In this document: one piece after another, positions 1 through 64,000 of the stretch | How the letters are laid out: each line of letters begins with the position of its first letter | How positions within the stretch are numbered: position 1 is the stretch's first letter | DNA from: a virus | Virus record (IMG/VR): IMGVR_UViG_3300037467_001050 | Coordinates: 58,895-122,894 of that record | DNA: 64,000 bases | Reading direction: 5' to 3' (one strand) | The notes under the pieces: generated by a model | What the model saw: the letters and a program-made list of their open reading frames with translations, nothing else | Told to the model about the DNA's origin: nothing | The model's database searches: none | Translations under genes and position numbers: made by a program

Positions 1-2
1 TG

Positions 3-530
3 GCGACGATCGCCAACCTGTTCTCAGCCACCTCGGCAACAGAGAACACGCTGGCCTTCGGGCAGACGGTCTTCGTGGTCGATGCCGGACAGCGCGAGAC
101 GTTCGCGCACCAGAACTACGTCTCGATCACCCCTGCCGACACCCGATCGGCAGGTCTGCTGGCTCCGGTCCTCTCCTACGACCGGACGACGGGCGCGCTG
201 GTGATCGACCCTGAGGTCGTCTGGGGTTCCGGCACCTACGCGAGCTGGCTGATCTCCGCATCGCAGCCCGCCGACGCGCACGTCCTGCGCAAGGACAACC
301 CGCACGAGACCACGGCCGCTCAGGTGGGTGCCTACACCCAGGCGCAGGTCGACAAGATCGTCTCCGATGCAGTCGCCGCTGCCGTCTTGAAGCTCATCGG
401 CAACGCCTCCGTCAACGGCGACACCCTCGGCGAACTCGAAGCGCTCATCGCCGGCCTATCCGCGACCGTCGCAGCCAACGCCGCCGCAGCAACAGAAGAA
501 GCCGTCGCCATGGCGATCGCGCTCGGATGA
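3..530 (+). CDS. Tail fibre/baseplate-associated protein, 3' part (starts before the window)
   Basis: The frame is open from position 3 to the TGA at 530; the C-terminus is Ala-rich and ends EEAVAMAIALG; it directly precedes the fibre genes. Confidence 0.6.
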   Translation, partial: ATIANLFSATSATENTLAFGQTVFVVDAGQRETFAHQNYVSITPADTRSAGLLAPVLSYDRTTGALVIDPEVVWGSGTYASWLISASQPADAHVLRKDNPHETTAAQVGAYTQAQVDKIVSDAVAAAVLKLIGNASVNGDTLGELEALIAGLSATVAANAAAATEEAVAMAIALG

Positions 531-539
531 GGTGACCTC

Positions 540-869
540 ATGGCAGTCGATTTTCCGAACTACAGCGACGCGGCGCTCCCCGCCGGTCGCACGAACCTCA
601 CCGGCTACGTCCCGGCGGGCCACAAGTGGGTGGTGACGGGCTTCGTCATCGCCAACGGCGATACCGCCCCACAGACCGTCGTGGTCGAGAAGTTCACCGG
701 CACGAAGTGGGTGAAGCTGCACCCCGGCCTGACGATCCTCGCCGGCCAGTCGTTCAACTTCCCTGGCGACGGCGCCAAGCTCAACCTGATGCCCGGTCAA
801 CTTCTCGCGCTGACGCCGAGCAAGGCCGGCGTCTTCGATTTCGACCTCTCGGTGATGGATAAGAGCTGA
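540..869 (+). CDS. Hypothetical virion/tail accessory protein (109 aa, beta-rich)
   Basis: GAGG RBS, ATG at 540, TGATG overlap with the next gene. Confidence 0.7.
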   Translation: MAVDFPNYSDAALPAGRTNLTGYVPAGHKWVVTGFVIANGDTAPQTVVVEKFTGTKWVKLHPGLTILAGQSFNFPGDGAKLNLMPGQLLALTPSKAGVFDFDLSVMDKS

Positions 870-1981
870 TGGGCGCGATCGGCTTTCTCCCGGCCACCGC
901 GCCGCTCTCGGCCGAGCAGCTCGCGGTCGGCGACAAGCGCTTCGATCGGCTCGACGGGGGCAATCGCAGCCTGCACGTCTTCCCAAACGCGCTCATCAAC
1001 TCGAGCTTCGACCATTGGCAGCGCGGCAACGGGCCGTTTGCTTTGACTGGCGGTGGCAGCATTTACGGACCGGACAGGTGGCGCCTGTTTAACGTCGGAC
1101 CGAACGGTTCCGTGACGATCACGCGCCAGCCGCTTTCATTCGGCGACTGGCCGTCTCAGAGCCGCCTATCCGTGATCTTCGGTGGCTCGGGGAACACGGC
1201 GACGGCTGATGGGATCGTATTTCAGCAACCGATCGAGGGCGTGGACACCTTCGCCGGCAAGCGCGTGGTTGTTCGCGGCGGGATCCGTTTAGTCTCCGGC
1301 GCGGCGGGAAGCAAAGTCTCTGTTGAACTGGTGCAGAATTTCGGCACCGGAGGCTCCGCTTCGGTGTATACCGACGCTGGTCGTGTCGCTCTTAGTGGCG
1401 TGTTAACGCCATTTGCTGCGATTGTTGATGTGCCGTCGATGGCCGGAAAGGTCATCGGCTCGGCCGGAGATTTCCTGGGCCTGCAATTCTGGTGTTCTTC
1501 CGGATCTGACTATGCTGCCCGCACCGGAAATCTCGGTTTTCAGGCAATCACCGTTCAGCTCGTCGACGTCGAGGTGAAGGAGGTCAAACCCGGCTACGGC
1601 GACCAGTATCCGGGGTTTGAGCGAGTTCCACGTGAGACGGACTACGATCGCTGCCTGAGGTTCTATGAGCAATCGTGGCTCACTGAAGTTGATATCGTGG
1701 GACTGAATACTGCGGTAGGATTTGGTACGGTTCACCCGACCGGAGCTTGTCGTATCGCGGTGCGATACAGGAAGCGCAAGCGCATCAACCCTGTACTCGC
1801 TATTGCCGACACTAATCTGATACGCGGAGCCGTCTCCATCTACTACACCAGCAGTAACAGTTGGGTCGGCGGCCAGGGATACTCCCTGCTGTCCGGTTCG
1901 GCGGAAGGCTTTTATTTTGGCCATAACAACCCCAGCTCGATCGAGACGCAGGGCCACTACATCGCAAGCGCGGATTACTAA
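869..1981 (+). CDS. Tail fibre/receptor-binding-like protein 1
   Basis: NALINSSFDHWQRG and DYDRCLRFYE motifs typical of phage tail-fibre/carbohydrate-binding-like modules. Confidence 0.7.
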   Translation: MGAIGFLPATAPLSAEQLAVGDKRFDRLDGGNRSLHVFPNALINSSFDHWQRGNGPFALTGGGSIYGPDRWRLFNVGPNGSVTITRQPLSFGDWPSQSRLSVIFGGSGNTATADGIVFQQPIEGVDTFAGKRVVVRGGIRLVSGAAGSKVSVELVQNFGTGGSASVYTDAGRVALSGVLTPFAAIVDVPSMAGKVIGSAGDFLGLQFWCSSGSDYAARTGNLGFQAITVQLVDVEVKEVKPGYGDQYPGFERVPRETDYDRCLRFYEQSWLTEVDIVGLNTAVGFGTVHPTGACRIAVRYRKRKRINPVLAIADTNLIRGAVSIYYTSSNSWVGGQGYSLLSGSAEGFYFGHNNPSSIETQGHYIASADY

Positions 1982-2126
1982 TCATTGGCATCCAGGGCGG
2001 TAATGCCGGGCTGATTGAGCCTGCGCCCTGGCACTCCGCCGCCTGGCTGACCGCCAACCGCAATCCCGCGCCCGCCGGCTTCGCCGCGCGGCTCGATCCC
2101 GCGCGCCACCTTCGGAGCAATCACCT

Positions 2127-3464
2127 ATGGGTTACATCGGACAGGCTCCCGGCCTCGGCCAGGAGCTTGCGTTCCGCTTTGTCGGCGTGGCCGGTCAAGG
2201 CGTGATCGCCGGCCGCGACATGCGCGGCTTACCCCTCGTCTTCGTCCCCCGCTACGTCGAACTCTACCGCAACGGTCACCGCCTCACAGAGGGCGACGAC
2301 TACACGACCGACGACGGCTCGCAGATCTTCCCGCAGGGCTGGAGCATTCAGGCCGACGACGAGCTCATCGTCGTCGCGAAGGCGCCCTTCAGCCCGGCCG
2401 ACACCTACTCGCGGGCCGAGGCGGATGCGAGCTTCAACCGGCGGCGCAACCGCAGCCTCGATCCGGGGTGCCGCGTCGCGCAGCAATTTGGCACCACCTC
2501 GATCCCGCTCACAACCTCGTCGGGCATCTACTATGTCTCGGACGGCATGGTTGTGCAGCGCGGCGGTACGGTCGGCATGGCGTCGGCGCAGCGTATCGCG
2601 TCGCCAACACCGGGCGGGTCCGGTTTCCGCAACCGGATCACCGTCACGACCGCGAACCCGACCCCCGGCGCGCAAGACATCCTGCGTGTCGCGTTTCCCG
2701 TCGAGGGCAATGAGATCGCGGACCTCAAGTGGGGCACGGCTGCGGCTCGGCCATTGCTGAAGCGGTTCGGGTTCAAGTCACCTATCGCCGGCACATTCCC
2801 GGTGTCGGTGGTGAATGCCTCGGGAACGCAGTCTTATGTTGCTGCTACGGTCACGGTGCAGCCCGGCGAGGTCAATTCAGATCTGGTACGCTGGATCGTC
2901 ATCCCTGGTCCGACTACTGGATTGTGGCCGAGCGACAATGGGCTGTCTTTCACGATCAGCATCGCTCTTCTAGCTGGGCCTAGCTACCAAGGCGTAGCTG
3001 GCTGGCAAAACGGCGTGTTCTACGGCCTCTCGACCGGCATCAATGGCATGCAGACTGCCGGACTGAGCTTCGACGTCTTTGACTTTGGGATGTACGACGT
3101 TTCGGACATCACGAACCCCGCTCCGTTCCGGTTTGAACTGGCGCCGCAACGGGACGATGAGTTCGCTTGTTTTCGGTACTACTGGCAGGCTGATAGCGCC
3201 AATAACGCAATGTATACCGTTTCTACCGGCGGTCGAATGATGAACCAGGGGTCAATAACGCAGTCGTGCTATGCAGCCATCAAGCATGCGCGAAAGATGC
3301 GGATCGCCCCCAACACCACCATAACTTACGATATCAGCGACGGGGGTGAGCAAACCGCGTCAGGACAGCAAAGTTCGACGGACTTGACGATTTGGGGTGT
3401 AACCGTGCCGCCGCAAAACTTCCTCGATATCCATAATTTCACCGCCAGCGCGAGGATGATCTGA
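2127..3464 (+). CDS. Tail fibre/receptor-binding-like protein 2
   Basis: MGYIGQAP N-terminus, RNRSLDPGCRVAQ, FPVEG, CFRYYW motifs; paralogous to its neighbours. Confidence 0.7.
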   Translation: MGYIGQAPGLGQELAFRFVGVAGQGVIAGRDMRGLPLVFVPRYVELYRNGHRLTEGDDYTTDDGSQIFPQGWSIQADDELIVVAKAPFSPADTYSRAEADASFNRRRNRSLDPGCRVAQQFGTTSIPLTTSSGIYYVSDGMVVQRGGTVGMASAQRIASPTPGGSGFRNRITVTTANPTPGAQDILRVAFPVEGNEIADLKWGTAAARPLLKRFGFKSPIAGTFPVSVVNASGTQSYVAATVTVQPGEVNSDLVRWIVIPGPTTGLWPSDNGLSFTISIALLAGPSYQGVAGWQNGVFYGLSTGINGMQTAGLSFDVFDFGMYDVSDITNPAPFRFELAPQRDDEFACFRYYWQADSANNAMYTVSTGGRMMNQGSITQSCYAAIKHARKMRIAPNTTITYDISDGGEQTASGQQSSTDLTIWGVTVPPQNFLDIHNFTASARMI

Positions 3465-4531
3465 TGACCCGGTCCGCAGAACAGGCCGGCATTCAGGCCG
3501 GCGACCTTCAGGGCATGGCCATGGCCAACATGGCCGTGAACTCATTCTGCGAGATCAGCCAGGAGAGGGGCAGCAGTGTTGTGTCGACCCCGAACGCCTC
3601 GGCGTATCCGGTCGACCAGAACTGTTTCACCTCCCTCGGGAGCATGGTCATCACGGCGCAGCAGGTCGCCAACCCGTTCCCAACGGTGCCGAACCTGCTC
3701 AACGCCGTGAAGCTGACCGTGACGACCGCGCAGGCGACGCTCGGCGCGAACGATCTCATTCAGTGGTATCAGCCGATCGAGGGTGTGCGCGTCAAGAAGC
3801 TCGGCTGGGGAAGCCCGCTGGCGCTACCGCTCACCAGCGCCCGCTTGTTCCGGGCCCTTCAGAACACGACGATTTACGTTTGCATTCAGGACAAAGACAG
3901 CACCCGCAGTCGGTTCAAGCGCGTGTTCCTGCCGGCCAATCAAGACGTGCTCGTGTCGAACGTCTTTCTGCCGGACACGGGCGGGACATATCCGAGAGAC
4001 AAAAACGCCAGTATCTTTGATCTCGTCATTCTGGGGGCGGGTTCGAACTACCAAGGGACGCCTGAGATCCTGAATACGTCGGGCAACAAGAAGTGCGGCG
4101 CGGATGTGGGCAACTTCGCGGCGACGGTCGGCAACACCCTCTACGTGTCCGGCCCGGTGATGTTCGCCGGTATCGTTCCGATCAGCAAGGAGACGTTCGC
4201 GCTCATCAATCGGCACGTCTCGGACGAGTACCGTCTGTGCAAGCGGTACTGGCGGCAGAACCCGGTAGGTTTTGGTCTGGGTGGGGGCACGACTTCGTGG
4301 CAGGGCTATGCCCGCTTGGAGGAGCCGATGCGCGACACACCTACCGCGTCGATCAATGGAAGCTCAAACCAGATCATATTCAACTGGATCCAGTTTGCTA
4401 CGCTTACCAGTATTACGGGCATCGCTATGAACGGTGACGACTTAAACTTTCAAGGCACCGGATCCGGCATGGTCGATAGAGTTATGGGAGCGCTTGTGCC
4501 GGGCGCTCTCAGTCTGAACGCGAGGTTCTAA
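3464..4531 (+). CDS. Tail fibre/receptor-binding-like protein 3
   Basis: QPIEG and EYRLCKRYW motifs shared with proteins 1 and 2; TGATG coupling. Confidence 0.7.
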   Translation: MTRSAEQAGIQAGDLQGMAMANMAVNSFCEISQERGSSVVSTPNASAYPVDQNCFTSLGSMVITAQQVANPFPTVPNLLNAVKLTVTTAQATLGANDLIQWYQPIEGVRVKKLGWGSPLALPLTSARLFRALQNTTIYVCIQDKDSTRSRFKRVFLPANQDVLVSNVFLPDTGGTYPRDKNASIFDLVILGAGSNYQGTPEILNTSGNKKCGADVGNFAATVGNTLYVSGPVMFAGIVPISKETFALINRHVSDEYRLCKRYWRQNPVGFGLGGGTTSWQGYARLEEPMRDTPTASINGSSNQIIFNWIQFATLTSITGIAMNGDDLNFQGTGSGMVDRVMGALVPGALSLNARF

Positions 4532-4533
4532 TC

Positions 4534-5166
4534 ATGGCGATCACCGCAAAGTACAGCAACGCCGGCAAGACCAACGTCAACGTGACCCTGGAGCCGGGCG
4601 ATCACCTCGCCTCGCTCAACGTCCAGGCCGAGCACACCATCCCCGGCTACACCATCCCGGCGCACACAGTGCCGTCCTTCGTGCTGGATGGGGTGACCTA
4701 TCCAGCGCGTGACGTGCCGGCCGAGGACGTGCCCGAGCAGCACATCCCGGCAGGGAAGACCACGACCTACAGCGTGCCGTGCGATGACGCGAACCCGGTG
4801 TGGGTCGCGCTGAAGGCGCTCGTCGACGCCGGAGAGGTGGTCATCGCCGACTTCGAGCCGCCGCCTCCGACGGTCGTGGAGGAGATCAGCGACCGGCAGT
4901 TCTTCCAGCAGCTGGCGATTGAGGGCGACATCACCGAAGATGAGGCGCTCGCGGCGGTCCAGACCGGCGCGATCCCCTCGGATCTTCAGGCGGTGATCGC
5001 CACGCTCCCGGCCGACCAGCAGTTCAACGCCAGGATGCTATTGGCCGGCGCGACCGTGTTCAAATTCTCCAACCCGCTCACCGCAGCCCTCGCAGCCGCG
5101 CTGACGCCGCCGCGCACGACCGAGCAGATGCAAGCGCTCTGGGCGTCGGCCGCAAAGCTCGTCTGA
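4534..5166 (+). CDS. Tail fibre assembly/chaperone-like protein
   Basis: Lies after the fibre genes; EEISDRQFFQQLA...F..SNPL motif resembles phage fibre-assembly proteins. Confidence 0.55.
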   Translation: MAITAKYSNAGKTNVNVTLEPGDHLASLNVQAEHTIPGYTIPAHTVPSFVLDGVTYPARDVPAEDVPEQHIPAGKTTTYSVPCDDANPVWVALKALVDAGEVVIADFEPPPPTVVEEISDRQFFQQLAIEGDITEDEALAAVQTGAIPSDLQAVIATLPADQQFNARMLLAGATVFKFSNPLTAALAAALTPPRTTEQMQALWASAAKLV

Positions 5167-5170
5167 TCAC

Positions 5171-5184
5171 TTGCAGGAATGCAA
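5171..5184 (+). promoter_or_regulatory. Repeated motif TTGCAGGAATGCAA (perfect copy)
   Basis: Exact match, 4 nt after a stop codon; second half-site GCAAA 19 nt later overlaps ATG 5201. Confidence 0.75.
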
Positions 5185-5200
5185 ACAAGCGGCATCTGAA

Positions 5201-5560
5201 ATGGCAAACCCCTTCACCACCGCGGCGGGGTGGCTCCTGGGCAATCCGCTCGTGAGCCACGCCGTCGTGGCCTCGGCTCTGACCGCGGCAGGGTCCGCGG
5301 CCGGGCACGTCGCCGGCATCGCCCATGCTCCGGTGATCGCGGCCGGCGTCATCTCTGCGGTCTACTACGGCCGCGAGGCCGGCCAGCTGGAGCATGACCT
5401 CAAGCATGGCACGACCTCCCACGGGGTCGTCTCTCCCTTCCTGGCGTTCGCGGGTGCCGAGTTCGGCTTCCTGTGGAGCCTCGACAACCTCCTGCAGTTT
5501 CTCGCTGCAGCTGGAGCCTCCGCAGGTGTTGCGGCGGCCTTGACCCTCACGGGCAACTAA
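5201..5560 (+). CDS. Hypothetical membrane protein (possible holin-like)
   Basis: Several hydrophobic Ala/Gly-rich segments. Confidence 0.6.
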   Translation: MANPFTTAAGWLLGNPLVSHAVVASALTAAGSAAGHVAGIAHAPVIAAGVISAVYYGREAGQLEHDLKHGTTSHGVVSPFLAFAGAEFGFLWSLDNLLQFLAAAGASAGVAAALTLTGN

Positions 5561-5604
5561 ACGGCTGCCGGATCACCGGCTCAGCCCAAGAAACGTCCCC
5601 TCCG

Positions 5605-5636
5605 AAAGCCGCCCAAACAGGGCGGCTTTTCTTTTT
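5605..5636 (+). terminator. Intrinsic terminator
   Basis: AAAGCCGCCC-AAACA-GGGCGGCTTT followed by TCTTTTT. Confidence 0.75.
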
Positions 5637-5651
5637 GGAGCAAAGAGAAAA

Positions 5652-7079
5652 GTGGCTGTTACATACCTGCACGGTGTCGAGACCATCGAGCTCGACGACG
5701 GCATCGTTCCCGTCCAGACCGTCAAGTCCTCGATCATCGGCGTGATCGGCACGGCGCCCGACGCTGATCCCGACCTGTTTCCCTTGAACACGCCGGTGGC
5801 GCTGTTCGCCAACCCGACCAAGGCGACCAAGCTCGGCAAGGCCGGCACGCTGCTCGACGCGGTCAACGCGATCTACTCGCAGGGCTCGGCCACCGTGGTC
5901 GTGATCCGCGTCGAAGGCGAGACCGGCCGCGAAGCGATGGCCAACGCCGTGGGCTCGCCGACCGCCAAGACGGGCGTGTGGGCCCTCCTGAAGTCGCGCC
6001 CGATCCTGAAGCTGATCCCGAAGATCCTGATCGCCCCGGGCCTCACCTCCGAGCGCCCGTCCGACGGTCTGGTCGACGCCACTGTCGGCGCCCCGGGTGA
6101 CGGCTACGTCCAGGCGACCACGAAGGTGGTCTTCGATCCCCCGGCCGCGGGTGGCCGGCAGGCGCAGGGCACCGTCCAGGTGGTGCTCGGTAAGGTGACC
6201 GGCGTCACCATCACTGACCCCGGCTACGGTTACGCGGCGGCCCCAGCGGCCACCGTGACCGGCGACGGCACCGGTGCCACCGTGACGACCTCGCTCGGCT
6301 TCGTCGCCAACCCCGTCGCGAAGGCCCTGGAAGCCGTGGCGCCGCGCCTGCGCGCGATCGCCCTCGTGGACGGACCCGGCACGTCCTACGAAGACGCGGT
6401 GAGCTACAGAAACGACTTCGGCTCGCAGCGCGTGATGGTGCTCGACCCCGGCGTCGTGGTCTACGACATCGAGACGGCGACCAACGTCACCAAGCCCGCC
6501 TCCGCCTACGCTGCCGGCATCCAGGCCCGCATCGACAAGGAGAATGGCTTCTGGTGGAGCTTCTCCAACAACGAGATCCAGAACATCCTCGGCCCGGCAC
6601 GCCCGGTCGACTTCATGTACGGGGATCCGGACGCGGAGGCGAACCAGCTCAACGGGCAGCAGATCACGACCATCATCCACGATGATGGTTTTAGGTTCTG
6701 GGGTCTGCGCGGCACGGGTCAGGATGCCCTCTGGGCCTTCCTGAGCGTCCGCCGCACCGCGGACATGATCTACGAGAGCCTCGAGGCGGCCCACCGGCCC
6801 TTCCTCGATCGGCCCTTCAACTACGCGCTGCTCGACGTCATCGAGAACTCGGTGAACGCCTACCTGCAGCAGCTGCGGGCCCGCGGCGCGCTGATCAACG
6901 GCACCTGCACGATCGACCCGAACGTCAACACGAAGGACACCTTCGTGAACGGCGAGCTGATCGTCGACTTCGACCTGGAGCCGCCCGCCCCGCTCGAGCA
7001 CCTGACGTTCCGCGCCCGGCGCAACCCGAACTACTACACGGACTTCATCGAGGAGTTCGTGGCGGCTACGCAGGGCTAA
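5652..7079 (+). CDS. Contractile tail sheath protein (P2 FI-like)
   Basis: YLHGVETIE, IIGVIGTAP, ILIAPG, GFWWSFSN, GFRFWG.R, PPAP.EH.TF motifs. Confidence 0.95.
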   Translation: MAVTYLHGVETIELDDGIVPVQTVKSSIIGVIGTAPDADPDLFPLNTPVALFANPTKATKLGKAGTLLDAVNAIYSQGSATVVVIRVEGETGREAMANAVGSPTAKTGVWALLKSRPILKLIPKILIAPGLTSERPSDGLVDATVGAPGDGYVQATTKVVFDPPAAGGRQAQGTVQVVLGKVTGVTITDPGYGYAAAPAATVTGDGTGATVTTSLGFVANPVAKALEAVAPRLRAIALVDGPGTSYEDAVSYRNDFGSQRVMVLDPGVVVYDIETATNVTKPASAYAAGIQARIDKENGFWWSFSNNEIQNILGPARPVDFMYGDPDAEANQLNGQQITTIIHDDGFRFWGLRGTGQDALWAFLSVRRTADMIYESLEAAHRPFLDRPFNYALLDVIENSVNAYLQQLRARGALINGTCTIDPNVNTKDTFVNGELIVDFDLEPPAPLEHLTFRARRNPNYYTDFIEEFVAATQG

Positions 7080-7083
7080 TCAC

Positions 7084-7097
7084 TTGCAGGAATGCAA
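7084..7097 (+). promoter_or_regulatory. Repeated motif TTGCAGGAATGCAA (perfect; extended palindrome CACTTGCA-GGAA-TGCAAGTG 7081-7100)
   Basis: Exact match immediately after the sheath stop codon. Confidence 0.75.
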
Positions 7098-7194
7098 GTG
7101 AACATCGTCTGACAAAGCAAACCGCTGATGGGCGGGCGCGGCCGAGTGGTCGCGCCCCGCTCGAGCGCGTCTTCGCAACAAAAAGAAGAAGAAA

Positions 7195-7725
7195 ATGGCG
7201 AACACCAACCTGCGCGACAGCGATATTCTGCGCGACTTCACCGTCTGGATCAAGGGCAACGGTAAGATGGGGACTTGCCCCAGCTTCCAGCTGCCGGAAA
7301 TCAAGATCCAGACTGAGGATTTCCGCGGCGGCGGCATGGATATGGCCGTCGAAATCCCGATGGGCGTGGAAAAAATCGAATTTGATTTTGACATGCATGT
7401 GTGGGATCCGGAGATCTTCCAGAACCTCGGCTACGATGTCGGGGCCATGGATGTGCCACTCATGTTCCGCGGCTACATGCTCTCGCCCAACGGCGCCCAG
7501 AAGAGCGTGATGATCGCGACCCAATCGCTGATCAAGGCGATCAAGCCGGGCAAGGTCGAGCCGGGCAAGAAGACCGAGATCTCGGTCTCCGTCTCCGCGA
7601 ACCGCTACGTCCACAAGATCGACACCAAGATCGTCAACTCGTTCGACGCCTTCAACAAGGTCATGATCATCAACGGTCAGGACAAGAGCTCTGAGGCGCG
7701 CCGGATCCTGGGCTTCGACTACTAA
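7195..7725 (+). CDS. Tail tube protein (P2 FII-like)
   Basis: LPEIKIQTEDFRGGGMD and ID..N....ING.D motifs. Confidence 0.93.
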   Translation: MANTNLRDSDILRDFTVWIKGNGKMGTCPSFQLPEIKIQTEDFRGGGMDMAVEIPMGVEKIEFDFDMHVWDPEIFQNLGYDVGAMDVPLMFRGYMLSPNGAQKSVMIATQSLIKAIKPGKVEPGKKTEISVSVSANRYVHKIDTKIVNSFDAFNKVMIINGQDKSSEARRILGFDY

Positions 7726-7757
7726 GATCCCCATATAATCCATCTGAAACCCAGCCG

Positions 7758-7779
7758 CCCCGCCGGTTCGCCGGCGGGG
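7758..7779 (+). terminator. GC-rich hairpin with UUCG tetraloop (pause, terminator or processing site)
   Basis: CCCCGCCGG-TTCG-CCGGCGGGG; weak U tract. Confidence 0.45.
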
Positions 7780-7814
7780 TTCGTGCTGCCAAGGTGTAAC
7801 AAGAAGAAAAGACA

Positions 7815-8087
7815 ATGTCGGGACTGACATACAAGCTGAAGTTTCCCTTCGAGCACGCCGGTGTGAACTACACCGAATTCTCGCTGCGCCGCCCCAAGGT
7901 GCGCGACTTCCGGAACTTCGCCAAGAACATCGAGCGGGATCCGATCACGGCCATGGAGGAGATCATCTCCGACCTGTGCGAAATCGACGGAAACGTCATC
8001 GCCGAGATCGACATCGAGGACTGGGGCCCGATGAAGGATTTCTTTGAGGGTTTTTTGGACAAGCTCTCGAAAAAGTCGGAGAAGTAA
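7815..8087 (+). CDS. Tail assembly chaperone (P2 gpE-like)
   Basis: LRRPKVRD, ID.ED motifs; lies between tube and tape measure genes. Confidence 0.85.
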   Translation: MSGLTYKLKFPFEHAGVNYTEFSLRRPKVRDFRNFAKNIERDPITAMEEIISDLCEIDGNVIAEIDIEDWGPMKDFFEGFLDKLSKKSEK

Positions 8088-8236
8088 TTCCGGCTGCGGT
8101 GCCAATGTTTGAACGTTGGCACTGGAATATGGAAAACATCGAGAACCTGGACTGGGAAGAGTTCTGGGCTCTCTCTGAGGGAGCGAAGCTCCTCTACAAG
8201 CGAGAAGCAGAAGCGAGAGCGCGCGGGGGTCGATGA
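7815..8236 (+). CDS. Tail assembly chaperone E+E' fusion made by a -1 programmed frameshift
   Basis: Slippery G GGT TTT TTG at 8048-8057; the -1 frame is open to TGA 8234-8236 and encodes gpE'-like FERWHWNMENIENLDWEEFW. Confidence 0.8.
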
Positions 8237-8266
8237 CCCTCGCGCCAAACTCGCCAGGGGAGCGCC

Positions 8267-11200
8267 ATGGGCCAGGAGACCACCGAACTCAAAGCAGTCG
8301 TTACCGTCGAGACCCGCGCGGAAGCGCAGATCGACCGGCTCGAGAAGAAGATCAAGTCGCTGGCGGGCGCTGCCAACTCCACCTTCAAAGCCCCGCTCGA
8401 CACCACCACCAAACAAGCCCAGCTGATCTCGAAGGCGTTCGAGAAGCACCGCGGTGACATGCAGGACTTCGGCCGCGCACAGCGCGACTGGGCCAACAGC
8501 ATCTACCGCCAAGGCAAGATGACGGTGACGCTCTACGACGAGCTCGAGAAGAGCGTCCGGAGCATGATCACCGCGCAGGGTCAACTGCGCAAGGGTGCGG
8601 ACGAGGCCAAGTTCATCCGCGCCGTCCGAACCCTCAACGCCTACGCCTACGTCTGGAACCGGCACCACGACACCTACGTGCGGAACCTGCGTCAGCAGGA
8701 TCGCCTGCAGGCCCAGATCGAGGACAAGCGGCTCTATCTCGCGCAGCGCGCCACCCAGGCCTTCGAGCGCGGTGAGAAGCGCCGGGCCGATAGCGCCGCA
8801 GCTCTCGACCGGCAGCGCTCGCGCGCCTTCCTGGCGGCGGAGAATGAGAAGGAGAGTGCGCGCCGGGCACTCGAACGCCAGCGATCGCGCGCCTACATCG
8901 CGCAGATCCGCACCGAGGAGGCTGCCGGTCGCAAGGCGGAAGCCAACAAGATCCGCGAGCAGCTGCGCGCCCAGCGTGAGGCGGAGAAACTCCGTCGTGC
9001 CGACGAGCGGGCAAAGCTCAAGGTTGCCGCTGAGCAAGAGAGCGCCAGACGCGCCCTCGAGCGGCAACGGTCGCGCGCCTACATCGCGCAGATCCGAGAG
9101 CAGGAGCGGCTTGGCCAGAGAGCCGAAGCGGAGAGGGTCCGCGAAGCTCTTCGCCAGCAGCGCATGCAGGAGAGCTCTCGTCGCGCGATCGAGCGCCAGC
9201 GGTCGCGCGCGTACATCGCCGAGATCCGAGAGCAGGAGCGGCTCGGCCGAAAGGCTGAAGCCGACAAGATCCGCGAGAAGCTCCGACAGGAACGCTCCCA
9301 GGAGAGCTCTCGCCGAGCCCTGGAGCGCCAGCGCAGCCAAGCGTACATCAAGGAGATCCGGGATCAGGAGCGTGCCGGCCGAAAGGCAGAGGCCGATAAG
9401 ATCCGCGAGCAGTTGCGCCAGCAGCGCTCCCAGGAGAGCGCCCGCCGGGCTTTGGATCGGCAGCGCACTCAGGCCTACACGCGCGAGCTGCGCGAGCAAG
9501 CCGGAGCTGAAGCCAAGAACGCCCGCTACATCCAGCAGTTGAAGAACAACTCCTGGATCATGCAGATGCGCCAGGACGAGCAGGCGCGCAGGGCGCAGGA
9601 GCGCGCCGCTCGGTCCTCGTGGCGCCAGTTTGGCGTCGACGGCAAGCAGTCCCTGCGCGGGCTCGGCATCGGCACGCAGTCGATCGGCAGCGCGCTCAAC
9701 CGCACGGGCGTCATCGCCATGTACGGTGGCGCAGCCGCCGGTGCCGCATCGGCCGCCGCCCAGCGCGGCGTGCGCTCGCGCATGAGCGTTGAGGCTGCCG
9801 AGACCGAGCTGCGCATGTTCGGTGGTGAGCTCGCCCGCCCGGGCAAACCCGCCAAGCCGATGACGGCTGCAGACGTCGCCGGGATCCGCAGCGAGTGGCT
9901 CGATGAGGCCGCAATCGGCTCAGGCGTCTCGGCCACGACCGGCCTCAACGTCCTCACCGAGGTGATCAAAGCCGGTATCGATCCGGCGAAGTCGCGCGAA
10001 ATGACCGAGCTCGTCCTCGGAGCCTCCGCCGGCATGGACATGAACACCCGGGAGACCACCCGCGTGCTCGGACGTGCCGCGACCAACATCCCCAACGTCG
10101 ACAGCGCCCGCATGAAGAAGATCATGACGGGCATGGCGATCGCCGCCGCAGAGACCGCGGCCGACCCGGACGAGATCGTGTCCGGCATGGATCGCGGCAT
10201 GGGCGCGCTCTCCTACGGCATGTCGCCCGAGGATCTTGCGGCCTGGGTCGCCGTCGGTCGCTCGACCGGCATCCAAGCGGCAAAGTCCGGCAACTTCATC
10301 GCCACCCTGCTCTCGAAGGGCGTCAACGCCAAGAACCTGCGCGGCAAACCCGGCAGGGATATGGATGATGCTGCCCGGATGCTCGGCATGGGCAGCGCCC
10401 GCGGCATGTCCCGGCGCGCCTCGGCTGACCCGAACCAGTTCCTTGAGGACATGTTCGAGAAGGTCGAGAGCATGAGCGTCGACAAGCGCGCCAAGCTCTC
10501 GAACCTCATGGGCGGCCAGGAGTGGGACGACGAGATCCTGCAGATGAAGCAGGGTCTCCAGAAGCTCAAGGAAGTCCGCGCCGCCATGAAGGACGAGCGC
10601 AACAAGAACTTCCTCGAGGACAACAAGGACCTCAAGAACAACTCGCTGCGCGGCCTCTGGGCTCGCATGCGAGCGCGCTTCGGTCTCCTGTGGGAGACCT
10701 TCGGTGATGGCTTCACGAGCACCTTCGAGGAGGTCTCGCGCTGGTTCATCATCAGCGGTCGTGCGGTGAACCTCGGTGGTCTTCGGACCATCGGCGCATC
10801 GTTCATGACCGGACTTGTGAATGGTCTCGGGTTCGAGAACTGGACCGCGCTGCTGAACAAGTATTTCAACGGCGGCCAGTTCGACTGGGGCGACATCAAC
10901 GACAAGGTCCAGCGCTTCGCCAAAGGCTTCGGCAAGGGCCTCAAGGCGGTCTACGACAACCTGCAGTCGATCCTCGGGATGGTGCCCGGCTCCGGCAAGA
11001 TGGACGCCGAGTCCCTCGGTGAGATGACCGCCAAGCTCGTCGGGTTCGCGCTCGGCGTGCAGGCCGGAAAACCCGCCTGGGATCTGCTCGGCATCGTCAA
11101 GGACGGCCTCATTGCCCTCGCGGGCGGCGTCATCTTCCTCAACGGCGCGCTGGGCCTGCTCGGGCTCGGCGGGATCAAGGGTCTCGGCGGCAAGGCGCTC

Positions 11201-13339
11201 GGCGTACTCGGCGCTCGCACCTTCGCGGGCGCAGCTGGTGCTGTCGGCTCGGTTGCGATCGGCGAAGCTCTGGGCACCGTCGGTGTCGGTGCAAGTCTCG
11301 CGGCCATCGCCGCTGGCGGCATCCTGATCGCCGGTCTCGCGGCCGGCGTGGCGGCCATCGCCGTCACGATCATGAACTGGGACGCGATCAAGGAGTGGTT
11401 CAAGCCCTATCAGCAAAAGGCGCAGGGCAACCTCACCGACAAGGAGTTCCAGGACAATCAGGGTCTGGCCGAAGGCCTCAACGCCGAAGCCGACCCGCTC
11501 GCCAGGGCCATCGGCCGGTGGCTCAAATCGTGGTTCACCAAGGACGCCACACCGGCACAGCGCCGGCAGATGTCGTTCTCCGGTGATGGCGACTTCCGCT
11601 CGATGCTCCATTACGCGAGCTTCGAGGCCTCCGGTCTCAGCGACCTGAAGCACTCCGTCGACAAGATGGGCGCCAAGTTCGAGCTTGCCGCCCTGACGGG
11701 TCCGGGCATCGCAGCTGGCTCTCACGCCATGCTGGGATCAACAGGCACCGGAACCGGCAGCGGCAGCACCAGCTATGGTCTGCCGCAATACTCGATCCCA
11801 AACTCGGATCCGGCCCAGCGCTACGGAAAGCGGTTCTTCTCGGTCCCGGGCGGCCTGTTCGACGGTAGAGGTAACCCGTCGGGTATCGTCGGGTACGGCG
11901 CCAACCCTGGAGCCTACAAGCCGTTCCTCGACTACATCGCCGGCACCGAAGGTACGGCAGGTGGCAAGAACAACGGCTACGATGTCACGCTGGCCAACGG
12001 CAAGCTACTACCGGGAGGTAAGGAGCAGGATCTGACCAAGATGACCTTGGATCAGATCGACGCCATGCAGACGGGGATGCTGAACAACCCGAACAACCGC
12101 TGGAATTCTTCCGCGGCGGGTCGTTATCAGATCGTCCGCAAGACCCTGCGCAATCTTCGCCGCCAGCTCGGGCTCAAGGGCAATGAGCTGTTCGATGAGG
12201 CGATGCAGGACCGGCTCGGCGCGACGCTCGCCCAGCAGCGCGGTGCCAACGGCTCGCTTGGATCTGAGTGGGCTTCCCTGCGGGGAGGCAAGCTCTCCCA
12301 AGCGATCGCGATACTCGGTCAAGTGCCGAAGGACGCATCAACCACGCCCGGAGCTCGCCCGGCCGATGCGGTCTCAGGTCTCGACCAGTTCGAAGGTCTG
12401 CGGCTGAAGAGCCGTGAGGCGATCGCCGGCGGGGCTACGGCTCTCGGCATCACCGATCTGGCTCGTCAGGCGCAGGCGAACCTGCCTGGCGGTGTTGCGC
12501 GGTTCTCGTCGTTCAACGACGCCTACCATCACGGCGCGAACCCGAATAGCAAGCACACGCAGGGCCTCGCCTTCGACACATCGCTCAACGATCCACGGCA
12601 GCACGCTGCCGCGGCCGAAGCGATGCGCGAGAAGCTGCGGGCAGCCGGCCTCGACGAGAACGCCTTCAAGGTCATCGACGAGTACGCGAACCCCTCGGGG
12701 CATGCCACCGGCGGTCACATCCACACGCAGTTCAATACCAAGGAGGCGGCCCAGAAGTACCACGACTACGTGGCGGCTCTGGACCAGAAGGCCAAGGCAG
12801 TCGTTGCCTCGAACAAAGTCGACGGTGCCGACGGCATGACCTCCACAGGATGGAAGTCGGCTGGATGGAAGCAGGAGAACGGCGGACCGTGGATCAACAA
12901 GGCGACCGGCCAGGAGGCCTCTCCCGAGAAAGCCGCCGAGCTCAACAAGAAGATGGCGGACTGGGATGAGCGCAAGAAGAGGATGTTCGGTCGGGGTCGT
13001 CCGCGGACCCTGGCTGACGACGGCTTCACCGGCGTGCCTTTTGGGGCAAGCAAGGAGCTGATCGACAAGGCGAAGGACGCGGCGAACGGTGGTGGCGCTG
13101 CGGCGACCGCCAACGGCGCCCCGAGCTCCGGTGCCGAGCGCATGATCAAGAACGTGCCCGCTCCGTCGGTCGGCGGCGGTCAGGGCGGCGGCGGCGGTGG
13201 AAGCGCTCCGCAGATCCACGTCACCCAGCACATCAACGGCTGGGAGAAGTCGCCCAAGGAAATCGCCGACATGTCGCAGAAGCACATCACCGAGGCGTGG
13301 AACCACCCGAACTTCGACCTCGAGCCAGGACTCGGCTGA
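8267..13339 (+). CDS. Tape measure protein with C-terminal lysozyme-like and peptidase M15-like domains
   Basis: 1690 aa; helical repeats; TP901-type core; FLDYIAGTEG...SSAAGRYQI lysozyme motif; SKHTQGLAFD...GHIH Zn-peptidase motif. Confidence 0.9.
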   Translation: MGQETTELKAVVTVETRAEAQIDRLEKKIKSLAGAANSTFKAPLDTTTKQAQLISKAFEKHRGDMQDFGRAQRDWANSIYRQGKMTVTLYDELEKSVRSMITAQGQLRKGADEAKFIRAVRTLNAYAYVWNRHHDTYVRNLRQQDRLQAQIEDKRLYLAQRATQAFERGEKRRADSAAALDRQRSRAFLAAENEKESARRALERQRSRAYIAQIRTEEAAGRKAEANKIREQLRAQREAEKLRRADERAKLKVAAEQESARRALERQRSRAYIAQIREQERLGQRAEAERVREALRQQRMQESSRRAIERQRSRAYIAEIREQERLGRKAEADKIREKLRQERSQESSRRALERQRSQAYIKEIRDQERAGRKAEADKIREQLRQQRSQESARRALDRQRTQAYTRELREQAGAEAKNARYIQQLKNNSWIMQMRQDEQARRAQERAARSSWRQFGVDGKQSLRGLGIGTQSIGSALNRTGVIAMYGGAAAGAASAAAQRGVRSRMSVEAAETELRMFGGELARPGKPAKPMTAADVAGIRSEWLDEAAIGSGVSATTGLNVLTEVIKAGIDPAKSREMTELVLGASAGMDMNTRETTRVLGRAATNIPNVDSARMKKIMTGMAIAAAETAADPDEIVSGMDRGMGALSYGMSPEDLAAWVAVGRSTGIQAAKSGNFIATLLSKGVNAKNLRGKPGRDMDDAARMLGMGSARGMSRRASADPNQFLEDMFEKVESMSVDKRAKLSNLMGGQEWDDEILQMKQGLQKLKEVRAAMKDERNKNFLEDNKDLKNNSLRGLWARMRARFGLLWETFGDGFTSTFEEVSRWFIISGRAVNLGGLRTIGASFMTGLVNGLGFENWTALLNKYFNGGQFDWGDINDKVQRFAKGFGKGLKAVYDNLQSILGMVPGSGKMDAESLGEMTAKLVGFALGVQAGKPAWDLLGIVKDGLIALAGGVIFLNGALGLLGLGGIKGLGGKALGVLGARTFAGAAGAVGSVAIGEALGTVGVGASLAAIAAGGILIAGLAAGVAAIAVTIMNWDAIKEWFKPYQQKAQGNLTDKEFQDNQGLAEGLNAEADPLARAIGRWLKSWFTKDATPAQRRQMSFSGDGDFRSMLHYASFEASGLSDLKHSVDKMGAKFELAALTGPGIAAGSHAMLGSTGTGTGSGSTSYGLPQYSIPNSDPAQRYGKRFFSVPGGLFDGRGNPSGIVGYGANPGAYKPFLDYIAGTEGTAGGKNNGYDVTLANGKLLPGGKEQDLTKMTLDQIDAMQTGMLNNPNNRWNSSAAGRYQIVRKTLRNLRRQLGLKGNELFDEAMQDRLGATLAQQRGANGSLGSEWASLRGGKLSQAIAILGQVPKDASTTPGARPADAVSGLDQFEGLRLKSREAIAGGATALGITDLARQAQANLPGGVARFSSFNDAYHHGANPNSKHTQGLAFDTSLNDPRQHAAAAEAMREKLRAAGLDENAFKVIDEYANPSGHATGGHIHTQFNTKEAAQKYHDYVAALDQKAKAVVASNKVDGADGMTSTGWKSAGWKQENGGPWINKATGQEASPEKAAELNKKMADWDERKKRMFGRGRPRTLADDGFTGVPFGASKELIDKAKDAANGGGAAATANGAPSSGAERMIKNVPAPSVGGGQGGGGGGSAPQIHVTQHINGWEKSPKEIADMSQKHITEAWNHPNFDLEPGLG
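9038..9500 (+). repeat. 132-bp (44-aa) tandem repeats in the tape measure gene
   Basis: ES(A/S)RRA(L/I)(E/D)RQR units start at 9038, 9170, 9302 and 9434; a further copy starts at 8852. Confidence 0.85.
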
Positions 13340-13423
13340 TCACGACAACGACCCGCGCGGGGACCTCTCCGCGCGGGCCCACCACCCGAACGAGAGCCGG
13401 GATCAACCCGGCCGGAGGTGCCT

Positions 13424-13894
13424 ATGGCCGACACGCTCCTGAGCATCGGCAAGAACTTCTTCTACTCGCCCAAGCCCGGCGAGGAGACCCCGAACTATCA
13501 GGCCCTGACCCGCGACCTCAACTGGACGTGGACGGCCCAGCCGCGGCTCTCGCGCGAGAACGCCAACCAGTTCACCGGCATCGGTGAGAAGCGCGCGATC
13601 GTCGAGGGGCGGCTCTACCCGCACATCTTCGGCGGCCTGAAAACCCTCGACGCGATCGAGGCGACCGGCGACGAGGGGAAGCCCGTGCCGCTGATCCGCT
13701 ACTTCCGCTTCACCAATCCTGTCGAATACATCGGCGAGCTGGTCGGCCTCTACGGCATCGCCCGCCTGCGCCGACAGGAAACCAAGATTAATTCTGGCAA
13801 CGTGCCGATGGCTGTCGATTTCACCCTTGAGCTGATCCAGTTCGGCGAGGACTCAGCCAGCACGTCGCCAGACGAATTCCTGAGGCTCGGCTGA
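13424..13894 (+). CDS. Phage tail protein (P2 gpU-like)
   Basis: WTAQPRL, QFTG.G, G.L.P motifs; follows the tape measure gene; GGAGG RBS. Confidence 0.85.
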   Translation: MADTLLSIGKNFFYSPKPGEETPNYQALTRDLNWTWTAQPRLSRENANQFTGIGEKRAIVEGRLYPHIFGGLKTLDAIEATGDEGKPVPLIRYFRFTNPVEYIGELVGLYGIARLRRQETKINSGNVPMAVDFTLELIQFGEDSASTSPDEFLRLG

Positions 13895-14121
13895 TGGCTA
13901 AGCCCTACATCACCCAGATGTACGACCGGCTCGATAAGATCTGCGAGCGGCGCTACGGCATCTACGACTCGAAGACCCACCAGCACGTCTGGGACGCCAA
14001 CCCAGGGCTGGTCAGTCACGGCATGCTGCTGCCGATGGGCATGGCCCTCAAACTGCCGCCGCTGCCGACGCCGAACACCGACACCACGCCGGTCATCGAT
14101 CAGATCCGCCTCTGGGACTGA
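13894..14121 (+). CDS. Tail protein X (P2 gpX-like, LysM-like)
   Basis: DRLDKIC.RRYG, DANPGL, LP.G..LKLP, IRLWD. Confidence 0.9.
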   Translation: MAKPYITQMYDRLDKICERRYGIYDSKTHQHVWDANPGLVSHGMLLPMGMALKLPPLPTPNTDTTPVIDQIRLWD

Positions 14122-14147
14122 TCCAATCCACCCCTTTAGACCAATCC

Positions 14148-14176
14148 AGGTCGCCCCATCCGGGCGGCCTTTTTCT
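14148..14176 (+). terminator. Intrinsic terminator
   Basis: AGGTCGCCC-CATCC-GGGCGGCCT followed by TTTTCT. Confidence 0.65.
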
Positions 14177-14190
14177 CTGCGTGAGGACCC

Positions 14191-15321
14191 ATGCCTGTCG
14201 GCTACACGCCGATCTTCCGGATCGAACAAGAGGGGATCGACATCACCAGCCGGTTCAACGACCGGCTCACCGAGATCGAGGTGACGCTCACCAACGGCCA
14301 GGGCCAGCAGGACACCTGCGAGATCACCCTCGATGACCGCGAGTGGAAGATCGCCAGCCCGACAGTCGGGCGCAAGCTCGAGATCTATCTCGGCTACAAG
14401 GAGGTCGGCCTCGCCCAGCAGAACGTCTTCACGATCAAGACGGTCGAGTACCTCGGGCCGCCGCGCTCGATCAAGATTACCGGGACCGCCACCGACTTCA
14501 TCGGCACGCTCAAGCAGCCGCGGGTCAAGGAGTATGAGGGCAAGACCCTCAAGGAGGTGATCGAGAGCATCGCCAAGGAGGCGAACGTCACCGCCATGGT
14601 CGAGCAGGGGCTCGGAGAGATCCGGGTTCCGTTCATGAACCAGACCCAGAGCTCAGTCCACCTCCTGCAGGAGCTGGAGCGGCGCTACGGCGCCATCGCC
14701 CAGTTCGACAGCGGCAAGCTGATCTTCATCCCCCGCGACGCCAACACGACCGCCAACGGCATCTCGCTTCCGGCGCTGCTGCTGAAGCCCGAGCACCTCG
14801 CCAAGTGGTCTGTCCGGCACGACAAGCGGAACGACTTCACCGGCGCGCGGGGCGCCTACATCGACCCGGACACGCACCAGCCTGTCTGGATCGAGGAGCA
14901 GAACCCCCGGGCCGAGACCGATCCCGAGTACGGCCGGCCGGAGAAGAACCCCTACCGTTTCCCGAAGCCGTTCGTGTCGGAAGAGGAGGCTCGGGCCGGG
15001 CTCAAGTCGGCCATCTCGACGATGAACCGCTCGCTCGGCGAGTGCAATCTCGTCCTGTCCAAGGGCGATCCGTGGATCCGCGGCAACCAGCTGACGCTGA
15101 TCTCCGGGATGCGCGATGGCATCAACGGGGTCTATATTTCTGAAACCGTAAAACACACATACACGAAAGGCACAGGTCTGCTCACGACCATCATGGGCAA
15201 GCCGCCCGGCGGCGAGACCTCGCTCGATAACGGCGCCGGCTCGGACGAGAAGGTCTTCAGCCCAAAACCCGGTGAGAAAATGGGTGAGCGGTTCATCCCG
15301 CCCACCTTCGACAACACATGA
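14191..15321 (+). CDS. Baseplate hub/late control protein (P2 gpD-like)
   Basis: DITSRFNDRL, DTCEITLDD, NQTQSSVHLL..L..RYG motifs. Confidence 0.9.
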   Translation: MPVGYTPIFRIEQEGIDITSRFNDRLTEIEVTLTNGQGQQDTCEITLDDREWKIASPTVGRKLEIYLGYKEVGLAQQNVFTIKTVEYLGPPRSIKITGTATDFIGTLKQPRVKEYEGKTLKEVIESIAKEANVTAMVEQGLGEIRVPFMNQTQSSVHLLQELERRYGAIAQFDSGKLIFIPRDANTTANGISLPALLLKPEHLAKWSVRHDKRNDFTGARGAYIDPDTHQPVWIEEQNPRAETDPEYGRPEKNPYRFPKPFVSEEEARAGLKSAISTMNRSLGECNLVLSKGDPWIRGNQLTLISGMRDGINGVYISETVKHTYTKGTGLLTTIMGKPPGGETSLDNGAGSDEKVFSPKPGEKMGERFIPPTFDNT

Positions 15322-15329
15322 CCGGACGC

Positions 15330-15343
15330 TTGCAGGAATGCAA
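15330..15343 (+). promoter_or_regulatory. Repeated motif TTGCAGGAATGCAA (perfect copy)
   Basis: Exact match upstream of the endolysin; second half-site AATGCAAATG overlaps the start codon. Confidence 0.75.
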
Positions 15344-15365
15344 GCCAACCGGCGGAGGAATGCAA

Positions 15366-16538
15366 ATGACCATGCTGACCAGCGAGGCGCTGCGCCGCAT
15401 CGCCCCGTCGGCGCGCGCTGACATCGTCGCCGCCCTGATCGCGGCCGAGCCCGAGATGCGTGCGGCCGGCATCACCGCCAACGAGCGCCGCCTGCGCCAC
15501 TTCATCGCCCAGACCGCCTGTGAGAGCGCCGGCTTCCGCCATCTGGAAGAGGGGCTCTCCTACACGGCTGAGCGCCTGCATGCCGTGTGGCCGAAGCGCT
15601 TCCCGACTGTCGCCTCGGCGCGCCCCTACGCGCGCAACCCAGAGAAGCTGGCGAACAAGGTCTACGGCGGCCGTCTGGGTAACACCCAGAGTGGCGACGG
15701 ATACAAGTACCGCGGTGGCGGCCTGATCCAGACCACCGGCCGCGACAACTACCGGGCGGCCGGCCACGAGCACGACCCCGAGACGGTCCGGACGCCGGCC
15801 GGCGGCGTCGCTGCTGCCATCGAGTTCTGGAAGCGCAACGGCCTCAACATCATCGCCGACCGCGACGACATCGTGGCTGTGACCCGCAAGGTGAACGGCG
15901 GCGAGAACGGTCTTGCGGAGCGCCGGAATTTCTACCGGCTCGCCTGCAAGTACATCGTGCCGGTCTCCGACGAGGTCGAGGACGGTTCCGAGGGTGAGAC
16001 CCGCGCCCCGGCGCCCGCCGACCTCGCTCTGTCCGCCGGCAAGATCAAGGCCCTGCAGGAGCAACTGCTGCAGCTCGGCTACGCCCAGATCGGCCGGCCC
16101 GACGGCGTCATGGGCTCGAAGACCATCGCGGCGATCTCCCAGTTCCAGGCGGAGAACGGCATCGAGGTCAACGGCCGCTTCGACGAGCAGACGCAGGAAC
16201 ACCTCTACGAGGCCAGCCCCCGGGTCACGAACTACGCCGACCCGAAGGAGAAGGGCAGCAAGATCACCAAGCACGCCGAGACGATGATGAAGGGCGCGCT
16301 GGGTCTGATGGGTGCCACCGGCTTCAGTGCCGCGGCTGACCCGCTGTCGCAGATAGAGGCGGCCAAGGGCTACCTCGACCGCATCAAGTCAGTGATGGCG
16401 CCGTTCCACGCGATCCAGGAGTTCGTGACCGGCCACGTCTGGCTCGTCGCGATCGCCGCCGCGCTCGCCGTCTACCTCTACGGACGGACCATCGCCCACC
16501 ACGACGCCGACAATCACGCAACTGGAAAAACGGCGTAA
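15366..16538 (+). CDS. Endolysin: GH19 glycoside hydrolase, peptidoglycan-binding domain and C-terminal hydrophobic segments
   Basis: RHFIAQTACES, YRGGGLIQTTGRDNY, VTRKVNGGENGLAERR; LQEQLLQLGY...DGVMGSKT..AI..FQ. Confidence 0.92.
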   Translation: MTMLTSEALRRIAPSARADIVAALIAAEPEMRAAGITANERRLRHFIAQTACESAGFRHLEEGLSYTAERLHAVWPKRFPTVASARPYARNPEKLANKVYGGRLGNTQSGDGYKYRGGGLIQTTGRDNYRAAGHEHDPETVRTPAGGVAAAIEFWKRNGLNIIADRDDIVAVTRKVNGGENGLAERRNFYRLACKYIVPVSDEVEDGSEGETRAPAPADLALSAGKIKALQEQLLQLGYAQIGRPDGVMGSKTIAAISQFQAENGIEVNGRFDEQTQEHLYEASPRVTNYADPKEKGSKITKHAETMMKGALGLMGATGFSAAADPLSQIEAAKGYLDRIKSVMAPFHAIQEFVTGHVWLVAIAAALAVYLYGRTIAHHDADNHATGKTA

Positions 16539-16550
16539 GGGATCCCCGAA

Positions 16551-16934
16551 ATGCTCAGCAAGCTCAAAGACTTGCTCGCCGGGTTGATCCCCGGCGGCAC
16601 GGCCGTCACCGCGATCTGGAACTTCGTCACCTCGACCGTCGGCATGGTGCTGATCGCCAGCACCATCGCCTTCGTCACCGGCTACCACCTTCGGGCGGAG
16701 AAGGCCGAGCTCGACGACCTGCGCCATCAGGTGCTGGTGTTGAAGACCGACAACGAGCTGTCCGAGAACGCCCGCAAGCTGGTCGAGCGCCAGTCGGCGA
16801 GCCTCGAGGCGAAGCTCAAGTCCAACCAGGGGAGGGTGGCTGCTCTGCAGGCCGATCTCGCCAAGCGCGCACCGGCTCGCAAGGCCTGCGGGCTGACCGA
16901 GGACGACGCGCGCAAGCTGCGGGAGATCCAGTGA
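16551..16934 (+). CDS. Inner-membrane spanin (Rz-like)
   Basis: N-terminal TM segment and coiled coil; follows the endolysin. Confidence 0.7.
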   Translation: MLSKLKDLLAGLIPGGTAVTAIWNFVTSTVGMVLIASTIAFVTGYHLRAEKAELDDLRHQVLVLKTDNELSENARKLVERQSASLEAKLKSNQGRVAALQADLAKRAPARKACGLTEDDARKLREIQ

Positions 16935-17275
16935 TGGCCCCGAAGGCTCTCCTCAAGATCTCCGTCACGGCGGCGCTCGCCGCCTCCCTGGCGGCCTGTG
17001 CCACCTCCGGCAATCCGGGTCTCGCCCGGAAGCTGCCACTGGCGCCCGACTACGCGCGCCCGGTCCTCACCGCCGACCCCAAGGCCGGCGAAGATGCCCT
17101 GATCGTTGCCGCGCGCGAGCGCCTCGGCAAGGCTCAGGCGAACTGCATCATCCAGAACTTCCGGAACTGGTACGAGCGCGTCCGCGAGGCCTACGCCCGC
17201 GGGGACGACGGTTCGGCACTGGCGAAGGAGACGGCTGAAAAGTGCGGCCCCCTGCCGAGGCGGGGGCGCCCATAG
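16934..17275 (+). CDS. Outer-membrane spanin lipoprotein (Rz1-like)
   Basis: Lipobox LAAC followed by a Pro-rich segment. Confidence 0.7.
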   Translation: MAPKALLKISVTAALAASLAACATSGNPGLARKLPLAPDYARPVLTADPKAGEDALIVAARERLGKAQANCIIQNFRNWYERVREAYARGDDGSALAKETAEKCGPLPRRGRP

Positions 17276-17377
17276 TCATAGACCGTCGCCCAGACCCCAT
17301 GCCCACATTCGCCCCGCCCGCCGCCGCTGTCGCCGAGAGCGGCAGCCCGACGCGCCCCTCATGACAGGGTGCAATTT

Positions 17378-17806
17378 ATGGAAGATGAGACCATGGCCAC
17401 GGCGCAGATGCAGTCATTCGACTCGCGCCTCTCCGTGCTTGAGACAGAAGTCAAAGGCATCGTTGGAACCCAGCAGAGCATCATCAACGCGGTCGATCGG
17501 ATCGGATCCAAGATCGACCAGAAGTCGACGCCCCAGTGGAGTGTCTATATCTCGGCCGCCGCGTTTCTGCTGACCGTCCTCATCACGATCGGCGCCGCCT
17601 GGAAGGCACCGATCGAGACCTCGATCACGAAGCAGGACAGCGACATCCGCAAGCTCCAGGACAGCATCGTCAGTCGCACGGAACATGCCGAGCACTGGCG
17701 CTGGTCGGAGAAGGAGTTCGACATCCTGCGCCAGCGCGTCACGCGCGAGCACGATCAGATCGAGAAGCGCATCGACCGCTTGGAGGCCCAGCGCCTCGGC
17801 AAGTGA
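17378..17806 (+). CDS. Single-TM coiled-coil protein (XhlA/holin-like)
   Basis: Coiled coil, then TM segment SVYISAAAFLLTVLITIGAAW, then coiled coil. Confidence 0.6.
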   Translation: MEDETMATAQMQSFDSRLSVLETEVKGIVGTQQSIINAVDRIGSKIDQKSTPQWSVYISAAAFLLTVLITIGAAWKAPIETSITKQDSDIRKLQDSIVSRTEHAEHWRWSEKEFDILRQRVTREHDQIEKRIDRLEAQRLGK

Positions 17807-17807
17807 T

Positions 17808-17821
17808 TTGCAGGAATGCAA
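17808..17821 (+). promoter_or_regulatory. Repeated motif TTGCAGGAATGCAA (perfect copy)
   Basis: Exact match 1 nt after a stop codon; AAAATGCAAAC at the 19-nt spacing. Confidence 0.75.
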
Positions 17822-17860
17822 ATGACGTGCTAGGGAAAATGCAAACGGAGATGCTAACGC

Positions 17861-18373
17861 ATGCGGCGTTTGTTCGGTTCCCTGGTAGCCCTCACGATCC
17901 TCGCAACTGGGGCCCTCGCGGCGCCCCAGTGCGAGCGGTCGGAGGCGAAGTCATCGGCCTCTGCGCCACCCCCGTGGACGGCCAAGCAGTGCCCCATCGC
18001 CTGCCGCGTCCGCTACAGCCCGGGCGGTTGGATCGACGATTTCAAGAAGTCAGCACTGCAGCTCAAGGCTGATGGGCGCACGCTGATCATCGACGGTCAA
18101 TGCATCTCCGCCTGCACGGTGGCGGCCGACCTCGCGCGCCCGAACGTGTGCATCACGCCGCGCGCCAGCTTTCGCTTCCACAGGACCTATGCCTGGGACA
18201 TGGCCACTCTGTGCTTCCTCGGGCGCGATGACGCCTATGAGGACTACAGCGCCGACATCGGCGGCTGGATCCGCGCGCACGGCGGTTTCCCGGGCAAGAC
18301 GCTGCACGACGATGCGCTGCTCGACATGAACGCGAAGGAGGCCGCCGCCTTTTTCCCGGTCTGCGGGGCCTGA
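17861..18373 (+). CDS. Secreted protein, ClpP/crotonase-like fold (Rhizobiales type)
   Basis: Signal peptide; SPGG, IDGQCISACT, FRFH motifs. Confidence 0.6.
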   Translation: MRRLFGSLVALTILATGALAAPQCERSEAKSSASAPPPWTAKQCPIACRVRYSPGGWIDDFKKSALQLKADGRTLIIDGQCISACTVAADLARPNVCITPRASFRFHRTYAWDMATLCFLGRDDAYEDYSADIGGWIRAHGGFPGKTLHDDALLDMNAKEAAAFFPVCGA

Positions 18374-18374
18374 G

Positions 18375-20339
18375 ATGCCGACACCTCTCATCCCCACGCC
18401 CGAGCGCATCCGCCGCAAGGAGCGCATCGAGGAGCTGTTGCGCCAGGGCTATGCGCCCCTGAAGGTCCGCGGCGGAAAGGGTGCTGCGTGCAATCACGCT
18501 GCCCTCGCCGAGGACATCAACTACCACCGCTGGGTCCGCTCCGAAGAGAGGGAGCGTGACGCCGGCCGCGAAAGCTACGTCCCGGACTGGTCCCTGTACG
18601 CGGGGGAGATCCAGCCGGAAGCGCCCCACGTCACCGTGATGGGCGACGATCTGAAGCCCACCCAGATCGAACACGCGCAGGCTCGAGCCGCTCTGCTCGC
18701 CACCCAGGTCAACAACCTGGTCACGCGCTCCCGCTTCCCCCTGATCAATCCCGACGCGATCATCATCGCGAGCAACATGAACCAGGCCTACGACGTGATG
18801 CTCGGCGAGTACGTCGAGCGCCAGGGCCGGCCGCGGACGTGGCTCACCGACACCCTGCGCGTCGCGCCGGTGCCGGACGCCCGCAACCGCCGCTTCCTGT
18901 TCACGGCCGCCCAGAACGACGCGCCGCTGCATGACGGCTTCTGGCTGAACCTGCAGGCCTATGCCGAGCACATCGGTGCCGAGATCGTGGTCGGGCCGTT
19001 CACCTACGAGACGACGTGGTGGTCCGAGAACGATCCAACGAGCCGCGAGTACGCCGAGGAACTTACCGAGCACCTGTGCTTCGGCCAGATGGAGATCGGC
19101 GACAACTTCATCTTCGCTGGCGAGATGAACACTCTGCCGACCGCCTCGCAGCCGATCTCGGACCTGACCACCTACAGCCGGAACCGCTGGGCCGTGTTCC
19201 CGCATGCCAAGCGCCAGCTCAAGAGCGTGCCCTCGACCGATCCGGCCGTGCAGGCGCATCAGGTGATGACCACCGGCAGCGTCACACGCCCGAAGGTGAT
19301 CCCGCGTAAGGCCGGCGTAAAGTCTCTGTTCCATCAAGTGGTTGGCGCCGTCGTCGTCGAGTTCGACGAGGAAGCCAATCCGTTCTGCCGGCAGATCACC
19401 GCCAACGAGGATGGCAGCTTCTACGACCTCGACCGGCACATCTCCGGTGGAGAGGTCACCACTGGCCACCGAGTGCGCGCCGTGGTCGCGGCCGACCTGC
19501 ACATGCGCAAGATCGCCAACGACAACGCGCTCGCCACATTCGGCTTCGATCCGTCAACGCAGGCGCGCTACCGCGGCAGCCTGATCGACGTGCTCCGGCC
19601 GGAGTACCTGATGCTGCACGACATCTTCGACCACGAGGCTCGAAACCACCACAACCAGAACGACCCGGGTCACGCCTACGAGATGCACGTCCGCGGGCGC
19701 GCGAGCATCCTCGGTGAGATCGTGCAGGTCGGCGGCTTCCTGGAGAAGCTCCAGGTGACGGTGCCCGAGACTGAGATCGTCGTTGTGGAGAGCAACCACG
19801 ACATCGGCCTCGACCGCTACGTGCGCGAGGGCCGCTACCGGCAGGATCCGGTCAACATCCGGCTCGGGCTGAAGCTGGAGGACGCGATGCTCGGCCAGCG
19901 CGCCGCGGTTGCCATGGCGCTCGACAACGACCAGACGCCGCCGCGCTTCTCGCTGCTCGAGGCGGCCCTGCGCGGCACGGGCGCCGAACTGGACCGGGTC
20001 TCCTGGGCGTATGATGGCTACAGCCGATTGATCGATGGTATCGAAGTCGGTCACCATGGTTTTCGTGGTGTAAATGGCTCCAAGGGCACAGTACAGGGCT
20101 TCGCTCGCACCGGTCGCAAAATGTCAATCGGAGACAAACATTCGCCTGAAATCAATGAAGGCGTGTACGTTGCCGGTGCTATAAACTTGCAGATGGGCTA
20201 TAATCGTGGACCAAGCACTTGGGCTGTCTCTCACATAATTCATTACGCTGACGGCAATAGATCAATAGTCACACTTCAGAAAGGCAGATGGAGAGCAGAG
20301 AAACCTCGTGTTTCAGTTCCAGCATCGAGAGCTGCGTAA
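18375..20339 (+). CDS. A1: T5 A1-like metallophosphoesterase/DNase
   Basis: TAAQND..H..F..NL..YA, EMNTLPTA, AGVKSLFH, ADLH, HDIFD...RNHH, VESNHD, HGFRGVNGSKG, MGYN.GPS.W match the T5 A1 sequence as recalled. Confidence 0.8.
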   Translation: MPTPLIPTPERIRRKERIEELLRQGYAPLKVRGGKGAACNHAALAEDINYHRWVRSEERERDAGRESYVPDWSLYAGEIQPEAPHVTVMGDDLKPTQIEHAQARAALLATQVNNLVTRSRFPLINPDAIIIASNMNQAYDVMLGEYVERQGRPRTWLTDTLRVAPVPDARNRRFLFTAAQNDAPLHDGFWLNLQAYAEHIGAEIVVGPFTYETTWWSENDPTSREYAEELTEHLCFGQMEIGDNFIFAGEMNTLPTASQPISDLTTYSRNRWAVFPHAKRQLKSVPSTDPAVQAHQVMTTGSVTRPKVIPRKAGVKSLFHQVVGAVVVEFDEEANPFCRQITANEDGSFYDLDRHISGGEVTTGHRVRAVVAADLHMRKIANDNALATFGFDPSTQARYRGSLIDVLRPEYLMLHDIFDHEARNHHNQNDPGHAYEMHVRGRASILGEIVQVGGFLEKLQVTVPETEIVVVESNHDIGLDRYVREGRYRQDPVNIRLGLKLEDAMLGQRAAVAMALDNDQTPPRFSLLEAALRGTGAELDRVSWAYDGYSRLIDGIEVGHHGFRGVNGSKGTVQGFARTGRKMSIGDKHSPEINEGVYVAGAINLQMGYNRGPSTWAVSHIIHYADGNRSIVTLQKGRWRAEKPRVSVPASRAA

Positions 20340-20367
20340 ATCTGGCTTTCTGTTATTGGTATGTAGC

Positions 20368-20850
20368 ATGCTCACTCAAGACAGAGTCTCTCAGGTACTC
20401 GATTATGACCCAGAGACCGGCCTGTTTACATGGAAAGTTAACATATCGCGTCGCATGCGTGCTGGATCGCGTGCCGGCACGATCGATGCAAATGGCTACT
20501 TGAAGCTCAAGATAGACGGCCATTCTGATTACGGGCATCGCATCGCCTTCCTCATCATGGAGGGTTGGATGCCCGACGAGGTCGATCACAGGAACTTGGT
20601 TCGGTCTGACAACGCCTGGAGCAATCTCAGGCCAGCCACCCCTGGTCAGCAGATGAGCAATCGTCGCACGCCGAAATCGAACACGTCTGGCGTCAAAGGT
20701 GTCCGTCTTGAGAACGGACGCTGGAGAGCGCGGATCAAAGTTGGCGGCAAGAAGCTGCACTTGGGCTCATTCGATACCATCGAAGAGGCATCCGCAGCCT
20801 ACGCGGCAGCATCAGAACGGCACCACGGTGAGTTCGGGAGACTGAACTAG
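20368..20850 (+). CDS. HNH homing endonuclease with AP2 domain
   Basis: LDYDPETGLFTW, HRIAF, VDHRN..RSDNAWSNLR, NTSGVKGV, HLGSFDTIEEA; lower GC than flanks. Confidence 0.92.
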   Translation: MLTQDRVSQVLDYDPETGLFTWKVNISRRMRAGSRAGTIDANGYLKLKIDGHSDYGHRIAFLIMEGWMPDEVDHRNLVRSDNAWSNLRPATPGQQMSNRRTPKSNTSGVKGVRLENGRWRARIKVGGKKLHLGSFDTIEEASAAYAAASERHHGEFGRLN

Positions 20851-20852
20851 CC

Positions 20853-21041
20853 ATGATGCGCTGGACCAAGGAGCGCGAGAAGGCGATCAAGCTCCATCGC
20901 AAGGCGGCACGCCACTACGCCTACGCCATGGAGCTCATGCTCCGCGACAGACCGACGGCGGCTTCTCGTGCCTTCCGTGCCTGTCTGCTCGCGCGCCAGA
21001 AAGCCTGGAGGCTGGATCCGGAGAGCCACCTCTTTTCCTGA
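20853..21041 (+). CDS. Small basic hypothetical protein
   Basis: 62-aa ORF in the operon. Confidence 0.5.
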   Translation: MMRWTKEREKAIKLHRKAARHYAYAMELMLRDRPTAASRAFRACLLARQKAWRLDPESHLFS

Positions 21042-21049
21042 GGCCACGC

Positions 21050-21063
21050 TTGCAGGAATGCAA
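21050..21063 (+). promoter_or_regulatory. Repeated motif TTGCAGGAATGCAA (perfect copy)
   Basis: Exact match; AAAATGCAAAC at the 19-nt spacing. Confidence 0.75.
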
Positions 21064-21101
21064 ACAGTGTGCGAGGGAAAATGCAAACGCAGGGGATTGC
21101 C

Positions 21102-21572
21102 GTGAACCCGAAAGTGTACCTCGCTGGGCCAATCAGCGGCCTCTCCTACGGAGGAGCCACCGATTGGCGCGTCCTCGCCAAAGCCATGCTCCGCACCAAC
21201 GACATCGACGCCTTCTCGCCACTTCGGCACCAACAGAACCTTGCCAGCATCCAGATCTTCTCTGACCTCGGCTCTGAGACCGAGCGCCTGAAGGATCCGA
21301 TGTCGACCACGCGCGGTCTGACTGTGCGCGATCGCTGGGACGCCCAGCGCTGCGACGTGATGCTGGTGAACTTGCTCGGCGCCAAGAAGGTGTCGATCGG
21401 CACTGTGCTCGAGCTGGCGTGGGCAGATGCCCGCCGCATCCCGATCGTGGTCGCGATGGAAGCTGACGGCTCGAACCCACACGAGCACGCGATGATCCAC
21501 GAGATCATCGGCTTCCGCACACCAGACCTCGACAGCGCCGTCGTCACCACCGTGAAGATCCTGAAGCCATGA
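21102..21572 (+). CDS. Nucleoside 2-deoxyribosyltransferase-like (NDT/RCL family) protein
   Basis: KVYLAGPI, DRWD..RCD..LV, SIGTVLELAWA; an alternative in-frame ATG lies at 21081. Confidence 0.8.
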   Translation: MNPKVYLAGPISGLSYGGATDWRVLAKAMLRTNDIDAFSPLRHQQNLASIQIFSDLGSETERLKDPMSTTRGLTVRDRWDAQRCDVMLVNLLGAKKVSIGTVLELAWADARRIPIVVAMEADGSNPHEHAMIHEIIGFRTPDLDSAVVTTVKILKP

Positions 21573-21850
21573 GCGGCATCATCGACAGAGATGTGGCGAA
21601 AAAAATCATCCAGGATTTCCTGGATGACGTCGGTGCTCGAGAAGAGCTCGAGGTTCGCGGTTGGTATGCTTCTACGCGCAAGTTCAAGATCGGTGACGTC
21701 CCTGGATATCTGATGGACCACGCGATCGAGAAGCTGATCCACAACGTCTACGCGCAGGCGATGGTAGCAGCTGCGGACGACGCGAAGAGCCGGATCGAGA
21801 ATAAGATCAGGGCCCGCATCACGGCGATCATCGACGAGGCCGTGAGATGA
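21569..21850 (+). CDS. Hypothetical protein
   Basis: ATGA overlaps at both ends. Confidence 0.6.
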   Translation: MSGIIDRDVAKKIIQDFLDDVGAREELEVRGWYASTRKFKIGDVPGYLMDHAIEKLIHNVYAQAMVAAADDAKSRIENKIRARITAIIDEAVR

Positions 21851-22131
21851 AGCGCGGCTCCGAGAAACAGAAGGTCATCCCGGTCTCGCCGAAGCTGCAG
21901 GCCGCCTGGGACGCCCTCGTCGAGCGCCGCCCCGCCGCCGTGGCCTTCCACGCCCACGAGCTGCCGGGTGCCGACGCCGAAATCGAGCGAGTGTTGAAGC
22001 AGACGACGCAGGCCGAGGCGGACACCGCCTCCGCGGCCTTCCTGCTCCAGCCGCACAGCAAGCTGTCGATCGAGGTCCGCTGGGTCCTCGATCCCGAAGT
22101 GGTCAAGAAACACAAGGGGAAGCAGAAGTGA
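21847..22131 (+). CDS. Hypothetical protein
   Basis: Coupled ORF. Confidence 0.55.
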   Translation: MKRGSEKQKVIPVSPKLQAAWDALVERRPAAVAFHAHELPGADAEIERVLKQTTQAEADTASAAFLLQPHSKLSIEVRWVLDPEVVKKHKGKQK

Positions 22132-22838
22132 ACGCGATCGGCCTGTCCGGCTTCGCGGCGTCGGGGAAGACGACCGCGGCCAAGTATATCGAGAAGACCT
22201 ACGGTTTCGAGCGGCGCCACATCGCCGAGCCGCTGCGCGCCATGATCGCCGTTCTGATGCGCGCCAACGGCATCTCCGAGGAGATGATCGACCGCTACCT
22301 CGTGGGCGACCTGAAGGACGGCGTGGTGATCCCTGAGCTGGGCAAGACCTCGCGCGAGCTGCAGATCACCATCGGCACAGAGTGGGGGAGGGAGTGCGTC
22401 GGCCCTGACGTCTGGGTGAACACCTGGGTCCGCGGCGTCGGCCCGGGCGAGCGCGTCATGAACGACAGCGTCCGCTTCCCCAACGAGGAAGACGCCATAC
22501 ACTCGCTCGGTGGCCTCACGATCCTGATCACCCGCAAGGGCACTGGCCCGGCCAAGTTCAAGTGGTTCGGCCTCGGCAAGCTGCTCTACAAGGCCACCGG
22601 CCTCATGTGGGGCGTCCACGACAGCGAGCGCACCGACCGGCTCAGCCCCGACATCGTCATCGAGAACGACGGAACGGTCGAGGATCTGGAGCGCGCGATC
22701 GACGCCGCCCTGCGGGACTTCTGGGCCGACCGGCAGCCGAAGGGCGCCACGTACCCGGTGCCGGAACTCGCCAACGACAACCGGGCCGGCGTGATCGCGC
22801 TCGCCACCCAAGCCTTCGCTATGCGGGGTGTCGCGTGA
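22128..22838 (+). CDS. Deoxynucleoside monophosphate kinase
   Basis: IGLSGFAASGKTT P-loop, RELQITIGTEWGR, DSVRFPNE, HDSE. Confidence 0.9.
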   Translation: MNAIGLSGFAASGKTTAAKYIEKTYGFERRHIAEPLRAMIAVLMRANGISEEMIDRYLVGDLKDGVVIPELGKTSRELQITIGTEWGRECVGPDVWVNTWVRGVGPGERVMNDSVRFPNEEDAIHSLGGLTILITRKGTGPAKFKWFGLGKLLYKATGLMWGVHDSERTDRLSPDIVIENDGTVEDLERAIDAALRDFWADRQPKGATYPVPELANDNRAGVIALATQAFAMRGVA

Positions 22839-23023
22839 TGTGGCTCTTCAAGCGCAAACAGAAGCCTGCTCCATACAAGTCGCGCGACGGCTCTGAAATC
22901 CTCGCTCTGCGCTGGAACTGGTCGCCGAAAGACATCGCCACTCTTCGTGACGACGAATTGGCTATGCTGGTTGGAGCCGCACGGATGCTGGAGCGCCGCG
23001 AACAGCTGGTGAGGGCCGCGTGA
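22838..23023 (+). CDS. Small hypothetical protein (MWLFKRK N-terminus)
   Basis: TGATG coupling. Confidence 0.5.
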   Translation: MWLFKRKQKPAPYKSRDGSEILALRWNWSPKDIATLRDDELAMLVGAARMLERREQLVRAA

Positions 23024-23283
23024 TGTGGCCATTCAAGCGCAAGAGCAAGAAGGTCGAGTCGAAGATCCTGCACGTCTACCGTTTCCGTCCGCAGGAGGAC
23101 ATGACGGCACGGGAGCTGGCCATGCTGCTGACCTTGGCCAATCCGCTGCTGTCCACTGTGCTCGAGCCGGAGGCGAAGTTCGATGGCGACGAGCCCCCGG
23201 ACTTGTTCTTCATGCGCGAACTCGGCATGCCCGAGCTGGGGCGTCATTTCGAGCCGACCTTCAACCTGGTGGATCGGCCATGA
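23023..23283 (+). CDS. Small hypothetical protein (MWPFKRK N-terminus)
   Basis: TGATG coupling. Confidence 0.55.
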   Translation: MWPFKRKSKKVESKILHVYRFRPQEDMTARELAMLLTLANPLLSTVLEPEAKFDGDEPPDLFFMRELGMPELGRHFEPTFNLVDRP

Positions 23284-23543
23284 CCGGCTTCCTGGACGCC
23301 CAGGATCGCCCGTGGCTGGCGATGAAGGAGAAGATCGGCGAGGTGATCGAGAAGGAGCGGATGCTCCCGCTCACCCGGCACAGCCTACAGCAGATGCTCG
23401 ACAAGATCGGCACGCTGCTGCTCAACAGCGCCGGCGTGCAGGGCTTCATCACCACCGAGATCAGCCATGTCCCGGTTCCCTACGACAGCATCAAGGAGCT
23501 GGTGCCGCCGACCGAGTATCTGGTGGACCCCGCCCATGCGTGA
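23280..23543 (+). CDS. Hypothetical protein
   Basis: ATGA overlap; MTGFLDAQDRPW. Confidence 0.55.
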   Translation: MTGFLDAQDRPWLAMKEKIGEVIEKERMLPLTRHSLQQMLDKIGTLLLNSAGVQGFITTEISHVPVPYDSIKELVPPTEYLVDPAHA

Positions 23544-23808
23544 CTGGCTCGAAGCGTTCGGCGTGGCCGTCGGCATGACCGTGGCCTGCGCGATCCCGTT
23601 CCTCGTGATCCTGCTGCTCGTGGCGAGCTGCTCTGTGGACCAGGGACGGTGCCTCGCCAGTGAGAAGCGCATGGAGACGCAGATGATCCAGACAGGGTCG
23701 ATCCCTGTCGGTGGTGGCGTCTCGATGCCGATCTACACCTACTACGACGAGGATGTGGATCACTGCACCCAGTGGGAATTTCCCGAGGGTCGCACACGCG
23801 CACGTTGA
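23536..23808 (+). CDS. Membrane-anchored/lipoprotein-like hypothetical protein
   Basis: N-terminal TM segment ending VASC. Confidence 0.55.
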   Translation: MRDWLEAFGVAVGMTVACAIPFLVILLLVASCSVDQGRCLASEKRMETQMIQTGSIPVGGGVSMPIYTYYDEDVDHCTQWEFPEGRTRAR

Positions 23809-23817
23809 AAACGGCTC

Positions 23818-23849
23818 GGGCGCAGCCTAGCTTTGCTGCGCCCTTTTTT
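23818..23849 (+). terminator. Intrinsic terminator ending the late operon
   Basis: GGGCGCAGC-8nt-GCTGCGCCC-TTTTTT. Confidence 0.8.
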
Positions 23850-23862
23850 CTGAGCCGGACCC

Positions 23863-24135
23863 ATGCGCGCCGCTATCGCCGCCCTTGCCCTTCTGATCCC
23901 CACCACAGCCCTGGCCGACGAGAAGTGTCGGATGACCGTCGATCAGTTCGAGGCGATCCGTCTCGACTGGCCTGTCTCGCGCGTCAACAACCTGCTGGGT
24001 TGCGACGGCGAGCTCTCCGGGGCGTCCAAGTTCGGGGACATCGAGACCAAGGTCTACGTCTACTACGGCGAGCACAACAACTTTCAGCTGCTATTCCAGA
24101 ACCGACGGCTCGCACGCAAGCTGAAGCTCAGCTAG
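23863..24135 (+). CDS. Small secreted protein, SmpA/BLIP (DUF3862-like) fold
   Basis: Signal peptide ending ALA; MTVDQFEAI....V..LLG...E; Y.Y; L.FQN..L..K. Confidence 0.6.
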   Translation: MRAAIAALALLIPTTALADEKCRMTVDQFEAIRLDWPVSRVNNLLGCDGELSGASKFGDIETKVYVYYGEHNNFQLLFQNRRLARKLKLS

Positions 24136-24434
24136 GCTGCATCGGCCTCGTAGGCGATCACCAGCAGGCCTTCCTTCGTGATGTCGTAGGCGTGGGTGAC
24201 CTCCACGTCGGGAGCTCCGACGTCGTTCTCCCCAGCCTCGAGGGCGATCGTGCTCTGGAGTGGCTCTGCCTTGAGCCAACCGGCCCGTAGCAGGCTTTCA
24301 ATGTCCTCGCCGGCCACGAAGCCGTTCGGTGTCTCGACGGCCATGTAGGAGGCTGCATTCGACCCAGGCGTGAGGCCGCCGAACGGCACCACGTCTACGA
24401 TCTTCGCGAGCTCGATCTTGAGGCGCAGGCTCAT
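24132..24434 (-). CDS. Hypothetical protein (last gene of the leftward operon)
   Basis: Stop codon overlaps the converging gene; ATGA coupling upstream. Confidence 0.55.
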   Translation of the reverse strand: MSLRLKIELAKIVDVVPFGGLTPGSNAASYMAVETPNGFVAGEDIESLLRAGWLKAEPLQSTIALEAGENDVGAPDVEVTHAYDITKEGLLVIAYEADAA

Positions 24435-24724
24435 GGCTTGAGCCATGGCCCGAGCGGCTCCTCGCCGCGCACCTCGCGGATCGCGTTGATGATCTCTAGG
24501 GCGACCTCACGCCCGGTCGCCCCCTCCCAGCGCTCCGAGAGCTTGGTCAGGCGCTTCTCGATGCTCAGGATGGCCTGAGAGGGTCCATCAGTGACTCTCT
24601 CGGCCAGCAGCGCCCGGATGACCCTAGCGCCGTGGAAGCAGGCCTGCTCGCGCCCGTGGCCGTTCTTGTCGGCATAGAGCTCGAGGTGGTCCAGCGTGTT
24701 GTCGATGTCGGCTTGGTCGATCAT
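24431..24724 (-). CDS. Hypothetical protein
   Basis: Coupled ORF, 97 aa. Confidence 0.55.
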   Translation of the reverse strand: MIDQADIDNTLDHLELYADKNGHGREQACFHGARVIRALLAERVTDGPSQAILSIEKRLTKLSERWEGATGREVALEIINAIREVRGEEPLGPWLKP

Positions 24725-24729
24725 GCGTA

Positions 24730-24969
24730 TCAGCCCTCCCTGACGTACCCGACGCCACGCGGCGCGCAGTTCTCCAGCATGCCGCGGTAGACCTCCATAG
24801 CCTTCTCACGGCTCTCGAACTGCAGCAGCGTCGGCTTATGCGCGAGCAGCGCTTCCACGTCGAAGATCAGGTCCCACGCGCCGTGCATGGTCCCGACCTT
24901 CGCGGCCTCTGCGCGAACCTGCGGCAGCAGCCTGCGGATCGCCTGTTCGTCCTCATCGATCTGCTTCAT
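24730..24969 (-). CDS. Hypothetical protein
   Basis: GAGG RBS, MKQIDEDE. Confidence 0.5.
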   Translation of the reverse strand: MKQIDEDEQAIRRLLPQVRAEAAKVGTMHGAWDLIFDVEALLAHKPTLLQFESREKAMEVYRGMLENCAPRGVGYVREG

Positions 24970-24973
24970 GGCC

Positions 24974-25186
24974 TCAATAGTCCTCGTGGATCGCCATCCG
25001 GAGCGCATCGAGCCGCTTGAGGTGGGCCTGCTGATCGGGCGTGATCTGATCGCGGCCGAACGGCCCACGCTTCACCCCGAACTCATTCTCCAGGGCGGTG
25101 ATCGCCAGATCGAACGACCAGCGCAGGTCGCGCAGGCTGTCGTTCGGGACCGCCAGAACGCGGCAATCGCTGTGCTTATGGATCAT
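24974..25186 (-). CDS. Hypothetical protein
   Basis: 70-aa ORF in the gene array. Confidence 0.45.
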   Translation of the reverse strand: MIHKHSDCRVLAVPNDSLRDLRWSFDLAITALENEFGVKRGPFGRDQITPDQQAHLKRLDALRMAIHEDY

Positions 25187-25208
25187 GTCGGATGCCCCCG
25201 CTTTCGAA

Positions 25209-25451
25209 CTACGCCCGCGGCGGCAGGCCGATGTAGCTGGCCCGCACCCGGTCGATGGTGCCGTGCCGCAGCCCGTCTATGGCGTTCTGCGCGTGATAGA
25301 GCGCGTCCTGTGCGCGGCACGCTACCGGGGCGCCCGCACCCTTCGACGCCTCCGGTTCGAAGTCGTCGCGCTCCGACAGCTTGCTCGCCTCGACCAAGAA
25401 TGGAAGGGCGGCCTCAAGTGCCGCAAGCGCCTGTTTCTGTGTGTCGTTCAT
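25209..25451 (-). CDS. Hypothetical protein
   Basis: MNDTQKQAL start. Confidence 0.45.
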   Translation of the reverse strand: MNDTQKQALAALEAALPFLVEASKLSERDDFEPEASKGAGAPVACRAQDALYHAQNAIDGLRHGTIDRVRASYIGLPPRA

Positions 25452-25485
25452 CGCCAAACCCTGCCCCCTCCGTCGAACGCCGAAC

Positions 25486-25713
25486 CTATTTCGCCGACAC
25501 CAATCGGATCGCCTTGATTGCGCGGCCAAGGCACTCCCCGGCCCAAGCCAAGCACGCGACAAGCGCGACCGTGGTTGCTCCGGACGGGAGCGGCTGCCCC
25601 GCTTCATTGGCTGCGGCTATCGCCCATACGGCCCAACCTGTGAGGGCGAGCCATGCTGCGCTCGAAGCTATGGTGAAGCTATTGCTGATAAGGACTTTCG
25701 CCCGACTGCTCAT
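25486..25713 (-). CDS. Small two-TM membrane protein
   Basis: Two hydrophobic helices; GGAGG RBS. Confidence 0.5.
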   Translation of the reverse strand: MSSRAKVLISNSFTIASSAAWLALTGWAVWAIAAANEAGQPLPSGATTVALVACLAWAGECLGRAIKAIRLVSAK

Positions 25714-25767
25714 TGTTCCCTCCCGCATGGCGGGACCCTTGTCCGCCATACTGGCGGCCCCGCTTCC

Positions 25768-25995
25768 CTACTTCGGCAGATCCTTGAGCCCGGCGCCGGC
25801 AATCGCCGCCTCGGCCATGCTCAGCATTTCGTCCAGCACCTCAACCTCACGCGGCGACAGCGTAAGGGGCCGAAATTCTGTGCGCCTACGGCGGCGCAGC
25901 GCCTCACGCTCCTCCACCGTCGAGGGCTCACCCGTGGCTTGTCCCGGCTTGTTTTCCATCACCCTCTCCCTGATGGCGGAGCCCCGGTCCGTCAT
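25768..25995 (-). CDS. Hypothetical protein
   Basis: MTDRGSAIRE. Confidence 0.5.
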   Translation of the reverse strand: MTDRGSAIRERVMENKPGQATGEPSTVEEREALRRRRRTEFRPLTLSPREVEVLDEMLSMAEAAIAGAGLKDLPK

Positions 25996-25999
25996 ACTC

Positions 26000-26188
26000 T
26001 CAGCCCTGCGGCACTGACCGTCCTTCGGCGTCGAACCACCGCTCGTCGTGGAAGTCGCCATCGTCACAGGTGGCGCAGATGATCTCGATCTTGCAGACGC
26101 TCGCGGGGATGCTCGGGTCGATCCCATGGGCGTATGGCGCTGTTGCCTGACACCTCGGGCAGTGCAGGGTTATGGTCGGCTCGCTCAT
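26000..26188 (-). CDS. Small Zn-finger protein
   Basis: CPRC...CATC; GGAGG RBS. Confidence 0.55.
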   Translation of the reverse strand: MSEPTITLHCPRCQATAPYAHGIDPSIPASVCKIEIICATCDDGDFHDERWFDAEGRSVPQG

Positions 26189-26190
26189 GC

Positions 26191-26207
26191 TGTCCTCCCT
26201 GGTATGG
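26191..26207 (-). repeat. 17-bp exact repeat (copy 1) containing the RBS
   Basis: TGTCCTCCCTGGTATGG, identical to 27719-27735. Confidence 0.8.
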
Positions 26208-26233
26208 GTTCTCCCCTGTCCGCCACTAGCCGC

Positions 26234-26452
26234 CTAGTCGCGCAGAACGAACGTGATTGGCTCGCCGGTCAGACCGGAAGTAACGGCCGCGCAGAACGCC
26301 ACGTCCTCGCACATGCCGCCGGCAACAAGCGCCGCAATCACGCGGTCGCCGTGCGTGCATCCGGGCTTGCTTAGCGCAGCCTGTACGCCCGAAAGCTCGG
26401 CCCGATTGATGCGCAGTCGCTTCTTCACGAAATCCCACTTCCCGGCGTCCAT
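26234..26452 (-). CDS. Hypothetical protein
   Basis: MDAGKWDFVKK. Confidence 0.45.
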   Translation of the reverse strand: MDAGKWDFVKKRLRINRAELSGVQAALSKPGCTHGDRVIAALVAGGMCEDVAFCAAVTSGLTGEPITFVLRD

Positions 26453-26521
26453 TGATTTGCTCCTCTTTCCCTGTTGGCGGCGGCCCCGTCCGCACAAAGT
26501 GCTCGCTAAGCCTTTGAAGTA

Positions 26522-26824
26522 TCAGGCGGCAGGCGCGGGAATGTCGGCTCCGGCCCTAACATCGGCCCCAACAGCAAGCGCCGCTCGGGCGTAGTCCAGC
26601 GCCCTGATGCGCCCAGCCGGAGAGCCCATGTGCAGATCATAGACGATGATGCGCAGCGCCTCGCGCAACCGCTCGATCTCGGCCCTATCACCGGCCCCAG
26701 CTTGCGCGGCGCGTAGGGCGGAGATTTCGGCGATGGCCACGCGAAACTCTTGCGCTTCCGCACTGTATCCGCGGTTGTCCAATTCTCCGCACATCCTTCG
26801 GAGTTCTGCGAGGTCAGCCGCCAT
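26522..26824 (-). CDS. Hypothetical protein (paralog of 26878-27156)
   Basis: AIAEISALRAAQAG. Confidence 0.55.
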   Translation of the reverse strand: MAADLAELRRMCGELDNRGYSAEAQEFRVAIAEISALRAAQAGAGDRAEIERLREALRIIVYDLHMGSPAGRIRALDYARAALAVGADVRAGADIPAPAA

Positions 26825-26877
26825 AACTTGTAGCTCCCGTATAATGCTTGCCGAATTGCCCGTGATCGCTTCCGCCC

Positions 26878-27156
26878 TCAGGCGGGGGCGTTGATCTGAG
26901 CCGCCATGGCCGTGATAGTGTGCCGGGCTGTCTCTAGCTCGGCCTGCAACCGGGCGTTCTCCGACCGCTCATGCTTCAGCTTGCCATCAAGCTCGCTGAT
27001 GCGGTCCGCAACGGCCCTGTCAACGTCCCCAACTTGCGCGGCGCGTAGGGAGGAGATTTCGGCAATGGCGTCGGTAATGCAATCCCCGGCTGCTCTGAAG
27101 CCCGAAGACTTCAATATGCGCCGGACCTCGACCAAGTGCTCTAACAGGTCTGCCAT
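26878..27156 (-). CDS. Hypothetical coiled-coil protein (paralog of 26522-26824)
   Basis: AIAEISSLRAAQVG. Confidence 0.55.
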   Translation of the reverse strand: MADLLEHLVEVRRILKSSGFRAAGDCITDAIAEISSLRAAQVGDVDRAVADRISELDGKLKHERSENARLQAELETARHTITAMAAQINAPA

Positions 27157-27209
27157 TGCTTGCCGCCCTCCTTAATTACTTGCCGAAATATCCGCAATCC
27201 CATCCGCCA

Positions 27210-27413
27210 TCAGGCGGTGGCCGCTTCGTCGTCCTGTCCGGCCGTCAGGTACAAGCCAGCCGGGCCCTCGTGATCTTCAAGGGTGATGCGCGGCACGAAG
27301 CCCTTGGCGAGGCACCGCTCAACCAGTTCGCGAAGGCCAAGGTCAGCGATCTGCTCGTCTGTCATCCCGAGGACGCGGTTCCATTCCGGGTCCACGTAGA
27401 GGTGATCAGCCAT
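27210..27413 (-). CDS. Hypothetical protein
   Basis: 67-aa ORF. Confidence 0.5.
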   Translation of the reverse strand: MADHLYVDPEWNRVLGMTDEQIADLGLRELVERCLAKGFVPRITLEDHEGPAGLYLTAGQDDEAATA

Positions 27414-27455
27414 CGTATTCCCTCTGCTAAACCGTTCGAGTGCTACCGTCTCCGT

Positions 27456-27719
27456 CTAACCGGCCTCTGCTCCAGCGACGGCATGGTCTAGGCGCATCCA
27501 GTCCTGCGTGGTTAGGTTTCCGGTGCTGATCGACACGTCGCCGTTGTCGTTGAACACACACGCCGAGAACGGCCGAGCGGCCTCGCGCAGCTCGGCAATG
27601 TCGGCCTCAAGCTCTGCGATATAGGCCAACCTCGCATCGAGCGAGTTGTCCAGCACTTGGTTAAGGCCGCGCAGGTGCTCCACCTGCCCGGTATCGGGGT
27701 GCTCAAAGATGTCCATCAT
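27456..27719 (-). CDS. Hypothetical protein
   Basis: GGAGG RBS, MMDIFEHP. Confidence 0.5.
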   Translation of the reverse strand: MMDIFEHPDTGQVEHLRGLNQVLDNSLDARLAYIAELEADIAELREAARPFSACVFNDNGDVSISTGNLTTQDWMRLDHAVAGAEAG

Positions 27720-27735
27720 GTCCTCCCTGGTATGG
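27719..27735 (-). repeat. 17-bp exact repeat (copy 2) containing the RBS
   Basis: TGTCCTCCCTGGTATGG. Confidence 0.8.
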
Positions 27736-27756
27736 CGGAAATCCCAGAAATCGAAC

Positions 27757-27990
27757 TCACCGAGGATGGTCGGGGCACAGGTCGCCCGCGCAGTCGGGCG
27801 AAATGCACATGGACGGGCAGCGGCAGAAGTTGTCGGCCGGCAGGTCGCCCTTCTTCCGAGCGTAGGCCTCCTCGCGCATGTCATCGAAGGCCTCCTTGCA
27901 CGTCGCTGAGCACCACGATCCGACGAAGCTCTCGCTGTCGTAGGCCTGCCCGTGGATTTCGCACTTGCAGTTCACGCAGACGTTCGACAC
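27757..27990 (-). CDS. Cys-rich small protein
   Basis: CVNC, CSATC, CRCPSMC..DC..C.DH. Confidence 0.5.
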   Translation of the reverse strand: MSNVCVNCKCEIHGQAYDSESFVGSWCSATCKEAFDDMREEAYARKKGDLPADNFCRCPSMCISPDCAGDLCPDHPR

Positions 27991-27995
27991 TGCCG

Positions 27996-28139
27996 CTACT
28001 CCTCACCATCCGGCACGTAGCCGAGCAGGGCAGCCGCGTTGTCGGAGACGATCTCGACGGTCTCCGTCCCGTCGGGCCACTGGATGGTGAGCGCCCAGTC
28101 GCCGGTCAGCGTATTCGCGGCCTCGATGATCTTGTGCAT
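27996..28139 (-). CDS. Small hypothetical protein (47 aa)
   Basis: MHKIIEAAN...GEE*; GAGGAG RBS. Confidence 0.45.
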   Translation of the reverse strand: MHKIIEAANTLTGDWALTIQWPDGTETVEIVSDNAAALLGYVPDGEE

Positions 28140-28162
28140 GGTCAGCTCTCCTCTCGGCCTGC

Positions 28163-31582
<3,420 letters not shown>

Positions 31583-31595
31583 AGGGATCCTTGGT

Positions 31596-31802
31596 TCAGG
31601 CTGCTTGCTGGGTTTCGCGCTCGATGATGCGGGCCACGAGCGCCTCATCGAGGTCCGAGGCCGGCTCGGCGCCGATCTCGATCCTCTGCTCGTCCTCGTC
31701 CCAGACGAGGATCGGCACCATGTCGATGCCGAAGATTTTCTTGACCTTGTCGACGTAGGCGTCGGCGATGCGCTTGGCCCGGCCCTTCGTGTCGTAGTTC
31801 AT
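31596..31802 (-). CDS. Hypothetical protein
   Basis: MNYDTKGRAKRIAD; start codon uncertain. Confidence 0.45.
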   Translation of the reverse strand: MNYDTKGRAKRIADAYVDKVKKIFGIDMVPILVWDEDEQRIEIGAEPASDLDEALVARIIERETQQAA

Positions 31803-31861
31803 CGGCAGGCCCTCGAGGTAGGACACCTGCCGAGCACACTCCCTGGCGAGGCCCGTGAGCG

Positions 31862-32113
31862 TCAGGTCGTGGGAGGCCAGTCGACGTGGATTTGGTTCAA
31901 CTCCATTGCCTCCCGCAGGTACTGGATCCACTGCTCGTCACGCTCCCTGAGACGGGCCTGGATCAGCTGCTCCACGGCCTCGGTGATGGCCTCTGCGGCC
32001 TCGATGGAGAAGGGCGCCACGCCGAATGGCGACCGAGACTGAAGAAGGGTTCGCGAGAGAGCGCGAGCCCGTCGGAACGCCTCGGTGGCGGCATGTGCAA
32101 GCAGGCTGGCCAT
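31862..32113 (-). CDS. Hypothetical protein
   Basis: The start codon lies within the AATGCAAATG half-site. Confidence 0.45.
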   Translation of the reverse strand: MASLLAHAATEAFRRARALSRTLLQSRSPFGVAPFSIEAAEAITEAVEQLIQARLRERDEQWIQYLREAMELNQIHVDWPPTT

Positions 32114-32127
32114 TTGCATTTTATTAC

Positions 32128-32141
32128 TTGCATTCCTGCAA
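32128..32141 (-). promoter_or_regulatory. Repeated motif TTGCAGGAATGCAA (perfect copy)
   Basis: Reads TTGCATTCCTGCAA on the + strand. Confidence 0.75.
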
Positions 32142-32152
32142 ACGCGCAAGCG

Positions 32153-32464
32153 TCAAGCAGCGTTCCGTGCTGAGAGGCCGTGCTCTTCGCGCCACGCCCG
32201 GGCCTTGGGCAGGAGATCCTTGTCGATCACCTTCTCCTCGTCGGGCTCGAGCATGGCCTGGACGAGCAGCGCGTCCGCCAACCTCGATTGGCAGACCTCG
32301 TTTTTCGTCGGGACGCAGCCCTGTGTCATGTCGGCTCGGATCTCGAAGAGCTCGGCCTCCTCGCCGAACACGGCCGCGATCTGTTCCCGCGGAAGACTAG
32401 CTTCCAACCCACACTTCGTGCAGACGATCCTCACTTCGGGGAGCGGCCAGTCCTTCAAATTCAT
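32153..32464 (-). CDS. Hypothetical Zn-ribbon protein (Methylobacterium-type)
   Basis: VRIVCTKCG...FG...GC...C. Confidence 0.6.
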   Translation of the reverse strand: MNLKDWPLPEVRIVCTKCGLEASLPREQIAAVFGEEAELFEIRADMTQGCVPTKNEVCQSRLADALLVQAMLEPDEEKVIDKDLLPKARAWREEHGLSARNAA

Positions 32465-32681
32465 CGATCGCCCTCACCAGCATGTCGAAAATCTTCGGGT
32501 CGTAGACCCACTCGCCGCCCTGTCCGCGCCACCGGCGCCGGGACCGCCGGGACAGCTTCATCCACGGCGGGGTCTGGCGGCTGTCGAGCAGCCGGCGAAC
32601 CAGGTACCGGACGTTGAATTCCTTCCACATCCGGTCGCTGACCAGGAGGGTTTTTTCGCCCCAGATCTTCAGCTCGGTCAT
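32397..32681 (-). CDS. Hypothetical protein
   Basis: ATGA coupling to the dCMP deaminase gene. Confidence 0.45.
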   Translation of the reverse strand: MTELKIWGEKTLLVSDRMWKEFNVRYLVRRLLDSRQTPPWMKLSRRSRRRWRGQGGEWVYDPKIFDMLVRAIDEFEGLAAPRSEDRLHEVWVGS

Positions 32682-33253
32682 GCTGCGCACCCGCAGGCGG
32701 CGGCCGGCGCGTCGTCGTTCGTGGCGCCCTGCTCGTACCAGAGATCGTCCGGGGTCAGGACCGGCTTGAAGGTCCCGAGATGGCCGTCGTAGAGGTCGAT
32801 GACGATGCCTGCCTTGAGCATGTTCATCGCCGCCCAGCGCATGTTCTGAGCCCAGCGCAGGGGCACCATGTTGTTGTGGGCCACGACCCGGGTGATCTTC
32901 TTCTGGATGATCTCCGAGGCGCAGTTGCAGCACGGGGGCAGACCGGAAACGTAGATCGTGTGCCCGGCGAGGCTCTGGTCCTTCGCGAAGCCAATCGCGT
33001 TCTCCTCCGCGTGCCGGACTGTGGCGATCTTGTAGTCGCGGTCTTGGTACAGCTCGGGAGCGTCGGACAGACCCTGCGGGAAGCCGTTGAAACCGATCGA
33101 GGCCAGCGTGCGGTCCGGGCGCACGAGGACGGCGCCGATCTTCGAGGACGGATCTTTCGACCAGCTGCCGACCAGCCGGGCCATTTCCAGGAAGCGCAGA
33201 TCCCACTTCGGATCCGCATCGGGCAGGATCAGGAACTTGGCGAGGTCCAGCAT
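32678..33253 (-). CDS. dCMP deaminase
   Basis: SKDPSSKIGAV, GFNGFPQG, HAEEN, PCCNC Zn motifs. Confidence 0.93.
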   Translation of the reverse strand: MLDLAKFLILPDADPKWDLRFLEMARLVGSWSKDPSSKIGAVLVRPDRTLASIGFNGFPQGLSDAPELYQDRDYKIATVRHAEENAIGFAKDQSLAGHTIYVSGLPPCCNCASEIIQKKITRVVAHNNMVPLRWAQNMRWAAMNMLKAGIVIDLYDGHLGTFKPVLTPDDLWYEQGATNDDAPAAACGCAA

Positions 33254-33255
33254 GG

Positions 33256-33699
33256 TCAGGCTCCGATGAGCGTCATCTGATCGGGATGGGTGGACGTGCG
33301 GCGTGAGGCACGGCGCGCGACGATCTCGCGGCTCTCTGCGAGCCTCTGCAGATCCAGCCGGGCGGATTGCTGCGGCTGGCTGCGCCTGCGGACTCGGGTG
33401 CAGCCCCTCGCCAGGACGCGGGTGCCGCGCAGACCTAAGGGCTCCATCACCAGCCGGAGGTTGGCCGGCTTCCACTCCTTGCCGCTCTGGGTCCGGTAGC
33501 CGAGCTCGTTGATGATCGCCGTGATCTGCCGGTAGGTCATTCCGGGCTTGTGGTGGTGCTTGAGCGCCTGCTCCAGCGTCATCGGCTTCCGCTGGCGCGG
33601 GGGAGGGGGCTCATGAACGGGCTCTGCGGGCTGCTGGATCGGTGCGCGTGACGGCGCCTCGATCGCTCTGACGACGGCCTTGAGGATGCGACGGAGCAA
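33256..33699 (-). CDS. Protein with a stand-alone recombinase-type DNA-binding HTH
   Basis: TYRQITAIINELGYRTQSGKEWKPANL. Confidence 0.6.
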   Translation of the reverse strand: MLRRILKAVVRAIEAPSRAPIQQPAEPVHEPPPPRQRKPMTLEQALKHHHKPGMTYRQITAIINELGYRTQSGKEWKPANLRLVMEPLGLRGTRVLARGCTRVRRRSQPQQSARLDLQRLAESREIVARRASRRTSTHPDQMTLIGA

Positions 33700-33701
33700 G
33701 A

Positions 33702-34388
33702 TCAGGCTTCCTTTCCGGTTGCGTGGTTGTAGCCGCTGGAGTCGATGCAGGCGGGCAGCTTGGTGACCCGCCCGGCAGCGATGACCTCGGCGATCAGGTC
33801 CTGCTCGGTCTTGCCGGCGGGTGGTGGCGGGAGAGAGCGCTTCCGCCGGGTCGGGATGGTGCCGAAGTTCTCGACGAAGCTGCCCTTGGCAGGCGGGGAG
33901 GCATCGGGCGTCCGCATCGAGCGGAACGAGCCGCCCGAGCTCTTCAGGCCCAGCCGGTCGAAGGTCTTCACGAGTGTGGCGGCATAGAACTTGCCGCCAC
34001 GTTCGGTCTTGATCCCGCGGTTGTTCAGCTCGGTGGCGATGCCATTGAGGGTCGTGGTCCCGCCCTCGAAGATCTCGATGATCGTGGCGTCGAGCGGATC
34101 CGGGGCCGGCGGCGCCTCCGGGAGGCGCTCTTCGATTTCAGCCTCAGGGGTCGGTTCGACTGCTGCGGGCAGGATCGCTGCAGCTGGAGAGAGCAGGATC
34201 TTCGGTTCGAGCTTCACCTGGGTCAGGGCTGCGAGCGGCTTCATCCACTCCGGAAGCTCTCCGGTTGCCGGCTCGTAGTCGGGTTCGCGCGTCTCGCCGA
34301 GGCCGTCCGCGATGCGCTCCAGGGCGTCAGCGATGCGCCCGACATTGGCGAAGAAGGGTGTCAGATCCACCGCCGTCCCCATTAGCAT
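33702..34388 (-). CDS. Protein with a stand-alone recombinase-type DNA-binding HTH
   Basis: TLNGIATELNNRGIKTERGGKFYAATL. Confidence 0.65.
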   Translation of the reverse strand: MLMGTAVDLTPFFANVGRIADALERIADGLGETREPDYEPATGELPEWMKPLAALTQVKLEPKILLSPAAAILPAAVEPTPEAEIEERLPEAPPAPDPLDATIIEIFEGGTTTLNGIATELNNRGIKTERGGKFYAATLVKTFDRLGLKSSGGSFRSMRTPDASPPAKGSFVENFGTIPTRRKRSLPPPPAGKTEQDLIAEVIAAGRVTKLPACIDSSGYNHATGKEA

Positions 34389-34404
34389 TTTAGATCATAA
34401 GCCG

Positions 34405-34815
34405 TTAGCATTCCTGCAAGCGTTCGACAAGGCCTGTATGGTCGACGGTCAGAACCTCCATCCTCGCGCGTTGAGCGCGCTCGATCATGTCGGCCGTTCC
34501 TTCGTTACCAGGAAGGGCCACCAGCGCGCCGGGCCTCCAGCGGGTGATCATGGCCTGGTTGCGCATCCGACCAGCCATCGCCCGACCCCAGCGCGCCCAG
34601 TCCGCCGGCATGGTCTCGTAGGGCACGCCGCGGGCGATCGCCCATTGCAGCCCCCACCAGTCCCCGCCACCGACGGTCTTGCCCTTCACCCGGCTGCGCT
34701 GTCCGCCCTCGATCACGCCGCAGATGCCGCCCAGCATCACGTCGGCCTGATCGAGAGCCCGCATCGCCATCTCGCCATCGGTGAAGTCGCGCCCGCCGGC
34801 GACGATGGTGATCAT
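34405..34815 (-). CDS. SLOG superfamily protein (DUF2493/YspA-like)
   Basis: IVAGGRDF, IEGG, G.D, ADW..WG..AG..RN..M, LPG..GTADMI. Confidence 0.85.
   Translation of the reverse strand: MITIVAGGRDFTDGEMAMRALDQADVMLGGICGVIEGGQRSRVKGKTVGGGDWWGLQWAIARGVPYETMPADWARWGRAMAGRMRNQAMITRWRPGALVALPGNEGTADMIERAQRARMEVLTVDHTGLVERLQEC
34406..34419 (-). promoter_or_regulatory. Repeated motif variant TTGCAGGAATGCTA
   Basis: One mismatch; the AAAATGCTAAT half-site at the 19-nt spacing contains the start codon of 33702-34388. Confidence 0.7.
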
Positions 34816-35231
34816 CGCCAGTTCATGTCGGAGAATGAGACCCGCATCTGCAGCTGGTCGTCGTTCTGTATGCTTGCAGCGGACGCTGGGTCCAGGAGCC
34901 ACCCAGCGAGCCGAGCGCGATCCTCGACATCCCAGATGAGCCATCGGCGCTGCTCGTGCTGATACAGCCCGTCGCGACCATAGCCGTCCGGCGTGGTGAC
35001 ATAAAAGTCGCCAGCGACGTGATCCGGGCCCGGCTTCCAGAAAGCGCCGAAGGTGTCGGAGCTGCGCAGCTGCGGCATCAACTCGGCAACGACGAAGTCG
35101 TTCGGCTCGCCGTGCTCGGGTAGGAAGCCGCCTAGGATCTGGAGGCCATCATGGATGTTCCCGCCGCCCAACTCCTGGAAGATCGTCCCGACCGGCAGCG
35201 TCTTGAACTCGGCCCAGCTGACGACCCGCAT
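34812..35231 (-). CDS. Hypothetical protein
   Basis: Coupled ORF, 139 aa. Confidence 0.55.
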   Translation of the reverse strand: MRVVSWAEFKTLPVGTIFQELGGGNIHDGLQILGGFLPEHGEPNDFVVAELMPQLRSSDTFGAFWKPGPDHVAGDFYVTTPDGYGRDGLYQHEQRRWLIWDVEDRARLAGWLLDPASAASIQNDDQLQMRVSFSDMNWR

Positions 35232-35530
35232 CAGTTCGGCCTCCGCTGCTGATTGTTTAGCTCGGCCGACAGCTCCCGCATCAGCCGGACTGCCTCGCTG
35301 CTGAAGCCAGGCCTGCCGGTCTCGGAGCGCTTGATCAGACCCACCAGCATCGCCTGCAGGGCCATTGCCTGCATCTCGTCGATCTCGACCGGGTGCGTCT
35401 TGAAGGGTGTCCGCAGGCCCTCGATCGTCTGCGCCGCATCGGGCTTGCCCAGCTGCAGAGCCGAGTTGGAGATCATGCCGAGCAGGTCGTCGAACAGAGC
35501 GGCGTCGGTGGCCTTCATCGTGATCTTCAT
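35231..35530 (-). CDS. Hypothetical protein
   Basis: GGAG RBS, MKITMK. Confidence 0.5.
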   Translation of the reverse strand: MKITMKATDAALFDDLLGMISNSALQLGKPDAAQTIEGLRTPFKTHPVEIDEMQAMALQAMLVGLIKRSETGRPGFSSEAVRLMRELSAELNNQQRRPN

Positions 35531-35534
35531 GGGG

Positions 35535-35927
35535 TCACTCCAGGATGCACCGCCACTCGGGCGGCAGGATGCAGTTGTCGGACGCGCCACGGAACAGCGG
35601 CGCGATCTGGTCATGGGTGTAGCCGGCAAGCCCGGTACCGATCGGGGTCACCTTGAACAGCAGGTTCGGATGGCTCTCTGCGAAGAGCAGGAAGCGGACG
35701 ACATGCCACTCGATCTCCCACAATGGGAGGGTAGTCAGTGGGCCGGTCCGGCCTCCGCGCTTGGTCGGGATGGCGTAGCTGAAGCCCTGAAGGCCCTCGT
35801 CCTGCCCGTAGATTGCCCCGTGGTTCTGGACAGCGAAAAGGGCAGCGCCCTTGCCGTGTCTCCCGTGGGGCTTGTTCGAGCCGAAGACGAATATGTCGCG
35901 TCCGACGTGCCCGTAGTCGGAGTTCAC
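35535..35927 (-). CDS. A1S_2505-like phage protein (macrodomain-like)
   Basis: IFVFGSN..GRHGKGAA, GLQG.SYAIPT, F.VT.IGTGLAG. Confidence 0.8.
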   Translation of the reverse strand: MNSDYGHVGRDIFVFGSNKPHGRHGKGAALFAVQNHGAIYGQDEGLQGFSYAIPTKRGGRTGPLTTLPLWEIEWHVVRFLLFAESHPNLLFKVTPIGTGLAGYTHDQIAPLFRGASDNCILPPEWRCILE

Positions 35928-36766
35928 TGGACGACGCCGACTGTCGCTTCCTCGGTTTCAGGGTTGGCGGCGTCGAACACCACCGCTACCCGGTTCTTCA
36001 CCGTCACGAATGGCGGCATCTCGAGGCAGGCCACATCCGAGCGCATCAGCTTGGCGCCAGGCTCAGGCCGGAACTTCTCCGGGATCGCAGCCCGCTCCTC
36101 CTCCGTCAGCTCCCGCTCGCCTGAAACGCGCCGCAGGTAGGTCCCGCGCTTGAAGAAGACGGGATAGGCATCGAAGTCGACACCGGCCTCTCTGAGCATC
36201 GCGCGCATGCCATCGACCGAAACACCGTGCAGCTGCTTCGCCGAGAAGTGGTGAAAGGCCGCCATGCTGACGGCGTTGCGGGTCGCATCGAACTCGCGCC
36301 ACAGGAAGGCGTTCGCACCTTCCTCGCGGCTCGGCAGGTTGAAGACGCGGGCATCGAAGTGCGGCAGGCGACTGGCGTAGGCAGCGAACTCGGGGTCGTG
36401 GAAGGTTGCCACTGTCCGGCCGAATGACGCGGTCGCCAACCCGGCGAGCACCGAGCACAGCTTCTGCACCTTGGCGTCGAAGAACATCTGCGAGCCCGGC
36501 ACGTCGGCAGGAACGTGCCAGATCAACGAGATCTCGTCGGACTGGGTGTAGCCGAGCCGCGCGCCTGCCTCCCTGATCAGGTGGCGGGTGGTCTCCCGCA
36601 TGGCGAATGACATGCGCTCGTCGAAGGGCCGGCGCATCCCGCGCGTGAACCGCGAGAAGCCGCGCCCATCGATGCGGGCGTAGACGGGCAGGTGCGGGTC
36701 GAGGCGGCGGCCGGTCTCGACGGCCTCGTACCCCTTCAGTCGATCCCCAAACGGATCCTTGCTCAC
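35924..36766 (-). CDS. thg1: tRNA(His) guanylyltransferase Thg1-like 3'-5' polymerase
   Basis: ARIDGRGFSRFT, YTQSDEISL, KL.SV.AG, FDARVFNLP, WR..DA.RN, FKRGT. Confidence 0.92.
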   Translation of the reverse strand: MSKDPFGDRLKGYEAVETGRRLDPHLPVYARIDGRGFSRFTRGMRRPFDERMSFAMRETTRHLIREAGARLGYTQSDEISLIWHVPADVPGSQMFFDAKVQKLCSVLAGLATASFGRTVATFHDPEFAAYASRLPHFDARVFNLPSREEGANAFLWREFDATRNAVSMAAFHHFSAKQLHGVSVDGMRAMLREAGVDFDAYPVFFKRGTYLRRVSGERELTEEERAAIPEKFRPEPGAKLMRSDVACLEMPPFVTVKNRVAVVFDAANPETEEATVGVVQ

Positions 36767-37167
36767 GCTGCCTTCTCCATACCAAGAGCCAATCGGATGA
36801 TTGAGATTGCCTCGCGCATCTTCGCAGGCGTCAGCTGCACCGGCCCGTTCGTGCTTGGGTGTGGCGTCAGGTACGCCAATGCGCGTTCAAGCTCGCTGCG
36901 ATCAGGCGGACCTTCAGGGAACATCTCGTCAGGGCTCGCCAGCTTCCCGTCCTGATCGAACAGGAGGAAGTTGCCATTGCGGGTGTCGACGCGCAGCTGC
37001 ACGTACTTGAACCGCCACGGTCCGGAGACCCAATGGTAACGGCGCAGGCGCTCGATGAATGACGGCAGGTTCCGATACCAGCGGTTGAGCCGGATCCCAT
37101 TGTTCGGCCACGTCGGCGGATCTGGATCGACGTAGAGAGTGTCGTTCTGCATTCTCAAATCCTCCAA
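36763..37167 (-). CDS. Hypothetical protein
   Basis: GTGA coupling. Confidence 0.55.
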   Translation of the reverse strand: MEDLRMQNDTLYVDPDPPTWPNNGIRLNRWYRNLPSFIERLRRYHWVSGPWRFKYVQLRVDTRNGNFLLFDQDGKLASPDEMFPEGPPDRSELERALAYLTPHPSTNGPVQLTPAKMREAISIIRLALGMEKAA

Positions 37168-37296
37168 GCCCAGCCGATCACCCCTCCGAGAAAAGCCCCG
37201 GCAACGAACACCGCAGTGCTCGCTCCGAGGCTTCCGTCGAACAGGACGATCGCGATGATGATGCCGTCGACCATCCCGCCGACGGCGCCGGTCATG
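37155..37296 (-). CDS. Small two-TM membrane protein
   Basis: GAVGGMVDGIIIAIVLF...FLGGVIGWAW; start codon uncertain. Confidence 0.35.
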
Positions 37297-37327
37297 AGAC
37301 CGCTCAGGCGGTCGTCATGCTCCGAGT

Positions 37328-37573
37328 TCAGTGCCGGTCGAACCGGCGCGACGAGCGGCTCATGGTGTCGGCGTTCCGCTGCGCCCGATCCTCCCGCAGG
37401 TTCCGCTCGTGCTCGATCTGCTCCATGCGGCGCAGGCTCTCGGCCTGCCGCTCCTGAGCCCGGGCCGCGTCGCGCAGGGCGTTCTCGGCTCGTGGGCTCT
37501 CGTAGTAGGGCTGGGCTGCTACAGGCAGCGTCAGGATGACCAGAGAGAAACCGGCTGCGATTGCATTCCTCAT
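37328..37573 (-). CDS. Small secreted protein
   Basis: Signal peptide MRNAIAAGFSLVILTLPVAA. Confidence 0.6.
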   Translation of the reverse strand: MRNAIAAGFSLVILTLPVAAQPYYESPRAENALRDAARAQERQAESLRRMEQIEHERNLREDRAQRNADTMSRSSRRFDRH

Positions 37574-37576
37574 CGT

Positions 37577-37590
37577 TTGACTTCCTGCAA
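37577..37590 (-). promoter_or_regulatory. Repeated motif variant TTGCAGGAAGTCAA
   Basis: Two mismatches; a partial second copy GGAATGCAA lies at 37561-37569. Confidence 0.6.
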
Positions 37591-37626
37591 ATAAGTGAGA
37601 AAAATTTCAGGGCTGCCGAGACCATC

Positions 37627-37857
37627 TCAGCAACCCTCATCCTCCCGTGCCGCCAGCTTGCGCACCAGCGACTCGATGGTCTCATTAACGGGCAGGTCGA
37701 CAGGTCGTTCCATCGTCATGCTCACAAGGCACCCGACCCCGGGGCCGTTCATCACCAAGACCGCCAGCTCGTCCATGTCGTCGACCGCGAACTCGACGTC
37801 GAGGGTGCCGAACTCCTCGGAGCGGTACACCAGCTTCGCAACCCAAGCCTTCATCAT
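37627..37857 (-). CDS. Hypothetical protein
   Basis: MMKAWVAKLVY. Confidence 0.5.
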   Translation of the reverse strand: MMKAWVAKLVYRSEEFGTLDVEFAVDDMDELAVLVMNGPGVGCLVSMTMERPVDLPVNETIESLVRKLAAREDEGC

Positions 37858-38153
37858 CCCCGCCTTTTGTTCCGCCTTTGTTCTCGTAACACGCACCTCA
37901 CGTTCCGTCGACGCACTAGGTGCAAAATCCTCTGGAAAATTGCATTCTCAGAGAAGCTGAGCCGTTTGCATTTTCGTCGTTTCCAGACGTGTCTGCAAAC
38001 CGCTCTAGCAGACGCTCGCGGGGCCGTGAAGACCAAAACACGGTTAATGGTGTCCAATTCCTGACCATTGAGTGAGGCTGGAGGAACGCACACGGTGCGT
38101 CGAAGCGTTCCCTGATTGACGGCCCACGCGAGGCCGTCAGGCCGCACACCAGA

Positions 38154-38389
38154 CGTAGTGGTGTGGGAAACGGTGTGGGAACGGCGACCCCGCGCCAGGT
38201 TCAATCTGATAAACCACTGATCAATCGATAGATTTTCACTTCAGCTCTTTGTCGAGCCAGACCGGCATGAACGGCATCTGAACCCCGATCTCCGTGAACG
38301 TCACAGCGTAAAGGACGCTGAGCGACCACGTTTGCCGACATTTGTTCTCGTTCCGTCCCGTCGTAGTGGTGTGGAAGTGGTGTGGGAAC
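38154..38389. mobile_element. attP: attP: paired arm-type direct repeats flanking a core
   Basis: GGTGTGGGAA at 38160-38169, 38172-38181 and 38379-38388, GGTGTGGAAG at 38368-38377; an AT-rich IHF-like segment at 38200-38240; a central imperfect inverted repeat at 38258-38280; immediately downstream of int. Confidence 0.75.
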
Positions 38390-38400
38390 TCGTCGCTCAC
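38236..38400 (-). CDS. 54-aa ORF across attP carrying an HcaT-like MFS transporter TM1 (putative replacement 5' end of the attB gene)
   Basis: The GTG start overlaps the integrase TGA; WSLSVLYAVTFTEIGVQMPFMPVWL aligns with HcaT RWLALGYFTYFFSYGIFLPFWSVWL (recalled sequence). Confidence 0.5.
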   Translation of the reverse strand: MSDEFPHHFHTTTTGRNENKCRQTWSLSVLYAVTFTEIGVQMPFMPVWLDKELK

Positions 38401-39638
38401 GCCGCCGCCGCGGCCTGCATCTTCTGGTTCGTCCTCGCCCGTCCGCGCACCGAGAGCGCCTCGCTGATCGTCGTCTGAAAGTCAGGATGGTGGTGGCCGT
38501 AGACCGTGTCGAGCGTCTGAAGCGACATCCCGAGGAAGCCAGCCACCTCGAACTTGTCGGCACCGCTCTGCATCAGCCATGTGGCGGCCGTGTGCCGCAG
38601 CGTGTGCGGTGTGACCCCGCCTTCGAGACCACACGCCTTCACCGCCGCCTCGAGGCCGCGACCGACCGAGCTGACCGGCTGGCCATGAAACTCGACGAAG
38701 TGCGTGTTGATCACAGGGGGACCGTCCTTGCCTTCCGTGGCTCGGGCCCAGCGCCGCATGTGCGCGAGAAGCCGAGACGGCAGCCTGACTGTCGGCTGAC
38801 GCTTCTTCGACCTCTTCTTGCCCTCAGGGAGCCGATAGAACAGCCCGCGATCGAGGTCGACCCACGACCGGCCCAGCCCCTTGTAGGGGGATGCGCAGGT
38901 GATCGCGGTGGCGCGGGTGCCGGTGTAGAGACCGATCAGGATGAAGCGGGCGACGTGCCGGCTCGTGCGGCGCTCGGACTCGACCTTCAGGCCATACTTC
39001 GAGGTCCAGTCATCCTTGGTGCGCCAGCAGTACCAGAGGAGCTTGGCCGCTTCAGACCGGGTCAGCCAGCGATCACGGGCCTGACCTTTGGCCGGCAAGG
39101 TGACCTGCACGATCTCGCGGTGCAGACCGGCCTTGAGATGATGATTGATCGCCGCGCGCAGGGTTTCGAGGTCGCGGCGCGGGCCGCCGATGCCGGCCTT
39201 TCGGCCACCACCACCGACACCCTTGGGGTGCGGCTTGCGTGCGGCCTGCTGTCGATGCCGGACATAGGCGCGGCAGGTCTCGCCGTTGATGTCGGCGAGC
39301 GTCTTCCCGCCCCACCATTCCGCGAGCCGCTCGATGCGGCCGTCGTGCTGCACCTTGTTGAGCTGCTGCTCGCGACAATCCTCATCGTAGACCGACAGGA
39401 CCTCCGCGACGTCGATCTCCTCGATGTCGCGGCGCTTGCGTTCGGGCTTGTTCTTCTCGGCGATGTAGGCGGCTAGGCGCTCTTCCGCGCGCGTAACCTC
39501 GTCAGCAGCGCATCCCGTGGCGACGGACTTTGATCCATCTTTGATGAGCCAGGTGGCGTTGGCTTTGAGCTTGCCGGTCGTCTTGTCGAAGGTCGCTTTC
39601 CTGAGCCAGAGGTAGGCTCCTCTACTCTGACGCGGCAT
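38397..39638 (-). CDS. int: Tyrosine integrase
   Basis: Catalytic R (YTGTR), H-x-x-R (PHTLRHTAATW), LGM...Y (VYGHHHP). Confidence 0.95.
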   Translation of the reverse strand: MPRQSRGAYLWLRKATFDKTTGKLKANATWLIKDGSKSVATGCAADEVTRAEERLAAYIAEKNKPERKRRDIEEIDVAEVLSVYDEDCREQQLNKVQHDGRIERLAEWWGGKTLADINGETCRAYVRHRQQAARKPHPKGVGGGGRKAGIGGPRRDLETLRAAINHHLKAGLHREIVQVTLPAKGQARDRWLTRSEAAKLLWYCWRTKDDWTSKYGLKVESERRTSRHVARFILIGLYTGTRATAITCASPYKGLGRSWVDLDRGLFYRLPEGKKRSKKRQPTVRLPSRLLAHMRRWARATEGKDGPPVINTHFVEFHGQPVSSVGRGLEAAVKACGLEGGVTPHTLRHTAATWLMQSGADKFEVAGFLGMSLQTLDTVYGHHHPDFQTTISEALSVRGRARTNQKMQAAAAA

Positions 39639-39847
39639 CGCTCCCTCATCTCACGGATGGCAGCCAAGGTGGTGTAGTCCTTGCCTGCAATCCGTTCGAT
39701 TTCAAGGCGGCCCCGTGCGAACTCCTTGCGAAGACCCGACTCCGTCATGGAGCCATCCGGGAATGCAATGCGTGCCGCTTCCTGCAAACGCAGCGGCGTG
39801 TTGTCATTCACTTCCTGCAACTGGGCAGGCACAGCTTCGCCGCTCAT
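39473..39847 (-). CDS. xis: Excisionase-like HTH protein overlapping the int 5' end
   Basis: LRLQEAARIAFPDGSMTESGLRKE..RGRL.IERIAGKDYTTL, typical of alphaproteobacterial prophage Xis. Confidence 0.75.
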   Translation of the reverse strand: MSGEAVPAQLQEVNDNTPLRLQEAARIAFPDGSMTESGLRKEFARGRLEIERIAGKDYTTLAAIREMRERCRVRVEEPTSGSGKRPSTRRPASSKPTPPGSSKMDQSPSPRDALLTRLRARKSA

Positions 39848-40074
39848 CACCACCCAGTCCCTGTCACGTCTCCGCCTGCCTGGGCGAGCACTTCCATTCC
39901 TATGTCGGTGATCCGAGCCTGGGAGAGGAAGGAGGTCGGGTGGCTCTCCAGCCATCCGCGATTGACCAGCCACGCGATGATGCGGTTGCGCCGGACATCG
40001 AGGCCGTTGATCTGGTGCCAGTCACGGTCGACGTGGTCGCGCAGGACGCGCAGTCTCTCCTCTGCCGCGCTCAT
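39847..40074 (-). CDS. Hypothetical winged-HTH-like protein
   Basis: IAWLVNRGWLE...ITDIG.EVL. Confidence 0.5.
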   Translation of the reverse strand: MSAAEERLRVLRDHVDRDWHQINGLDVRRNRIIAWLVNRGWLESHPTSFLSQARITDIGMEVLAQAGGDVTGTGW

Positions 40075-40475
40075 GCCGCCTCTCCCAACATCTCGATGAC
40101 GGCCCGGGCCTCGATGATGACAGGGTCCTTCTCTGGATCCTTCCAGCCGTCATCGACGGAGTTGCCGATGTCGACGAGCCGCTCGGTGATCTCACGCAGT
40201 GCGTTGATCGTGCGCTCACGGATCGCCGCCTCCTTGGCCTCGCGGTGATCCCGCGCCTCCTGGACAAAGCCGGCGAGCTCGATGGCCTTCAGGCGTGCGG
40301 TCTCGCAATCGTCGCAGCTGATCGCCCGCTTGGCGGCGATGAAGTGAGCCGTGCAGTGGACGCAGCGACCGACGTAGGCACCGGGCCAGCGCTTGCTGAC
40401 CCGGGCCTTGACGAACGAGGAGCCGGGCCCGTCGGGCGCAGGCCATGCGGGGATGAAGCTGACCTCGGGAGCCAT
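40071..40475 (-). CDS. Hypothetical protein with Zn finger
   Basis: CVHC...CDDC. Confidence 0.55.
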   Translation of the reverse strand: MAPEVSFIPAWPAPDGPGSSFVKARVSKRWPGAYVGRCVHCTAHFIAAKRAISCDDCETARLKAIELAGFVQEARDHREAKEAAIRERTINALREITERLVDIGNSVDDGWKDPEKDPVIIEARAVIEMLGEAA

Positions 40476-40901
40476 TCAGTCCTCCACAGATGCGTAATGG
40501 CGCCGGCTCAGGGCCAGCACTCTCCGGCCGTATGCGGTGCAGCGCGGCCGAGCGTAGAGGCCGCGGTTGAAGGCGGATGCCGCCACGCACCAGTTGCCGA
40601 ATTTCTTGAGGGCCTGCGCCAGGTAGCGCATGCCCGCCTCGATCGAATTGGCAGGCACCATCTGACTGCCGTGGACGCCGACGCCGCGAGCGGTCGACGG
40701 CCGGACCTGCATGATGCCCATCGATAGGCCATCGGATGACCGGACGTTGCGGTAGCCGGACTCCACGGAGGCAACCCCGTGAGCCAGCTCTGGCGGCACG
40801 CCATGATGAAGAGCGGACTTGCGCACCGCGGCGCGCAGATCTCCAGCGTGTACCGGGGATGCTGCCAGCGCGGCGAGCAAGGCGATCGACGTCATTTTCA
40901 T
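40476..40901 (-). CDS. Lytic transglycosylase (SLT domain) with signal peptide
   Basis: VASVESGY, GIMQV, N...GMRYL, A.SAFNRG. Confidence 0.88.
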   Translation of the reverse strand: MKMTSIALLAALAASPVHAGDLRAAVRKSALHHGVPPELAHGVASVESGYRNVRSSDGLSMGIMQVRPSTARGVGVHGSQMVPANSIEAGMRYLAQALKKFGNWCVAASAFNRGLYARPRCTAYGRRVLALSRRHYASVED

Positions 40902-40917
40902 TCTCAGCCCCTTGTGT

Positions 40918-40931
40918 TTGCATTCCTGCAA
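40918..40931 (-). promoter_or_regulatory. Repeated motif TTGCAGGAATGCAA (perfect copy)
   Basis: Exact match upstream of the SLT gene. Confidence 0.75.
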
Positions 40932-40967
40932 GCGAGTGGGCGCGGTTGATCCGCGCTACAACCGCTC

Positions 40968-41207
40968 TCAGGAGACCTTCGGCACCCGGCAGCAGGCGCA
41001 CTCGGTCTTGGGTCGCCACCCGACGACCTCGTCGATGATCCGGGCGCCGGTCCAATCGCGGATCCAGTGCCCGAGGTGAGCGAGCCACCGGGCCTGCTGG
41101 ATCACCCAGCCATTGCCATCGAGCGGCTCGAGCAGGACCTCGACCACGCGGTCGTCGTCCGGCTTGGTGGTGTGCGAGAAGGTCTCGCGCGTCGGTTGGA
41201 TCCTCAT
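40968..41207 (-). CDS. Hypothetical protein
   Basis: ATGA coupling to thyA. Confidence 0.5.
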
Positions 41208-42163
41208 ACTGAAACCTCGGCTCGAATGGCCGGGAGCGGATCGTAGCCCTCCAGGGTGATGTCGTTGGCGGTGAAGGCGAAGAGGTCCTTCACGCTGGGG
41301 TTCAACTTGATCTGCGGAGGCTTGCGGGTCTCGCGCTCCAGCTGCTCGCGGGCCTGATCCAGATGGTTCAGGTAGAGGTGGACGTCGCCGCCCTGCCAGA
41401 CGAAGTGACCGGGCACCATGCCGACCACCTGAGCCATCATGTGCGTCAGCAGTGAGTATGACGCGATGTTGAAGGGTAGGCCGAGGAACACGTCGCAGCT
41501 GCGCTGGTCGAGCCGGCAGTCGAGGTATCGGCTCGGCACCTTCATCTCGTCCAGGAACTCTTCGGTCATTCGATCAGCCCGTGGCAGCTTGTCTCCGAGC
41601 CACCACCCCGGTGCGTTCTGCTCCATCCAGGCGACGCGCTGCGCCACCGTCATCGGCCGAGTGTTGAACTGGAACAGGCAGTGGCATGGCGCCAGCGCCA
41701 TCCGATCGAGATCGGCCGGGTTCCAGGCCGAGACGATCAGGCGACGGCTGTCGGGGTTCGTCTTCAGCTGCTCGATCACCTGAGAGATCTGGTCGATTGT
41801 TCTGGGCATGTGCCAAACATGACCGTCCTTGTCCTCAACCGGATCGTGATGCTTGGTCTCCCAGCTGCGCCACTGCTTTCCGTAGATCGGGCCGAGATCG
41901 CCATCTGGCCCAGCCCACTCGCGCCAGATCGTGACACCCTTGGCTTCCAGCTCATTGTTGTTGGTCGAGCCGCGGACCATCCATAGGAGTTCCTCGACGA
42001 CGCCCTTGAAGTAGACCTTCTTGGTTGTGACCAGCGGGAAGCTCTCGGTCAGGTCGAACCGCATCTGGTGACCGAAGATGCTCTTCGTGCCGGTGCCGGT
42101 TCGGTCACCCTTCACGGTGCCGTACTGGAGGATGTGGCCCAGCAGGGCTTGGTACTGCATCAT
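41204..42163 (-). CDS. thyA: Thymidylate synthase
   Basis: [54 protein letters not shown]. Confidence 0.97.
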
Positions 42164-42164
42164 G

Positions 42165-42482
42165 TCAGTGGCACTCCATCCTCTTGTAGAGCTTCCGCAA
42201 TTCCTCAGGACGACCACCGCCGTCTGCGACGAACATCCGCCGAACCTTGCGGCGCACGTTGGCCCGCTCAGGATCGTGTGGTCTGCCGGCCCCCGTTCCG
42301 CCGGCGGCGCGGTGCTGGCTCCAAGCCCGGTGTGCCCGCGCGAGTGTGTCCTTCCGGACCTTGTCCCTTAGGGCGTACCTAACAGACGACTCAGAAACAC
42401 CGAGACGCTTCGCGATCTCTGCTTGGCTGCAGTAGGCCTCGAGTTTACGTGCGCGGGCCCACCATTCTGGCTCTAGGCGCAT
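42165..42482 (-). CDS. Small HTH DNA-binding protein (paralog A)
   Basis: [20 protein letters not shown]. Confidence 0.7.
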
Positions 42483-42497
42483 CCTAATTACCCCACC

Positions 42498-42818
42498 TTA
42501 GAGACAATTTAGCTTGCGGTAATACTTTCGCAACTCAGAAACTGATCCACCACCATTGGCCAAGAACTCTTCCCTGGCCGCGCTCCGTAGCTTCTGGCGA
42601 TGCAAGTTCCGGATCTGACCGGCCGTAGTTCCGCCAGCCTCAGCATGTGCTGCCCACCGACGCTTGCTTCCTTCGATTGCCGTCTTTCTCACCTTCGGAT
42701 TGAGGCAGTAGAGGACAGCCGACTTGCTCTTTCCGAGCATCTTGGCGATCTGCTTCGCCGTATGCCCACGGTCGGAAAGGGTTCGCGCCCGCGGCCACCA
42801 ATCTGGCTCAAGCCTCAT
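42498..42818 (-). CDS. Small HTH DNA-binding protein (paralog B)
   Basis: TAKQIAKMLGKSKSAVLYCL. Confidence 0.7.
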   Translation of the reverse strand: MRLEPDWWPRARTLSDRGHTAKQIAKMLGKSKSAVLYCLNPKVRKTAIEGSKRRWAAHAEAGGTTAGQIRNLHRQKLRSAAREEFLANGGGSVSELRKYYRKLNCL

Positions 42819-43225
42819 GCCGCCACCGCGACTTCGGGGCTCCACACGGTGCGCGGCATCCACACATCAGCTGGACCGTCGAAGTCGAGCACGGTGATCA
42901 CGCGTTCGGTCACCATCGGTAGCCATCGCAGGTAGGTGCTGGCGCCGCCGGCGATCCAAACCGTCTGGGTGGGGTCGATCTCGTAGAGGTCGAGGAAGCC
43001 GTGCGGTGTGACCCCGGTGTTGTCGTGCAGGAAGCTGCGGCCGGCGGTGTCCTGCAGGTGCCGGACGGTCGGCCAAGTGCGATGGCCGACGATCACGACG
43101 CCACCGGCGGTGCGGCGTCGGAATTCATTGCGATCCTCGGGAAACAAGTCGCCCCACGGGAGCCCGCCCTTGAGGCCCAGCTGGCCTGAGCGGCCGACGG
43201 CGGCGATCAGCTTGATCTCGCGCAT
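42815..43225 (-). CDS. folA: Dihydrofolate reductase
   Basis: LIAAVG..G.LG..G.LPW, F...T.G..VIVGH.TW, VWIAGGASTY, D.WMP. Confidence 0.88.
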   Translation of the reverse strand: MREIKLIAAVGRSGQLGLKGGLPWGDLFPEDRNEFRRRTAGGVVIVGHRTWPTVRHLQDTAGRSFLHDNTGVTPHGFLDLYEIDPTQTVWIAGGASTYLRWLPMVTERVITVLDFDGPADVWMPRTVWSPEVAVAA

Positions 43226-43488
43226 CAGCGGGCCTCGTTCAGGACTTCGGACACGCGCCCGATGTTGACGTTGAAGGTCCTGCCGATGCGGGTGAAGGTC
43301 GCCTGCGGGTGGCGCTCCGCGAAGACCCGGATCTCGGCAGCCAGCTCCGGCGTCATCGGCGTGGACGCGGGCGGCGCACGGCGCACAGGCGGCTTGCGGC
43401 GCATCTTGTCGGCGAGTTCGGACAGCTCCGGGATCGCGTGGATCCCAGACAGCTCTCGGAGGCGTTCGGCGATCTGTGGAAGGGACAC
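43225..43488 (-). CDS. Small HTH protein
   Basis: MTPELAAEIR...TFTRIGRTFNVNIGRVSEVL. Confidence 0.65.
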   Translation of the reverse strand: MSLPQIAERLRELSGIHAIPELSELADKMRRKPPVRRAPPASTPMTPELAAEIRVFAERHPQATFTRIGRTFNVNIGRVSEVLNEAR

Positions 43489-43542
43489 GGGCGCTCCTCT
43501 GTCTGTCGGCTCGGATAGCATAGCCAACGCATAATGCAAACC

Positions 43543-43573
43543 AAAAATGCAAACGGCCACCCGAAGGTGGCCG
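43543..43573 (-). terminator. Intrinsic terminator (UUCG loop) whose U-tract is a TTTGCATTTTT half-site
   Basis: CGGCCACC-TTCG-GGTGGCCG-TTTGCATTTTT. Confidence 0.7.
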
Positions 43574-43597
43574 CCGCAAACGTCAATGCGTGTGGGG

Positions 43598-44353
43598 TTA
43601 GAGCATCGGCCCGGTCAGCAGCTGCCGGTCGTCGGAGCCCTCCGCGACGTGCATCTGCCGGGCGAACTGAGCCAGCGCGATCAGCACGGCGACCGAAGTG
43701 AAGATCAGCGTCCACATCATGGCGCCATCGTCATCGCGGCCGAACATCCAGGTCATGCTGGCATCGTGCGCCATGACCTTGCCGGCGAGCGCCGCCAGGA
43801 AGATCGCGCCGATCCACTTCGTGATCGGGAAGGTCTCGAGGATCCGGCTGATCACCAGCGAGAAGCCGATCACCATCGGGATCGACAAGGCAACGCCCAG
43901 AGCCATGAGCATCATGCTGCCGTTCGCCATCGAGGCGATCGCCACCACGTTGTCGTAGCTCATAGACACGTCGACGAGGCCGATGGTCACCACCGCGGCC
44001 CAGAGCGAGTTGGCCGCCCCATGCTCCTCACCTGCGCCTTCCGGCTTCACGAGGTCGTAGCCGACCTTGATCAGGTACAGTCCGCCGAGGAGAGCCACGC
44101 CCGGCCAGGAGAGCGCCCAGGCGGCGCCGAAGGCCAGGATCACGCGCAGGCCGATCGCCAGCGAGGAGCCGATGACGACGCCGGCCCGCTGCTTGCCCGG
44201 AGGCAGCTTCGCGGTCACCGCCGCGATCACCAGCGCGTTGTCGCCGGAGAGCAGGAGGTCGACGAGGATGATGCCCATCAGGGCGGCGTAGAACTGGTAG
44301 GTCAGGAGCTGGGGCAGTTCCCCGAGCAGGAGCTGGTATGCGGTCTCGAACAT
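43598..44353 (-). CDS. terC: TerC/YjbE family membrane protein
   Basis: DLLLSGDNALVIA, AIGLRV, DVSMSYDNVVAIA, GVALSIP. Confidence 0.92.
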   Translation of the reverse strand: MFETAYQLLLGELPQLLTYQFYAALMGIILVDLLLSGDNALVIAAVTAKLPPGKQRAGVVIGSSLAIGLRVILAFGAAWALSWPGVALLGGLYLIKVGYDLVKPEGAGEEHGAANSLWAAVVTIGLVDVSMSYDNVVAIASMANGSMMLMALGVALSIPMVIGFSLVISRILETFPITKWIGAIFLAALAGKVMAHDASMTWMFGRDDDGAMMWTLIFTSVAVLIALAQFARQMHVAEGSDDRQLLTGPML

Positions 44354-44426
44354 GCTGTCCTCTGATGCGAATGGGGCGGCCCCGATGGAGCCGCCCTCGT
44401 TGGTCTTCCCTGGTCCTGAAGGTCGC

Positions 44427-44870
44427 TCAGGCTTCGAGCAGAGCGGCCTTGTTCACGCCGAGCGCATCGGCGATCCGCTGGAGGGCAGCGTGCTCCTTGT
44501 CCCCGATCTCGCCGACGTCAGCGACGTCCGCGCCGATCAGGAAGAGCGCCTCGCGCTCCGAGGCATCGCGGCTGGCCATCTTGGCGATAGCCTCGGCATT
44601 GGTGGCCCGGCCATTGCGGGTCTCGGCGCGGTCGAGCGCCGTATTGAGCGCCGCCTCGATCTCCTTGCCGCTGAACGCCGGCTCGATGATCGGGTGGGCG
44701 AGGATGACCTTCTTCGACTTGTCGATCTCGGCCTGATCGATGGAGCCGTCGGCGGCCGTCACGTTGGCGGCGATCGCCACGGCGGCGGCGAGGAAGGCGG
44801 TGTCACCGGCCTTGACGCGCAGCGACTTGAAGGCGTTGCCGGCGGCGGACTTGAGGAAGCGAGACAACAT
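44427..44870 (-). CDS. terB: TerB family protein
   Basis: FL.AAVA.A..V.AADGSID.AE, VADVG.IG.KE..AL.RIA.ALG. Confidence 0.88.
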   Translation of the reverse strand: MLSRFLKSAAGNAFKSLRVKAGDTAFLAAAVAIAANVTAADGSIDQAEIDKSKKVILAHPIIEPAFSGKEIEAALNTALDRAETRNGRATNAEAIAKMASRDASEREALFLIGADVADVGEIGDKEHAALQRIADALGVNKAALLEA

Positions 44871-44940
44871 TTCCACTCCAGATTTGCGGGCCCTCATCCG
44901 ACCCGCGGTTTGCAGCCCCAGCGGGAGTGCCGGGGTTGAT

Positions 44941-44954
44941 TTGAATTCCTGCAA
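44941..44954 (-). promoter_or_regulatory. Repeated motif variant TTGCAGGAATTCAA
   Basis: One mismatch; intergenic, upstream of terB. Confidence 0.65.
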
Positions 44955-45083
44955 GCGCTCAGCGACGCGAGAAGCGGTGCTTGAGGCTCATGATCTTGGC
45001 GACGGCCCAGCCGGTCCCAACCACGAGGGTGCCAACACCGATGATCGCCAGATAGTCGGTGATGCGGGAGACGAACGCGCCGA

Positions 45084-45458
45084 TCACGCTTCGATCACCT
45101 TCGGCTGATCGGCGGTGTAGGGCTGGCTGGCCGCATCCCGCGACAGGCGGGTGTGATCCTCGCCGGCCCGGAGCTTGCGGGCGATCTCCTGATGCAGGAA
45201 CGCCGTCGCCACCACGAGGTTGGCGATGTCCGAGCCGTAGTTCCGGAAACCGGACCAGCCCTTCGGGAAGGAGAGAGGCACGTCGATGAAGGCGCGCGGG
45301 TCACCCTCCTGACGCAGGTTCAACGCCGCGAGGTAGGCCATCGCCGCGTGCATGAGCTCGCGGTTCGAGACATCGGCGCGCTCGTTCTCAGGACCCCACA
45401 TGCGGTCCTGGCGATCGACCTCTGCGTCGATCAGAGCGGTTGCGAGAGACTTCGACAT
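45084..45458 (-). CDS. Hypothetical phage protein
   Basis: EVDRQ..WG...EL..AA.AY...NLV.A.A.L..EI.R pattern common in phages. Confidence 0.6.
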   Translation of the reverse strand: MSKSLATALIDAEVDRQDRMWGPENERADVSNRELMHAAMAYLAALNLRQEGDPRAFIDVPLSFPKGWSGFRNYGSDIANLVVATAFLHQEIARKLRAGEDHTRLSRDAASQPYTADQPKVIEA

Positions 45459-45467
45459 AGATCCTCC

Positions 45468-45734
45468 TCAGGCCATGTTCAGGGCTTGCATGTAGAGCTC
45501 GAGGATCGCCTCCTGCTCCTGGCGCTCGCTGCGGTCCTGAGCGCGGATGCGCAGGATCGTGCGAACCGCCTTGGCGTCGAAGCCGCGGCCCTTCAGCTCG
45601 GCGAAGACCTCCTTCATGTCGCCCATGATGCCGGCCTTCTCCTCGGCGAGGCGCTCGAGGCGCTCGACGAACGCCTTCAGCTCCTCGGGGGCGACGCCCC
45701 CACCGCCCTCGACGGGCTTCGGGTCTCCGCTCAT
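45468..45734 (-). CDS. gapR: GapR/UPF0335 (DUF2312) nucleoid-associated protein
   Basis: ELKAFVERLERLAEEK...D.KEVFAE.KGRGFD.KA.R.I..IR..D..ER.EQEAIL.LY..AL.M. Confidence 0.93.
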   Translation of the reverse strand: MSGDPKPVEGGGGVAPEELKAFVERLERLAEEKAGIMGDMKEVFAELKGRGFDAKAVRTILRIRAQDRSERQEQEAILELYMQALNMA

Positions 45735-45964
45735 TCCTGCTCTCCTGCGTTGGCAACTTGGGTGCGCCGCACACACCCGAAGCTGATGATGTCCGCCTCC
45801 TCGAACCGCTCGGGGTTGGAGGCGATGTACTCCTGGGCCTTGGCGACGCAGGAGGTCGGGAGCGCGTCGACCACGACGGGGACGCGGATCTCGGTGCAGT
45901 GGTCGCGGTGAGGGCTACCGGCGAGCGCCGAGCACACCGTGATCACGAAAGCGAGCGGGGTCAT
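45731..45964 (-). CDS. Small secreted Cys-containing protein (Rhizobiales type)
   Basis: VITVC...C...SC...AQ....FGC. Confidence 0.55.
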   Translation of the reverse strand: MTPLAFVITVCSALAGSPHRDHCTEIRVPVVVDALPTSCVAKAQEYIASNPERFEEADIISFGCVRRTQVANAGEQE

Positions 45965-46335
45965 CAACGGTCGTCGCCGTCGCCGTGAAGCGTGCCGCGG
46001 TCCTGGCGGCCGGCCAGCTCGACGAGGTTGTCGAGGGCGATCTGTCCGAGGCTCTCGCCCATGCCGTGCGCCAGAGCAGCGAGGTACCAGAGCACCCCGC
46101 CCATCTCCTTCTTGATGGCGGCACGGCGGGAAAGCGTCAGCACGCCACCGTCGTCGCGGTAGACCTTCTTGACCTTGTTCTGGACCTCGCCGGCCTCACC
46201 GAGACCGAGCGCCGGGTACCAGATCGCCATCTCAGGGCCGTAGCTGATCGTGCCGATCGAGCGCGCCTGATAGGCATCGAAGCCTGCGATCAGCACCTCA
46301 GGATCGGGCATCGGGTTGGTGTTGTCCTTGACCAT
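45964..46335 (-). CDS. MazG-like NTP pyrophosphohydrolase
   Basis: LGL.GEAGEV.NKVKK..RD, KEMGGVLWYLAA, N...L..R..RG.L.G.GDDR. Confidence 0.88.
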   Translation of the reverse strand: MVKDNTNPMPDPEVLIAGFDAYQARSIGTISYGPEMAIWYPALGLGEAGEVQNKVKKVYRDDGGVLTLSRRAAIKKEMGGVLWYLAALAHGMGESLGQIALDNLVELAGRQDRGTLHGDGDDR

Positions 46336-46364
46336 CGCGCATTCCCCGTGGCCAGTGCGGCCGT

Positions 46365-46415
46365 CATTTGCATTTCCATTGCACGTTTGCCGTTAGCATT
46401 CAAGCAAATGCAAAC
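46365..46415 (-). promoter_or_regulatory. Cluster of TGCAA/TTGCA half-sites with a degenerate motif (TTGCTTGAATGCTA, 46394-46407)
   Basis: Several half-sites in 50 bp upstream of the MazG-like gene. Confidence 0.5.
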
Positions 46416-46635
46416 GCACGACGCGACTTTTTCGGGGCTCTGACGAGCCCGGCCGGTACGATGGCGTACCCGCGCCGCATCCGCGGCGCGAGCTCCGTCC
46501 CATCCTCGTGAAAGGCACGGTCGAGGACGCCGCGCCTATCACCTTCGTCGATGCACGCCTCACGGTCGCCGGTGAAGAGCGGGACCGCACCGGCGAACCC
46601 GCTCCCAGTCTGACCGAACTGGATCAGCGTGTAGG

Positions 46636-47193
46636 TCACGCCGCCTCCTGCAGGCGTTTCCACGTCTTGCCCGTGACCACGTTGAGAATGGTTCGTGGCG
46701 TGACGTTGAGGTCTGTCGCCTTTTTCTCGCAGAACTCGTTGCAGTTTGCAGCGCTCAACTTGAATTCCTGCAACAGACAGGTCACGTCGCTCGGCTTCAG
46801 TTTCGCTCTATTGAACGTCCCAGCAACCAAGGCAGCACTACGATGCCTGAATTGATCTTCGATGTTTTCCTGCTGCGTACCCCAGCATAGATTGTCGATA
46901 TGGTTGTTGTCTGGATTTCCATCCAAATGACGGGCAACCATCCCCTCCGGCCTAGGTGGACCAAAGAGCATCAAAACTAGCTCGTGGAGGTAGAAACTTT
47001 TCGCTTTACCGGACCAAGAGCCAAGCCTGATGTGTCGATAACCTCCATCGTGGACAGACAATCGGTTGAAACGTGCGTTGTTCACGCTCCAAATCCGACC
47101 GTCTGGGTACACATAGATCGGTGTACCGCCGTGCTCGAAGCGGACCCCTCCCGGAGGAGGGGTCACTTCATTCTCTGGCTTCCGCCGTCCCAT
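46636..47193 (-). CDS. NUMOD4-HNH homing endonuclease
   Basis: YLHELVL..FG.P.P.G.VARHLDGNPDNN.IDNL.WGT..EN; lower GC than flanks. Confidence 0.9.
   Translation of the reverse strand: MGRRKPENEVTPPPGGVRFEHGGTPIYVYPDGRIWSVNNARFNRLSVHDGGYRHIRLGSWSGKAKSFYLHELVLMLFGPPRPEGMVARHLDGNPDNNHIDNLCWGTQQENIEDQFRHRSAALVAGTFNRAKLKPSDVTCLLQEFKLSAANCNEFCEKKATDLNVTPRTILNVVTGKTWKRLQEAA
46760..46773 (-). promoter_or_regulatory. Repeated motif variant TTGCAGGAATTCAA (inside the HNH CDS)
   Basis: One mismatch; intragenic. Confidence 0.45.
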
Positions 47194-47195
47194 GG

Positions 47196-50100
47196 TCAGG
47201 AGCAGCCGGTTGTCGTGCCGCAAGTGTCACATTTTAAACACGTACCGTTCCGGACCAGCGTGAAGTTGGCGCACTCGCGGCAGGCCTCGCCGACGTAGCC
47301 CTTGATCTTCGCCTCAGCCCGCAGATCCGAGACGCCGACACCCGCGGAAGCCTGCACCAGCTCCAGCATCGTCGGGGTCTTGACCGACTGCGAGGGGAGG
47401 GGCGCCAGCGGCTCACCGGCATACGACACCAGCGCACCGCTGTTGTCGTTGATCACGAGCTGCGTGATCGGCGCCGGCTCCGGTGTGACGTGGGCGAGAT
47501 CGTCGCGACCGAGGTAGGTGATCGCCAGATCCCGGAACACGAAGTCCAGCACGCTCTCGGCCCGCTTCACCCGGTCGTGACCGGCGACCATGCCGGCCGG
47601 CTCGAACCGGAAGAAGGTGTAAGCCTCCACGTACTCCTCGAGCGGCACCCCGTACTGCAGGCCGATCGACACCGCGATCGCCAGGGCGTTCATGACAGCC
47701 CGGAAGGCGGCGCCTTCCTTGTGCATGTCGATGAAGATCTCGCCCAGGCGGCCATCGGCATACTCGCCGGTGTGCAGGTAGACCTTCTGACCGCCGACGA
47801 CGGCCTTCTGGGTGTACCCGCTCCGGCGAGCCGGCATCTTCTCGCGACCCAGCCGCTTCTCGACCATCTTGATGACCTCGACGACGCGCTCGGCCGCGGG
47901 TGCGGAGCGGTCTGCGATGACGGCCATCGATGCAGCGTCTGCGTCGTCCTCGATCAGCGCCGTGTTCAGGGGCTGCGAGAGCTTCGAGCCGTCGCGGTAG
48001 AGCGCGTTGGCCTTCAGCGCCAGCTTCCACGACATCAGGTAGGCGGACTTCACGTCCTCCACCGTGGCGTCGTTCGGCATGTTGATCGTCTTGGAGATGG
48101 CCCCCGAGATGAACGGCTGGACGGCCGCCATCATGCGGATGTGACCCTCGGTCGAGATCAGCCGCTTGCCCTTCGCACCGCAGGCGCTGGCGCAGTCGAA
48201 GACCGCCGCGTGCTCCGGCTTCAGGTGAGGCGCACCCTCGAGCGTCATGGTCCCGCACGCCCACTCGTTGGCCTCGGCGATCTGCTCGTTGCTGAAGCCC
48301 AGCGCGAACCAGTTCGTGAGGAAGTTGATCGAGAAGGCACCTTCGACCTGCGGCACGATCCGTTGGCGCTCCTCGATGGTGAGCGCGTTCAGGAACGCAT
48401 CCGGCAGCGAGCCGCGACCCAGCGCATAGGTCTGGATGTCCGAGATCTCGAGGTCGGAGTAGCCGAGCGCCTTGAGGGCCGCCGGCACGCCGCGGTTGAT
48501 GATCTTGAACATGCCGCCGCCGGCGAGCTTCTTGAACTTCACCAGGGCGAAGTCCGGCTCGACGCCAGTGGTATCGCAGTCCATCACGAGGCCGATCGTG
48601 CCGGTGGGCGCGATCACCGTCACTTGCGCATTGCGGAAGCCGTGCTCCTTACCGAGCTGCAGGGCCTGCCGCCACACGCCGCGGGCGATCTTGGTCAGAG
48701 CCTGGAAGCCGGCCGGCGCATCGAGGATGCTGAGCGGCACCGGGTTGACCGAGAGCCCCTCGTAACCGTCGATCTCACCGTCCGCCGCCCGCAGGTGGTT
48801 GCGCATGACGCGCAGCATGCTCTCGGCGTTCTCGGCGTAGCGCGGGAAAGTCCCTAGCTCGCGGGCCAGCTCCGCGGAGGTGCGGTAAGCGACGCCCGTC
48901 ATGATCGCCGCCAGCGCGCCGGCCACGTTCCGGCCCTCGACGGAGTCGTAGGGCAGGCCCATCGCCATCAGCAGACCGCCGATGTTGGCGTAGCCGAGAC
49001 CCAGCGTGCGGTAGTCCCAGGACAGCTGCGCGATCTCGCGGCTCGGGAACTGCGCCATCGTCACGGAGATGTCGAGCACCATCGTCCACAGGGCGCAGAC
49101 ATGGCCGAACTTCTCGGTGTCGAAGAAGCGGTTCTCGATGTCGTAGAATGTGAGCAGGTTGGCCGAGGCCAGATTGCACGCCGTGTCGTCGAGGAACATG
49201 TACTCGGAGCACGGGTTCGAGGCCCGGATCCGCCCGCCCGCCGGGCAGGTGTGCCACTCGTTCATGGTCGTGTTGAAGTGCAGACCAGGGTCCGCCGACT
49301 GCCATGCGGCGTAGCCGATCTTCTCCCAGATGTCTCGAGCCCTCACCGTCCGGACCACCGCACCCGTCGTGCGGGCCACGAGGTTCCAGTCGCCATTCAA
49401 CTCGACCGCCTTGAGGAAGTCGTCGGTGACGGACACGGTGTTGTTCGAGTTCTGGCCCGAGACTGTCTCGTAGGCTTTGGATTGCCAGTCGAGGTCGAAC
49501 ACCTCGAACTCCATATGCGTGTAGCCCTGCTTGGCGAGCTGGATCACGCGCATGATGTAGCTGTCGGGGATCAGTGCCTCGCGCGCAGCCTTGATGGCGG
49601 CATGCAGGGTCACGTTGTGTGCAGGGTTGAACGCTGCATCCCCCGGCAGATCGCCCGGCTTGGTCGTGAAGGTCCACTCCTGCGTGGAAGCCATCACCGC
49701 GGTCAGGTGCTTGGCGGTGACCTTCGAGCCGGTCACGAGTGAGGCGACCTTCTGCTCCTCCTCGACCTTCCAGTCGATGAACGCCTCGATGTCGGGGTGA
49801 TCGACGTCGAGGATCACCATCTTGGCGGCGCGCCGCGTGGTGCCGCCCGACTTGATCGCGCCGGCCGCCCGGTCGCCAATCTTCAGGAACGACAACAGGC
49901 CCGACGACTTGCCTCCGCCGGACAGGCCCTCGTTCTCGGCGCGCAGCATCGAGAAGTTGGTGCCGGTGCCAGAGCCGTACTTGAACAGGCGCGCCTCGCG
50001 GGTCCACAGGTCCATGATGCCGCCCTCGTTCACGAGGTCATCGGCAACCGACTGGATGAAGCAGGCGTGCGGCTGCGGGCGCTCGTAGGAGGACTGGGAG

Positions 50101-50735
50101 GCCACGACCTTGCCCAGCAGCTCGTCGAAGTAGAAGTGGCCCTGTGCCGGCCCGTCGATGCCGTAGGCCCAGTGCAGGCCGGTGTTGAACCACTGCGGCG
50201 AGTTGGGCGCGACCATCTGCTTGGCGAGCATGTAGCGCAGCTCGTCGAAGAAGGAGCGAGCGTTCTCCTCGCGGTTCACGGACTCGCGAACCGCCGGGAT
50301 GCCGTCTTTCTCCTCGTCGAACATCGGCAGGCCGTTCGGGGCGTACTCGCCGAAGTAGCCGGCCTTCCAGCCCCAATAGGTCCAGGTGCCGGCGAGCCGG
50401 TCGAACACCTGCTGGGCCGAGGTCTCGGGGCCGAAGCTCAGCTCGTGGTCATCGGGGGTGCGAAACTCGGGCCCACGCGGGACCGAGCGCTGCAGCCAGT
50501 GCGGCACGGAAGGCTCGTCGACACGGACGATCGCATCCGGTACGCCGGCCTTGCGGAAGTATTTCTGGGTCAGGACGTCGACCGCCACCTGGCTCCAGTC
50601 GGCCGGCACGAGGACGTTCTCCATGTGGTGGACCACCTTGCCACCACCGCCGAGGATCTTGCTGTCGGCAAACCGCCACTCGATCAGCGAGTAGGGATCG
50701 ACGCCAGCTGTCGTGAAGACGCGCTTGACCTGCAC
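47196..50735 (-). CDS. nrdJ: Class II (adenosylcobalamin-dependent) ribonucleotide reductase with TSCPD domain and Zn ribbon
   Basis: [72 protein letters not shown]. Confidence 0.97.
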
Positions 50736-50755
50736 CGTGTGCTCTCCTGCTGAGG

Positions 50756-50780
50756 AAGAAAAGGGCCCCGAAGGACCCTG
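50756..50780 (-). terminator. Intrinsic terminator upstream of nrdJ
   Basis: AGGGTCC-TTCG-GGGCCCT-TTTCTT. Confidence 0.7.
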
Positions 50781-50806
50781 GTAGAAAGCTGAATTTTCAG
50801 AGGGGC

Positions 50807-51091
50807 TTAGGCCGCCCAGGCTCGGACGCGGTAGACACCACCGCACCGGGTTCGGAACACGTCCTTCTCGATCTCGCCGGTGACAACCACGAAGGTCCGG
50901 TGGCCGTCCTCGAACCGCTCGAGCTGGTCGTAGAAGATCTCGCCGGCCACGACGTCGTTGCCCAGGCCGTCGCGGAAGCGCGTGGCCTCGAACAGGTGTC
51001 CCGTCACCGGGATGAACTCGTCGTCCTCATCGAGGACCACCTCGACCCAGCCGACCGGGCAGTCCTGCATGCGGAGGTTGACCTCGACCAT
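50807..51091 (-). CDS. Hypothetical protein
   Basis: TGATG coupling. Confidence 0.55.
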
Positions 51092-51522
51092 CAGGCGGCC
51101 TCGGTCTGGGCGAGGCTCGCGTTATCGTTGGTCGCGAGCGGGGTCATGCCCTTGATCGCGACGGCGCGCTTGGCAGCTCGGGCCTGCTCCTTCTTGCCGC
51201 CGCGTCCGCCCAGCGCCTTGATCGCCCGGCCGCTGTACTTCGAGCGCTCGAGCCTGACTTGGCTCATCACCCGCACCCGCTCGATCGGCAGCTTGCCGAG
51301 TTCGGCGATGATGGGGCCGCGCTCGTTGGGAGGCGCCACCTTCAGCTTCGCGATCAGATCGTCGAACTTGGCGCGCAGCTCGCGCTTCATCCCGGGCTTC
51401 GGGTGAAGCGCCATCGCGTAGGGCTCGTAGGTGAAGCGAGGCTTGCGCCGCGCCTGCTCCTTACCGGGAGCTTCGGCGATGTTCTTGATCGCCTTGAGGT
51501 ATCCGTCCAGAATTGTGCTCAT
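51091..51522 (-). CDS. Basic hypothetical protein with an ssrA-like tail
   Basis: Ends ATNDNASLAQTEAA. Confidence 0.6.
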   Translation of the reverse strand: MSTILDGYLKAIKNIAEAPGKEQARRKPRFTYEPYAMALHPKPGMKRELRAKFDDLIAKLKVAPPNERGPIIAELGKLPIERVRVMSQVRLERSKYSGRAIKALGGRGGKKEQARAAKRAVAIKGMTPLATNDNASLAQTEAA

Positions 51523-51746
51523 CACGCCCCTTGCTGCCTTATCACCCGCATCATGCTCTGACGAAGGTAGTTATTCAGGAACGCCGTCCTCGGAGTTTTC
51601 GCGATCACGACGCTGTGCCATTTTCCGTCGTAGAGGAAATGCACCTTTTGATTTTTTGTTATCGTCTCGAAGCGATAGTCCTCGACGCCGTGACTTTTCA
51701 TCAGAGCTTCGATCTCGATCTTGAGATCCCGTCGTTGACGTTGCAC
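51522..51746 (-). CDS. Small low-GC protein, HicA-like fold possible
   Basis: GGAG RBS with GTG start; KVHF.Y.G....V..AKTP..AF.NN.LRQ. Confidence 0.5.
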   Translation of the reverse strand: MQRQRRDLKIEIEALMKSHGVEDYRFETITKNQKVHFLYDGKWHSVVIAKTPRTAFLNNYLRQSMMRVIRQQGA

Positions 51747-52212
51747 GAGCCACTCCGCGACTGAAACTCCTCTTAGGCCAACGGCTCTTCTTCTTGGTCT
51801 CCACCTCGGCCTCGACGTCATCTCCCCGGCTCTTCGCCGTGATGCGTCGCCTGTAGTCTTCCTGGGCCCTGGTCAGTCGGCGGAGCTTGGCGATCTCGGC
51901 CACGTCACCGTGAACCGCGTTCAGCTTGCTCTCGCCCTTGCGCCCGGTGGTCTTCCGGGCGTGACAGACCTTGTGCTTGGCCTGGATGGCCTCGTTGTCG
52001 TTGGCAGCAGGGATCGTGTCCTGCTTCTCAGGATCCCATCCCCGCAGCTGGAGCGCGGGGACGTGATCGAACTGAGTGTCGCCACCGACCTCGAGCGGCT
52101 CACCACAGGCCGCGCACCGCCCCTCCTGACGGATCACCGTGGCGAGCTTCGCAGAGCACGGGATCGCCTTTCTGAACCCAGCAGGAGGGGCCGGAACCTC
52201 GTTTGCAATCAC
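51571..52212 (-). CDS. HNH endonuclease
   Basis: RCAACG, FDHVPAL, KHKVCHARKT; the 3' extension overlaps the next gene. Confidence 0.8.
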   Translation of the reverse strand: MIANEVPAPPAGFRKAIPCSAKLATVIRQEGRCAACGEPLEVGGDTQFDHVPALQLRGWDPEKQDTIPAANDNEAIQAKHKVCHARKTTGRKGESKLNAVHGDVAEIAKLRRLTRAQEDYRRRITAKSRGDDVEAEVETKKKSRWPKRSFSRGVARATSTTGSQDRDRSSDEKSRRRGLSLRDDNKKSKGAFPLRRKMAQRRDRENSEDGVPE

Positions 52213-52225
52213 ACCGCCGTCCTAC

Positions 52226-52239
52226 TTGCATTCCTGCAA
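52226..52239 (-). promoter_or_regulatory. Repeated motif TTGCAGGAATGCAA (perfect copy)
   Basis: Exact match; preceded by an inverted TTTGCATTTTTT half-site. Confidence 0.75.
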
Positions 52240-52267
52240 GCGGTCAAGCGGAAAAAATGCAAACGGA

Positions 52268-53674
52268 TCAGGCCGCCTTGGCTGCCCGCTTCGCATCGCG
52301 CTCCTTGCGCCAGGGCGCGTCCTTCTCCCAATCGCCGGCCATGATCGAACCGTATGGCCGGATCTCGTCGACGATCTCGGCGAGGCCGTACTTCTCGATC
52401 TGGGCGCGCACCGCCGCGGCGTCCTTGTAGGCCGACGGCAGCTCGGAGTGGTCCGGGATCCCGCAGTAGGACCGGATGTCGAAGCCGCGCGCCTTCAGGT
52501 CGGCGAGCTCCTGCGTCAGAGCATCCGGGCCGCCCTGTGCCAAGTGCTGGGTCCGGGACAGGTTTCGGCCGGCCCCGTGTGGCGCGAAACCCAGCGAGCC
52601 CTTGTGGTCGCGGTGCTCGGCGATCAGGATCGGCTGGCTCATGTTGAGCGGGATCAGCGTGTTGCCGACGTCGTCAGGCGAGAAGCCCTTCCACGACGGG
52701 GTCGCGCCCTTGCCGTGGTAGAACAGTCCGTCAGACTTCCGGAACACGAAGTTGTGCTCGTTCCAGAACCGAGCCGTCACGCGGTTGCCGAGGCGCGCCG
52801 CTGCCATGTCGTGGATGGCGTAGTGGCTGTCCCGGGTCCACTGCCTGACCCACTGCAGCGCGTCCCAGTAATCCCGTCCCTCCTGCGAGTTGGCGTCGAT
52901 CCAGGCGTTGTGGCTCGGAACCCGCGGAGCGACGATCCCGGTGTGGCGCTTGGCCACCGCCATGCCGAGCTTGTAGAGCTGAGCGCCCAGGCCGCGCGAG
53001 CCGTGGTGGGTGACCAGCGCCAGATGCCCGGTGCTCGCCAGCTTGCCGACGTAGGCGAAGTGGTTGCCGTCGCCCTGTGTGGCGAAGTGGAACTTGGCGA
53101 AGTCGCCGAGCGGCTTGAGGAAGGGGTTCTCGGCCGCCTTGGCCCAGTAGTCTGGCAGGGCCACGTCCATCTTGCGCGGGCTCTTGGGCGAGACCGGCCC
53201 GAAGTGGGTCACAGCCTCGACCGCATCGAGCAGCCGGCCAGGATCATCCTCGCGCCGGAACACTGAAACCGCCATCGAGCAGCAGATGTCGGCCGAGTGG
53301 AAGCCGGGGTGGATCGCGTCCTTCGTTGCGACCGCGCCGCCGACAGGGATCGTCCCGGGCTGCGAACCGGACGGGCAAGCGTCGGGCATGATCGCGCCGG
53401 CGACGATGGTGGGCACCCGCATCAGGGCATCCATGTGGGCGTTCACGGCCTCGAGGTTGGCCCGCTCACCGTCGTTCTCCGCGTCGAGGAAGACGCCGTA
53501 GGGTAGGGCGTTCGTGCGCGCCGTCAGCTCCACCGGCACCAGCGTCTGAAGGTGCTCGAAGATCGCCTGCTCGGTGGCGCCGGCCGCCGCCATCTCATTG
53601 GCCTTGGCGATGCCGGCCTTGAACCATCGGCCCGGCTGGAAGCCCCAGGCCATCAGCGTGTTGCCGTCGATCAT
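52268..53674 (-). CDS. rtcB: RtcB family RNA ligase
   Basis: MPDAC, IPVG, ADICCSM, GDGNHF, HHGSRGLG, HNF, PHGAGR, ELPSAYKD. Confidence 0.95.
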   Translation of the reverse strand: MIDGNTLMAWGFQPGRWFKAGIAKANEMAAAGATEQAIFEHLQTLVPVELTARTNALPYGVFLDAENDGERANLEAVNAHMDALMRVPTIVAGAIMPDACPSGSQPGTIPVGGAVATKDAIHPGFHSADICCSMAVSVFRREDDPGRLLDAVEAVTHFGPVSPKSPRKMDVALPDYWAKAAENPFLKPLGDFAKFHFATQGDGNHFAYVGKLASTGHLALVTHHGSRGLGAQLYKLGMAVAKRHTGIVAPRVPSHNAWIDANSQEGRDYWDALQWVRQWTRDSHYAIHDMAAARLGNRVTARFWNEHNFVFRKSDGLFYHGKGATPSWKGFSPDDVGNTLIPLNMSQPILIAEHRDHKGSLGFAPHGAGRNLSRTQHLAQGGPDALTQELADLKARGFDIRSYCGIPDHSELPSAYKDAAAVRAQIEKYGLAEIVDEIRPYGSIMAGDWEKDAPWRKERDAKRAAKAA

Positions 53675-53684
53675 CCCGTGTCCC

Positions 53685-53927
53685 TCAAATGGCAGGCGCC
53701 GACACGCGCCGCGCCGCCTCGACCGCTCGCCTCAGAGCGTCCAGGACGGCCGGAACATTGTCGGCGTGGGTGAATGTCACTTCAGACGGAGAGGGCGCCC
53801 TGGCGGCGCCCTTTGCGATCTTCACGGCCATCTCGATCAGGGTGGTCCTGACGGATGGGATGCCCAGCAGCTTGGGATCCTGGCGGATCACCCAAGCGGC
53901 TGCCTCGGTCATCCGAGCGCGGGACAT
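53685..53927 (-). CDS. Hypothetical protein
   Basis: 80-aa ORF in the operon. Confidence 0.45.
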   Translation of the reverse strand: MSRARMTEAAAWVIRQDPKLLGIPSVRTTLIEMAVKIAKGAARAPSPSEVTFTHADNVPAVLDALRRAVEAARRVSAPAI

Positions 53928-54187
53928 GGGGTCACCACCAAGTCGTCCTCGACGAGAGTGAGCGCCTCATTGAGGTCGGTCAGCTCGCGCCGAAGCTCTT
54001 GGAAGAGCAGCAGCAGCATCTCGCGGTTGGTCACACCGCCGGACGGCGGGCGGCTCTCAAGCCCGAAGCGGCGGGCCTTGGCGAGGATCTGCAGGACCTG
54101 ACCGGCCTCCATCATCACCTCTCCGATTTCCTCACCGAGGCGATCACGGCGGCCCTCCGGGTCGCGGGGTGCGTATTTCGGGTTCAT
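53924..54187 (-). CDS. Second MazG-like/all-alpha NTP-PPase protein
   Basis: LGEEIGEV...Q..AK..RFG.ES......NRE.L..E..DL. Confidence 0.6.
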
Positions 54188-54552
54188 GCCGCGAACGCCT
54201 GCTGATTGAGGGTGGTCCACGAGACCGGATCGATCCGCACCAGCAGGTAGCGCTCGACGAACTCGCGCGCCCAGCCGCGGCGGATCAAGCCGAACATCAG
54301 CTCGGTCTGCGCCTTGGCGGCCCGATGCTTCGGATCGAACTCACCGACCAGATGACCGGGCTTCAACACGAAGCGCGAGAGCACCGTGTCACGCAAGCCG
54401 CGCGCCTCGATCAGCTCGATGAAGGGGTTGAAGCTCTCCATGAAGAGCTTGCTCTGACGCCACCCGGAAAACACCGTGTCGGCGGCGTCCGCGTCGGCGC
54501 GCCCGGTCACCACCGGGGCGGCCTCGTCTACGCGGCTTCTCTGTCCGTCCAT
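54184..54552 (-). CDS. Hypothetical protein
   Basis: 122-aa ORF. Confidence 0.5.
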   Translation of the reverse strand: MDGQRSRVDEAAPVVTGRADADAADTVFSGWRQSKLFMESFNPFIELIEARGLRDTVLSRFVLKPGHLVGEFDPKHRAAKAQTELMFGLIRRGWAREFVERYLLVRIDPVSWTTLNQQAFAA

Positions 54553-54989
54553 CCTGCGTATTCCTTCGTGGCTCGCATCAACGATTTCAGATCGACACCC
54601 GGCAGGATCCTCTGAGAGACGATCAACTGGGCGTTCTCGAAGTATTGGTCGAACTCTTCCTGCCCCATCTGATCCAGAGCGATCGACGATGGGATCAGGT
54701 GCATGTCGCCGTCGAGGCTGATGTACGGCTCGGTGTAGCCACAGGCCGTCAGCAGCATGTTGTGGAGCAGCTTCTCCGAGATGTTGTGCTGAGAATTCTC
54801 AGCCACCTTGCGGATCCACGGCCAGTACAGCCGCAGCTGCGGCAACGACCGGACCTGCGCGATCTGTGCGCGGATCTGGAACTTGCCGTTCTTGCCCCGC
54901 TTGTCCACACGCTCGCGGTCGTAGTGCGAGTGCGGGACCAGCAATCCATCGGGGCGCTGGTTGAGCAGCACCCAGTTGTCCTGCTTCAT
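54528..54989 (-). CDS. DUF1367/NinB-like recombination-associated protein
   Basis: RSLPQLRLYW, LH..L....GY, PSSIA.D.M.QEEF..YF. Confidence 0.75.
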   Translation of the reverse strand: MKQDNWVLLNQRPDGLLVPHSHYDRERVDKRGKNGKFQIRAQIAQVRSLPQLRLYWPWIRKVAENSQHNISEKLLHNMLLTACGYTEPYISLDGDMHLIPSSIALDQMGQEEFDQYFENAQLIVSQRILPGVDLKSLMRATKEYAGWTDREAA

Positions 54990-55192
54990 GCTGCCTCCGT
55001 GCGGTTCGCGCCGGTGATTTGGGCGACCCGGTCGCGGGCAGCCGCGGCGAGGTCATCGATCTGCGCTTGAGTGAGCCGGTGCTTGTGGCGGGCCAGCGTC
55101 TCGGCCCGCCACCAGTTGGTCAGATCGGCCCGGGAGAGGGCCGTGCCGATCGCCACCTTCGCCAGCCGGCAGTAGGCGTCGGCGGGGTCCAT
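54986..55192 (-). CDS. Hypothetical protein
   Basis: TGATG and ATGA coupling. Confidence 0.55.
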   Translation of the reverse strand: MDPADAYCRLAKVAIGTALSRADLTNWWRAETLARHKHRLTQAQIDDLAAAARDRVAQITGANRTEAA

Positions 55193-56028
55193 CAGCCGGT
55201 GGCCGCCTTGCCGGGCCAGCCGAGCTCACCGAGTCGCTTCTTGGCGTAGCCGCGAACCGCGTCGCGATCCTCGTCCGACATCGCGCCGAGGGCATCCTGC
55301 ACGCGCTTGTCGAGCATGAAGTCGGAGACCGCGTTGGTGGTCTCCTTATCGTCGATCGCCTTCTTCAGGCGGACCACGACGTCGCTGTCGTCGTTGGCTG
55401 GCGCCGGCTGCTCGGTTGGTCCGTCGGCGGCGGGCTGGTCGGCCTTGGGCGGCCGGCCGCGGCGGGGCTTCTGCTCGGCCGGCGGGTCCTGAGGCGGCGG
55501 GGCGGCGTTGCGGCCCTCGTCGAAGTCCTCGTCGCGCTCGTCCGTCTGCCCGCTCTGCTGGGCCCGCTTGCGGACCGCCTTGCCCTCCTCTTTAAACTCG
55601 TCGGCCTCTTCCTCGGAGTAGGCCTCGATGCCGGCGAGCTTCAGGATCACGCGGTCCTTGCCGCGCTTCTCCAGCATCGCCCACGGGTAGCCCGCCTGCT
55701 TGCCGGAGACGCGGTAGTTCGCGCCGGTCTTGTTCATCGTGACCTCGGCGAAGGACCACTCGGAGCGGATGATCGGCTTTCCCTCGACGTCCTTGCCGAT
55801 CTCGCGGTAGCCGCGGACGAACATCACCAGTTCGTCGTCCTTCTGGACCATCATCTTCGGGTCCTCGAAGGTGATGTTCATCTTGGCGGCGAGGCGCTCG
55901 AGCGCCTTGTGGTAGATGACCGGGGTGCCCTGAACCTTCCAGGCGTCGTACTTCGTGTCGAAGGGCACGCCCTCCCGATCGAAGATGTCCTGGATGTCCC
56001 GGAAATCGAGTTCCTGACGGGATGCCAT
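55192..56028 (-). CDS. Putative ssDNA-annealing protein (Sak3/Rad52-like)
   Basis: IYHKALE, EWSF.E, YPWAM.EKR.KDRVILKL, YSEEEADEF; lies next to the YqaJ exonuclease. Confidence 0.55.
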   Translation of the reverse strand: MASRQELDFRDIQDIFDREGVPFDTKYDAWKVQGTPVIYHKALERLAAKMNITFEDPKMMVQKDDELVMFVRGYREIGKDVEGKPIIRSEWSFAEVTMNKTGANYRVSGKQAGYPWAMLEKRGKDRVILKLAGIEAYSEEEADEFKEEGKAVRKRAQQSGQTDERDEDFDEGRNAAPPPQDPPAEQKPRRGRPPKADQPAADGPTEQPAPANDDSDVVVRLKKAIDDKETTNAVSDFMLDKRVQDALGAMSDEDRDAVRGYAKKRLGELGWPGKAATG

Positions 56029-56038
56029 GCGATGCTCC

Positions 56039-56248
56039 TCAGGCGGCGCGCTTGCGAGACTGGCCGCCCTTGCGGCCGGCGGTGGAGGCGAGCTCCGGGT
56101 TCTGCGAGAAGGACCGCTTGGCCTTCGGGACGCTGCGGCCACCGAGGCTGGCGATCTCGCGGCGCCGCTCGGGGCTGATCGCCGCGAAGCCGCGGGGCTT
56201 GGCGACGCGGGTGATCTCGACGACGGGAGCGGTGTTGGTGTCGGCCAT
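56039..56248 (-). CDS. KGG-repeat general stress protein (YciG/GsiB/con-10-like)
   Basis: RGFAAISPERRREIASLGG...SFS..PELA..AGRKGG. Confidence 0.9.
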   Translation of the reverse strand: MADTNTAPVVEITRVAKPRGFAAISPERRREIASLGGRSVPKAKRSFSQNPELASTAGRKGGQSRKRAA

Positions 56249-56259
56249 GGTGGTCCTCC

Positions 56260-56472
56260 TCAGATCAGAGCGCGGGTGAGAGCAGCCATGGCGATCGCCA
56301 GGGGGCCGCAGACGAACAGCAGGAAGCGGGTCATGCCGCCCTCGTTTCGGGCGAAGTAGCCGCGCGGCTCAAGGCTCACGAGCGCAGCGCCGCCGAGGCC
56401 GGCGAGGAACGAGAGGGCGAAGATCAGGGCCAGCGCGTAGCCGACGAAGCCGATGATGATGGACGCGAACAT
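56260..56472 (-). CDS. Small membrane protein
   Basis: Two TM segments. Confidence 0.55.
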   Translation of the reverse strand: MFASIIIGFVGYALALIFALSFLAGLGGAALVSLEPRGYFARNEGGMTRFLLFVCGPLAIAMAALTRALI

Positions 56473-56480
56473 GGGTCTCC

Positions 56481-57353
56481 TCAGGCGGCCTCGGCCGCCG
56501 GTTGCAGGTCGGGTTCTTCGATGTCCCAGAGGGCGCGGCCGTCCTTGCCGCGGCGGATGCTCACGCCGTGGCCGTGGACCTTCGCCATGTCGTCGCCGAG
56601 GAACTTCTTCAGGCGGCGCTTGGCGCTGTCGTGCATCTTGGCCGACTTCAGGTGCTGCCGGACCTCGAAGGCCAGCGACGCCCACTCGTTGTTGCCGGTC
56701 ATGTCGACCACGCGGAGCGGCTTCGGCTTGGCTGGCTGATTGACCCGCTGCGCCTTCGGTGTGCGGCCTGTCTCAACGCAGTCCCAGAAGTCCTGCAGGG
56801 CGTCGAGCAGGCGGACATGGTAGAATTCGTCGGCCTCGATCTCGGCTTTCTTCCACTGGCCTGCGCCAGTGATTACCGAGAGCCAGCCGCGCTCCATCTC
56901 GGAGCACATGAGCTGGTGCTGAACCTGCGGGAAATACTTCTCCACCGCGCCGTCCATGGTCCAGTAGATCGGGAACATGAACTTGGCCTCGACCACACCC
57001 TGCGCCGGCCCGTCGGGTGTCGAGCGCACGATGCCGTCGAGGGTGGCGTGGGCGTGATCCCAGCGCGGGTGAGGGATCTTCTTCTGGTCGTCGGTGACGA
57101 CCCAGCCTGTCTGGAACTCGAACCAGCCGAGGTTCAGCGGCTCGGTGACGTTGCCCATGTGGATGAGCAGCATCTCCTCGAAGTCTGGCGAGTTGTCCTC
57201 GCCGCGCAGCTGGCGCCAATGCGCCTCCACCTCGGCCTGATCGCCCGACATGATGATGCGCGCGTCCGACCCGCCGAGCGAACCCTTGCGGGCCGCCAGG
57301 GTCGCTGCATCCATGCCGAGATGGGCTGTGCGCCGGAAGGGATCCATTTGCAT
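56481..57353 (-). CDS. YqaJ/lambda-exonuclease-like protein
   Basis: R...LGGSDA, GN..EP, ATLDG, VEAK, YFPQVQHQL. Confidence 0.9.
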   Translation of the reverse strand: MQMDPFRRTAHLGMDAATLAARKGSLGGSDARIIMSGDQAEVEAHWRQLRGEDNSPDFEEMLLIHMGNVTEPLNLGWFEFQTGWVVTDDQKKIPHPRWDHAHATLDGIVRSTPDGPAQGVVEAKFMFPIYWTMDGAVEKYFPQVQHQLMCSEMERGWLSVITGAGQWKKAEIEADEFYHVRLLDALQDFWDCVETGRTPKAQRVNQPAKPKPLRVVDMTGNNEWASLAFEVRQHLKSAKMHDSAKRRLKKFLGDDMAKVHGHGVSIRRGKDGRALWDIEEPDLQPAAEAA

Positions 57354-57368
57354 TCTCTAGCCTGCTGT

Positions 57369-57382
57369 TTGCTTTCCTGCAA
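57369..57382 (-). promoter_or_regulatory. Repeated motif variant TTGCAGGAAAGCAA
   Basis: One mismatch; flanked by TTGCATTTT upstream and by AATGCAAATG on the start codon. Confidence 0.7.
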
Positions 57383-57401
57383 GCCGGAAAATGCAATCCG
57401 G

Positions 57402-57599
57402 CTAGGTGAGTGGACGACCCCAAGGGTTGGCCTGGATCTCGCGCACGATCTCGCTCAGCGCTTCCATGATGTTGAAGCCTGGGCCGTGGGCGAGGATGTC
57501 GATCTGAAATGGTCGAGCCCGGCCGAACAGTCGGCCGCGCGCCCGGCGACGCGAGCGGCGGGTGACCTTACGGCCGGGCCACGTCTCGTAGGGGATCAT
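57402..57599 (-). CDS. Small hypothetical protein
   Basis: ATGA coupling to dnaQ. Confidence 0.4.
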   Translation of the reverse strand: MIPYETWPGRKVTRRSRRRARGRLFGRARPFQIDILAHGPGFNIMEALSEIVREIQANPWGRPLT

Positions 57600-58273
57600 G
57601 CCGACGGCTCGTCGCTATAGCGGGTCCAGATCGCGCTCTTGATCGAGGCGATGAATGCCGCGTGATCGGCACGCTCCTCGTCGCTTCCGCGGCGGATGAT
57701 CGTGCGCGGGCCGTAGACGTGCCGGACCTCCTCGATCACGACCTCATCGACCTTGAGGCTCATGGCGTGCTGGCGACCGCCGCGCAGATGCAGATACACC
57801 TCCGCGAGGATCTCGCTATCGAGGAGCGCGCCGTGCAGCGTGCGCTTCGAGTTGTCGATGCCGAAGTGCTGGCAGGCGGCATCGAGTGTTGCCTTGCCCT
57901 TCCTCAGCTTCCGCACAAGCGGCAGCGTGTCGATGATCTCGTTCTCGAGCGGAGGCAGGCCGAGCCGCGAGAGTTCCGCATTGATCATCCGGGTGTCGAA
58001 CGAGGCGTTGTGCGCCACGAGCCGAGCGCCCTGGATGAAATCGAGGAACTTGCTGGCCACCCGCCGGAAGGTCGGCTTGGTTTTGAGGAAGTCGTAGGTG
58101 AGGCCGTGGACCTTCACCGCGCCGGCGGGCACGTCGCGCTGCGGGTTTATGTGGACATGAAAAGTCCGCCCGGTGGGCAGGAGATCCTCCAGCTCCACGC
58201 AACCGATCTCGACGACGCGGTCGCTCTCGGAAGATAATCCAGTAGTTTCTGTGTCGAATACTACTTCGCGCAT
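57596..58273 (-). CDS. dnaQ: DNA polymerase III epsilon (3'-5' exonuclease)
   Basis: VFDTETTGL, VEIGCVEL, VAHNASFD, HGALLDSEILAEVY, GGRQ..MSL, ER..H..F. Confidence 0.96.
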   Translation of the reverse strand: MREVVFDTETTGLSSESDRVVEIGCVELEDLLPTGRTFHVHINPQRDVPAGAVKVHGLTYDFLKTKPTFRRVASKFLDFIQGARLVAHNASFDTRMINAELSRLGLPPLENEIIDTLPLVRKLRKGKATLDAACQHFGIDNSKRTLHGALLDSEILAEVYLHLRGGRQHAMSLKVDEVVIEEVRHVYGPRTIIRRGSDEERADHAAFIASIKSAIWTRYSDEPSA

Positions 58274-58536
58274 CAGAGGCAATCGCACTTCGGGATTATG
58301 ATCGGGCCGTAGAGCGCCATCAGCGCCTCGACCGGCTGGTCGTAGTCGAGGGTGACCCTCAGCTCTCCATCGTCGATGAAGACTTCAGCCCAGGCCTGAA
58401 AATCCGGGTAGCAGTAGATCTCGTGGCCATCGATCGACTCGCTGTCGCCGGCGATCATCGCCGCGTAGGTCCCGGGCTCAGTCGGATGCGTGCTCGGATC
58501 CTCGTGGTCGTAGGGCTTCCACTTCAGGTCGGTCAT
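58273..58536 (-). CDS. Hypothetical protein
   Basis: TGATG coupling. Confidence 0.55.
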   Translation of the reverse strand: MTDLKWKPYDHEDPSTHPTEPGTYAAMIAGDSESIDGHEIYCYPDFQAWAEVFIDDGELRVTLDYDQPVEALMALYGPIIIPKCDCL

Positions 58537-58754
58537 GGCATCTCCGGGAGCGGCTTAAGGAAGCGGTGTTGGGCGGTGCCGATGCGGATCGTGGCCGGCG
58601 CATCGACGATGGCGGCGCCGCGGCCCTCGCAGGGCTGGCAGGTCCACCAGGATGGCCGCCGGTCGTTCAGGGAGAAGTGGCTGCCGGTGCCTCGGCAGAA
58701 CGGGCAGAGCCGCCCCGGCCGGAGGCGGCCCTCAGACCAGGGCGAAAAGCTCAC
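58533..58754 (-). CDS. Small DnaJ-type Zn-finger protein
   Basis: CPFCRGTG...CQPCEGRG. Confidence 0.55.
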   Translation of the reverse strand: MSFSPWSEGRLRPGRLCPFCRGTGSHFSLNDRRPSWWTCQPCEGRGAAIVDAPATIRIGTAQHRFLKPLPEMP

Positions 58755-59008
58755 GCGCCGTTGAACCGGGCGCGCAGGGCGAAGAAGCGGCGGTTCTCGC
58801 GCCGGACGCGCATCCGCTTGCGCTCGTCGGCGGAGGCGAACAGCCATATGATGCCGACGACCGTCCAGGCGAGTGCGGCGATGGCCAGGAAGAGCATCGC
58901 CGGCCAGAACGGGAAGAGTACCAGCATCCAGTGCCAGTCGATGATGCCGGCGAAGCGCATGACGATGAGGCACACCCCGAGCAGGGTGGCGAACAAGCGG
59001 ATGTCCAT
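58751..59008 (-). CDS. Small membrane protein
   Basis: GIIDWHW..V.FP.W motif and TM segments. Confidence 0.6.
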   Translation of the reverse strand: MDIRLFATLLGVCLIVMRFAGIIDWHWMLVLFPFWPAMLFLAIAALAWTVVGIIWLFASADERKRMRVRRENRRFFALRARFNGA

Positions 59009-59031
59009 GGTGTGTCCTTCAGGGTGATGGG

Positions 59032-59262
59032 TTAGGCGTCTAGGTCCACGCCGAGAGCCACGAGCCGGGTCTCGATGTCGACGCGGCGCCGGTTCAGCTC
59101 GTCGAGGATCGGTTTCTTCGCCAGCTGGGCGATGTCTTCGTTCTCGTAGGAGCCAGCTACCGAGACGAGGATTTCACCCGCCTCGACCTTGCGGATGCGG
59201 ATCCGCAGGCTGTTGCGCTGCCGGGCCAGATCCTGGGCAGCATTGATGTCGCTCAGACGCAT
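59032..59262 (-). CDS. Hypothetical protein
   Basis: Coupled ORF. Confidence 0.55.
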   Translation of the reverse strand: MRLSDINAAQDLARQRNSLRIRIRKVEAGEILVSVAGSYENEDIAQLAKKPILDELNRRRVDIETRLVALGVDLDA

Positions 59263-59498
59263 CAGGGTCGATCCTCTGGGTTGATGCCCATCTGCTTCAT
59301 CAGCAGCCAGGCGACGTTGTGCTTGGCGTCGAGGAGAGCTTCGAAGCCGGAAAGCGCGGCGAGCCGGGCCCGCTCGAGCTCATCGCGCGAGCCCTGGAAG
59401 AGGGCGGCCTCGAAGTCCTTGATCCGGGCCTGGAGGTAGAGGTCCGCGGCTGCGGTCCTCAGTCCGGCCGAGGTCATGATGGGATCCTGCTCAGGCAC
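59262..59498 (-). CDS. Hypothetical protein
   Basis: Coupled ORF. Confidence 0.5.
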   Translation of the reverse strand: MPEQDPIMTSAGLRTAAADLYLQARIKDFEAALFQGSRDELERARLAALSGFEALLDAKHNVAWLLMKQMGINPEDRP

Positions 59499-60081
59499 CG
59501 AGGGCCTCCACGAAGCCGGAGCCGTCCGCCGCGGGCACGATCCCGAGGGTCTTGCGCAGGCCGGAGATGATCCGGCCGATGCCCTTGGTGCGGACCTCGT
59601 ACTCGACCTGGGCGAACCGCATCCGGCCGTTTCCGTAGATCCGGACGGCCGCCTCGGTGTTGCCGCGGGCCAGTTGCACGACCGCCTTCTGCAGGCGGTG
59701 CTCGGGGTCGCGATCCGAGTTGCAGAACCGCAGCCACTCCAGCACGCCGAGCGCCCGCTCGACGTCGTCGCGCTGCGGCAGCGTGCGGGCCTGCCCGTCG
59801 AAGGGCTTGATGCCGGCGAGCACCCGGATGCGCTCGATCTCGGCGAGCTCGGCCTGGGTCATGCCCACGCTGCTCCAGCCGCCGGATCGGCTGGCCGAGT
59901 TCAGCCAGCGCTTCTCCTCGTCGGGGATGCGCTCCATGATCTGCAGCGCGTCCTCGAGCAGGACCCGGATCGTGTGCCAGGGTTTCGGGCGGCCCTCGAA
60001 ACGCGACCGCGCCAGCTCGGCACCATGGCCGAGCCAGCGCAGCGCGCGGTTCCGGGCCTCGTTGTCAGACGAGGGCTGCAT
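59491..60081 (-). CDS. Hypothetical alphaproteobacterial prophage protein
   Basis: W..I...LEDA..I..RIP, DDVERALGVLEWL. Confidence 0.6.
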   Translation of the reverse strand: MQPSSDNEARNRALRWLGHGAELARSRFEGRPKPWHTIRVLLEDALQIMERIPDEEKRWLNSASRSGGWSSVGMTQAELAEIERIRVLAGIKPFDGQARTLPQRDDVERALGVLEWLRFCNSDRDPEHRLQKAVVQLARGNTEAAVRIYGNGRMRFAQVEYEVRTKGIGRIISGLRKTLGIVPAADGSGFVEALGA

Positions 60082-60409
60082 CCTTCACCTTCGTGGCGTG
60101 GAGCCGTTCGGTGTCCGAGAGGCGGCGCGTTGCGCGGTAGTCGAACACGCCGGGCGAGATCCGCTTCTGCGAAGGGATCAGGTACCCGACATCGACCGCC
60201 CGCTTCACAGCCAGGGCGACGCCGTTGATCGCCGAGGCGTGCTGCACCTGGACGTCAGTCGGGTCCGCGAGATTGCTCGCGTCCCGATCGAACTGGAGGT
60301 CGCCGGTGTGGTAGACCACCACGTCGCCCTCACGCGCCTTCTCGAACCAGTTGACGAAGTCGGCGAGGGCGCCAGCCCCCGCCTCGAGCCGTGTCACCCT
60401 CGTCGCCAT
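60065..60409 (-). CDS. Hypothetical protein
   Basis: F..W...A..GD..VYH.G.L..DR pattern. Confidence 0.6.
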   Translation of the reverse strand: MATRVTRLEAGAGALADFVNWFEKAREGDVVVYHTGDLQFDRDASNLADPTDVQVQHASAINGVALAVKRAVDVGYLIPSQKRISPGVFDYRATRRLSDTERLHATKVKDAALV

Positions 60410-60411
60410 GA

Positions 60412-61020
60412 TCAGTCCTCGAAGGTCTCTTCGACGAGGCGAGCGGCGATCGCCGCGGCGGCGCCGATGTTCTCGATGCCGCGCACGAGCTGCGAGACCA
60501 CGACGCGCTTCTCGAAGGCGTCGGGATCCTCCATGTCGTCGAAGGCACCGGTGTAGGGCTCGAACACCCGCTCGCCGGCCTCGATAGGCTTGTCGGCCTG
60601 CGCATCGAACGGGCGGCCGAAGCCATCGATGATGCGAGTCTCGCTCGCCGGTTCGTCGGCAGGAACGTCGATCCGCTCGCCGCCCCGGTAGACGCCGTCG
60701 AAGATCACCTTTGGCTTCTCGCCGTTCGGGCCGAGCGGTAGCGTGTCGACCAGCATCTGAGTGAGGCGCTTACCGAATGCGGCGTGATCTTCGGCGGAGG
60801 CATGCGAACCCGGCGGGGTCACGTCAGCCGGGATCTGCAGGCCTTCGGCGATCTCGCCCAGGCAGACGCCGGGCGGGCAGCCGCAGGACTTAACCTCTTC
60901 CGCTGCCTCCCCAGCGAGCTGTGCGGTGTCGGCCGCCGCGATGGCATCGAGGATCATCTTCAGGCCTTCGTTGTAGCCGCCCAGGCCGAGGCCGCTGCGG
61001 TCATGGATCTGAGTTTGCAT
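60412..61020 (-). CDS. Acidic hypothetical protein
   Basis: AGGA RBS; MQTQIHDRS. Confidence 0.6.
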   Translation of the reverse strand: MQTQIHDRSGLGLGGYNEGLKMILDAIAAADTAQLAGEAAEEVKSCGCPPGVCLGEIAEGLQIPADVTPPGSHASAEDHAAFGKRLTQMLVDTLPLGPNGEKPKVIFDGVYRGGERIDVPADEPASETRIIDGFGRPFDAQADKPIEAGERVFEPYTGAFDDMEDPDAFEKRVVVSQLVRGIENIGAAAAIAARLVEETFED

Positions 61021-61037
61021 TGTATGGTCCTTTTCCC

Positions 61038-61460
61038 CTACGCCGCCGCACGCAGCGTTTGCTTTCCTGCAAGTGCCCGGGCACGAGTTCTTGCGCCAAC
61101 GATTGCCTTGAAGCCCGGGTAGTTGAGGTTCTCTTTCTGGGTTCCCCATTTTAGGTTCCCAGGCCAGTTGTGAGATCCATCTTCGTCGTCATGCATCACA
61201 ACTGCGCCCGGAAAAGGTTTCGGGCCGTTGAACGCTTCGCAGACGAGGATGTGGACCTTGTAGGTCTTGCGCTTGAACATGAAGTGGAAGCGCTTCCCGT
61301 CCTCCTCCCAATCACCGTACCGCGGCTTCCCTACGACCAGCTTGAACCCACCTTTCGGCATCCGCTGCTCGTAAGGATCGATCCGTACTCGGCCCCACGA
61401 GGAGGCCGAGAGACCGGGAACGGAAGGAACGGGCTTCCAGATCTCGGGTTCGGTGAGCAT
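61038..61460 (-). CDS. NUMOD4-HNH homing endonuclease
   Basis: EIWKPVP....Y/L.ASSWGRV, VHILVCEAFNGP.P, H.DED..N...NL.WGT.KEN. Confidence 0.88.
   Translation of the reverse strand: MLTEPEIWKPVPSVPGLSASSWGRVRIDPYEQRMPKGGFKLVVGKPRYGDWEEDGKRFHFMFKRKTYKVHILVCEAFNGPKPFPGAVVMHDDEDGSHNWPGNLKWGTQKENLNYPGFKAIVGARTRARALAGKQTLRAAA
61059..61072 (-). promoter_or_regulatory. Repeated motif variant TTGCAGGAAAGCAA
   Basis: One mismatch; lies in the last codons of the HNH gene, upstream of 60412-61020. Confidence 0.6.
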
Positions 61461-62017
61461 CAGCCCCGCCACTCCATGGCGAATGGGATGTCATCGTCTA
61501 GGTCGTAGCCACCGCGACCACCGCCCGAGCGCAGACCACCGCCGCCCGATGACCGCCCACCGCGGTCATCCCGGCGATCGTCGCGACCCCGGCCGCGATC
61601 GTCGTCCCGGCCCCGGCCGCGCCCGCCGCGGTCATCGTCGCTGTCACCACCGCGCCCGCCACCCTCGGAACCGCCGGATAGGATGTTGATCTCGCCGCGG
61701 AAGGGGCCGACGACGATCTCTGTCGAGTAGCGCTCGACACCGTCCTTCTCCCACTTGCGGGTCTGCAGCTGCCCCTCGACGTAGAGCTTGGTGCCCTTCG
61801 TCACGTACTGCTCGACGACCCGCACGAGGTTCTCGTTGCGCACGACGACCGTGTGCCACTCGGTCTTCTCCTTGCGCTCGCCGGACGCCTTGTCCTTCCA
61901 GCTCTCGCTCGTGGCGAGGCGCAGGTTGGCGACCTTGTCGCCGCTGCCGAACGTGCGGACATCCGGGTCAGCGCCCAGGTTGCCCACCAAAATCACCTTA
62001 TTGACCGACCCAGCCAT
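61460..62017 (-). CDS. ssb: Single-stranded DNA-binding protein
   Basis: [41 protein letters not shown]. Confidence 0.98.
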
Positions 62018-62056
62018 CTCGGCTCCTTCCGATTTGCATTTTGCCTACACGCCCGT

Positions 62057-62070
62057 TTGCAATCCTGCAA
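62057..62070 (-). promoter_or_regulatory. Repeated motif variant TTGCAGGATTGCAA
   Basis: One mismatch; AAAATGCAAAT at the 19-nt spacing, upstream of ssb. Confidence 0.7.
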
Positions 62071-62078
62071 GCGGTTTT

Positions 62079-63671
62079 TCACGCAGCTTCCGAGCGGTCG
62101 TTGTCGTTCGAGCGCTCGAAGTCGGTGACCGGGATGTACATCTCGAGATCCCGGTCGAACTCCATCGGCACTGAACCCTTCCGGCCGGCCGCTCGGAACC
62201 GGACCTTCGGGATGATGATCTCGCGCGCCGTCCCGTAGGGATCCTCGCCGTGGACGATCAAAGCCAGATCCGGCTTGTTCGCCCAGTGCGCGCTGTCCGA
62301 GATGTCGTAGAGGCCCGGCACCCGGCCGGCGTCGAGCTTCTTCGGGTGAGCGACGATGATCACGCACACGTCGTAGCTCCGGCCGAACCGCTTGAGCTTG
62401 CGGATGGCGTCGCCGACGTACTCGGTCATCGACCAGTGCTGGTCGCGCTTGTGCTCCAGCTCGTTCCACGGGTCCACGACGAGGCACTTTGTGCCGTACC
62501 GGAAGACCGAGGTGGCTGCCTTGTCGAGGAGGAAGTCGATGTCGATCTCGTCCTCGTCGTAGCGCGGATCGTTGCCGATGATCTGGAAATGCCCTTCGAC
62601 GAAGGCGTTCGCGCGCTGCTCGTCGTCCGGCGTCCACAGGCGGCGCTCCTTGCGCAGGAACTTGGTGCGCAGTGAGTTGTGCAGGTACGGCTTGATCGGC
62701 TCCTCACCGACGAACATCACCGTGTGCCAGCCGTAGTGCAGACCCATGTTGACGCAGATCTGCTTCACGATCTCCGACTTGCCCATGTTGGGGATGCCGG
62801 TCGCGACCATGAAAGCGCCGGGGTAGAGCCGGAAGATGTCGTCCAGCTCCGGCGACAGCCGGGTCGGATAGGTGATCGGCTCACCCATGTCCGGGTAGTC
62901 GGAGAACGAGAACAGGCCCTTGATCGGGAAGGGCTTGGCGCTGTCGATGCACGACCGCACGGCGTCCTCGCCGAGGTACTGCAGCACCTCGTTGAGGTCC
63001 TTGCAGGCGCGCTTCTCGCCGGTCTTCTTGTCCGGCACGACGACGTCGTCGGGGTAGCGCACCCACTTGCAGCGCGCAGGCCCGATGCGGCGCACCAGCT
63101 CCTTGGCGAGCCGCTGCCCGACCTCGTCCGCATCCGTGGCGATCAGGAACGACTTGACCCGCTGTAGCCGGTCCATGTGCCGGGTGATGTAGCTGAAGGT
63201 CCGGTCGTTCTCCGGATCGAGGTCCTTGGTGTCGTTGGGAACCTCGATCAGCTGGCCGGTGGCCTTGTCGCGCGCCGGCAGCGTGGCGCCATTGGGCACC
63301 GACATCGACTTCGCGTGGCCGCACTGGATCGCGGCCAGCGCGTCGAACTCGCCCTCCGTGATCAGCAGCTCGTCGTTTCCGGCATCCAGCTCATTGAGGC
63401 TGTCGGGATCGAGGATGACGTCGGCGTTCCAGAACGTCTTCGGCTTGCCCGGCTCCTGCTGGAACTGGCGGGAGCCGTCCTCGTACCAGCGCATCTTGAC
63501 GTTCAGCCGCTCACCCTTCTCGAAGTAGGGGAAGCACAGGACGTGTCCGTCAGGATCCGGCTCGGCGCACCCAGCGGGTGAGCGCCTTCCGCTGAAGATC
63601 CCCATAGACGTCGCGAGCTCGATGCTCAGGCCCCTCTTCTCGATCCCTTCTAGGTGTCGCTGACTGATCAT
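62079..63671 (-). CDS. Twinkle/T7 gp4-like primase-helicase lacking the Zn-binding domain
   Basis: TOPRIM ITEGEFDAL and ATDAD..G; Walker A TGIPNMGKS; LVVDPWN; IVAHPKK. Confidence 0.92.
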   Translation of the reverse strand: MISQRHLEGIEKRGLSIELATSMGIFSGRRSPAGCAEPDPDGHVLCFPYFEKGERLNVKMRWYEDGSRQFQQEPGKPKTFWNADVILDPDSLNELDAGNDELLITEGEFDALAAIQCGHAKSMSVPNGATLPARDKATGQLIEVPNDTKDLDPENDRTFSYITRHMDRLQRVKSFLIATDADEVGQRLAKELVRRIGPARCKWVRYPDDVVVPDKKTGEKRACKDLNEVLQYLGEDAVRSCIDSAKPFPIKGLFSFSDYPDMGEPITYPTRLSPELDDIFRLYPGAFMVATGIPNMGKSEIVKQICVNMGLHYGWHTVMFVGEEPIKPYLHNSLRTKFLRKERRLWTPDDEQRANAFVEGHFQIIGNDPRYDEDEIDIDFLLDKAATSVFRYGTKCLVVDPWNELEHKRDQHWSMTEYVGDAIRKLKRFGRSYDVCVIIVAHPKKLDAGRVPGLYDISDSAHWANKPDLALIVHGEDPYGTAREIIIPKVRFRAAGRKGSVPMEFDRDLEMYIPVTDFERSNDNDRSEAA

Positions 63672-63870
63672 TTCTTGCGCTCTCGTTTCCGCAACTATTA
63701 TGGCACTTCCAGACGACGCCGAGATCGTCGATAGTCACCGAAAGACATCGGTGATACTTGTTAGCGCCCTTCCGCAAGTGAGAACACTTGGGGCACAGCG
63801 TGTAGTGGTTCCCTTTATTGTAGCGTCGGAGCTTGATCCCGACTTTGTCGAGTTCAGCTTTGATGTCCAT
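63550..63870 (-). CDS. Stand-alone primase zinc-binding domain
   Basis: CPKCSH.RK...CLSV.ID..G..WKCH..CG. Confidence 0.75.
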   Translation of the reverse strand: MDIKAELDKVGIKLRRYNKGNHYTLCPKCSHLRKGANKYHRCLSVTIDDLGVVWKCHNSCGNESARNDQSATPRRDREEGPEHRARDVYGDLQRKALTRWVRRAGS

Positions 63871-63998
63871 CAGATTGCCGCCCTAGGCCGATCCGACTTC
63901 TTCAATCCGGCCTTGGCTTCGGCCTCAGCCCTGGCCTTCACCGCCATCACCTCCCTGCGCGCGTCCCGCTCCAGCTGGATCAGCTTGTTCGGGAGGAT
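63870..63998 (-). CDS. Hypothetical protein, 3' end only (truncated by the window)
   Basis: Open frame from the window edge to a TGATG overlap with the ZBD gene. Confidence 0.45.
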   Translation of the reverse strand: MLPNKLIQLERDARREVMAVKARAEAEAKAGLKKSDRPRAAI

Positions 63999-64000
63999 CT

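Follow-up and report, generated by a model that had tools for sequence, protein, structure and literature searches.

Repeated regulatory sites in temperate phages

Among the dispersed site arrays described to date, the operator/stoperator network of cluster A mycobacteriophages (e.g., that of L5 gp71 or of the TipsytheTRex repressor) is built on an asymmetric 13-bp site, and repressors of the L5 gp71 family are monomeric proteins combining a helix-turn-helix (HTH) with a Stoperator domain (PMC9283540). In SPbeta, a repeated element, SPBRE, is bound by the master repressor MrpR, which has a tyrosine-recombinase fold; the element had been predicted in silico long before ChAP-seq identified its repressor (PMC10516654). 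Cluster K mycobacteriophages carry start-associated sequences, which contain the ribosome-binding site and keep a short, constant spacing to the start codon (PMC3203893).

A comparable array was analyzed here in a window of 64,000 nucleotides, positions 58895-122894 of the phage record IMGVR_UViG_3300037467_001050 (122,894 bp); coordinates are those of the window unless given as genome positions. As with the cluster A stoperators, a single short site recurs more than 20 times along the genome, in promoters and short intergenic spaces across the early and late arms of a temperate soil phage of the Bradyrhizobium type, and its orientation tracks transcription. Unlike them, the site is a quasi-palindrome (TTGC-N6-GCAA) of 14-20 bp rather than an asymmetric 13-mer, the candidate reader has a CI/LexA fold, which pairs an HTH with an S24-like domain and is normally dimeric, rather than that of an HTH-plus-Stoperator monomer, the host is alphaproteobacterial, the virion is that of a 120-kb myovirus, and the array is known from sequence alone. 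SPBRE is likewise repeated across a large temperate phage (>120 kb), in many of its intergenic and promoter regions; however, SPbeta infects a Firmicute, and MrpR was bound at about ten sites, each of them in a promoter region. In contrast to MrpR, the candidate reader here is of the CI/LexA fold, and the sole recombinase-family member found was an ordinary integrase.

The explanation favored here, to which we give about an even chance, is a genome-wide operator and roadblock array that resembles the stoperators and would be bound by a repressor of a different family. Genome-wide silencing of this kind is known in other phages and has not been described for this phage group.

A polar element confined to one phage clade

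The inventory of the 14-mer given by the sequence-only reading was reproduced exactly, coordinates included, with eight perfect, six one-mismatch, and one two-mismatch copies, five on the + strand (5171-21050) and ten on the - strand (32128-62057). Shuffled versions of the window contained 0.25 copies on expectation and two at maximum, compared with the 15 observed. Scanning with a position weight matrix (PWM) added one weaker copy to that list, TTGCTTGAATGCTA (46394..46407, -), which resembles the consensus of the BDU-MI-1 type; the PWM scores are bimodal, with 39 sites at 16.5 or above and none between 12 and 16.5. Across the whole genome (122.9 kb), 37 copies with at most two mismatches were found, about one per 3 kb with the virion genes included. 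All 37 lie at gene junctions, and early and late genes are marked alike.

The conserved unit exceeds 14 bp, reading roughly C-R-Y-[14-mer]-A-Y-G and spanning -2 to +17, with A or G at position 15 in every one of the 37 copies. Its arms, TTGC and GCAA, lie one helical turn apart and are quasi-palindromic (~20 bp with flanks), so that only the center and the flanks are polar. Clade-wide, the core is TTGC-NN-GAATGCAA(A), of which the center, G7-A8-A9, is the most conserved part; in one lineage (L120), the arms form a perfect 6+6 repeat.

All copies in the genome (37/37) are co-oriented with the local genes. The leftward block at 1-33 kb of the genome holds 16 copies, all on the - strand, followed by ten on the + strand in the rightward block (35-83 kb) and ten on the - strand at 83-123 kb. 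The remaining one, a lone + copy at genome position 2005, lies just upstream of the repressor gene, the sole +-strand gene within the leftward block. In the Bradyrhizobium phage BDU-MI-1, which carries 29 copies, 28 match the deposited gene strands and the last falls in an unannotated gap; in both genomes, lone reversed operons carry reversed copies. Considering the orientation blocks together with the reversed copy at the repressor, orientation follows local transcription rather than the direction of replication or packaging.

Outside these two phages, the element is present at 2-11 copies per locus in 26 related loci and has been kept across the clade at protein identities of only ~40-65%, whereas 23 loci with primase identities of 43% or below yielded a single one-mismatch hit in total. 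A refuting condition named in the sequence-only reading, a similar density of the element in the host chromosome, was checked in the 8.8-Mb B. hipponense genome and did not hold: the 14 exact matches all fall within the prophage contig, leaving ~8.65 Mb without one; the reversed motif, used as a control, gave 0 matches in this genome. The B. hipponense relative is integrated, with tRNA-Met and host genes bordering the prophage, and the phage itself encodes a tyrosine integrase (38397..39638, -). The clade is therefore temperate, as both the integrase and the integrated prophage indicate.

Promoter registers, junction copies, and rival readings

At two conserved junctions, the element overlaps sigma-70-type promoters in two different registers. 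The ssb junction reads TTGCAT, 17 bp, TGnTAATGC, and then a Shine-Dalgarno (SD) sequence and ATG in 18 relatives, and the promoter part of this pattern precedes ssb in 19 lineages, the element providing both the -35 and the spacer; in this phage, the promoter between primase and ssb occupies 62028..62070 (-), with the one-mismatch copy at 62057-62070 forming the -35 (TTGCAG) and spacer ahead of a TAGGCA -10. The second promoter, at 52212..52247 (-) after RtcB, reads TTGACC, 17 bp, TAGGAC, 6 nt, GTG, and the perfect copy at 52226-52239 fills its spacer only. The orthologous junction in ~10 lineages has the leaderless layout TTGACy-17-TAnnAA-6-ATG, again with the 14-mer as spacer. At both promoters, the element sits upstream of the inferred transcription start. 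The -35-plus-spacer register recurs in the perfect copy at 17808..17821 (+; TTGCAG, 17 bp, a TG-extended TAGGGA) and in the one-mismatch copy at 57369..57382 (-), which precedes the RecE-like exonuclease gene and reads TTGCAG, 17 bp, TAGAGA, then ATGCAA-ATG. Moreover, a TTGAC -35 hexamer adjoins the element at a fixed 1-2 nt offset in 19 of 164 sites, far above chance.

About 70% of the copies have no promoter features. On the rightward side of the window, further perfect copies (all +) lie at 5171..5184, 4 nt past the stop of a 210-aa gene and upstream of a small gene preceding the tail sheath gene; at 7084..7097, 4 nt past the tail sheath stop and 97 nt ahead of the tail tube gene; at 15330..15343, 8 nt past the stop of a 376-aa gene that matches 'protein D' of BDU-MI-1, followed by GGAGG-AATGCAA-ATG of the next gene; and at the junction 21050..21063, 8 nt past the stop of a 62-aa gene. 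On the - strand, the perfect copies at 32128..32141 and 40918..40931 occupy junctions, the former upstream of a small gene preceding the DnaE-type polymerase gene and the latter upstream of a ~140-aa gene. One-mismatch copies precede a 228-aa gene (34406..34419, with a TGCTA arm) and a ~200-aa gene (61059..61072), and two others have a TTCAA arm (44941..44954, where a hairpin is impossible and a GC-rich stem-loop comes next, and 46760..46773). The two-mismatch copy (37577..37590) is closely preceded by a terminator-like hairpin and its T-run and is followed, 3 nt later, by the start codon (ATG) of an 81-aa gene. Several early copies follow terminator-like hairpins, and two late copies lie directly upstream of terminators.

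A TA dinucleotide at -10 spacing accompanies only 6 of the 37 copies here and 4 of the 29 in BDU-MI-1, and the element is thus not itself a promoter element. The element was also considered as a sigma-70 -35 hexamer and rejected, since it keeps no fixed 16-18-bp register to a -10 and the ATG is mostly too close for a start site. Two promoter registers combined with ~70% promoterless copies amount to operator behavior. Between element and start codon lie anywhere from 0 to >45 nt; the commonest layout, element, SD, and ATG with a gap of 10-16 nt, is seen in 13 of 37 copies here and 8 of 29 in BDU-MI-1, with the SD separate from the element in both. For this reason, the analogy with the cluster K start-associated sequences drawn in the sequence-only reading did not hold: both are oriented short repeats that stand near some of the start codons in a temperate phage, but here the distance varies, the SD is not part of the element, and the transcription start lies downstream of some copies.

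That same commonest layout is the main attraction of an RNA-level cis element, in which the word would be read single-stranded on polycistronic mRNA beside the ribosome-binding site, much as has been proposed for start-associated sequences; it might, for example, recruit a translational regulator, mark the transcript for RNase processing or stability, or provide a standby site. An RNA signal would by its nature be strictly co-oriented with transcription, promoterless junction copies are kept across lineages, and the phage encodes RtcB, a Thg1-like enzyme, and a ProQ fusion, suggestive of unusual RNA biology. However, the ProQ fusion is missing from BDU-MI-1, an Rfam search returned no match, structure is not conserved, and the variable start-codon gap fits poorly. 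At the two conserved promoters, one of them leaderless, the inferred start comes after the element, and the TTGAC adjacency at fixed offset is left unexplained; the RNA-level reading is accordingly considered unlikely. The hairpin that the sequence-only reading proposed for the mRNA, with GGAA as its GNRA tetraloop, is scarcely credible, whether formed by RNA or by non-template DNA and bound, in the manner of lambda boxB, by an antiterminator or other hairpin-binding protein. The consensus in this phage can form a GGAA loop on a 5-bp stem, but at -3.7 kcal/mol, compared with -7.9 for boxB and 0 for the TTCAA variants. Arm mismatches are one-sided and all uncompensated, both within the genome and across lineages, where position 5 changes from A to T while position 10 stays T in 31 of 32 sites. 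Pairing across lineages is found at 61 of 116 sites against 71.9 expected, and only 31 of the 116 have a GGAA loop, the other 85 reading TGAA, CGAA, or AGAA, with TGAA and CGAA prevailing in relatives.

Reading of the ~20-bp unit as a phage-specific promoter, used by a phage-modified host RNA polymerase or an unrecognized phage polymerase with transcription beginning near position 15 (invariably a purine) as at T7-type promoters, appears quite improbable. The conserved span is sized like a promoter of a single-subunit polymerase, the purine is invariant in the 37 copies, copy density is similar to that of T4 or T7 promoters, several early copies stand behind terminator-like hairpins, and lone divergent operons own a co-oriented copy. 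On the other hand, neither a sigma-70 region 2 nor a T7-type polymerase domain turned up, although the PF00940 (T7-type polymerase) search, without a match at E<=1, is uninformative in that its control set gave no match either. BDU-MI-1 lacks counterparts of the large unassigned proteins (692 and 761 aa), early and late genes are both marked, unlike temporal promoter classes, two copies would fire straight into terminators, and in most copies the start codon is too close for host sigma-70 geometry. Very little probability is attached to recombination hotspots or cassette boundaries (PeSL-like or attC-like), where repeats would drive modular shuffling and orientation would be that of the cassette. 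Only ~54 proteins are common to the phage (~160 genes in all) and BDU-MI-1, and sites are slightly commoner at shared/non-shared junctions (27% vs 16-18%), but this enrichment is not significant (Fisher p = 0.14). Copies are also retained at orthologous junctions of conserved genes, such as primase-ssb, and sequence conservation is much tighter than homology-driven shuffling requires.

A CI-type repressor as candidate reader

In the favored operator and roadblock array, the ~20-bp element would be a DNA-level site for a phage-encoded regulator, most likely the clade-conserved CI/LexA-fold repressor of 255 aa encoded outside the window (genome 2100-2867, +; L163:2100-2867). This protein combines an N-terminal Cro/C1 HTH with a C-terminal S24-like (LexA-like) domain and belongs to PHROG transcriptional repressor families. 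Its AlphaFold model (mean pLDDT 80.8) has 7jvt, 3bdn, 2fjr, and 1jhf as top Foldseek matches, and the predicted fold best resembles lambda CI, 186 CI, and LexA. Every motif-bearing sequence with sufficient flank, 22 in number (21 loci and BDU-MI-1), encodes an ortholog, and none of the 23 motif-poor loci does, a co-occurrence that is confounded by shared ancestry. Across lineages, the recognition helix (A/S)PST(I/L)LR(L/I)(L/M)N is almost invariant and the linker hypervariable. In every lineage, a copy of the element lies upstream of the repressor operon, oriented with the reversed strand of that operon. The ~54 proteins shared with BDU-MI-1 yielded no further DNA-binding protein; many of them lack an assigned function, and the true reader could be among these. 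The polar operator network that the sequence-only reading had offered, with stoperators as precedent, thus gains support from the phage-private distribution, the two promoter registers, and the co-occurrence of a CI-type repressor with a conserved recognition helix.

At copies overlapping the -35 and/or spacer, bound repressor would block initiation as at a classical operator. At stand-alone junction copies, it may act as a roadblock to read-through or otherwise silence the 120-kb prophage. Repressor binding to the element, judged from sequence, and the elongation block, judged by analogy with stoperators, are what we infer, as is the reason for the polarity. A roadblock seems redundant at the two late copies directly ahead of terminators.

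A CI-type dimer normally reads a symmetric site, for which polarity is not needed; the best conserved G7-A8-A9 center and the 100% polar orientation speak against a reader of this type. A bolder version, rather doubtful, is that a lambda-CI-type repressor has in this clade been expanded into a genome-wide, orientation-locked network of 30-40 sites, with the junction copies serving as direction-dependent stops, by a mechanism unlike that of the two-domain L5 monomer, or as a dual signal, a DNA operator and an mRNA leader signal by the ribosome-binding site.

Comparison of the candidate repressor and its proposed sites with lambda reveals both parallels and departures. Lambda-type CI (3bdn, 7jvt, and 2fjr among the fold matches of the candidate) has the same two-domain architecture and an operator copy upstream of its own operon, and its operators are ~14-20 bp, pseudo-palindromic, and placed over the -35/spacer of sigma-70 promoters, as is the promoter subset of copies here. 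However, ~37 copies over 123 kb stand against six operators in two clusters flanking the immunity region, most copies lie away from promoters, and polarity is strict. In addition, the catalytic Ser/Lys of the S24-like domain, which in lambda-type CI serve RecA-stimulated self-cleavage, are not uniformly conserved: within MPDDS, some lineages have A or T in place of the candidate Ser, and several have R at the candidate Lys.

Number, position and orientation of the element

A pattern search for TTGCAGGAATGCAA with up to two mismatches recovered 15 copies in the window, five on the + strand (5171-21050) and ten on the - strand (32128-62057), compared with an expectation of 0.25 copies from dinucleotide-preserving shuffles; this is exactly the set listed in the sequence-only reading. 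Across the whole genome (122,894 bp, 64.6% G+C), of which the window forms the second half (58895-122894), 37 copies are present at up to two mismatches. Scores from a position weight matrix (PWM) built on these 37 copies are bimodal, with 39 sites scoring at least 16.5 and none between 12 and 16.5. Among the sites added by the PWM, a weaker copy that the earlier reading had missed, TTGCTTGAATGCTA (window 46394-46407, - strand; PWM score 20.1), carries TT at its centre, the BDU-MI-1-type consensus, instead of the AG of this genome.

Every copy lies at a gene junction, where the earlier reading had placed most of them; the usual distances are 1-50 nt from the preceding stop codon and 0-40 nt to the following start. 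Copy strand follows the gene blocks of the genome (- at 1-33 kb, + at 35-83 kb and - at 83-123 kb), and the sole + copy within a leftward block (genome 2005) is located directly 5' of the repressor gene, which stands alone on the + strand there. Orientation is thus tied to local transcription rather than to the direction of replication or packaging, and the transcription-linked polarity proposed from the window extends to the entire genome. The conserved unit exceeds 14 bp, approximating C-R-Y-[14-mer]-A-Y-G, and Y-G is enriched 9-10 nt 5' of the element.

Downstream of window copies 15330, 32128, 34406, 40918 and 57369, a recurring "second box" is observed: AATGCAA and an ATG come after a purine-rich run resembling a Shine-Dalgarno (SD) sequence, and the 3' half of the element recurs in the SD-to-start spacer of many genes. 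Two late-region copies follow a stop codon and precede a strong intrinsic terminator, one after the major capsid-like gene (genome 49610; L165:9596-9660, L165 being a stretch of this genome) and the other after a 767-aa tail gene (genome 58422, just before the window; L165:18408-18480), a placement that is odd for a promoter and for a roadblock alike.

Distribution among related phages and prophages

Relatives were gathered via the primase protein, after an exact-word scan of IMG/VR had proved unhelpful, returning just singletons in unrelated contigs, which corresponds to chance level. Among cultured phages the closest is Bradyrhizobium phage BDU-MI-1 (KY940711.1, 121,342 bp), whose host is B. 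diazoefficiens USDA110; its primase is 50.7% identical and about 54 proteins are common to both, and other relatives of ~120 kb are present in IMG/VR. Megablast of 20 kb against cultured phages produced no match, and tblastn with DnaE gave distant matches only. In the literature searched, the word and its variants matched unrelated primers only, and no paper on the biology of BDU-MI-1 was found.

BDU-MI-1 contains 29 copies of TTGC[T/A][T/C]GAATGCAA, 28 of which match the strand of the deposited genes, the remaining one lying in an unannotated gap. Each of the 26 related loci whose primase identity reaches 50% or more has 2-11 copies of the element, and the 23 loci with 43% identity or less have essentially none, the single one-mismatch match being in the motif-poor locus L143. 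In these distant relatives, which lack the repressor, no alternative dispersed repeat was seen. The core TTGC-NN-GAATGCAA(A) is invariant across the clade, with positions 5-6 always AG in this genome and a mixture of TT, AT, AC and AA inside each relative. The possibility that these positions form a lineage code for immunity specificity was rejected, since TT, AT and AC are mixed within the genomes of single relatives.

An integrated prophage of the clade, about 122 kb in length, was identified on B. hipponense aSej3 contig NZ_VSTH01000051.1, extending from an integrase at contig 2.9-4.1 kb to a tRNA-Met at about 124.8 kb and bordered by ordinary host genes (an MFS transporter on one side, a periplasmic binding protein and MoeA on the other), which indicates that the clade is temperate. 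The sequence-only reading had named a similar density of the element in the host chromosome, with a known host regulator, among the outcomes that would refute it. In the 8.8-Mb B. hipponense genome, 14 of 14 exact TTGCNNGAATGCAA matches fall on the prophage contig and none elsewhere (reversed-word control, 0), and the element is therefore not a host regulon site.

Promoter overlap and a candidate reader

Phylogenetic footprinting of 19 lineages at the primase-to-ssb junction (window copy 62057 in this genome, - strand) revealed the element followed by 4-5 variable bases and a conserved TGnTAATGC. Judged by sequence, this junction reads as a putative promoter in which 17 bp separate TTGCAT from an extended -10, the SD and ATG lying ~20 nt beyond. 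A predicted promoter having the 14-mer exactly as its spacer is located at window 52212-52247 (- strand; copy 52226) and in BDU-MI-1 at L160:27078-27117 (copy 27088), where the deposited CDS begins at 27115. Orthologs of the 52226 junction in about ten lineages share TTGAC(T/C), 17 bp, TAnnAA, 6 nt and ATG. Because positions 3-4 of the TAnnAA hexamer vary freely (GG, CG, TC, CC, AG, TG), it is regarded as a -10 box and not as an SD sequence, and the ATG would occupy the expected start of a leaderless transcript. At the start position of the 52212-52247 site this genome has GTG, a start codon seldom expected on a leaderless mRNA.

Given that one word lies over core promoters in two registers, and 5' of the inferred transcription start in both, it behaves like an operator. 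A TTGAC hexamer is found 1-2 nt 5' of the element at 19 of 164 distinct sites, versus about 0.2 expected. TA at -10 spacing is present in only 6 of the 37 copies here and 4 of the 29 in BDU-MI-1 (background about 4%), and in the commonest layout the start codon is just 10-16 nt past the element, so that no sigma-70 geometry fits. For these reasons most copies were not accepted as generic sigma-70 promoters; approximately 70% are plain junction copies, several of them kept as such across lineages. Sigma-54 (-24/-12), ECF-type and CII-type (TTGC-N6-TTGC) geometries, judged by eye, do not fit the flanks or the start-codon distance, and a promoter scan of this GC-rich genome with the E. coli consensus was uninformative. 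The element is not itself a promoter element, but it often overlies promoters. Some copies have a conserved CTTGAC just 5', yet an SD rather than a -10 afterwards.

A 255-aa CI/LexA-fold repressor (L163:2100-2867, + strand, outside the window) is the single recognisable DNA-binding protein common to the clade, and hence the candidate reader. All 22 motif-bearing sequences whose flanks are long enough (21 loci and BDU-MI-1, where it is ARQ95258) contain its ortholog, always on the opposite strand from the primase, and all 23 motif-poor loci lack it; shared ancestry confounds this co-occurrence. In 50,697 cultured-phage records, BDU-MI-1 is the sole carrier of the family. The orthologs are ~40% identical overall with a hypervariable linker, and the recognition helix (A/S)PST(I/L)LR(L/I)(L/M)N with the adjoining GSG(Y/F)P(I/V)P is nearly invariant; a near-invariant helix within a variable protein matches a presumably conserved DNA target. 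As no PDB relative exists at the sequence level, the fold was obtained by structure prediction. The model (mean pLDDT 80.8) combines a helical N-domain with a beta-rich C-domain, joined by a linker that is disordered, and has a lambda-186 hybrid repressor, lambda CI, 186 CI, LexA and UmuD' as its best PDB matches. CI/LexA-type dimers usually read arms 10 bp apart in a quasi-palindrome of 14-20 bp, as in the element. In every lineage, a copy plus a second GAATGCAA box lies 5' of the repressor operon; in the relatives this second box is only 4-5 nt past the first. Within the S24-like domain (repressor alignment A1), some lineages have Ala or Thr in place of the candidate catalytic Ser of MPDDS, and several have Arg in place of the candidate catalytic Lys, suggesting that RecA-dependent self-cleavage may not be the induction route.

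When ten small proteins that this phage has in common with BDU-MI-1 were compared with Pfam and PHROG, no nucleic-acid-binding domain and no further DNA-binding candidate emerged. A fusion of ProQ/FinO (residues 20-120) and the ribosomal bL12 C-terminal domain (216-252), confirmed with Pfam at L164:7794-8804 (genome 27794-28804, - strand, outside the window), was rejected as an RNA-level reader because BDU-MI-1 has no counterpart; 692-aa and 761-aa proteins likewise have no BDU-MI-1 counterpart.

Competing readings and comparison with known arrays

In the preferred reading, that of a genome-wide operator and roadblock array, the repressor would occupy all ~37 sites in a lysogen. At sites overlying the -35 or the spacer, position suggests that bound repressor would block initiation; at a lone junction site, purely by analogy with L5, it might stop or hinder escaped polymerases. 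Conservation in the element is highest at the asymmetric centre G7-A8-A9, and no exception to polarity occurs even in the lineage with perfect 6+6 palindromic arms, although neither trait is obviously required by a symmetric CI dimer. Together with the Y-G enrichment, the copies with CTTGAC followed by an SD and the pre-terminator copies, these features sustain two rivals: action at the RNA level, which is considered unlikely, and a phage-specific promoter, considered somewhat less likely still. Searches of the genome for sigma-70 region 2 and T7-type RNA polymerase domains gave no match, but the control set of the T7-type search gave none either.

The mRNA hairpin with a GNRA (GGAA) tetraloop that had been suggested from sequence was rejected. 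Its predicted energy is -3.7 kcal/mol here, -2.6 to -2.8 for the forms found in relatives and 0 for the TTCAA variants, which are frequent, compared with -7.9 for lambda boxB. Arm mismatches in this genome are one-sided throughout (C4.T11 six times, A5.A10 five times), and flanks able to lengthen the stem pair exactly as often as base frequencies predict. Between lineages, 32 sites have T in place of A at position 5, 31 of which keep T at position 10, and arms pair in 61 of 116 cases versus 71.9 expected; covariation of the arms, proposed earlier as a check, thus reveals no compensation at either level. The would-be loop is mostly not GGAA (TGAA 64, GGAA 31, CGAA 18, AGAA 3), and no Rfam family matched anywhere in the window. 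The view of the repeats as recombination or cassette boundaries has no significant support, at 27% versus 16-18% of junctions (p = 0.14).

This kind of system is already known from L5-type stoperators and SPBRE. In L5, asymmetric 13-mers, over twenty in number, are found within promoters and in short gaps between genes; their orientation correlates with transcription, and repression is lost on reversal (PMC9283540). In SPbeta, a second functional parallel, the SPBRE repeat was first predicted in silico, and ChAP-seq subsequently showed that the master repressor MrpR binds it (PMC10516654). The polar operator network proposed earlier is supported, and it would work like the L5 system without belonging to it, the site being quasi-palindromic and the repressor of another family. 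What appears distinctive here is the combination of a CI-fold candidate reader, a strictly polar near-palindrome and a rhizobial host.

If the array reading is correct, oriented genome-wide repressor arrays would extend beyond actinobacteriophages and SPbeta, and large temperate myoviruses infecting nitrogen-fixing rhizobia would have evolved one anew around a CI/LexA-fold repressor; the question arises of how a nominally symmetric dimer site gains strict polarity relative to transcription. BDU-MI-1 and B. diazoefficiens USDA110 are both in culture, making this a tractable test case. The 20-bp word would provide a clean marker for finding and delimiting clade prophages in Bradyrhizobium genomes, and it would predict the immunity group, since the core site and the recognition helix are common to all lineages seen.

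With respect to gene content, the phage encodes a DnaE-type polymerase, class II ribonucleotide reductase, thymidylate synthase, dCMP deaminase, primase/helicase, RecE-like exonuclease, replication initiator, DNA methyltransferase, rIIA, tyrosine integrase and contractile-tail proteins in addition to the CI-like repressor. The DnaE-type (Pol III alpha) polymerase (1161 aa; window 28163-31648, - strand) has no BDU-MI-1 counterpart by tblastn, and replication modules appear to differ between these otherwise related phages. The presence of RtcB RNA ligase (window 52268-53674, - strand) and a Thg1-like tRNA-His guanylyltransferase (window 35924-36766, - strand) in one phage suggests a tRNA repair or counter-defence module. 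A T5orf172/MUG113-domain gene (L164:4440-5072, genome 24440-25072, + strand), the second lone opposite-strand gene in the leftward block, is kept in BDU-MI-1 and likewise reversed there.

Follow-up and report, generated by a model that had tools for sequence, protein, structure and literature searches.

The 64,000-nucleotide window studied here covers the second half of a 122,894-bp contig from a temperate-type soil myophage, kin to Bradyrhizobium phage BDU-MI-1, and along it a 14-mer, TTGCAGGAATGCAA, recurs in company with a second GCAAA site. The question is what this second site does. A sequence-only reading had proposed that it begins a fixed 19 nt after the 14-mer, that it lands on start codons, and that it forms part of an RNA switch for translation or, alternatively, one of a pair of phased DNA half-sites bound cooperatively by a protein. 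We put the chances at about even that the 14-mer is a 434-like operator of a CI/LexA-like phage repressor and that the extra copies are auxiliary half-operators, judging from sequence comparison and a structural model.

The 14-mer itself is far from a chance word. There are 15 matches in the window at up to two mismatches, against 0.25 expected, and 37 copies in the whole contig. All 37 are co-oriented with the local genes, including the copy before an opposite-strand repressor gene, and both early and late genes have them. The site is a 4-N6-4 dyad, TTGC-N6-GCAA, with a conserved asymmetric centre (GGAAT). We compared BDU-MI-1 and about 25 IMG/VR relatives (given L numbers, such as L120 and L121), whose TTGC and GCAA arms never change while positions 5-6 vary, the left arm being mostly TTGCTT or TTGTTT. 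Mismatches across the 14-mers number 4 in the left arm versus 19 in the right, so the left arm is far better kept. Some copies are directly followed by an intrinsic terminator (genome positions 49610, 58422 and 2910), some lying between a stop codon and the terminator with no ribosome-binding site nearby, and others have a Shine-Dalgarno sequence and ATG 0-16 nt downstream. These neighbours rule out a general promoter role and suit an operator or roadblock.

The gaps first reported between 14-mer and second site are exact: 19 nt at 5171, 7084, 17808, 21050, 34406 (with GCTAA) and 62057, 18 nt at 15330, 17 nt at 57369, and 10 nt at 32128 and 46760. A seventh 19-nt gap, at 52226, had been missed. 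The sequence GC[AT]AA stands exactly 19 nt after 7 of the 37 14-mers (p = 2e-6 versus local motif density, 1e-4 after correction for 46 offsets), and the peak is thus non-random in this phage. Gaps of 17-19 nt are found at 11 of the 37, 11 have no GC[AT]AA within 50 nt, and the remaining gaps run from 3 to 42 nt. The second site has the form AA(T/A)GCAAA(C/T) and repeats the right half of the 14-mer; 25 of the 37 14-mers, roughly two thirds, have such an extra copy within 50 nt downstream, and the centres of 11 extra copies in this phage are 21-23 bp from that of the 14-mer. The spacers at 17808 and 21050 are identical at 14 of 19 positions (null mean 5.9, maximum 11 in 435 pairs) and, by this measure, are paralogous, copies by descent and not two independent cases. 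Given these paralogous spacers, the variable gaps and the 11 14-mers lacking a second site, the 19-nt rule is only local.

Conservation of the 19-nt spacing in homologous phages, on which the proposal of fixed spacing had been staked, largely failed, with no 19-nt case in BDU-MI-1. At the single-stranded DNA-binding protein (SSB) gene this phage and L120 (whose half-site reads GCGAA) have a gap of 19 nt, but it is 13 nt in 15 of 16 distinct BDU-clade sequences and 14 nt in L122; the half-site is nonetheless kept across all 16 while the spacer varies. The orthologous late-gene sites of BDU-MI-1 have no second copy.

On the plus strand, the 14-mer at 5171-5184 precedes GCAAA at 5204-5208, with ATG 5201 just ahead; no homologue of the 5201 gene was found, and the start is putative. 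The site at 7084-7121 (GCAAA at 7117-7121) follows the tail-sheath stop codon, has a G+C-rich hairpin downstream of it, and has an upstream flank (tgatcac/taatcac) in common with the 5171 copy. Within 15330-15368, the last A of GCAAA (15362-15366) opens ATG 15366, which has GGAGG 7 nt 5' and begins a 390-aa ORF; here the second site (match at 15352) shares 11 of 14 bases with the 14-mer. The sites at 17808-17845 and 21050-21087 both carry AAAATGCAAAC, followed at the former by GGAG and a start codon farther downstream.

The remaining 14-mers of the window are on the minus strand. At 34380-34419 the variant TTGCAGGAATGCTA and its second copy have the same A-to-T change, and ATGCTAATG provides two in-frame ATGs, 34388 and 34382, with an in-frame stop 15 nt 5' of the second and an ORF of 226-228 aa. 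The site at 57347-57396 consists of an inverted TTGCA (57396-57392), a variant 14-mer (57382-57369) and GCAAA (57351-57347), ATGCAAATG again giving two in-frame ATGs, 57353 and 57347. Variants also occur at 46745-46773, where TGCAAACTGCAA follows the 10-nt gap, and 5' of the SSB gene at 62033-62070, where AAAATGCAAAT is followed by GGAAGGAG and ATG. Farther from any second site are the variants at 44941-44954 (right arm TTCAA, next GCAAA 27 nt downstream past a small hairpin) and 61059-61072 (next GCAAA 40 nt downstream). Two copies have no second site: the lone 14-mer at 40918-40931, after which come an AAGGGG Shine-Dalgarno and, at 16 nt, an ATG, and the two-mismatch variant at 37577-37590, whose ATG 3 nt downstream opens a signal-peptide-like ORF.

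Two minus-strand sites are promoter-like composites. At 52202-52263, an inverted TTTGCA (52263-52258) is followed by TTGACC (52247-52242), 2 nt, the 14-mer (52239-52226), 1 nt, TAGGAC (52224-52219), 6 nt and a GTG start (52212-52210), with TGCAAAC (52207-52201) inside codons 2-4 of the downstream gene. Orthologous sites in six relatives (BDU-MI-1, L121, L123, L125, L154 and L161) keep TTGACT, then 17 bp holding the 14-mer, then a TA-led hexamer (TAnGAA in five, TATGCA in L121), the third position of this -10 element varying freely; in all but L121 this is followed by 6 nt and ATG. The same layout is seen in relatives at L120:8327 and L121:20338 and in this phage at 32111-32149, where TTGCGC (32149-32144), 2 nt, the 14-mer (32141-32128), 1 nt and TAATAA (32126-32121) continue into AATGCAA and ATG 32113-32111; this geometry is read from the letters, and the transcription start is a predicted one. 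Scanning by E. coli sigma-70 rules found no promoter at the composites.

Half-sites also occur by themselves. Non-coding DNA has 38 free TGCAAA copies outside the 14-mers where about 5 would be expected, about 7-fold enrichment, with 22 co-oriented and 16 anti-oriented. The dense cluster reported earlier beside a putative attP was recovered at 37921-37999, within a 380-bp gap 3' of the integrase gene, with both orientations present (TGCAAA at 37921 and 37994, TTTGCA at 37965, TTGCAT near 37940). The reported inverted copies are likewise real: besides TTTGCA at 52258 and TTGCA at 57392, two minus-strand TTTGCA copies (43535/43548, within 43535-43553) form part of a T-tract after a terminator-like hairpin, and TTTGCA at 46409-46414, also minus-strand, lies 1 nt 5' of a three-mismatch 14-mer, TTGCTTGAATGCTA (46394-46407), with GGAAATGCAAATG farther downstream.

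A candidate for the protein that would bind these sites lies outside the window, at genome positions 2118-2867, as the lone opposite-strand gene of the early block. It encodes a 249-aa CI/LexA-like helix-turn-helix protein with a beta-rich C-terminal domain; its AF2 model (pLDDT 79) matches the lambda and 186 repressors, LexA and UmuD' in Foldseek, and Pfam adds a weak match to HTH_26. The Ser/Lys pair that S24 peptidases use for catalysis cannot be clearly made out. A homologue at about 40% identity is found in every motif-bearing locus (23 hits), with no hit in loci lacking the motif, a co-occurrence confounded by common ancestry. The recognition helix, (A/S)PST(I/L/V)LR(L/I)(L/M/I)N, hardly varies, with P, S, T, L, R and N the same throughout. 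A 14-mer, 7 nt and TGCAA stand before the repressor gene or its operon in this phage and in the BDU clade, an arrangement found family-wide.

The second sites look like weak additional DNA docking sites for the repressor, rather than parts of an RNA switch. A protein on half-sites fits better because the half-sites occur in both orientations, the 14-mer is a 4-N6-4 dyad, every phage with the motif has the repressor, and some 14-mers sit in promoter-like spacers; the phasing that the sequence-only reading attached to this option is not kept in relatives. Where 14-mers lie in host-type promoter spacers or over a -35, bound repressor would block initiation, while most copies, standing by themselves in gene junctions and oriented along transcription, would act as stoperator-like roadblocks. 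The motif statistics, the orientation, the conservation in the family, the fold of the repressor and the geometry of the promoters are shown; binding of this repressor to the sites, cooperativity and silencing are what we infer here. The 21-23 bp spacing is about two helical turns, near the 23-24 bp of the lambda OR sites; a weak site so placed could take up a second repressor dimer cooperatively, or might lengthen the roadblock to cover the transcription start and leader. Several findings sit poorly with the operator reading: a symmetric CI-type dimer alone explains neither the strict polarity nor the asymmetric GGAAT centre, the left arm is better conserved and yet the right arm is the recurring free copy, and the spacing is clade-specific (at SSB, 13 nt against 19). 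A phase on which cooperativity depended would not be a universal one.

Known systems offer partial parallels. The operators of phage 434 are 14 bp, ACAA-N6-TTGT, and CI of lambda and 434 binds cooperatively to a strong site and a weaker one beside it, their centres 20-24 bp apart. The likeness to OR1-OR2-OR3 extends to dyad sites with half-sites one helical turn apart, to a helix-turn-helix N-terminal and LexA-like C-terminal domain, and to sites before the repressor gene; however, lambda and 434 have two operator clusters and this phage about 37 sites over 123 kb in early and late modules, polarised with transcription, with only a half-site as partner and with binding that is predicted. T4 RegA operators are similarly short A/U-rich words on or beside the AUG of many phage genes, but they are strand-specific RNA, whereas here both strands are enriched in the half-site, and full sites also lie away from ribosome-binding sites. 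The operators and stoperators of Cluster A mycobacteriophages (L5 gp71, TipsytheTRex repressor; PMC9283540, PMC6550527) also exceed 20 copies, in short intergenic gaps and on both arms, and one site serves promoters and gene junctions; stoperator orientation follows transcription (PMC9283540), as in our 37 of 37. Unlike the symmetric arms and CI/LexA-like candidate seen here, however, they are asymmetric 13-mers for a monomeric two-domain repressor, and here the host is an alphaproteobacterium and many copies are accompanied by extra half-sites.

The RNA switch, in which the UUGCA arm would pair alternately with the adjacent UGCAA or the start-codon copy and so gate the ribosome-binding site, we consider highly improbable. 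The pairing is feasible on paper, sites with an upstream inverted copy form long hairpins (z-scores -3.9, -3.5 and -3.3), and the minimum-energy fold at 62057 has the alternative pairing. That pairing appears, however, in only 1 of 10 minimum-energy folds (ensemble frequency 0.04), and 8 of 10 fold z-scores are unremarkable (-1.05 to +1.32). No compensatory changes were seen across 14-mer variants, flanks and half-sites: 14-mers that vary at positions 10, 11 and 13 have no balancing change, left-arm position 5 shows no covariation with the half-site downstream (Fisher p = 0.46), and flank pairing is at chance level. The left arms that prevail among relatives break stem pair 5-10; TTGCTT, the commonest in BDU-MI-1, mismatches both SSB partners in L132 and L134-L136. 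The long palindrome of 52226 is absent in its orthologues, and a half-site that may stand before or after the Shine-Dalgarno or in coding sequence has no single conformer logic. A phage RNA-binding protein recognising the 14-mer and AAUGCAAA, as a RegA-type translational operator or a processing or stability signal with the AUG/Shine-Dalgarno copies governing ribosome access, is unlikely. It would account for the strict co-orientation, for nearly all copies lying 0-16 nt before a Shine-Dalgarno or AUG or having the half-site between both (GGAGGAATGCAAATG at 15330), and for the G after GCAAAT and the GCAA ahead of BDU-MI-1 starts (see below), but antisense half-sites are nearly as enriched as sense ones, the 14-mers between stop codon and terminator lack a ribosome-binding site, the 14-mer at 52226 and its orthologues is 5' of an inferred leaderless start, and hairpin covariation was not found.

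It is distinctly improbable that the sites are promoters, with TTGCAG as a -35 for host RNA polymerase and the second motif marking the discriminator and start (GC-A+1-AA) of leaderless or short-leader mRNAs. A 17-bp spacer does set TA-led hexamers at positions 24-29 (TAGGGA at 17808, TAGAGA at 57369, TAGGCA at 62057; TAATGC with an upstream TG at BDU-clade SSB sites), the start then falling at positions 35-38, on GCAAA, and several half-site ATGs have no Shine-Dalgarno (32128, 34406). Against this, many 14-mers run into a Shine-Dalgarno/ATG or terminator too soon to be a -35 in general, GGAG(G) 6-7 nt before three GCAAATG starts implies that those mRNAs begin farther upstream, in orthologues of the 57369 gene the ATG comes 10-12 nt past the 14-mer, a promoter spacer would have to hold the invariant right half, the consensus scan finds nothing, and one motif serves early and late genes in a genome in which a search found no phage sigma factor or RNA polymerase. 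Duplication, by slippage of the right half or copying of a roughly 45-nt junction cassette, would leave second copies without a function of their own and make the 19-nt mode a matter of descent. The 17808/21050 spacers, the common flanks of 5171 and 7084, the doubled A-to-T change at 34406, the missing second copies at BDU-MI-1 late genes and the clade-specific spacing all agree with it, but it too is improbable given the retention of the SSB half-site despite a variable spacer, the family-wide site before the repressor operon and the enrichment of free half-sites.

As for start codons at the half-site, 15366, 34388/34382, 32119/32113 and 57353/57347 are good candidates, with homologues of the 57353 gene aligning from residues 1-7. 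The proposed start at 21081 is doubtful: its BDU-MI-1 homologue aligns from residue 12 only, and the better fit is GTG 21102, which has AGGGGA as its Shine-Dalgarno. The overlap looks like a packing effect, or genome compaction, in very short intergenic gaps. The half-site ends in A-T, so that an added G gives ATG, and its internal ATG is in frame with that codon (AATGCAAATG yields two in-frame ATGs). Simple packing may not call for so many half-sites beside a Shine-Dalgarno or start (a G comes after 7 of 8 GCAAAT, p = 0.002), and on this sequence pattern the half-site may have an RNA-level role; several BDU-MI-1 genes begin at GCAAATG, and GCAA is among the commonest -4 to -1 contexts of BDU-MI-1 starts.

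The virus is represented by a single contig of 122,894 bp (64.6% G+C) of soil metagenome origin, which encodes a tail sheath, a tape-measure protein, DNA polymerase III alpha, a class II ribonucleotide reductase, RtcB, a primase-helicase and a tyrosine integrase. Its gene order is the same as that of Bradyrhizobium phage BDU-MI-1 (KY940711), the sole relative found by a near-identity search of phage GenBank entries, through the ribonucleotide reductase gene. About 25 more relatives, several of them from bacterial isolate assemblies, were taken from IMG/VR by way of the primase-helicase gene. We found no literature on regulation in BDU-MI-1 or on the 14-mer motif. A search for sequencing runs brought up two soil-metagenome DNA runs, one of which probably yielded the contig, and no RNA run. 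According to a rough gene call based on GC3, plus-strand genes occupy about 35 to 83 kb, and minus-strand genes extend from about 32 kb downward and, across the contig ends, as far as about 83 kb. Below, bare positions refer to the window (bases 58,895-122,894 of the contig) and those marked "genome" to the whole contig.

The 14-mer TTGCAGGAATGCAA is present, at two mismatches or fewer, in 15 copies in the window, where 0.25 would be expected, and in 37 copies in the whole genome. All 37 are oriented as the local genes are, including the copy before the lone plus-strand gene, encoding a candidate repressor, within the minus-strand block. Throughout the genome they sit at gene junctions, beginning 1-36 nt past the upstream stop codon for those copies where genes could be called. 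The arms TTGC and GCAA are invariant across the relatives, the family-wide form being TTGC-NN-GAATGCAA, and in BDU-MI-1 the left arm mostly reads TTGCTT, TTGCAT, TTGCAC or TTGTTT. A scan of IMG/VR for the exact 14-mer returned single chance matches only. Many copies are followed within 0-16 nt by a Shine-Dalgarno sequence and an ATG (for example genome 4965, 7868, 12376 and 16580, and window 37577). At three places in this contig, genome 49610 (L165:9610-9660), genome 58422 (L165:18422-18480) and genome 2910 (L163:2910-2985), a 14-mer or 14-mer-like site instead has a stop codon before it and an intrinsic terminator directly behind it, and no ribosome-binding site is close by; the third, just past the repressor gene, has two further GCAAAC copies after it. 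Strong intrinsic terminators were also seen within the late block at 5604-5630 and 14148-14170 (plus strand); one of them stands just ahead of the tail-sheath gene, and no 14-mer separates it from that gene.

The sequence-only reading had placed a second GC[AT]AA half-site exactly 19 nt after the 14-mer at six copies (5171, 7084, 17808, 21050, 34406 and 62057), with gaps of 17-18 nt at 57369 and 15330 and of 10 nt at 32128 and 46760. Every one of these values is exact, and 52226 is a seventh 19-nt case. A half-site at exactly 19 nt follows 7 of the 37 14-mers (p = 2e-6 against local motif density, 1e-4 when corrected for 46 offsets), and gaps of 17-19 nt follow 11 of 37; another 11 of 37 have no second site inside 50 nt, and the remaining gaps range from 3 to 42 nt. 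What is repeated is a copy of the right half only, AA(T/A)GCAAA(C/T), with no TTGC signal at the positions equivalent to the left arm. The preferred spacing in this genome is real, yet it is no rule, and the fixed distance of 19 nt is a local trait of this phage. In BDU-MI-1 no second site stands at 19 nt, and the few that are present are 2-13 nt away. At the primase-SSB junction (the 62057 site) the gap is 19 nt in this phage and in L120, its closest relative, and 13 nt in 15 of 16 distinct sequences of the BDU clade, which read TGnTAATGCAAAC; in the sixteenth, from relative L122, it is 14 nt. The BDU-clade orthologues of the 21050, 17808 and 57369 sites lack the insert that bears the second copy. 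From these three comparisons (BDU-MI-1, the SSB junction and the insert-less orthologues), the conservation in homologous phages that the sequence-only reading expected of its fixed spacing largely does not hold. Ahead of the repressor gene or operon the gap, there 7 nt before TGCAA, is the same in all clades of the family. Measured from centre to centre, the two sites are 21-23 bp apart at 11 of 37 14-mers, 17 bp at the SSB site of the BDU clade and 11-14 bp elsewhere.

It had also been proposed that half-sites fall on start codons. The base after GCAAAT second sites is G in 7 of 8 cases (p = 0.002), and good start codons are found at 15366, 32119/32113, 34388/34382 and 57353/57347, where AATGCAAATG contains two ATGs in one frame. 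These include the proposed starts at 15366, 32113, 34388 and 57353. The one at 21081 is doubtful: this ATG is inside the half-site, but GTG 21102 is favoured as the start by homology with BDU-MI-1 (MMLVYLAGPISG) as well as by an AGGGGA Shine-Dalgarno sequence (window 21081-21104). Four annotated genes of BDU-MI-1 also start at GCAAATG (1727, 27115, 43158 and 106112). The annotated start of a fifth BDU-MI-1 gene, ARQ95268 (22624, in L001:22570-22626), is probably placed too far downstream by 30 nt: a conserved RRTxHxGM N-terminal motif, common to the window gene at 56481-57353, lies upstream of it after the GCAAATG at 22594. The place of the half-site within the leader is variable. It is upstream of the Shine-Dalgarno sequence at 17808, 21050 and 62057, between Shine-Dalgarno and ATG in GGAGGAATGCAAATG at 15330 and at genome 27699 and 36208, and directly upstream of an ATG without Shine-Dalgarno at 32128 and 34406. 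The three GGAG-bearing cases show that transcription of those mRNAs sets in before the half-site is reached, and this speaks against the motif itself as the start point. We infer that the overlap with start codons reflects compaction: the intergenic gaps are barely longer than the sites, and a site ending in A-T would be cheaply extended to ATG. The overlap may have an added effect at the RNA level.

In the RNA switch put forward by the sequence-only reading, the UUGCA arm would pair alternately with the adjacent UGCAA or with the copy over the start codon. Variants, flank pairing, covariation and folds all fail to support it, and we regard it as very improbable. Within the genome, 14-mer variants go uncompensated at position 10 (T to A in 5 copies), at position 11 (G to T in 6 copies) and at position 13, and the TTGCTT arm common in relatives disrupts the pair 5-10. 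The SSB site gave promise of a hairpin extended by its flanks, but over 128 distinct sites flank pairing was at chance level and non-significant. Covariation is absent between left-arm position 5 and the base that precedes GCAA downstream (p = 0.46), and that of TTGCTT with AAGCAA in BDU-MI-1 is not significant. When 10 leaders were folded as RNA, about half formed the local hairpin, the alternative pairing appeared in one alone, 62057 (ensemble frequency 0.04), and 8 of 10 z-scores were between -1.05 and +1.32. Three 14-mers with an upstream inverted TTTGCA (52192-52272, 57338-57402 and L164:16140-16222 of this contig) are surrounded by imperfect palindromes of 65-83 nt, along which the half-sites run left, left, right, right; these fold as long RNA hairpins (z -3.3 to -3.9). 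However, such z-scores are equally expected from a DNA palindrome, the palindrome at 52226 is missing in orthologues, and the position of the half-site relative to Shine-Dalgarno and AUG is inconsistent across sites. The three palindromes may be cruciforms, long hairpins or symmetric multi-dimer sites. A CsrA-type GGA hairpin was rejected, as GGAA is replaced by TGAA, CGAA or TTGAAT in relatives. An RNA-level protein site or translational operator has somewhat more to recommend it than the switch, though we still think it unlikely. We give similarly low odds to the second copies being a by-product of local duplication, despite one clear instance: the spacers at 17822-17840 and 21064-21082 are 14/19 identical (null mean 5.9, maximum 11), and because this exceeds the null they are copies by descent. 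One late-gene junction seems to have received from another, 3 kb away, a copied cassette of about 45 nt made up of the 14-mer, its spacer and the half-site. At 34380-34419 (minus strand) GCTA replaces GCAA in both the right arm of the 14-mer and the second half-site, which hints at local duplication or gene conversion there. Set beside this is the excess of free half-sites in both orientations described below.

A further proposal, that the composite is a -35 element with a start-site architecture, strikes us as slightly less probable again. Among the evidence for a DNA-level site is a conserved promoter-like unit at 52202-52263 (minus strand), with TTGAC(T/C), 17 bp and a TA-led hexamer and with the 14-mer (52226) in the spacer; orthologues are at L001:27080 in BDU-MI-1 and at L121:20330, L123:19818, L125:19942, L154:19898 and L161:19898 in IMG/VR relatives. 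The hexamer is TAGGAC here, TAnGAA in five relatives and TATGCA in L121; as a -10-like element it varies freely at the third position alone. Six nt later comes an ATG or GTG start, here and in 5 of 6 relatives (L121 excepted), of a conserved gene with the N-terminus ..PAPPxGFRKA. The layout recurs at site 32128 and at two sites in relatives. Conserved sequence within a promoter spacer has the look of an operator, and the arrangement suggests a leaderless mRNA under operator control. The 14-mer is no general promoter, since many copies have a Shine-Dalgarno sequence and ATG 0-16 nt behind them, or else a terminator, and a sigma-70 scan with an E. coli-type consensus gave no hits at the composites. 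Neither a T7-like RNA polymerase nor a phage sigma factor turned up: PF00940 and PF04542 were unmatched in the genome, and PF08281 gave small helix-turn-helix matches only, all under the cut-off. Several known elements were rejected as well. A sigma-54 promoter, with TTGCW as the -12 element, lacks the GG at -24, and the weak upstream T/G signal consists of TGA stop codons; an extended -10 (TGC, then nnGAAT) lacks the A at -11 and is variable at that base. The 14-mer resembles the FNR/FixK-type class II activator box, TTG-N8-CAA, but this was rejected as a general role, because a start 41.5 bp past the centre of the box would fall inside most downstream genes, and the same geometry rules out GGAAT as an ECF-type -35 element.

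We favour, at roughly even odds, a reading at the DNA level: a candidate CI/LexA-like repressor would read a network of operators, or stoperator-like sites, spread over the genome, and the second copies would be its auxiliary half-operators. The 14-mer has dyad symmetry, its half-sites lying about 10 bp from each other, and its arms are invariant in the 37 copies; the 4-N6-4 layout is like that of 434-type operators. Non-coding DNA contains 38 TGCAAA words besides those in the 14-mers, against an expectation of about 5; 22 are directed with transcription and 16 against it, a split unlike that of a strand-specific RNA signal. The half-operators are often 21-23 bp from the 14-mer, centre to centre, and at that distance one could be filled cooperatively by a second repressor dimer, or could extend the block over the start and leader.

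The candidate repressor, a protein of 249 aa, is encoded at genome 2118-2867 (L163, plus strand) by the lone plus-strand gene of the early block. It has a weak match to Pfam HTH_26 (Cro/C1 helix-turn-helix). A PDB search by sequence gave no match, and the fold search alone was informative: the AF2 model (pLDDT 79) matches the lambda and 186 repressors, LexA and UmuD' in Foldseek, with E-values from 2e-4 to 1e-2. Among the loci examined, orthologues of about 40% identity are in every motif-bearing locus and in no motif-less one. The recognition helix, (A/S)PST(I/L/V)LR(L/I)(L/M/I)N, hardly varies (P, S, T, L, R and N are fixed) and so parallels the invariant TTGC and GCAA arms. Given the invariant helix, the invariant half-sites and their co-occurrence, this putative repressor may bind the 14-mers. 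A Ser/Lys catalytic pair is not clearly conserved over 16 orthologues (MPD-D/N/S-S/T, with the nearby invariant Lys only 15 residues on), and for this reason the protein is possibly non-cleavable like the 186 repressor. The half-operator model does not explain why a site whose arms are symmetric is so strictly polarised, why its asymmetric GGAAT centre is conserved, or why the left arm is better conserved than the right (4 against 19 mismatches).

In site shape, repressor fold and the pairing of strong and weak sites, the system is like those of lambda and 434; the genome-wide, polarised spread is unlike them. In copy number, junction location and polarity the 14-mers resemble Cluster A mycobacteriophage operators and stoperators, which are asymmetric 13-bp sites bound by a monomeric two-domain repressor (PMC9283540). 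The 14-mer does not fit the definition of a stoperator, as its arms are symmetric and the candidate repressor is CI/LexA-like by fold. That a dimeric CI-type repressor runs polarised, stoperator-like silencing in a whole family of alphaproteobacterial myophages of 123 kb, with half-sites over start codons acting both to extend the roadblock on DNA and, in the mRNA, to tune or block translation initiation of some 10 genes, is a more elaborate version that we consider quite improbable. If the half-operator reading is true, a lambda-like repressor fold would be used for genome-wide, orientation-dependent silencing, with weak half-operators helping to extend it; to our knowledge, the Cluster A phages, whose monomeric repressors are unrelated, have so far been the sole example of such silencing. 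TTGC-N6-GCAA with AAWGCAAA would then also be an annotation rule for regulation in Bradyrhizobium-type phages and prophages of about 120 kb. With the 19-nt spacing local and the RNA switch without support, the outcome mainly corrects the mechanism and is not a new principle.

A search of IMG/VR and GTDB genomes for the composite (14-mer, N5-30, ATGCAAA) gave matches at about the chance level. An exact TTGCAGGAATGCAA followed by 5 nt and ATGCAAAC is present in Methylorubrum podarium (L181:5080-5105) and M. thiocyanatum (L186:5646-5671), with no phage homologues near it in either species. It is at the orthologous chromosomal position in both, overlapping the start of an ORF of about 400 aa, and could be due to chance or be a site for a shared host factor.

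Follow-up and report, generated by a model that had tools for sequence, protein, structure and literature searches.

A probable attP of a temperate Methylobacterium phage directed at the 5' end of a host MFS_1_like transporter gene

INTRODUCTION

Integrases that cut within genes usually belong to elements whose attP replaces the end of the target gene, and near-identical integrases from one subclade have been reported to use a tRNA gene and a protein gene (PMC10111431). The dusA-associated tyrosine integrases, which occur in prophages and islands, replace the 5' end of the gene with sequence from the element (Farrugia et al. 2015, PMC4482086), and the Int of SXT/R391 is described in PMC2791158, citing Hochhut and Waldor 1999, as inserting at the 5' end of prfC. 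For integration of the phage 21/e14 type in icd, the account given in PMC10111431 is of an extended attP identity block that replaces the gene end and leaves the gene functional; the same source cites Williams 2002 for crossover of tRNA-targeting phage integrases in the anticodon loop.

Here, we analyzed a 64,000-nucleotide stretch of viral DNA (the window), which makes up the last 64 kb of a 122,894-bp record that is linear, without terminal repeats, and rated complete. It is very probable that a site beside a tyrosine integrase gene (int) in this window is the intact attP of a temperate Methylobacterium phage in its unintegrated form, that the integrase exchanges strands in a host MFS_1_like gene, and that a phage copy rebuilds the 5' end of that gene. 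An initial annotation had drawn a parallel to the dusA-associated integrases with a different target, and the parallel holds: in both systems, an element with a tyrosine integrase supplies a new 5' end for a conserved protein gene. The two differ in that the target here is an MFS_1_like gene and the insertion does not lie at the 21-bp dusA consensus, that the relatives of the window integrase use tRNA genes, and that the replacement frame runs back to the int stop codon without interruption. SXT/R391, in turn, is a conjugative element of Gammaproteobacteria with another target gene (prfC) and an integrase of another family. The icd system of phage 21/e14 shares with the window an extended attP identity block replacing the end of a protein gene, but there the 3' end is replaced and the host promoter is kept, whereas here the 5' end is replaced together with all upstream signals. 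The mechanism is already known from dusA, prfC, and icd; what is new is the target and the host group, with a legible link to an ancestral tRNA site.

RESULTS

Organization of the integration module

The features of the module are collected in Table 1. The int product scored 40.8 bits against Pfam Phage_integrase (cut-off, 27.1), which places it among the tyrosine recombinases, and matched the PHROG integrase family at 1.3e-26. Its catalytic motifs are readable (HTLRH in box II; VYGHH plus the tyrosine), and its C-terminal end is encoded by GCG TGA. By PHROG assignment, phage genes stand on either side of the module.

Table 1. Coordinates of the integration module in the window
Feature	Position	Strand	Basis
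Flanking genes, Thg1-like tRNA-His guanylyltransferase or thymidylate synthase	35924-36766 and 41204-42217	minus	PHROG 4717, PHROG 160
P'-arm pair of arm-type sites	38154-38182	minus	two exact GGTGTGGGAA copies on plus strand
ORF54, 54 codons, GTG start overlapping int TGA (GTGA)	38236-38400	minus	ORF translation
attP/attB identity block ATGCCGTTCATGCCGGTCTGGCTCGAC, 27 nt	38251-38277	minus	unique in window
Interval holding the strand-exchange overlap, TTCATGCC	38264-38271	minus	fossil attL/attR polymorphisms
Diverged phage copy of host gene 5' coding region	38278-38333	minus	BLAST, Methylobacterium genomes
P-arm pair of arm-type sites	38362-38389	minus	direct repeat of P' pair; exact GGTGTGGGAA at 38379
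Tyrosine integrase int, 413 aa	38397-39638	minus	Pfam PF00589; PHROG 1

The two arm pairs are direct repeats of about 29 nt, 208 bp apart, each made of two GGTGTGGGAA-type units with ACTACG after them. In the direction of int, the P-arm pair reads TTCCCACACC and TTCCACACC, then ACTACG, and it falls within the first 13 codons of ORF54. Exact copies of GGTGTGGGAA occur three times in the 64-kb window, all at attP (38160, 38172, and 38379), and a degenerate fourth copy lies at 38368-38377. Paired arm repeats had been described about 80 bp to either side of the core, and they lie 76 and 81 bp from the core proposed at that time; an imperfect inverted repeat placed at the same core proved weak, agreeing at 4 of 8 positions. 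Arm-type sites thus flank on both sides a 27-nt block that is common to host genomes, as in an attP of the lambda type. The arm-site pattern CCCACACYN{3,6}CCACACYACTACG had no match in viral contigs and nine matches in metagenome contigs, none of them with an integrase or MFS match.

ORF54 is present as first annotated, with its GTG overlapping the int TGA and encoding the peptide then quoted. Its stop codon had been put 14 nt past the core; the distance is 19 nt from the annotated core and 12 nt from the end of the identity block. Codons 25 to 49 of ORF54 duplicate TM1 of the host MFS gene and share the reading frame in which the host encodes MPFMPVWL. Residues 24 to 51 gave a weak match to positions 1 to 28 of Pfam MFS_1_like (E = 0.079), and no longer protein was matched when the 54-aa sequence was used in a word-based search.

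Both attP and int are internal to the virus record, and a 16.2-kb contig from the soil metagenome that is the probable source of the phage bridges attP with zero differences. No attL or attR joints were seen in public runs, among which the small-share runs X2 to X4 held short pieces only. Searches for a lysogen of the window phage found none. A 213-nt, depth-3 contig of the source soil metagenome matches positions 38255-38288 alone (34 nt, 3 differences) and probably stems from the target gene of a resident Methylobacterium.

The target is a single-copy gene in most Methylobacterium genomes

BLAST of positions 38225-38345 against whole genomes gave a match in Methylorubrum aminovorans (E = 2e-10), at the start of a 401-aa ORF (L127:1460-2665) that scored 134.2 bits against MFS_1_like PF12832 (cut-off, 25.2; 7.6e-39). 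The target gene scored 547.2 bits against NCBIfam NF037955 (cut-off, 100) over profile positions 1 to 366 and 168 bits against the HcaT equivalog NF008346, below its cut-off of 259. Going by these profiles, its product is an HcaT-related MFS_1_like transporter (PPP family). The alignment of ORF54 with TM1 of HcaT proposed in the initial annotation therefore stands for MFS_1_like membership and relatedness to HcaT, but not for HcaT equivalog status.

Matches to the attP DNA were taxonomically narrow: 115 of 146 Methylobacterium genomes had one, as did 14 of 301 from the family and 4 of 401 from an order-wide sample (those four from a single family). No genome had more than one copy, and the E values ranged from 2e-10 to 5e-18. 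When up to three mismatches were allowed, the 27-mer ATGCCGTTCATGCCGGTCTGGCTCGAC occurred once per genome in 124 of the 146 Methylobacterium genomes and was exact in 13, and the reversed control pattern had no match in the same 146. The core thus matches inside an MFS_1_like gene, as had been predicted for a BLASTN comparison with host genomes, and does so in Methylobacterium.

Alignments of attP with the host genes fall into three zones: about 70 nt covering the first codons, in which the phage copy is 75 to 90% identical to the native genes; the identity block; and a region of no similarity on the 3' side of the block, where the match breaks off abruptly at 38251. Phage and host read MPFMPVWL in the same frame. 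The native proteins begin MPRPSGPARLSLLYAV..., which sets the start of the block at codon 25, so that the phage copy replaces about 28 codons.

A sequence of the form TTGACAGG...TTTAACGGGCGCTTACGG is conserved about 100 nt upstream of the native MFS start in many Methylobacterium species (L153 to L164; for example, L177:13408-13440). It may be a native promoter or regulatory site that integration would disconnect from the gene.

A fossil insertion at the same site in Methylobacterium phyllostachyos

In one genome (G738, Methylobacterium phyllostachyos by the NCBI name of its protein; locus L177, 19.9 kb), the match to attP reaches further upstream than in any native gene. The native upstream region and native 5' end of this locus align with other species up to position 13587, where every alignment ends. 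At this left junction (attL), ...GCGATGCCGTTCATGCC gives way to AT-rich DNA, and TTTTCCCACACTGCTTCCCACACTACTACG, a homologous P'-arm pair, comes 80 nt later. About 4.1 kb downstream, at the right junction (attR), TTTTCCCACACCACTTCCCACACCACTACG precedes a phage-type 5' end, which continues through ...AGTATGCCATTCATGCC into host-type sequence; this 5' end is 81% identical to window positions 38251-38388 over 140 nt (E = 2e-29). Judged by these sequences, the two junctions are the attL and attR of a related element with the arm-type sites of the window, inserted at exactly the target site of the window.

Both junctions share TTCATGCC. Immediately 5' of it, attR carries the phage-type A, whereas attL and every native gene carry G; immediately 3' of it, attL and attR cease to be identical. 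These two polymorphisms place the crossover of the fossil element within TTCATGCC, and analogy to the anticodon loop would make TTCATGC (38265-38271) the 7-nt overlap. The 7-bp overlap named in the initial annotation, GTTCATG, includes the polymorphic base and is therefore off by one or two positions.

The rebuilt gene at attR (L177:17713-18879, 388 aa) is an intact, in-frame fusion that scored 536.6 bits against NF037955 over profile positions 2 to 366. Its phage-type N-terminus, MNKRVKTWSLIALY..., was unique to the M. phyllostachyos protein among the 39 N-termini returned by a directed protein search. It uses an internal GTG start of its own, and the same codon is GAG in the window, so that the two elements are without a common start codon. 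By manual count, the two phage-type 5' copies differ by 9 amino-acid changes versus 2 silent ones; with differences that are mostly amino-acid changes, purifying selection on the phage copy is without support.

The 4.1 kb between the junctions (L177:13588-17672) carries cupin, LysR, and Schlafen/AlbA_2-HATPase_c_4 (ATPase) genes and has no integrase gene. Possible readings of this insert are a prophage in decay or an element lacking its own integrase that the Int of a related phage could mobilize in trans. Prophages with close Int homologs had been anticipated in hcaT-like genes: no intact prophage with int adjoining an MFS gene was found, and the single natural insertion is the one in M. phyllostachyos, without its integrase. 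Taken with the match in host genomes and the in-frame join, this insertion supports the proposal that the phage integrates in the 5' end of an MFS gene and supplies a phage-encoded N-terminus.

Relatives of the integrase use tRNA genes

In a maximum-likelihood tree, the window integrase was sister to that of L082 (support 99/96), and the two fell within a 25-row clade of Hyphomicrobiales (support 100/99) whose members use tRNA-Met or tRNA-Pro. Relatives in this clade are 46 to 63% identical to the window integrase, with L082 at 61 to 63%, and a collection of 5.8 billion proteins held no integrase more than 61% identical to it. Nearly all relatives with readable flanks were assigned to tRNA-Met or tRNA-Pro by BLAST with those tRNAs, and in loci where a protein gene such as sua5 follows int on the same strand, ARAGORN placed a tRNA-Pro(CGG) or tRNA-Met(CAT) gene on or across the stop codon of int; L082, L083, and L010 to L013 are tRNA-Met users and L003 to L009 tRNA-Pro users. 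The phage-borne tRNA fragments start at tRNA positions 28 to 31, that is, in the anticodon stem, and in the free-form relatives L082 and L083 paired arm repeats flank the tRNA-Met 3' half on both sides. Rfam reported no RNA family at the tRNA-like fragments beside the relatives' integrases; these fragments are 3' parts of tRNA-Pro.

Protein genes were also considered as targets of these relatives, namely, the 5' end of sua5 for those from Bradyrhizobium and SIMPL, Na/Ca-exchanger, and AhpC genes for others. These candidates were rejected because the tRNA-Pro or tRNA-Met gene found by ARAGORN at the int stop codon makes the adjacency of int to a protein gene (same strand, 3' of int) coincidental. 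There was no Dus-family (dusA) gene among the genes downstream of the relatives examined, and tblastn of the 54-aa ORF against the relatives' loci gave noise only. The window itself contains no tRNA gene or tRNA fragment, and its phage, with an MFS gene as target, does not have the combination of a tRNA 3' half in attP and a tRNA target.

Three further observations concern loci in this survey. In L067, L068, L071, and L073 (Nitratireductor, Shinella, and an uncultured Rhizobiaceae MAG), an EPSP-synthase-family gene lies 0.65 to 0.86 kb downstream of int on the same strand, with integrases that are 36 to 38% identical and come from four genera. A prophage beside a tRNA-Pro-targeting integrase relative carries an Rfam Phage_DGR RNA (L029:3373-3504; 67 bits), which points to a diversity-generating retroelement in that prophage. 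Finally, the integrase of L014, a contig labeled Frankia sp. RB7, groups tightly with that of Bradyrhizobium sp. ORS 111 (support 100/100), which suggests a mislabeled or contaminating contig.

The core resembles the tRNA-Met anticodon arm

When the 251-nt att region was compared with Methylorubrum tRNA-Met on either strand, the best ungapped 19-mer agreed at 15 of 19 positions, pairing GCCGTTCATGCCGGTCTGG (38257-38275) with ACCGCTCATAACGGTCTGG. Such a match was reached anywhere in 22 of 1,000 shuffles (p ~0.02). It puts the crossover interval on the tRNA-Met anticodon loop, with an identical right half-site, CGGTCTGG, and the resemblance rests mainly on this half-site plus TCAT. Oriented by this tRNA-like polarity and followed along the sense of the target, the arm sites are TTCCCACA, and the same holds in L082, L083, and L016.

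The window and its tRNA-targeting relatives are thus alike in integrase clade, in having paired arm sites on both sides of the core, in the polarity of the arm sites relative to the core, and in the right half-site. They differ in that the relatives carry a tRNA 3' half and rebuild the 3' end, whereas the window attP carries the 5' end of a protein gene, and in the sequence of the overlap. At the level of sequence, this suggests that the ancestors of the integrase targeted tRNA-Met and that the lineage reached its present target through use of a tRNA-like secondary site, the MPFMPVW codons being similar to the tRNA-Met anticodon arm. The initial annotation had held that its proposed target would fall if related integrases mapped to tRNA genes; they literally do so, yet the target itself is not refuted, and the mapping points to its origin.

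DISCUSSION

Two other readings would place the phage elsewhere. Were the region a prophage-host junction in a chromosome, a linear record without terminal repeats would be no surprise; we give this almost no credence, as both arm pairs are present, the MFS-like frame ends 12 nt beyond the identity block, int sits inside a virus record (122.9 kb) that is rated complete, the site has phage genes to its left and right, and the 16.2-kb contig crosses attP. The early claim that an intact attP marks the free form is upheld by that contig and by the presence of both arm pairs. Alternatively, the phage might still integrate in a tRNA-Met gene like its relatives, the MFS resemblance being incidental. 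Close relatives do use tRNA-Met or tRNA-Pro, and 15 of 19 core positions agree with the tRNA-Met anticodon arm; the overlap nevertheless differs (TTCATGC versus CTCATAA), and the longest exact run common to core and tRNA is 8 nt, compared with an exact 27 nt for the MFS gene, which also shares about 70 nt of homology beside that run. With no tRNA or tRNA fragment in the window and a related element with the same arm sites sitting in the MFS gene, continued use of tRNA-Met is highly improbable.

On the favored reading, integration in the MFS_1_like gene, the integrase would bind the two pairs of arm-type sites and exchange strands within TTCATGC(C), which falls in codons 27 to 29 of the single-copy, HcaT-related host gene, the phage's diverged copy of the first ~28 codons lying on the int-proximal side of the crossover. 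Integration would then create the order int, arm sites, and phage-type 5' end, with the remainder of the host gene continuing in the frame of that 5' end. The native promoter and native 5' end would be carried to the opposite junction of the prophage, in a frame that would stop after a few codons. There, the native promoter would drive a peptide of about 50 aa ending in DKELK and, speculatively, could read on into phage genes beyond the P' arm. As for the rebuilt gene, the simplest reading is that it would be expressed by read-through from int with coupled re-initiation, because no start codon other than the GTG overlapping the int stop lies in frame ahead of TM1. Consensus scans found no promoter-like site around int and ORF54 and no terminator-like site between them; the single terminator-like match lay on the opposite strand inside int and was below shuffle expectation. 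No Shine-Dalgarno sequence was seen before ORF54.

It is also conceivable that integration simply inactivates the transporter, with the 5' copy left over from the origin of attP (imprecise excision from a secondary site) and the frame open to the int stop by chance. This would agree with the absence of a promoter-like or ribosome-binding site before ORF54, with the estimate that about half of random 24-codon stretches at this GC content are stop-free, with the loss in the window of the internal GTG start of the fossil, and with the mostly nonsynonymous differences between the two phage-type copies. We nonetheless consider inactivation unlikely: the join is in frame, the LYAV-F-TE-G-MPFMP residues and a basic residue before TM1 are kept, the rebuilt gene of the fossil is still full length (536.6 bits) despite the loss of the element's integrase, and elements whose integrases cut inside genes ordinarily bring a replacement end with them (PMC10111431, PMC4482086). 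In a fuller scenario, which is possible though doubtful, a tRNA-Met lineage jumped to a protein gene by anticodon-arm mimicry of MPFMPVW and swapped 3'-end for 5'-end replacement; the transporter would be expressed in lysogens only via int, through the GTGA overlap, and the host promoter would read into phage genes, amounting to a reciprocal promoter swap.

The analysis provides a mapped attB for Methylobacterium phages, 27 bp long, single copy, and present in most species of the genus, which could serve as an integration tool in a group used in plant and methanol biotechnology. It also documents a probable shift of an integrase clade from a tRNA target to a protein-coding one, for which the likely basis in the sequence can still be read, and it offers a testable example in which expression of a host membrane transporter may become dependent on a prophage integrase operon.
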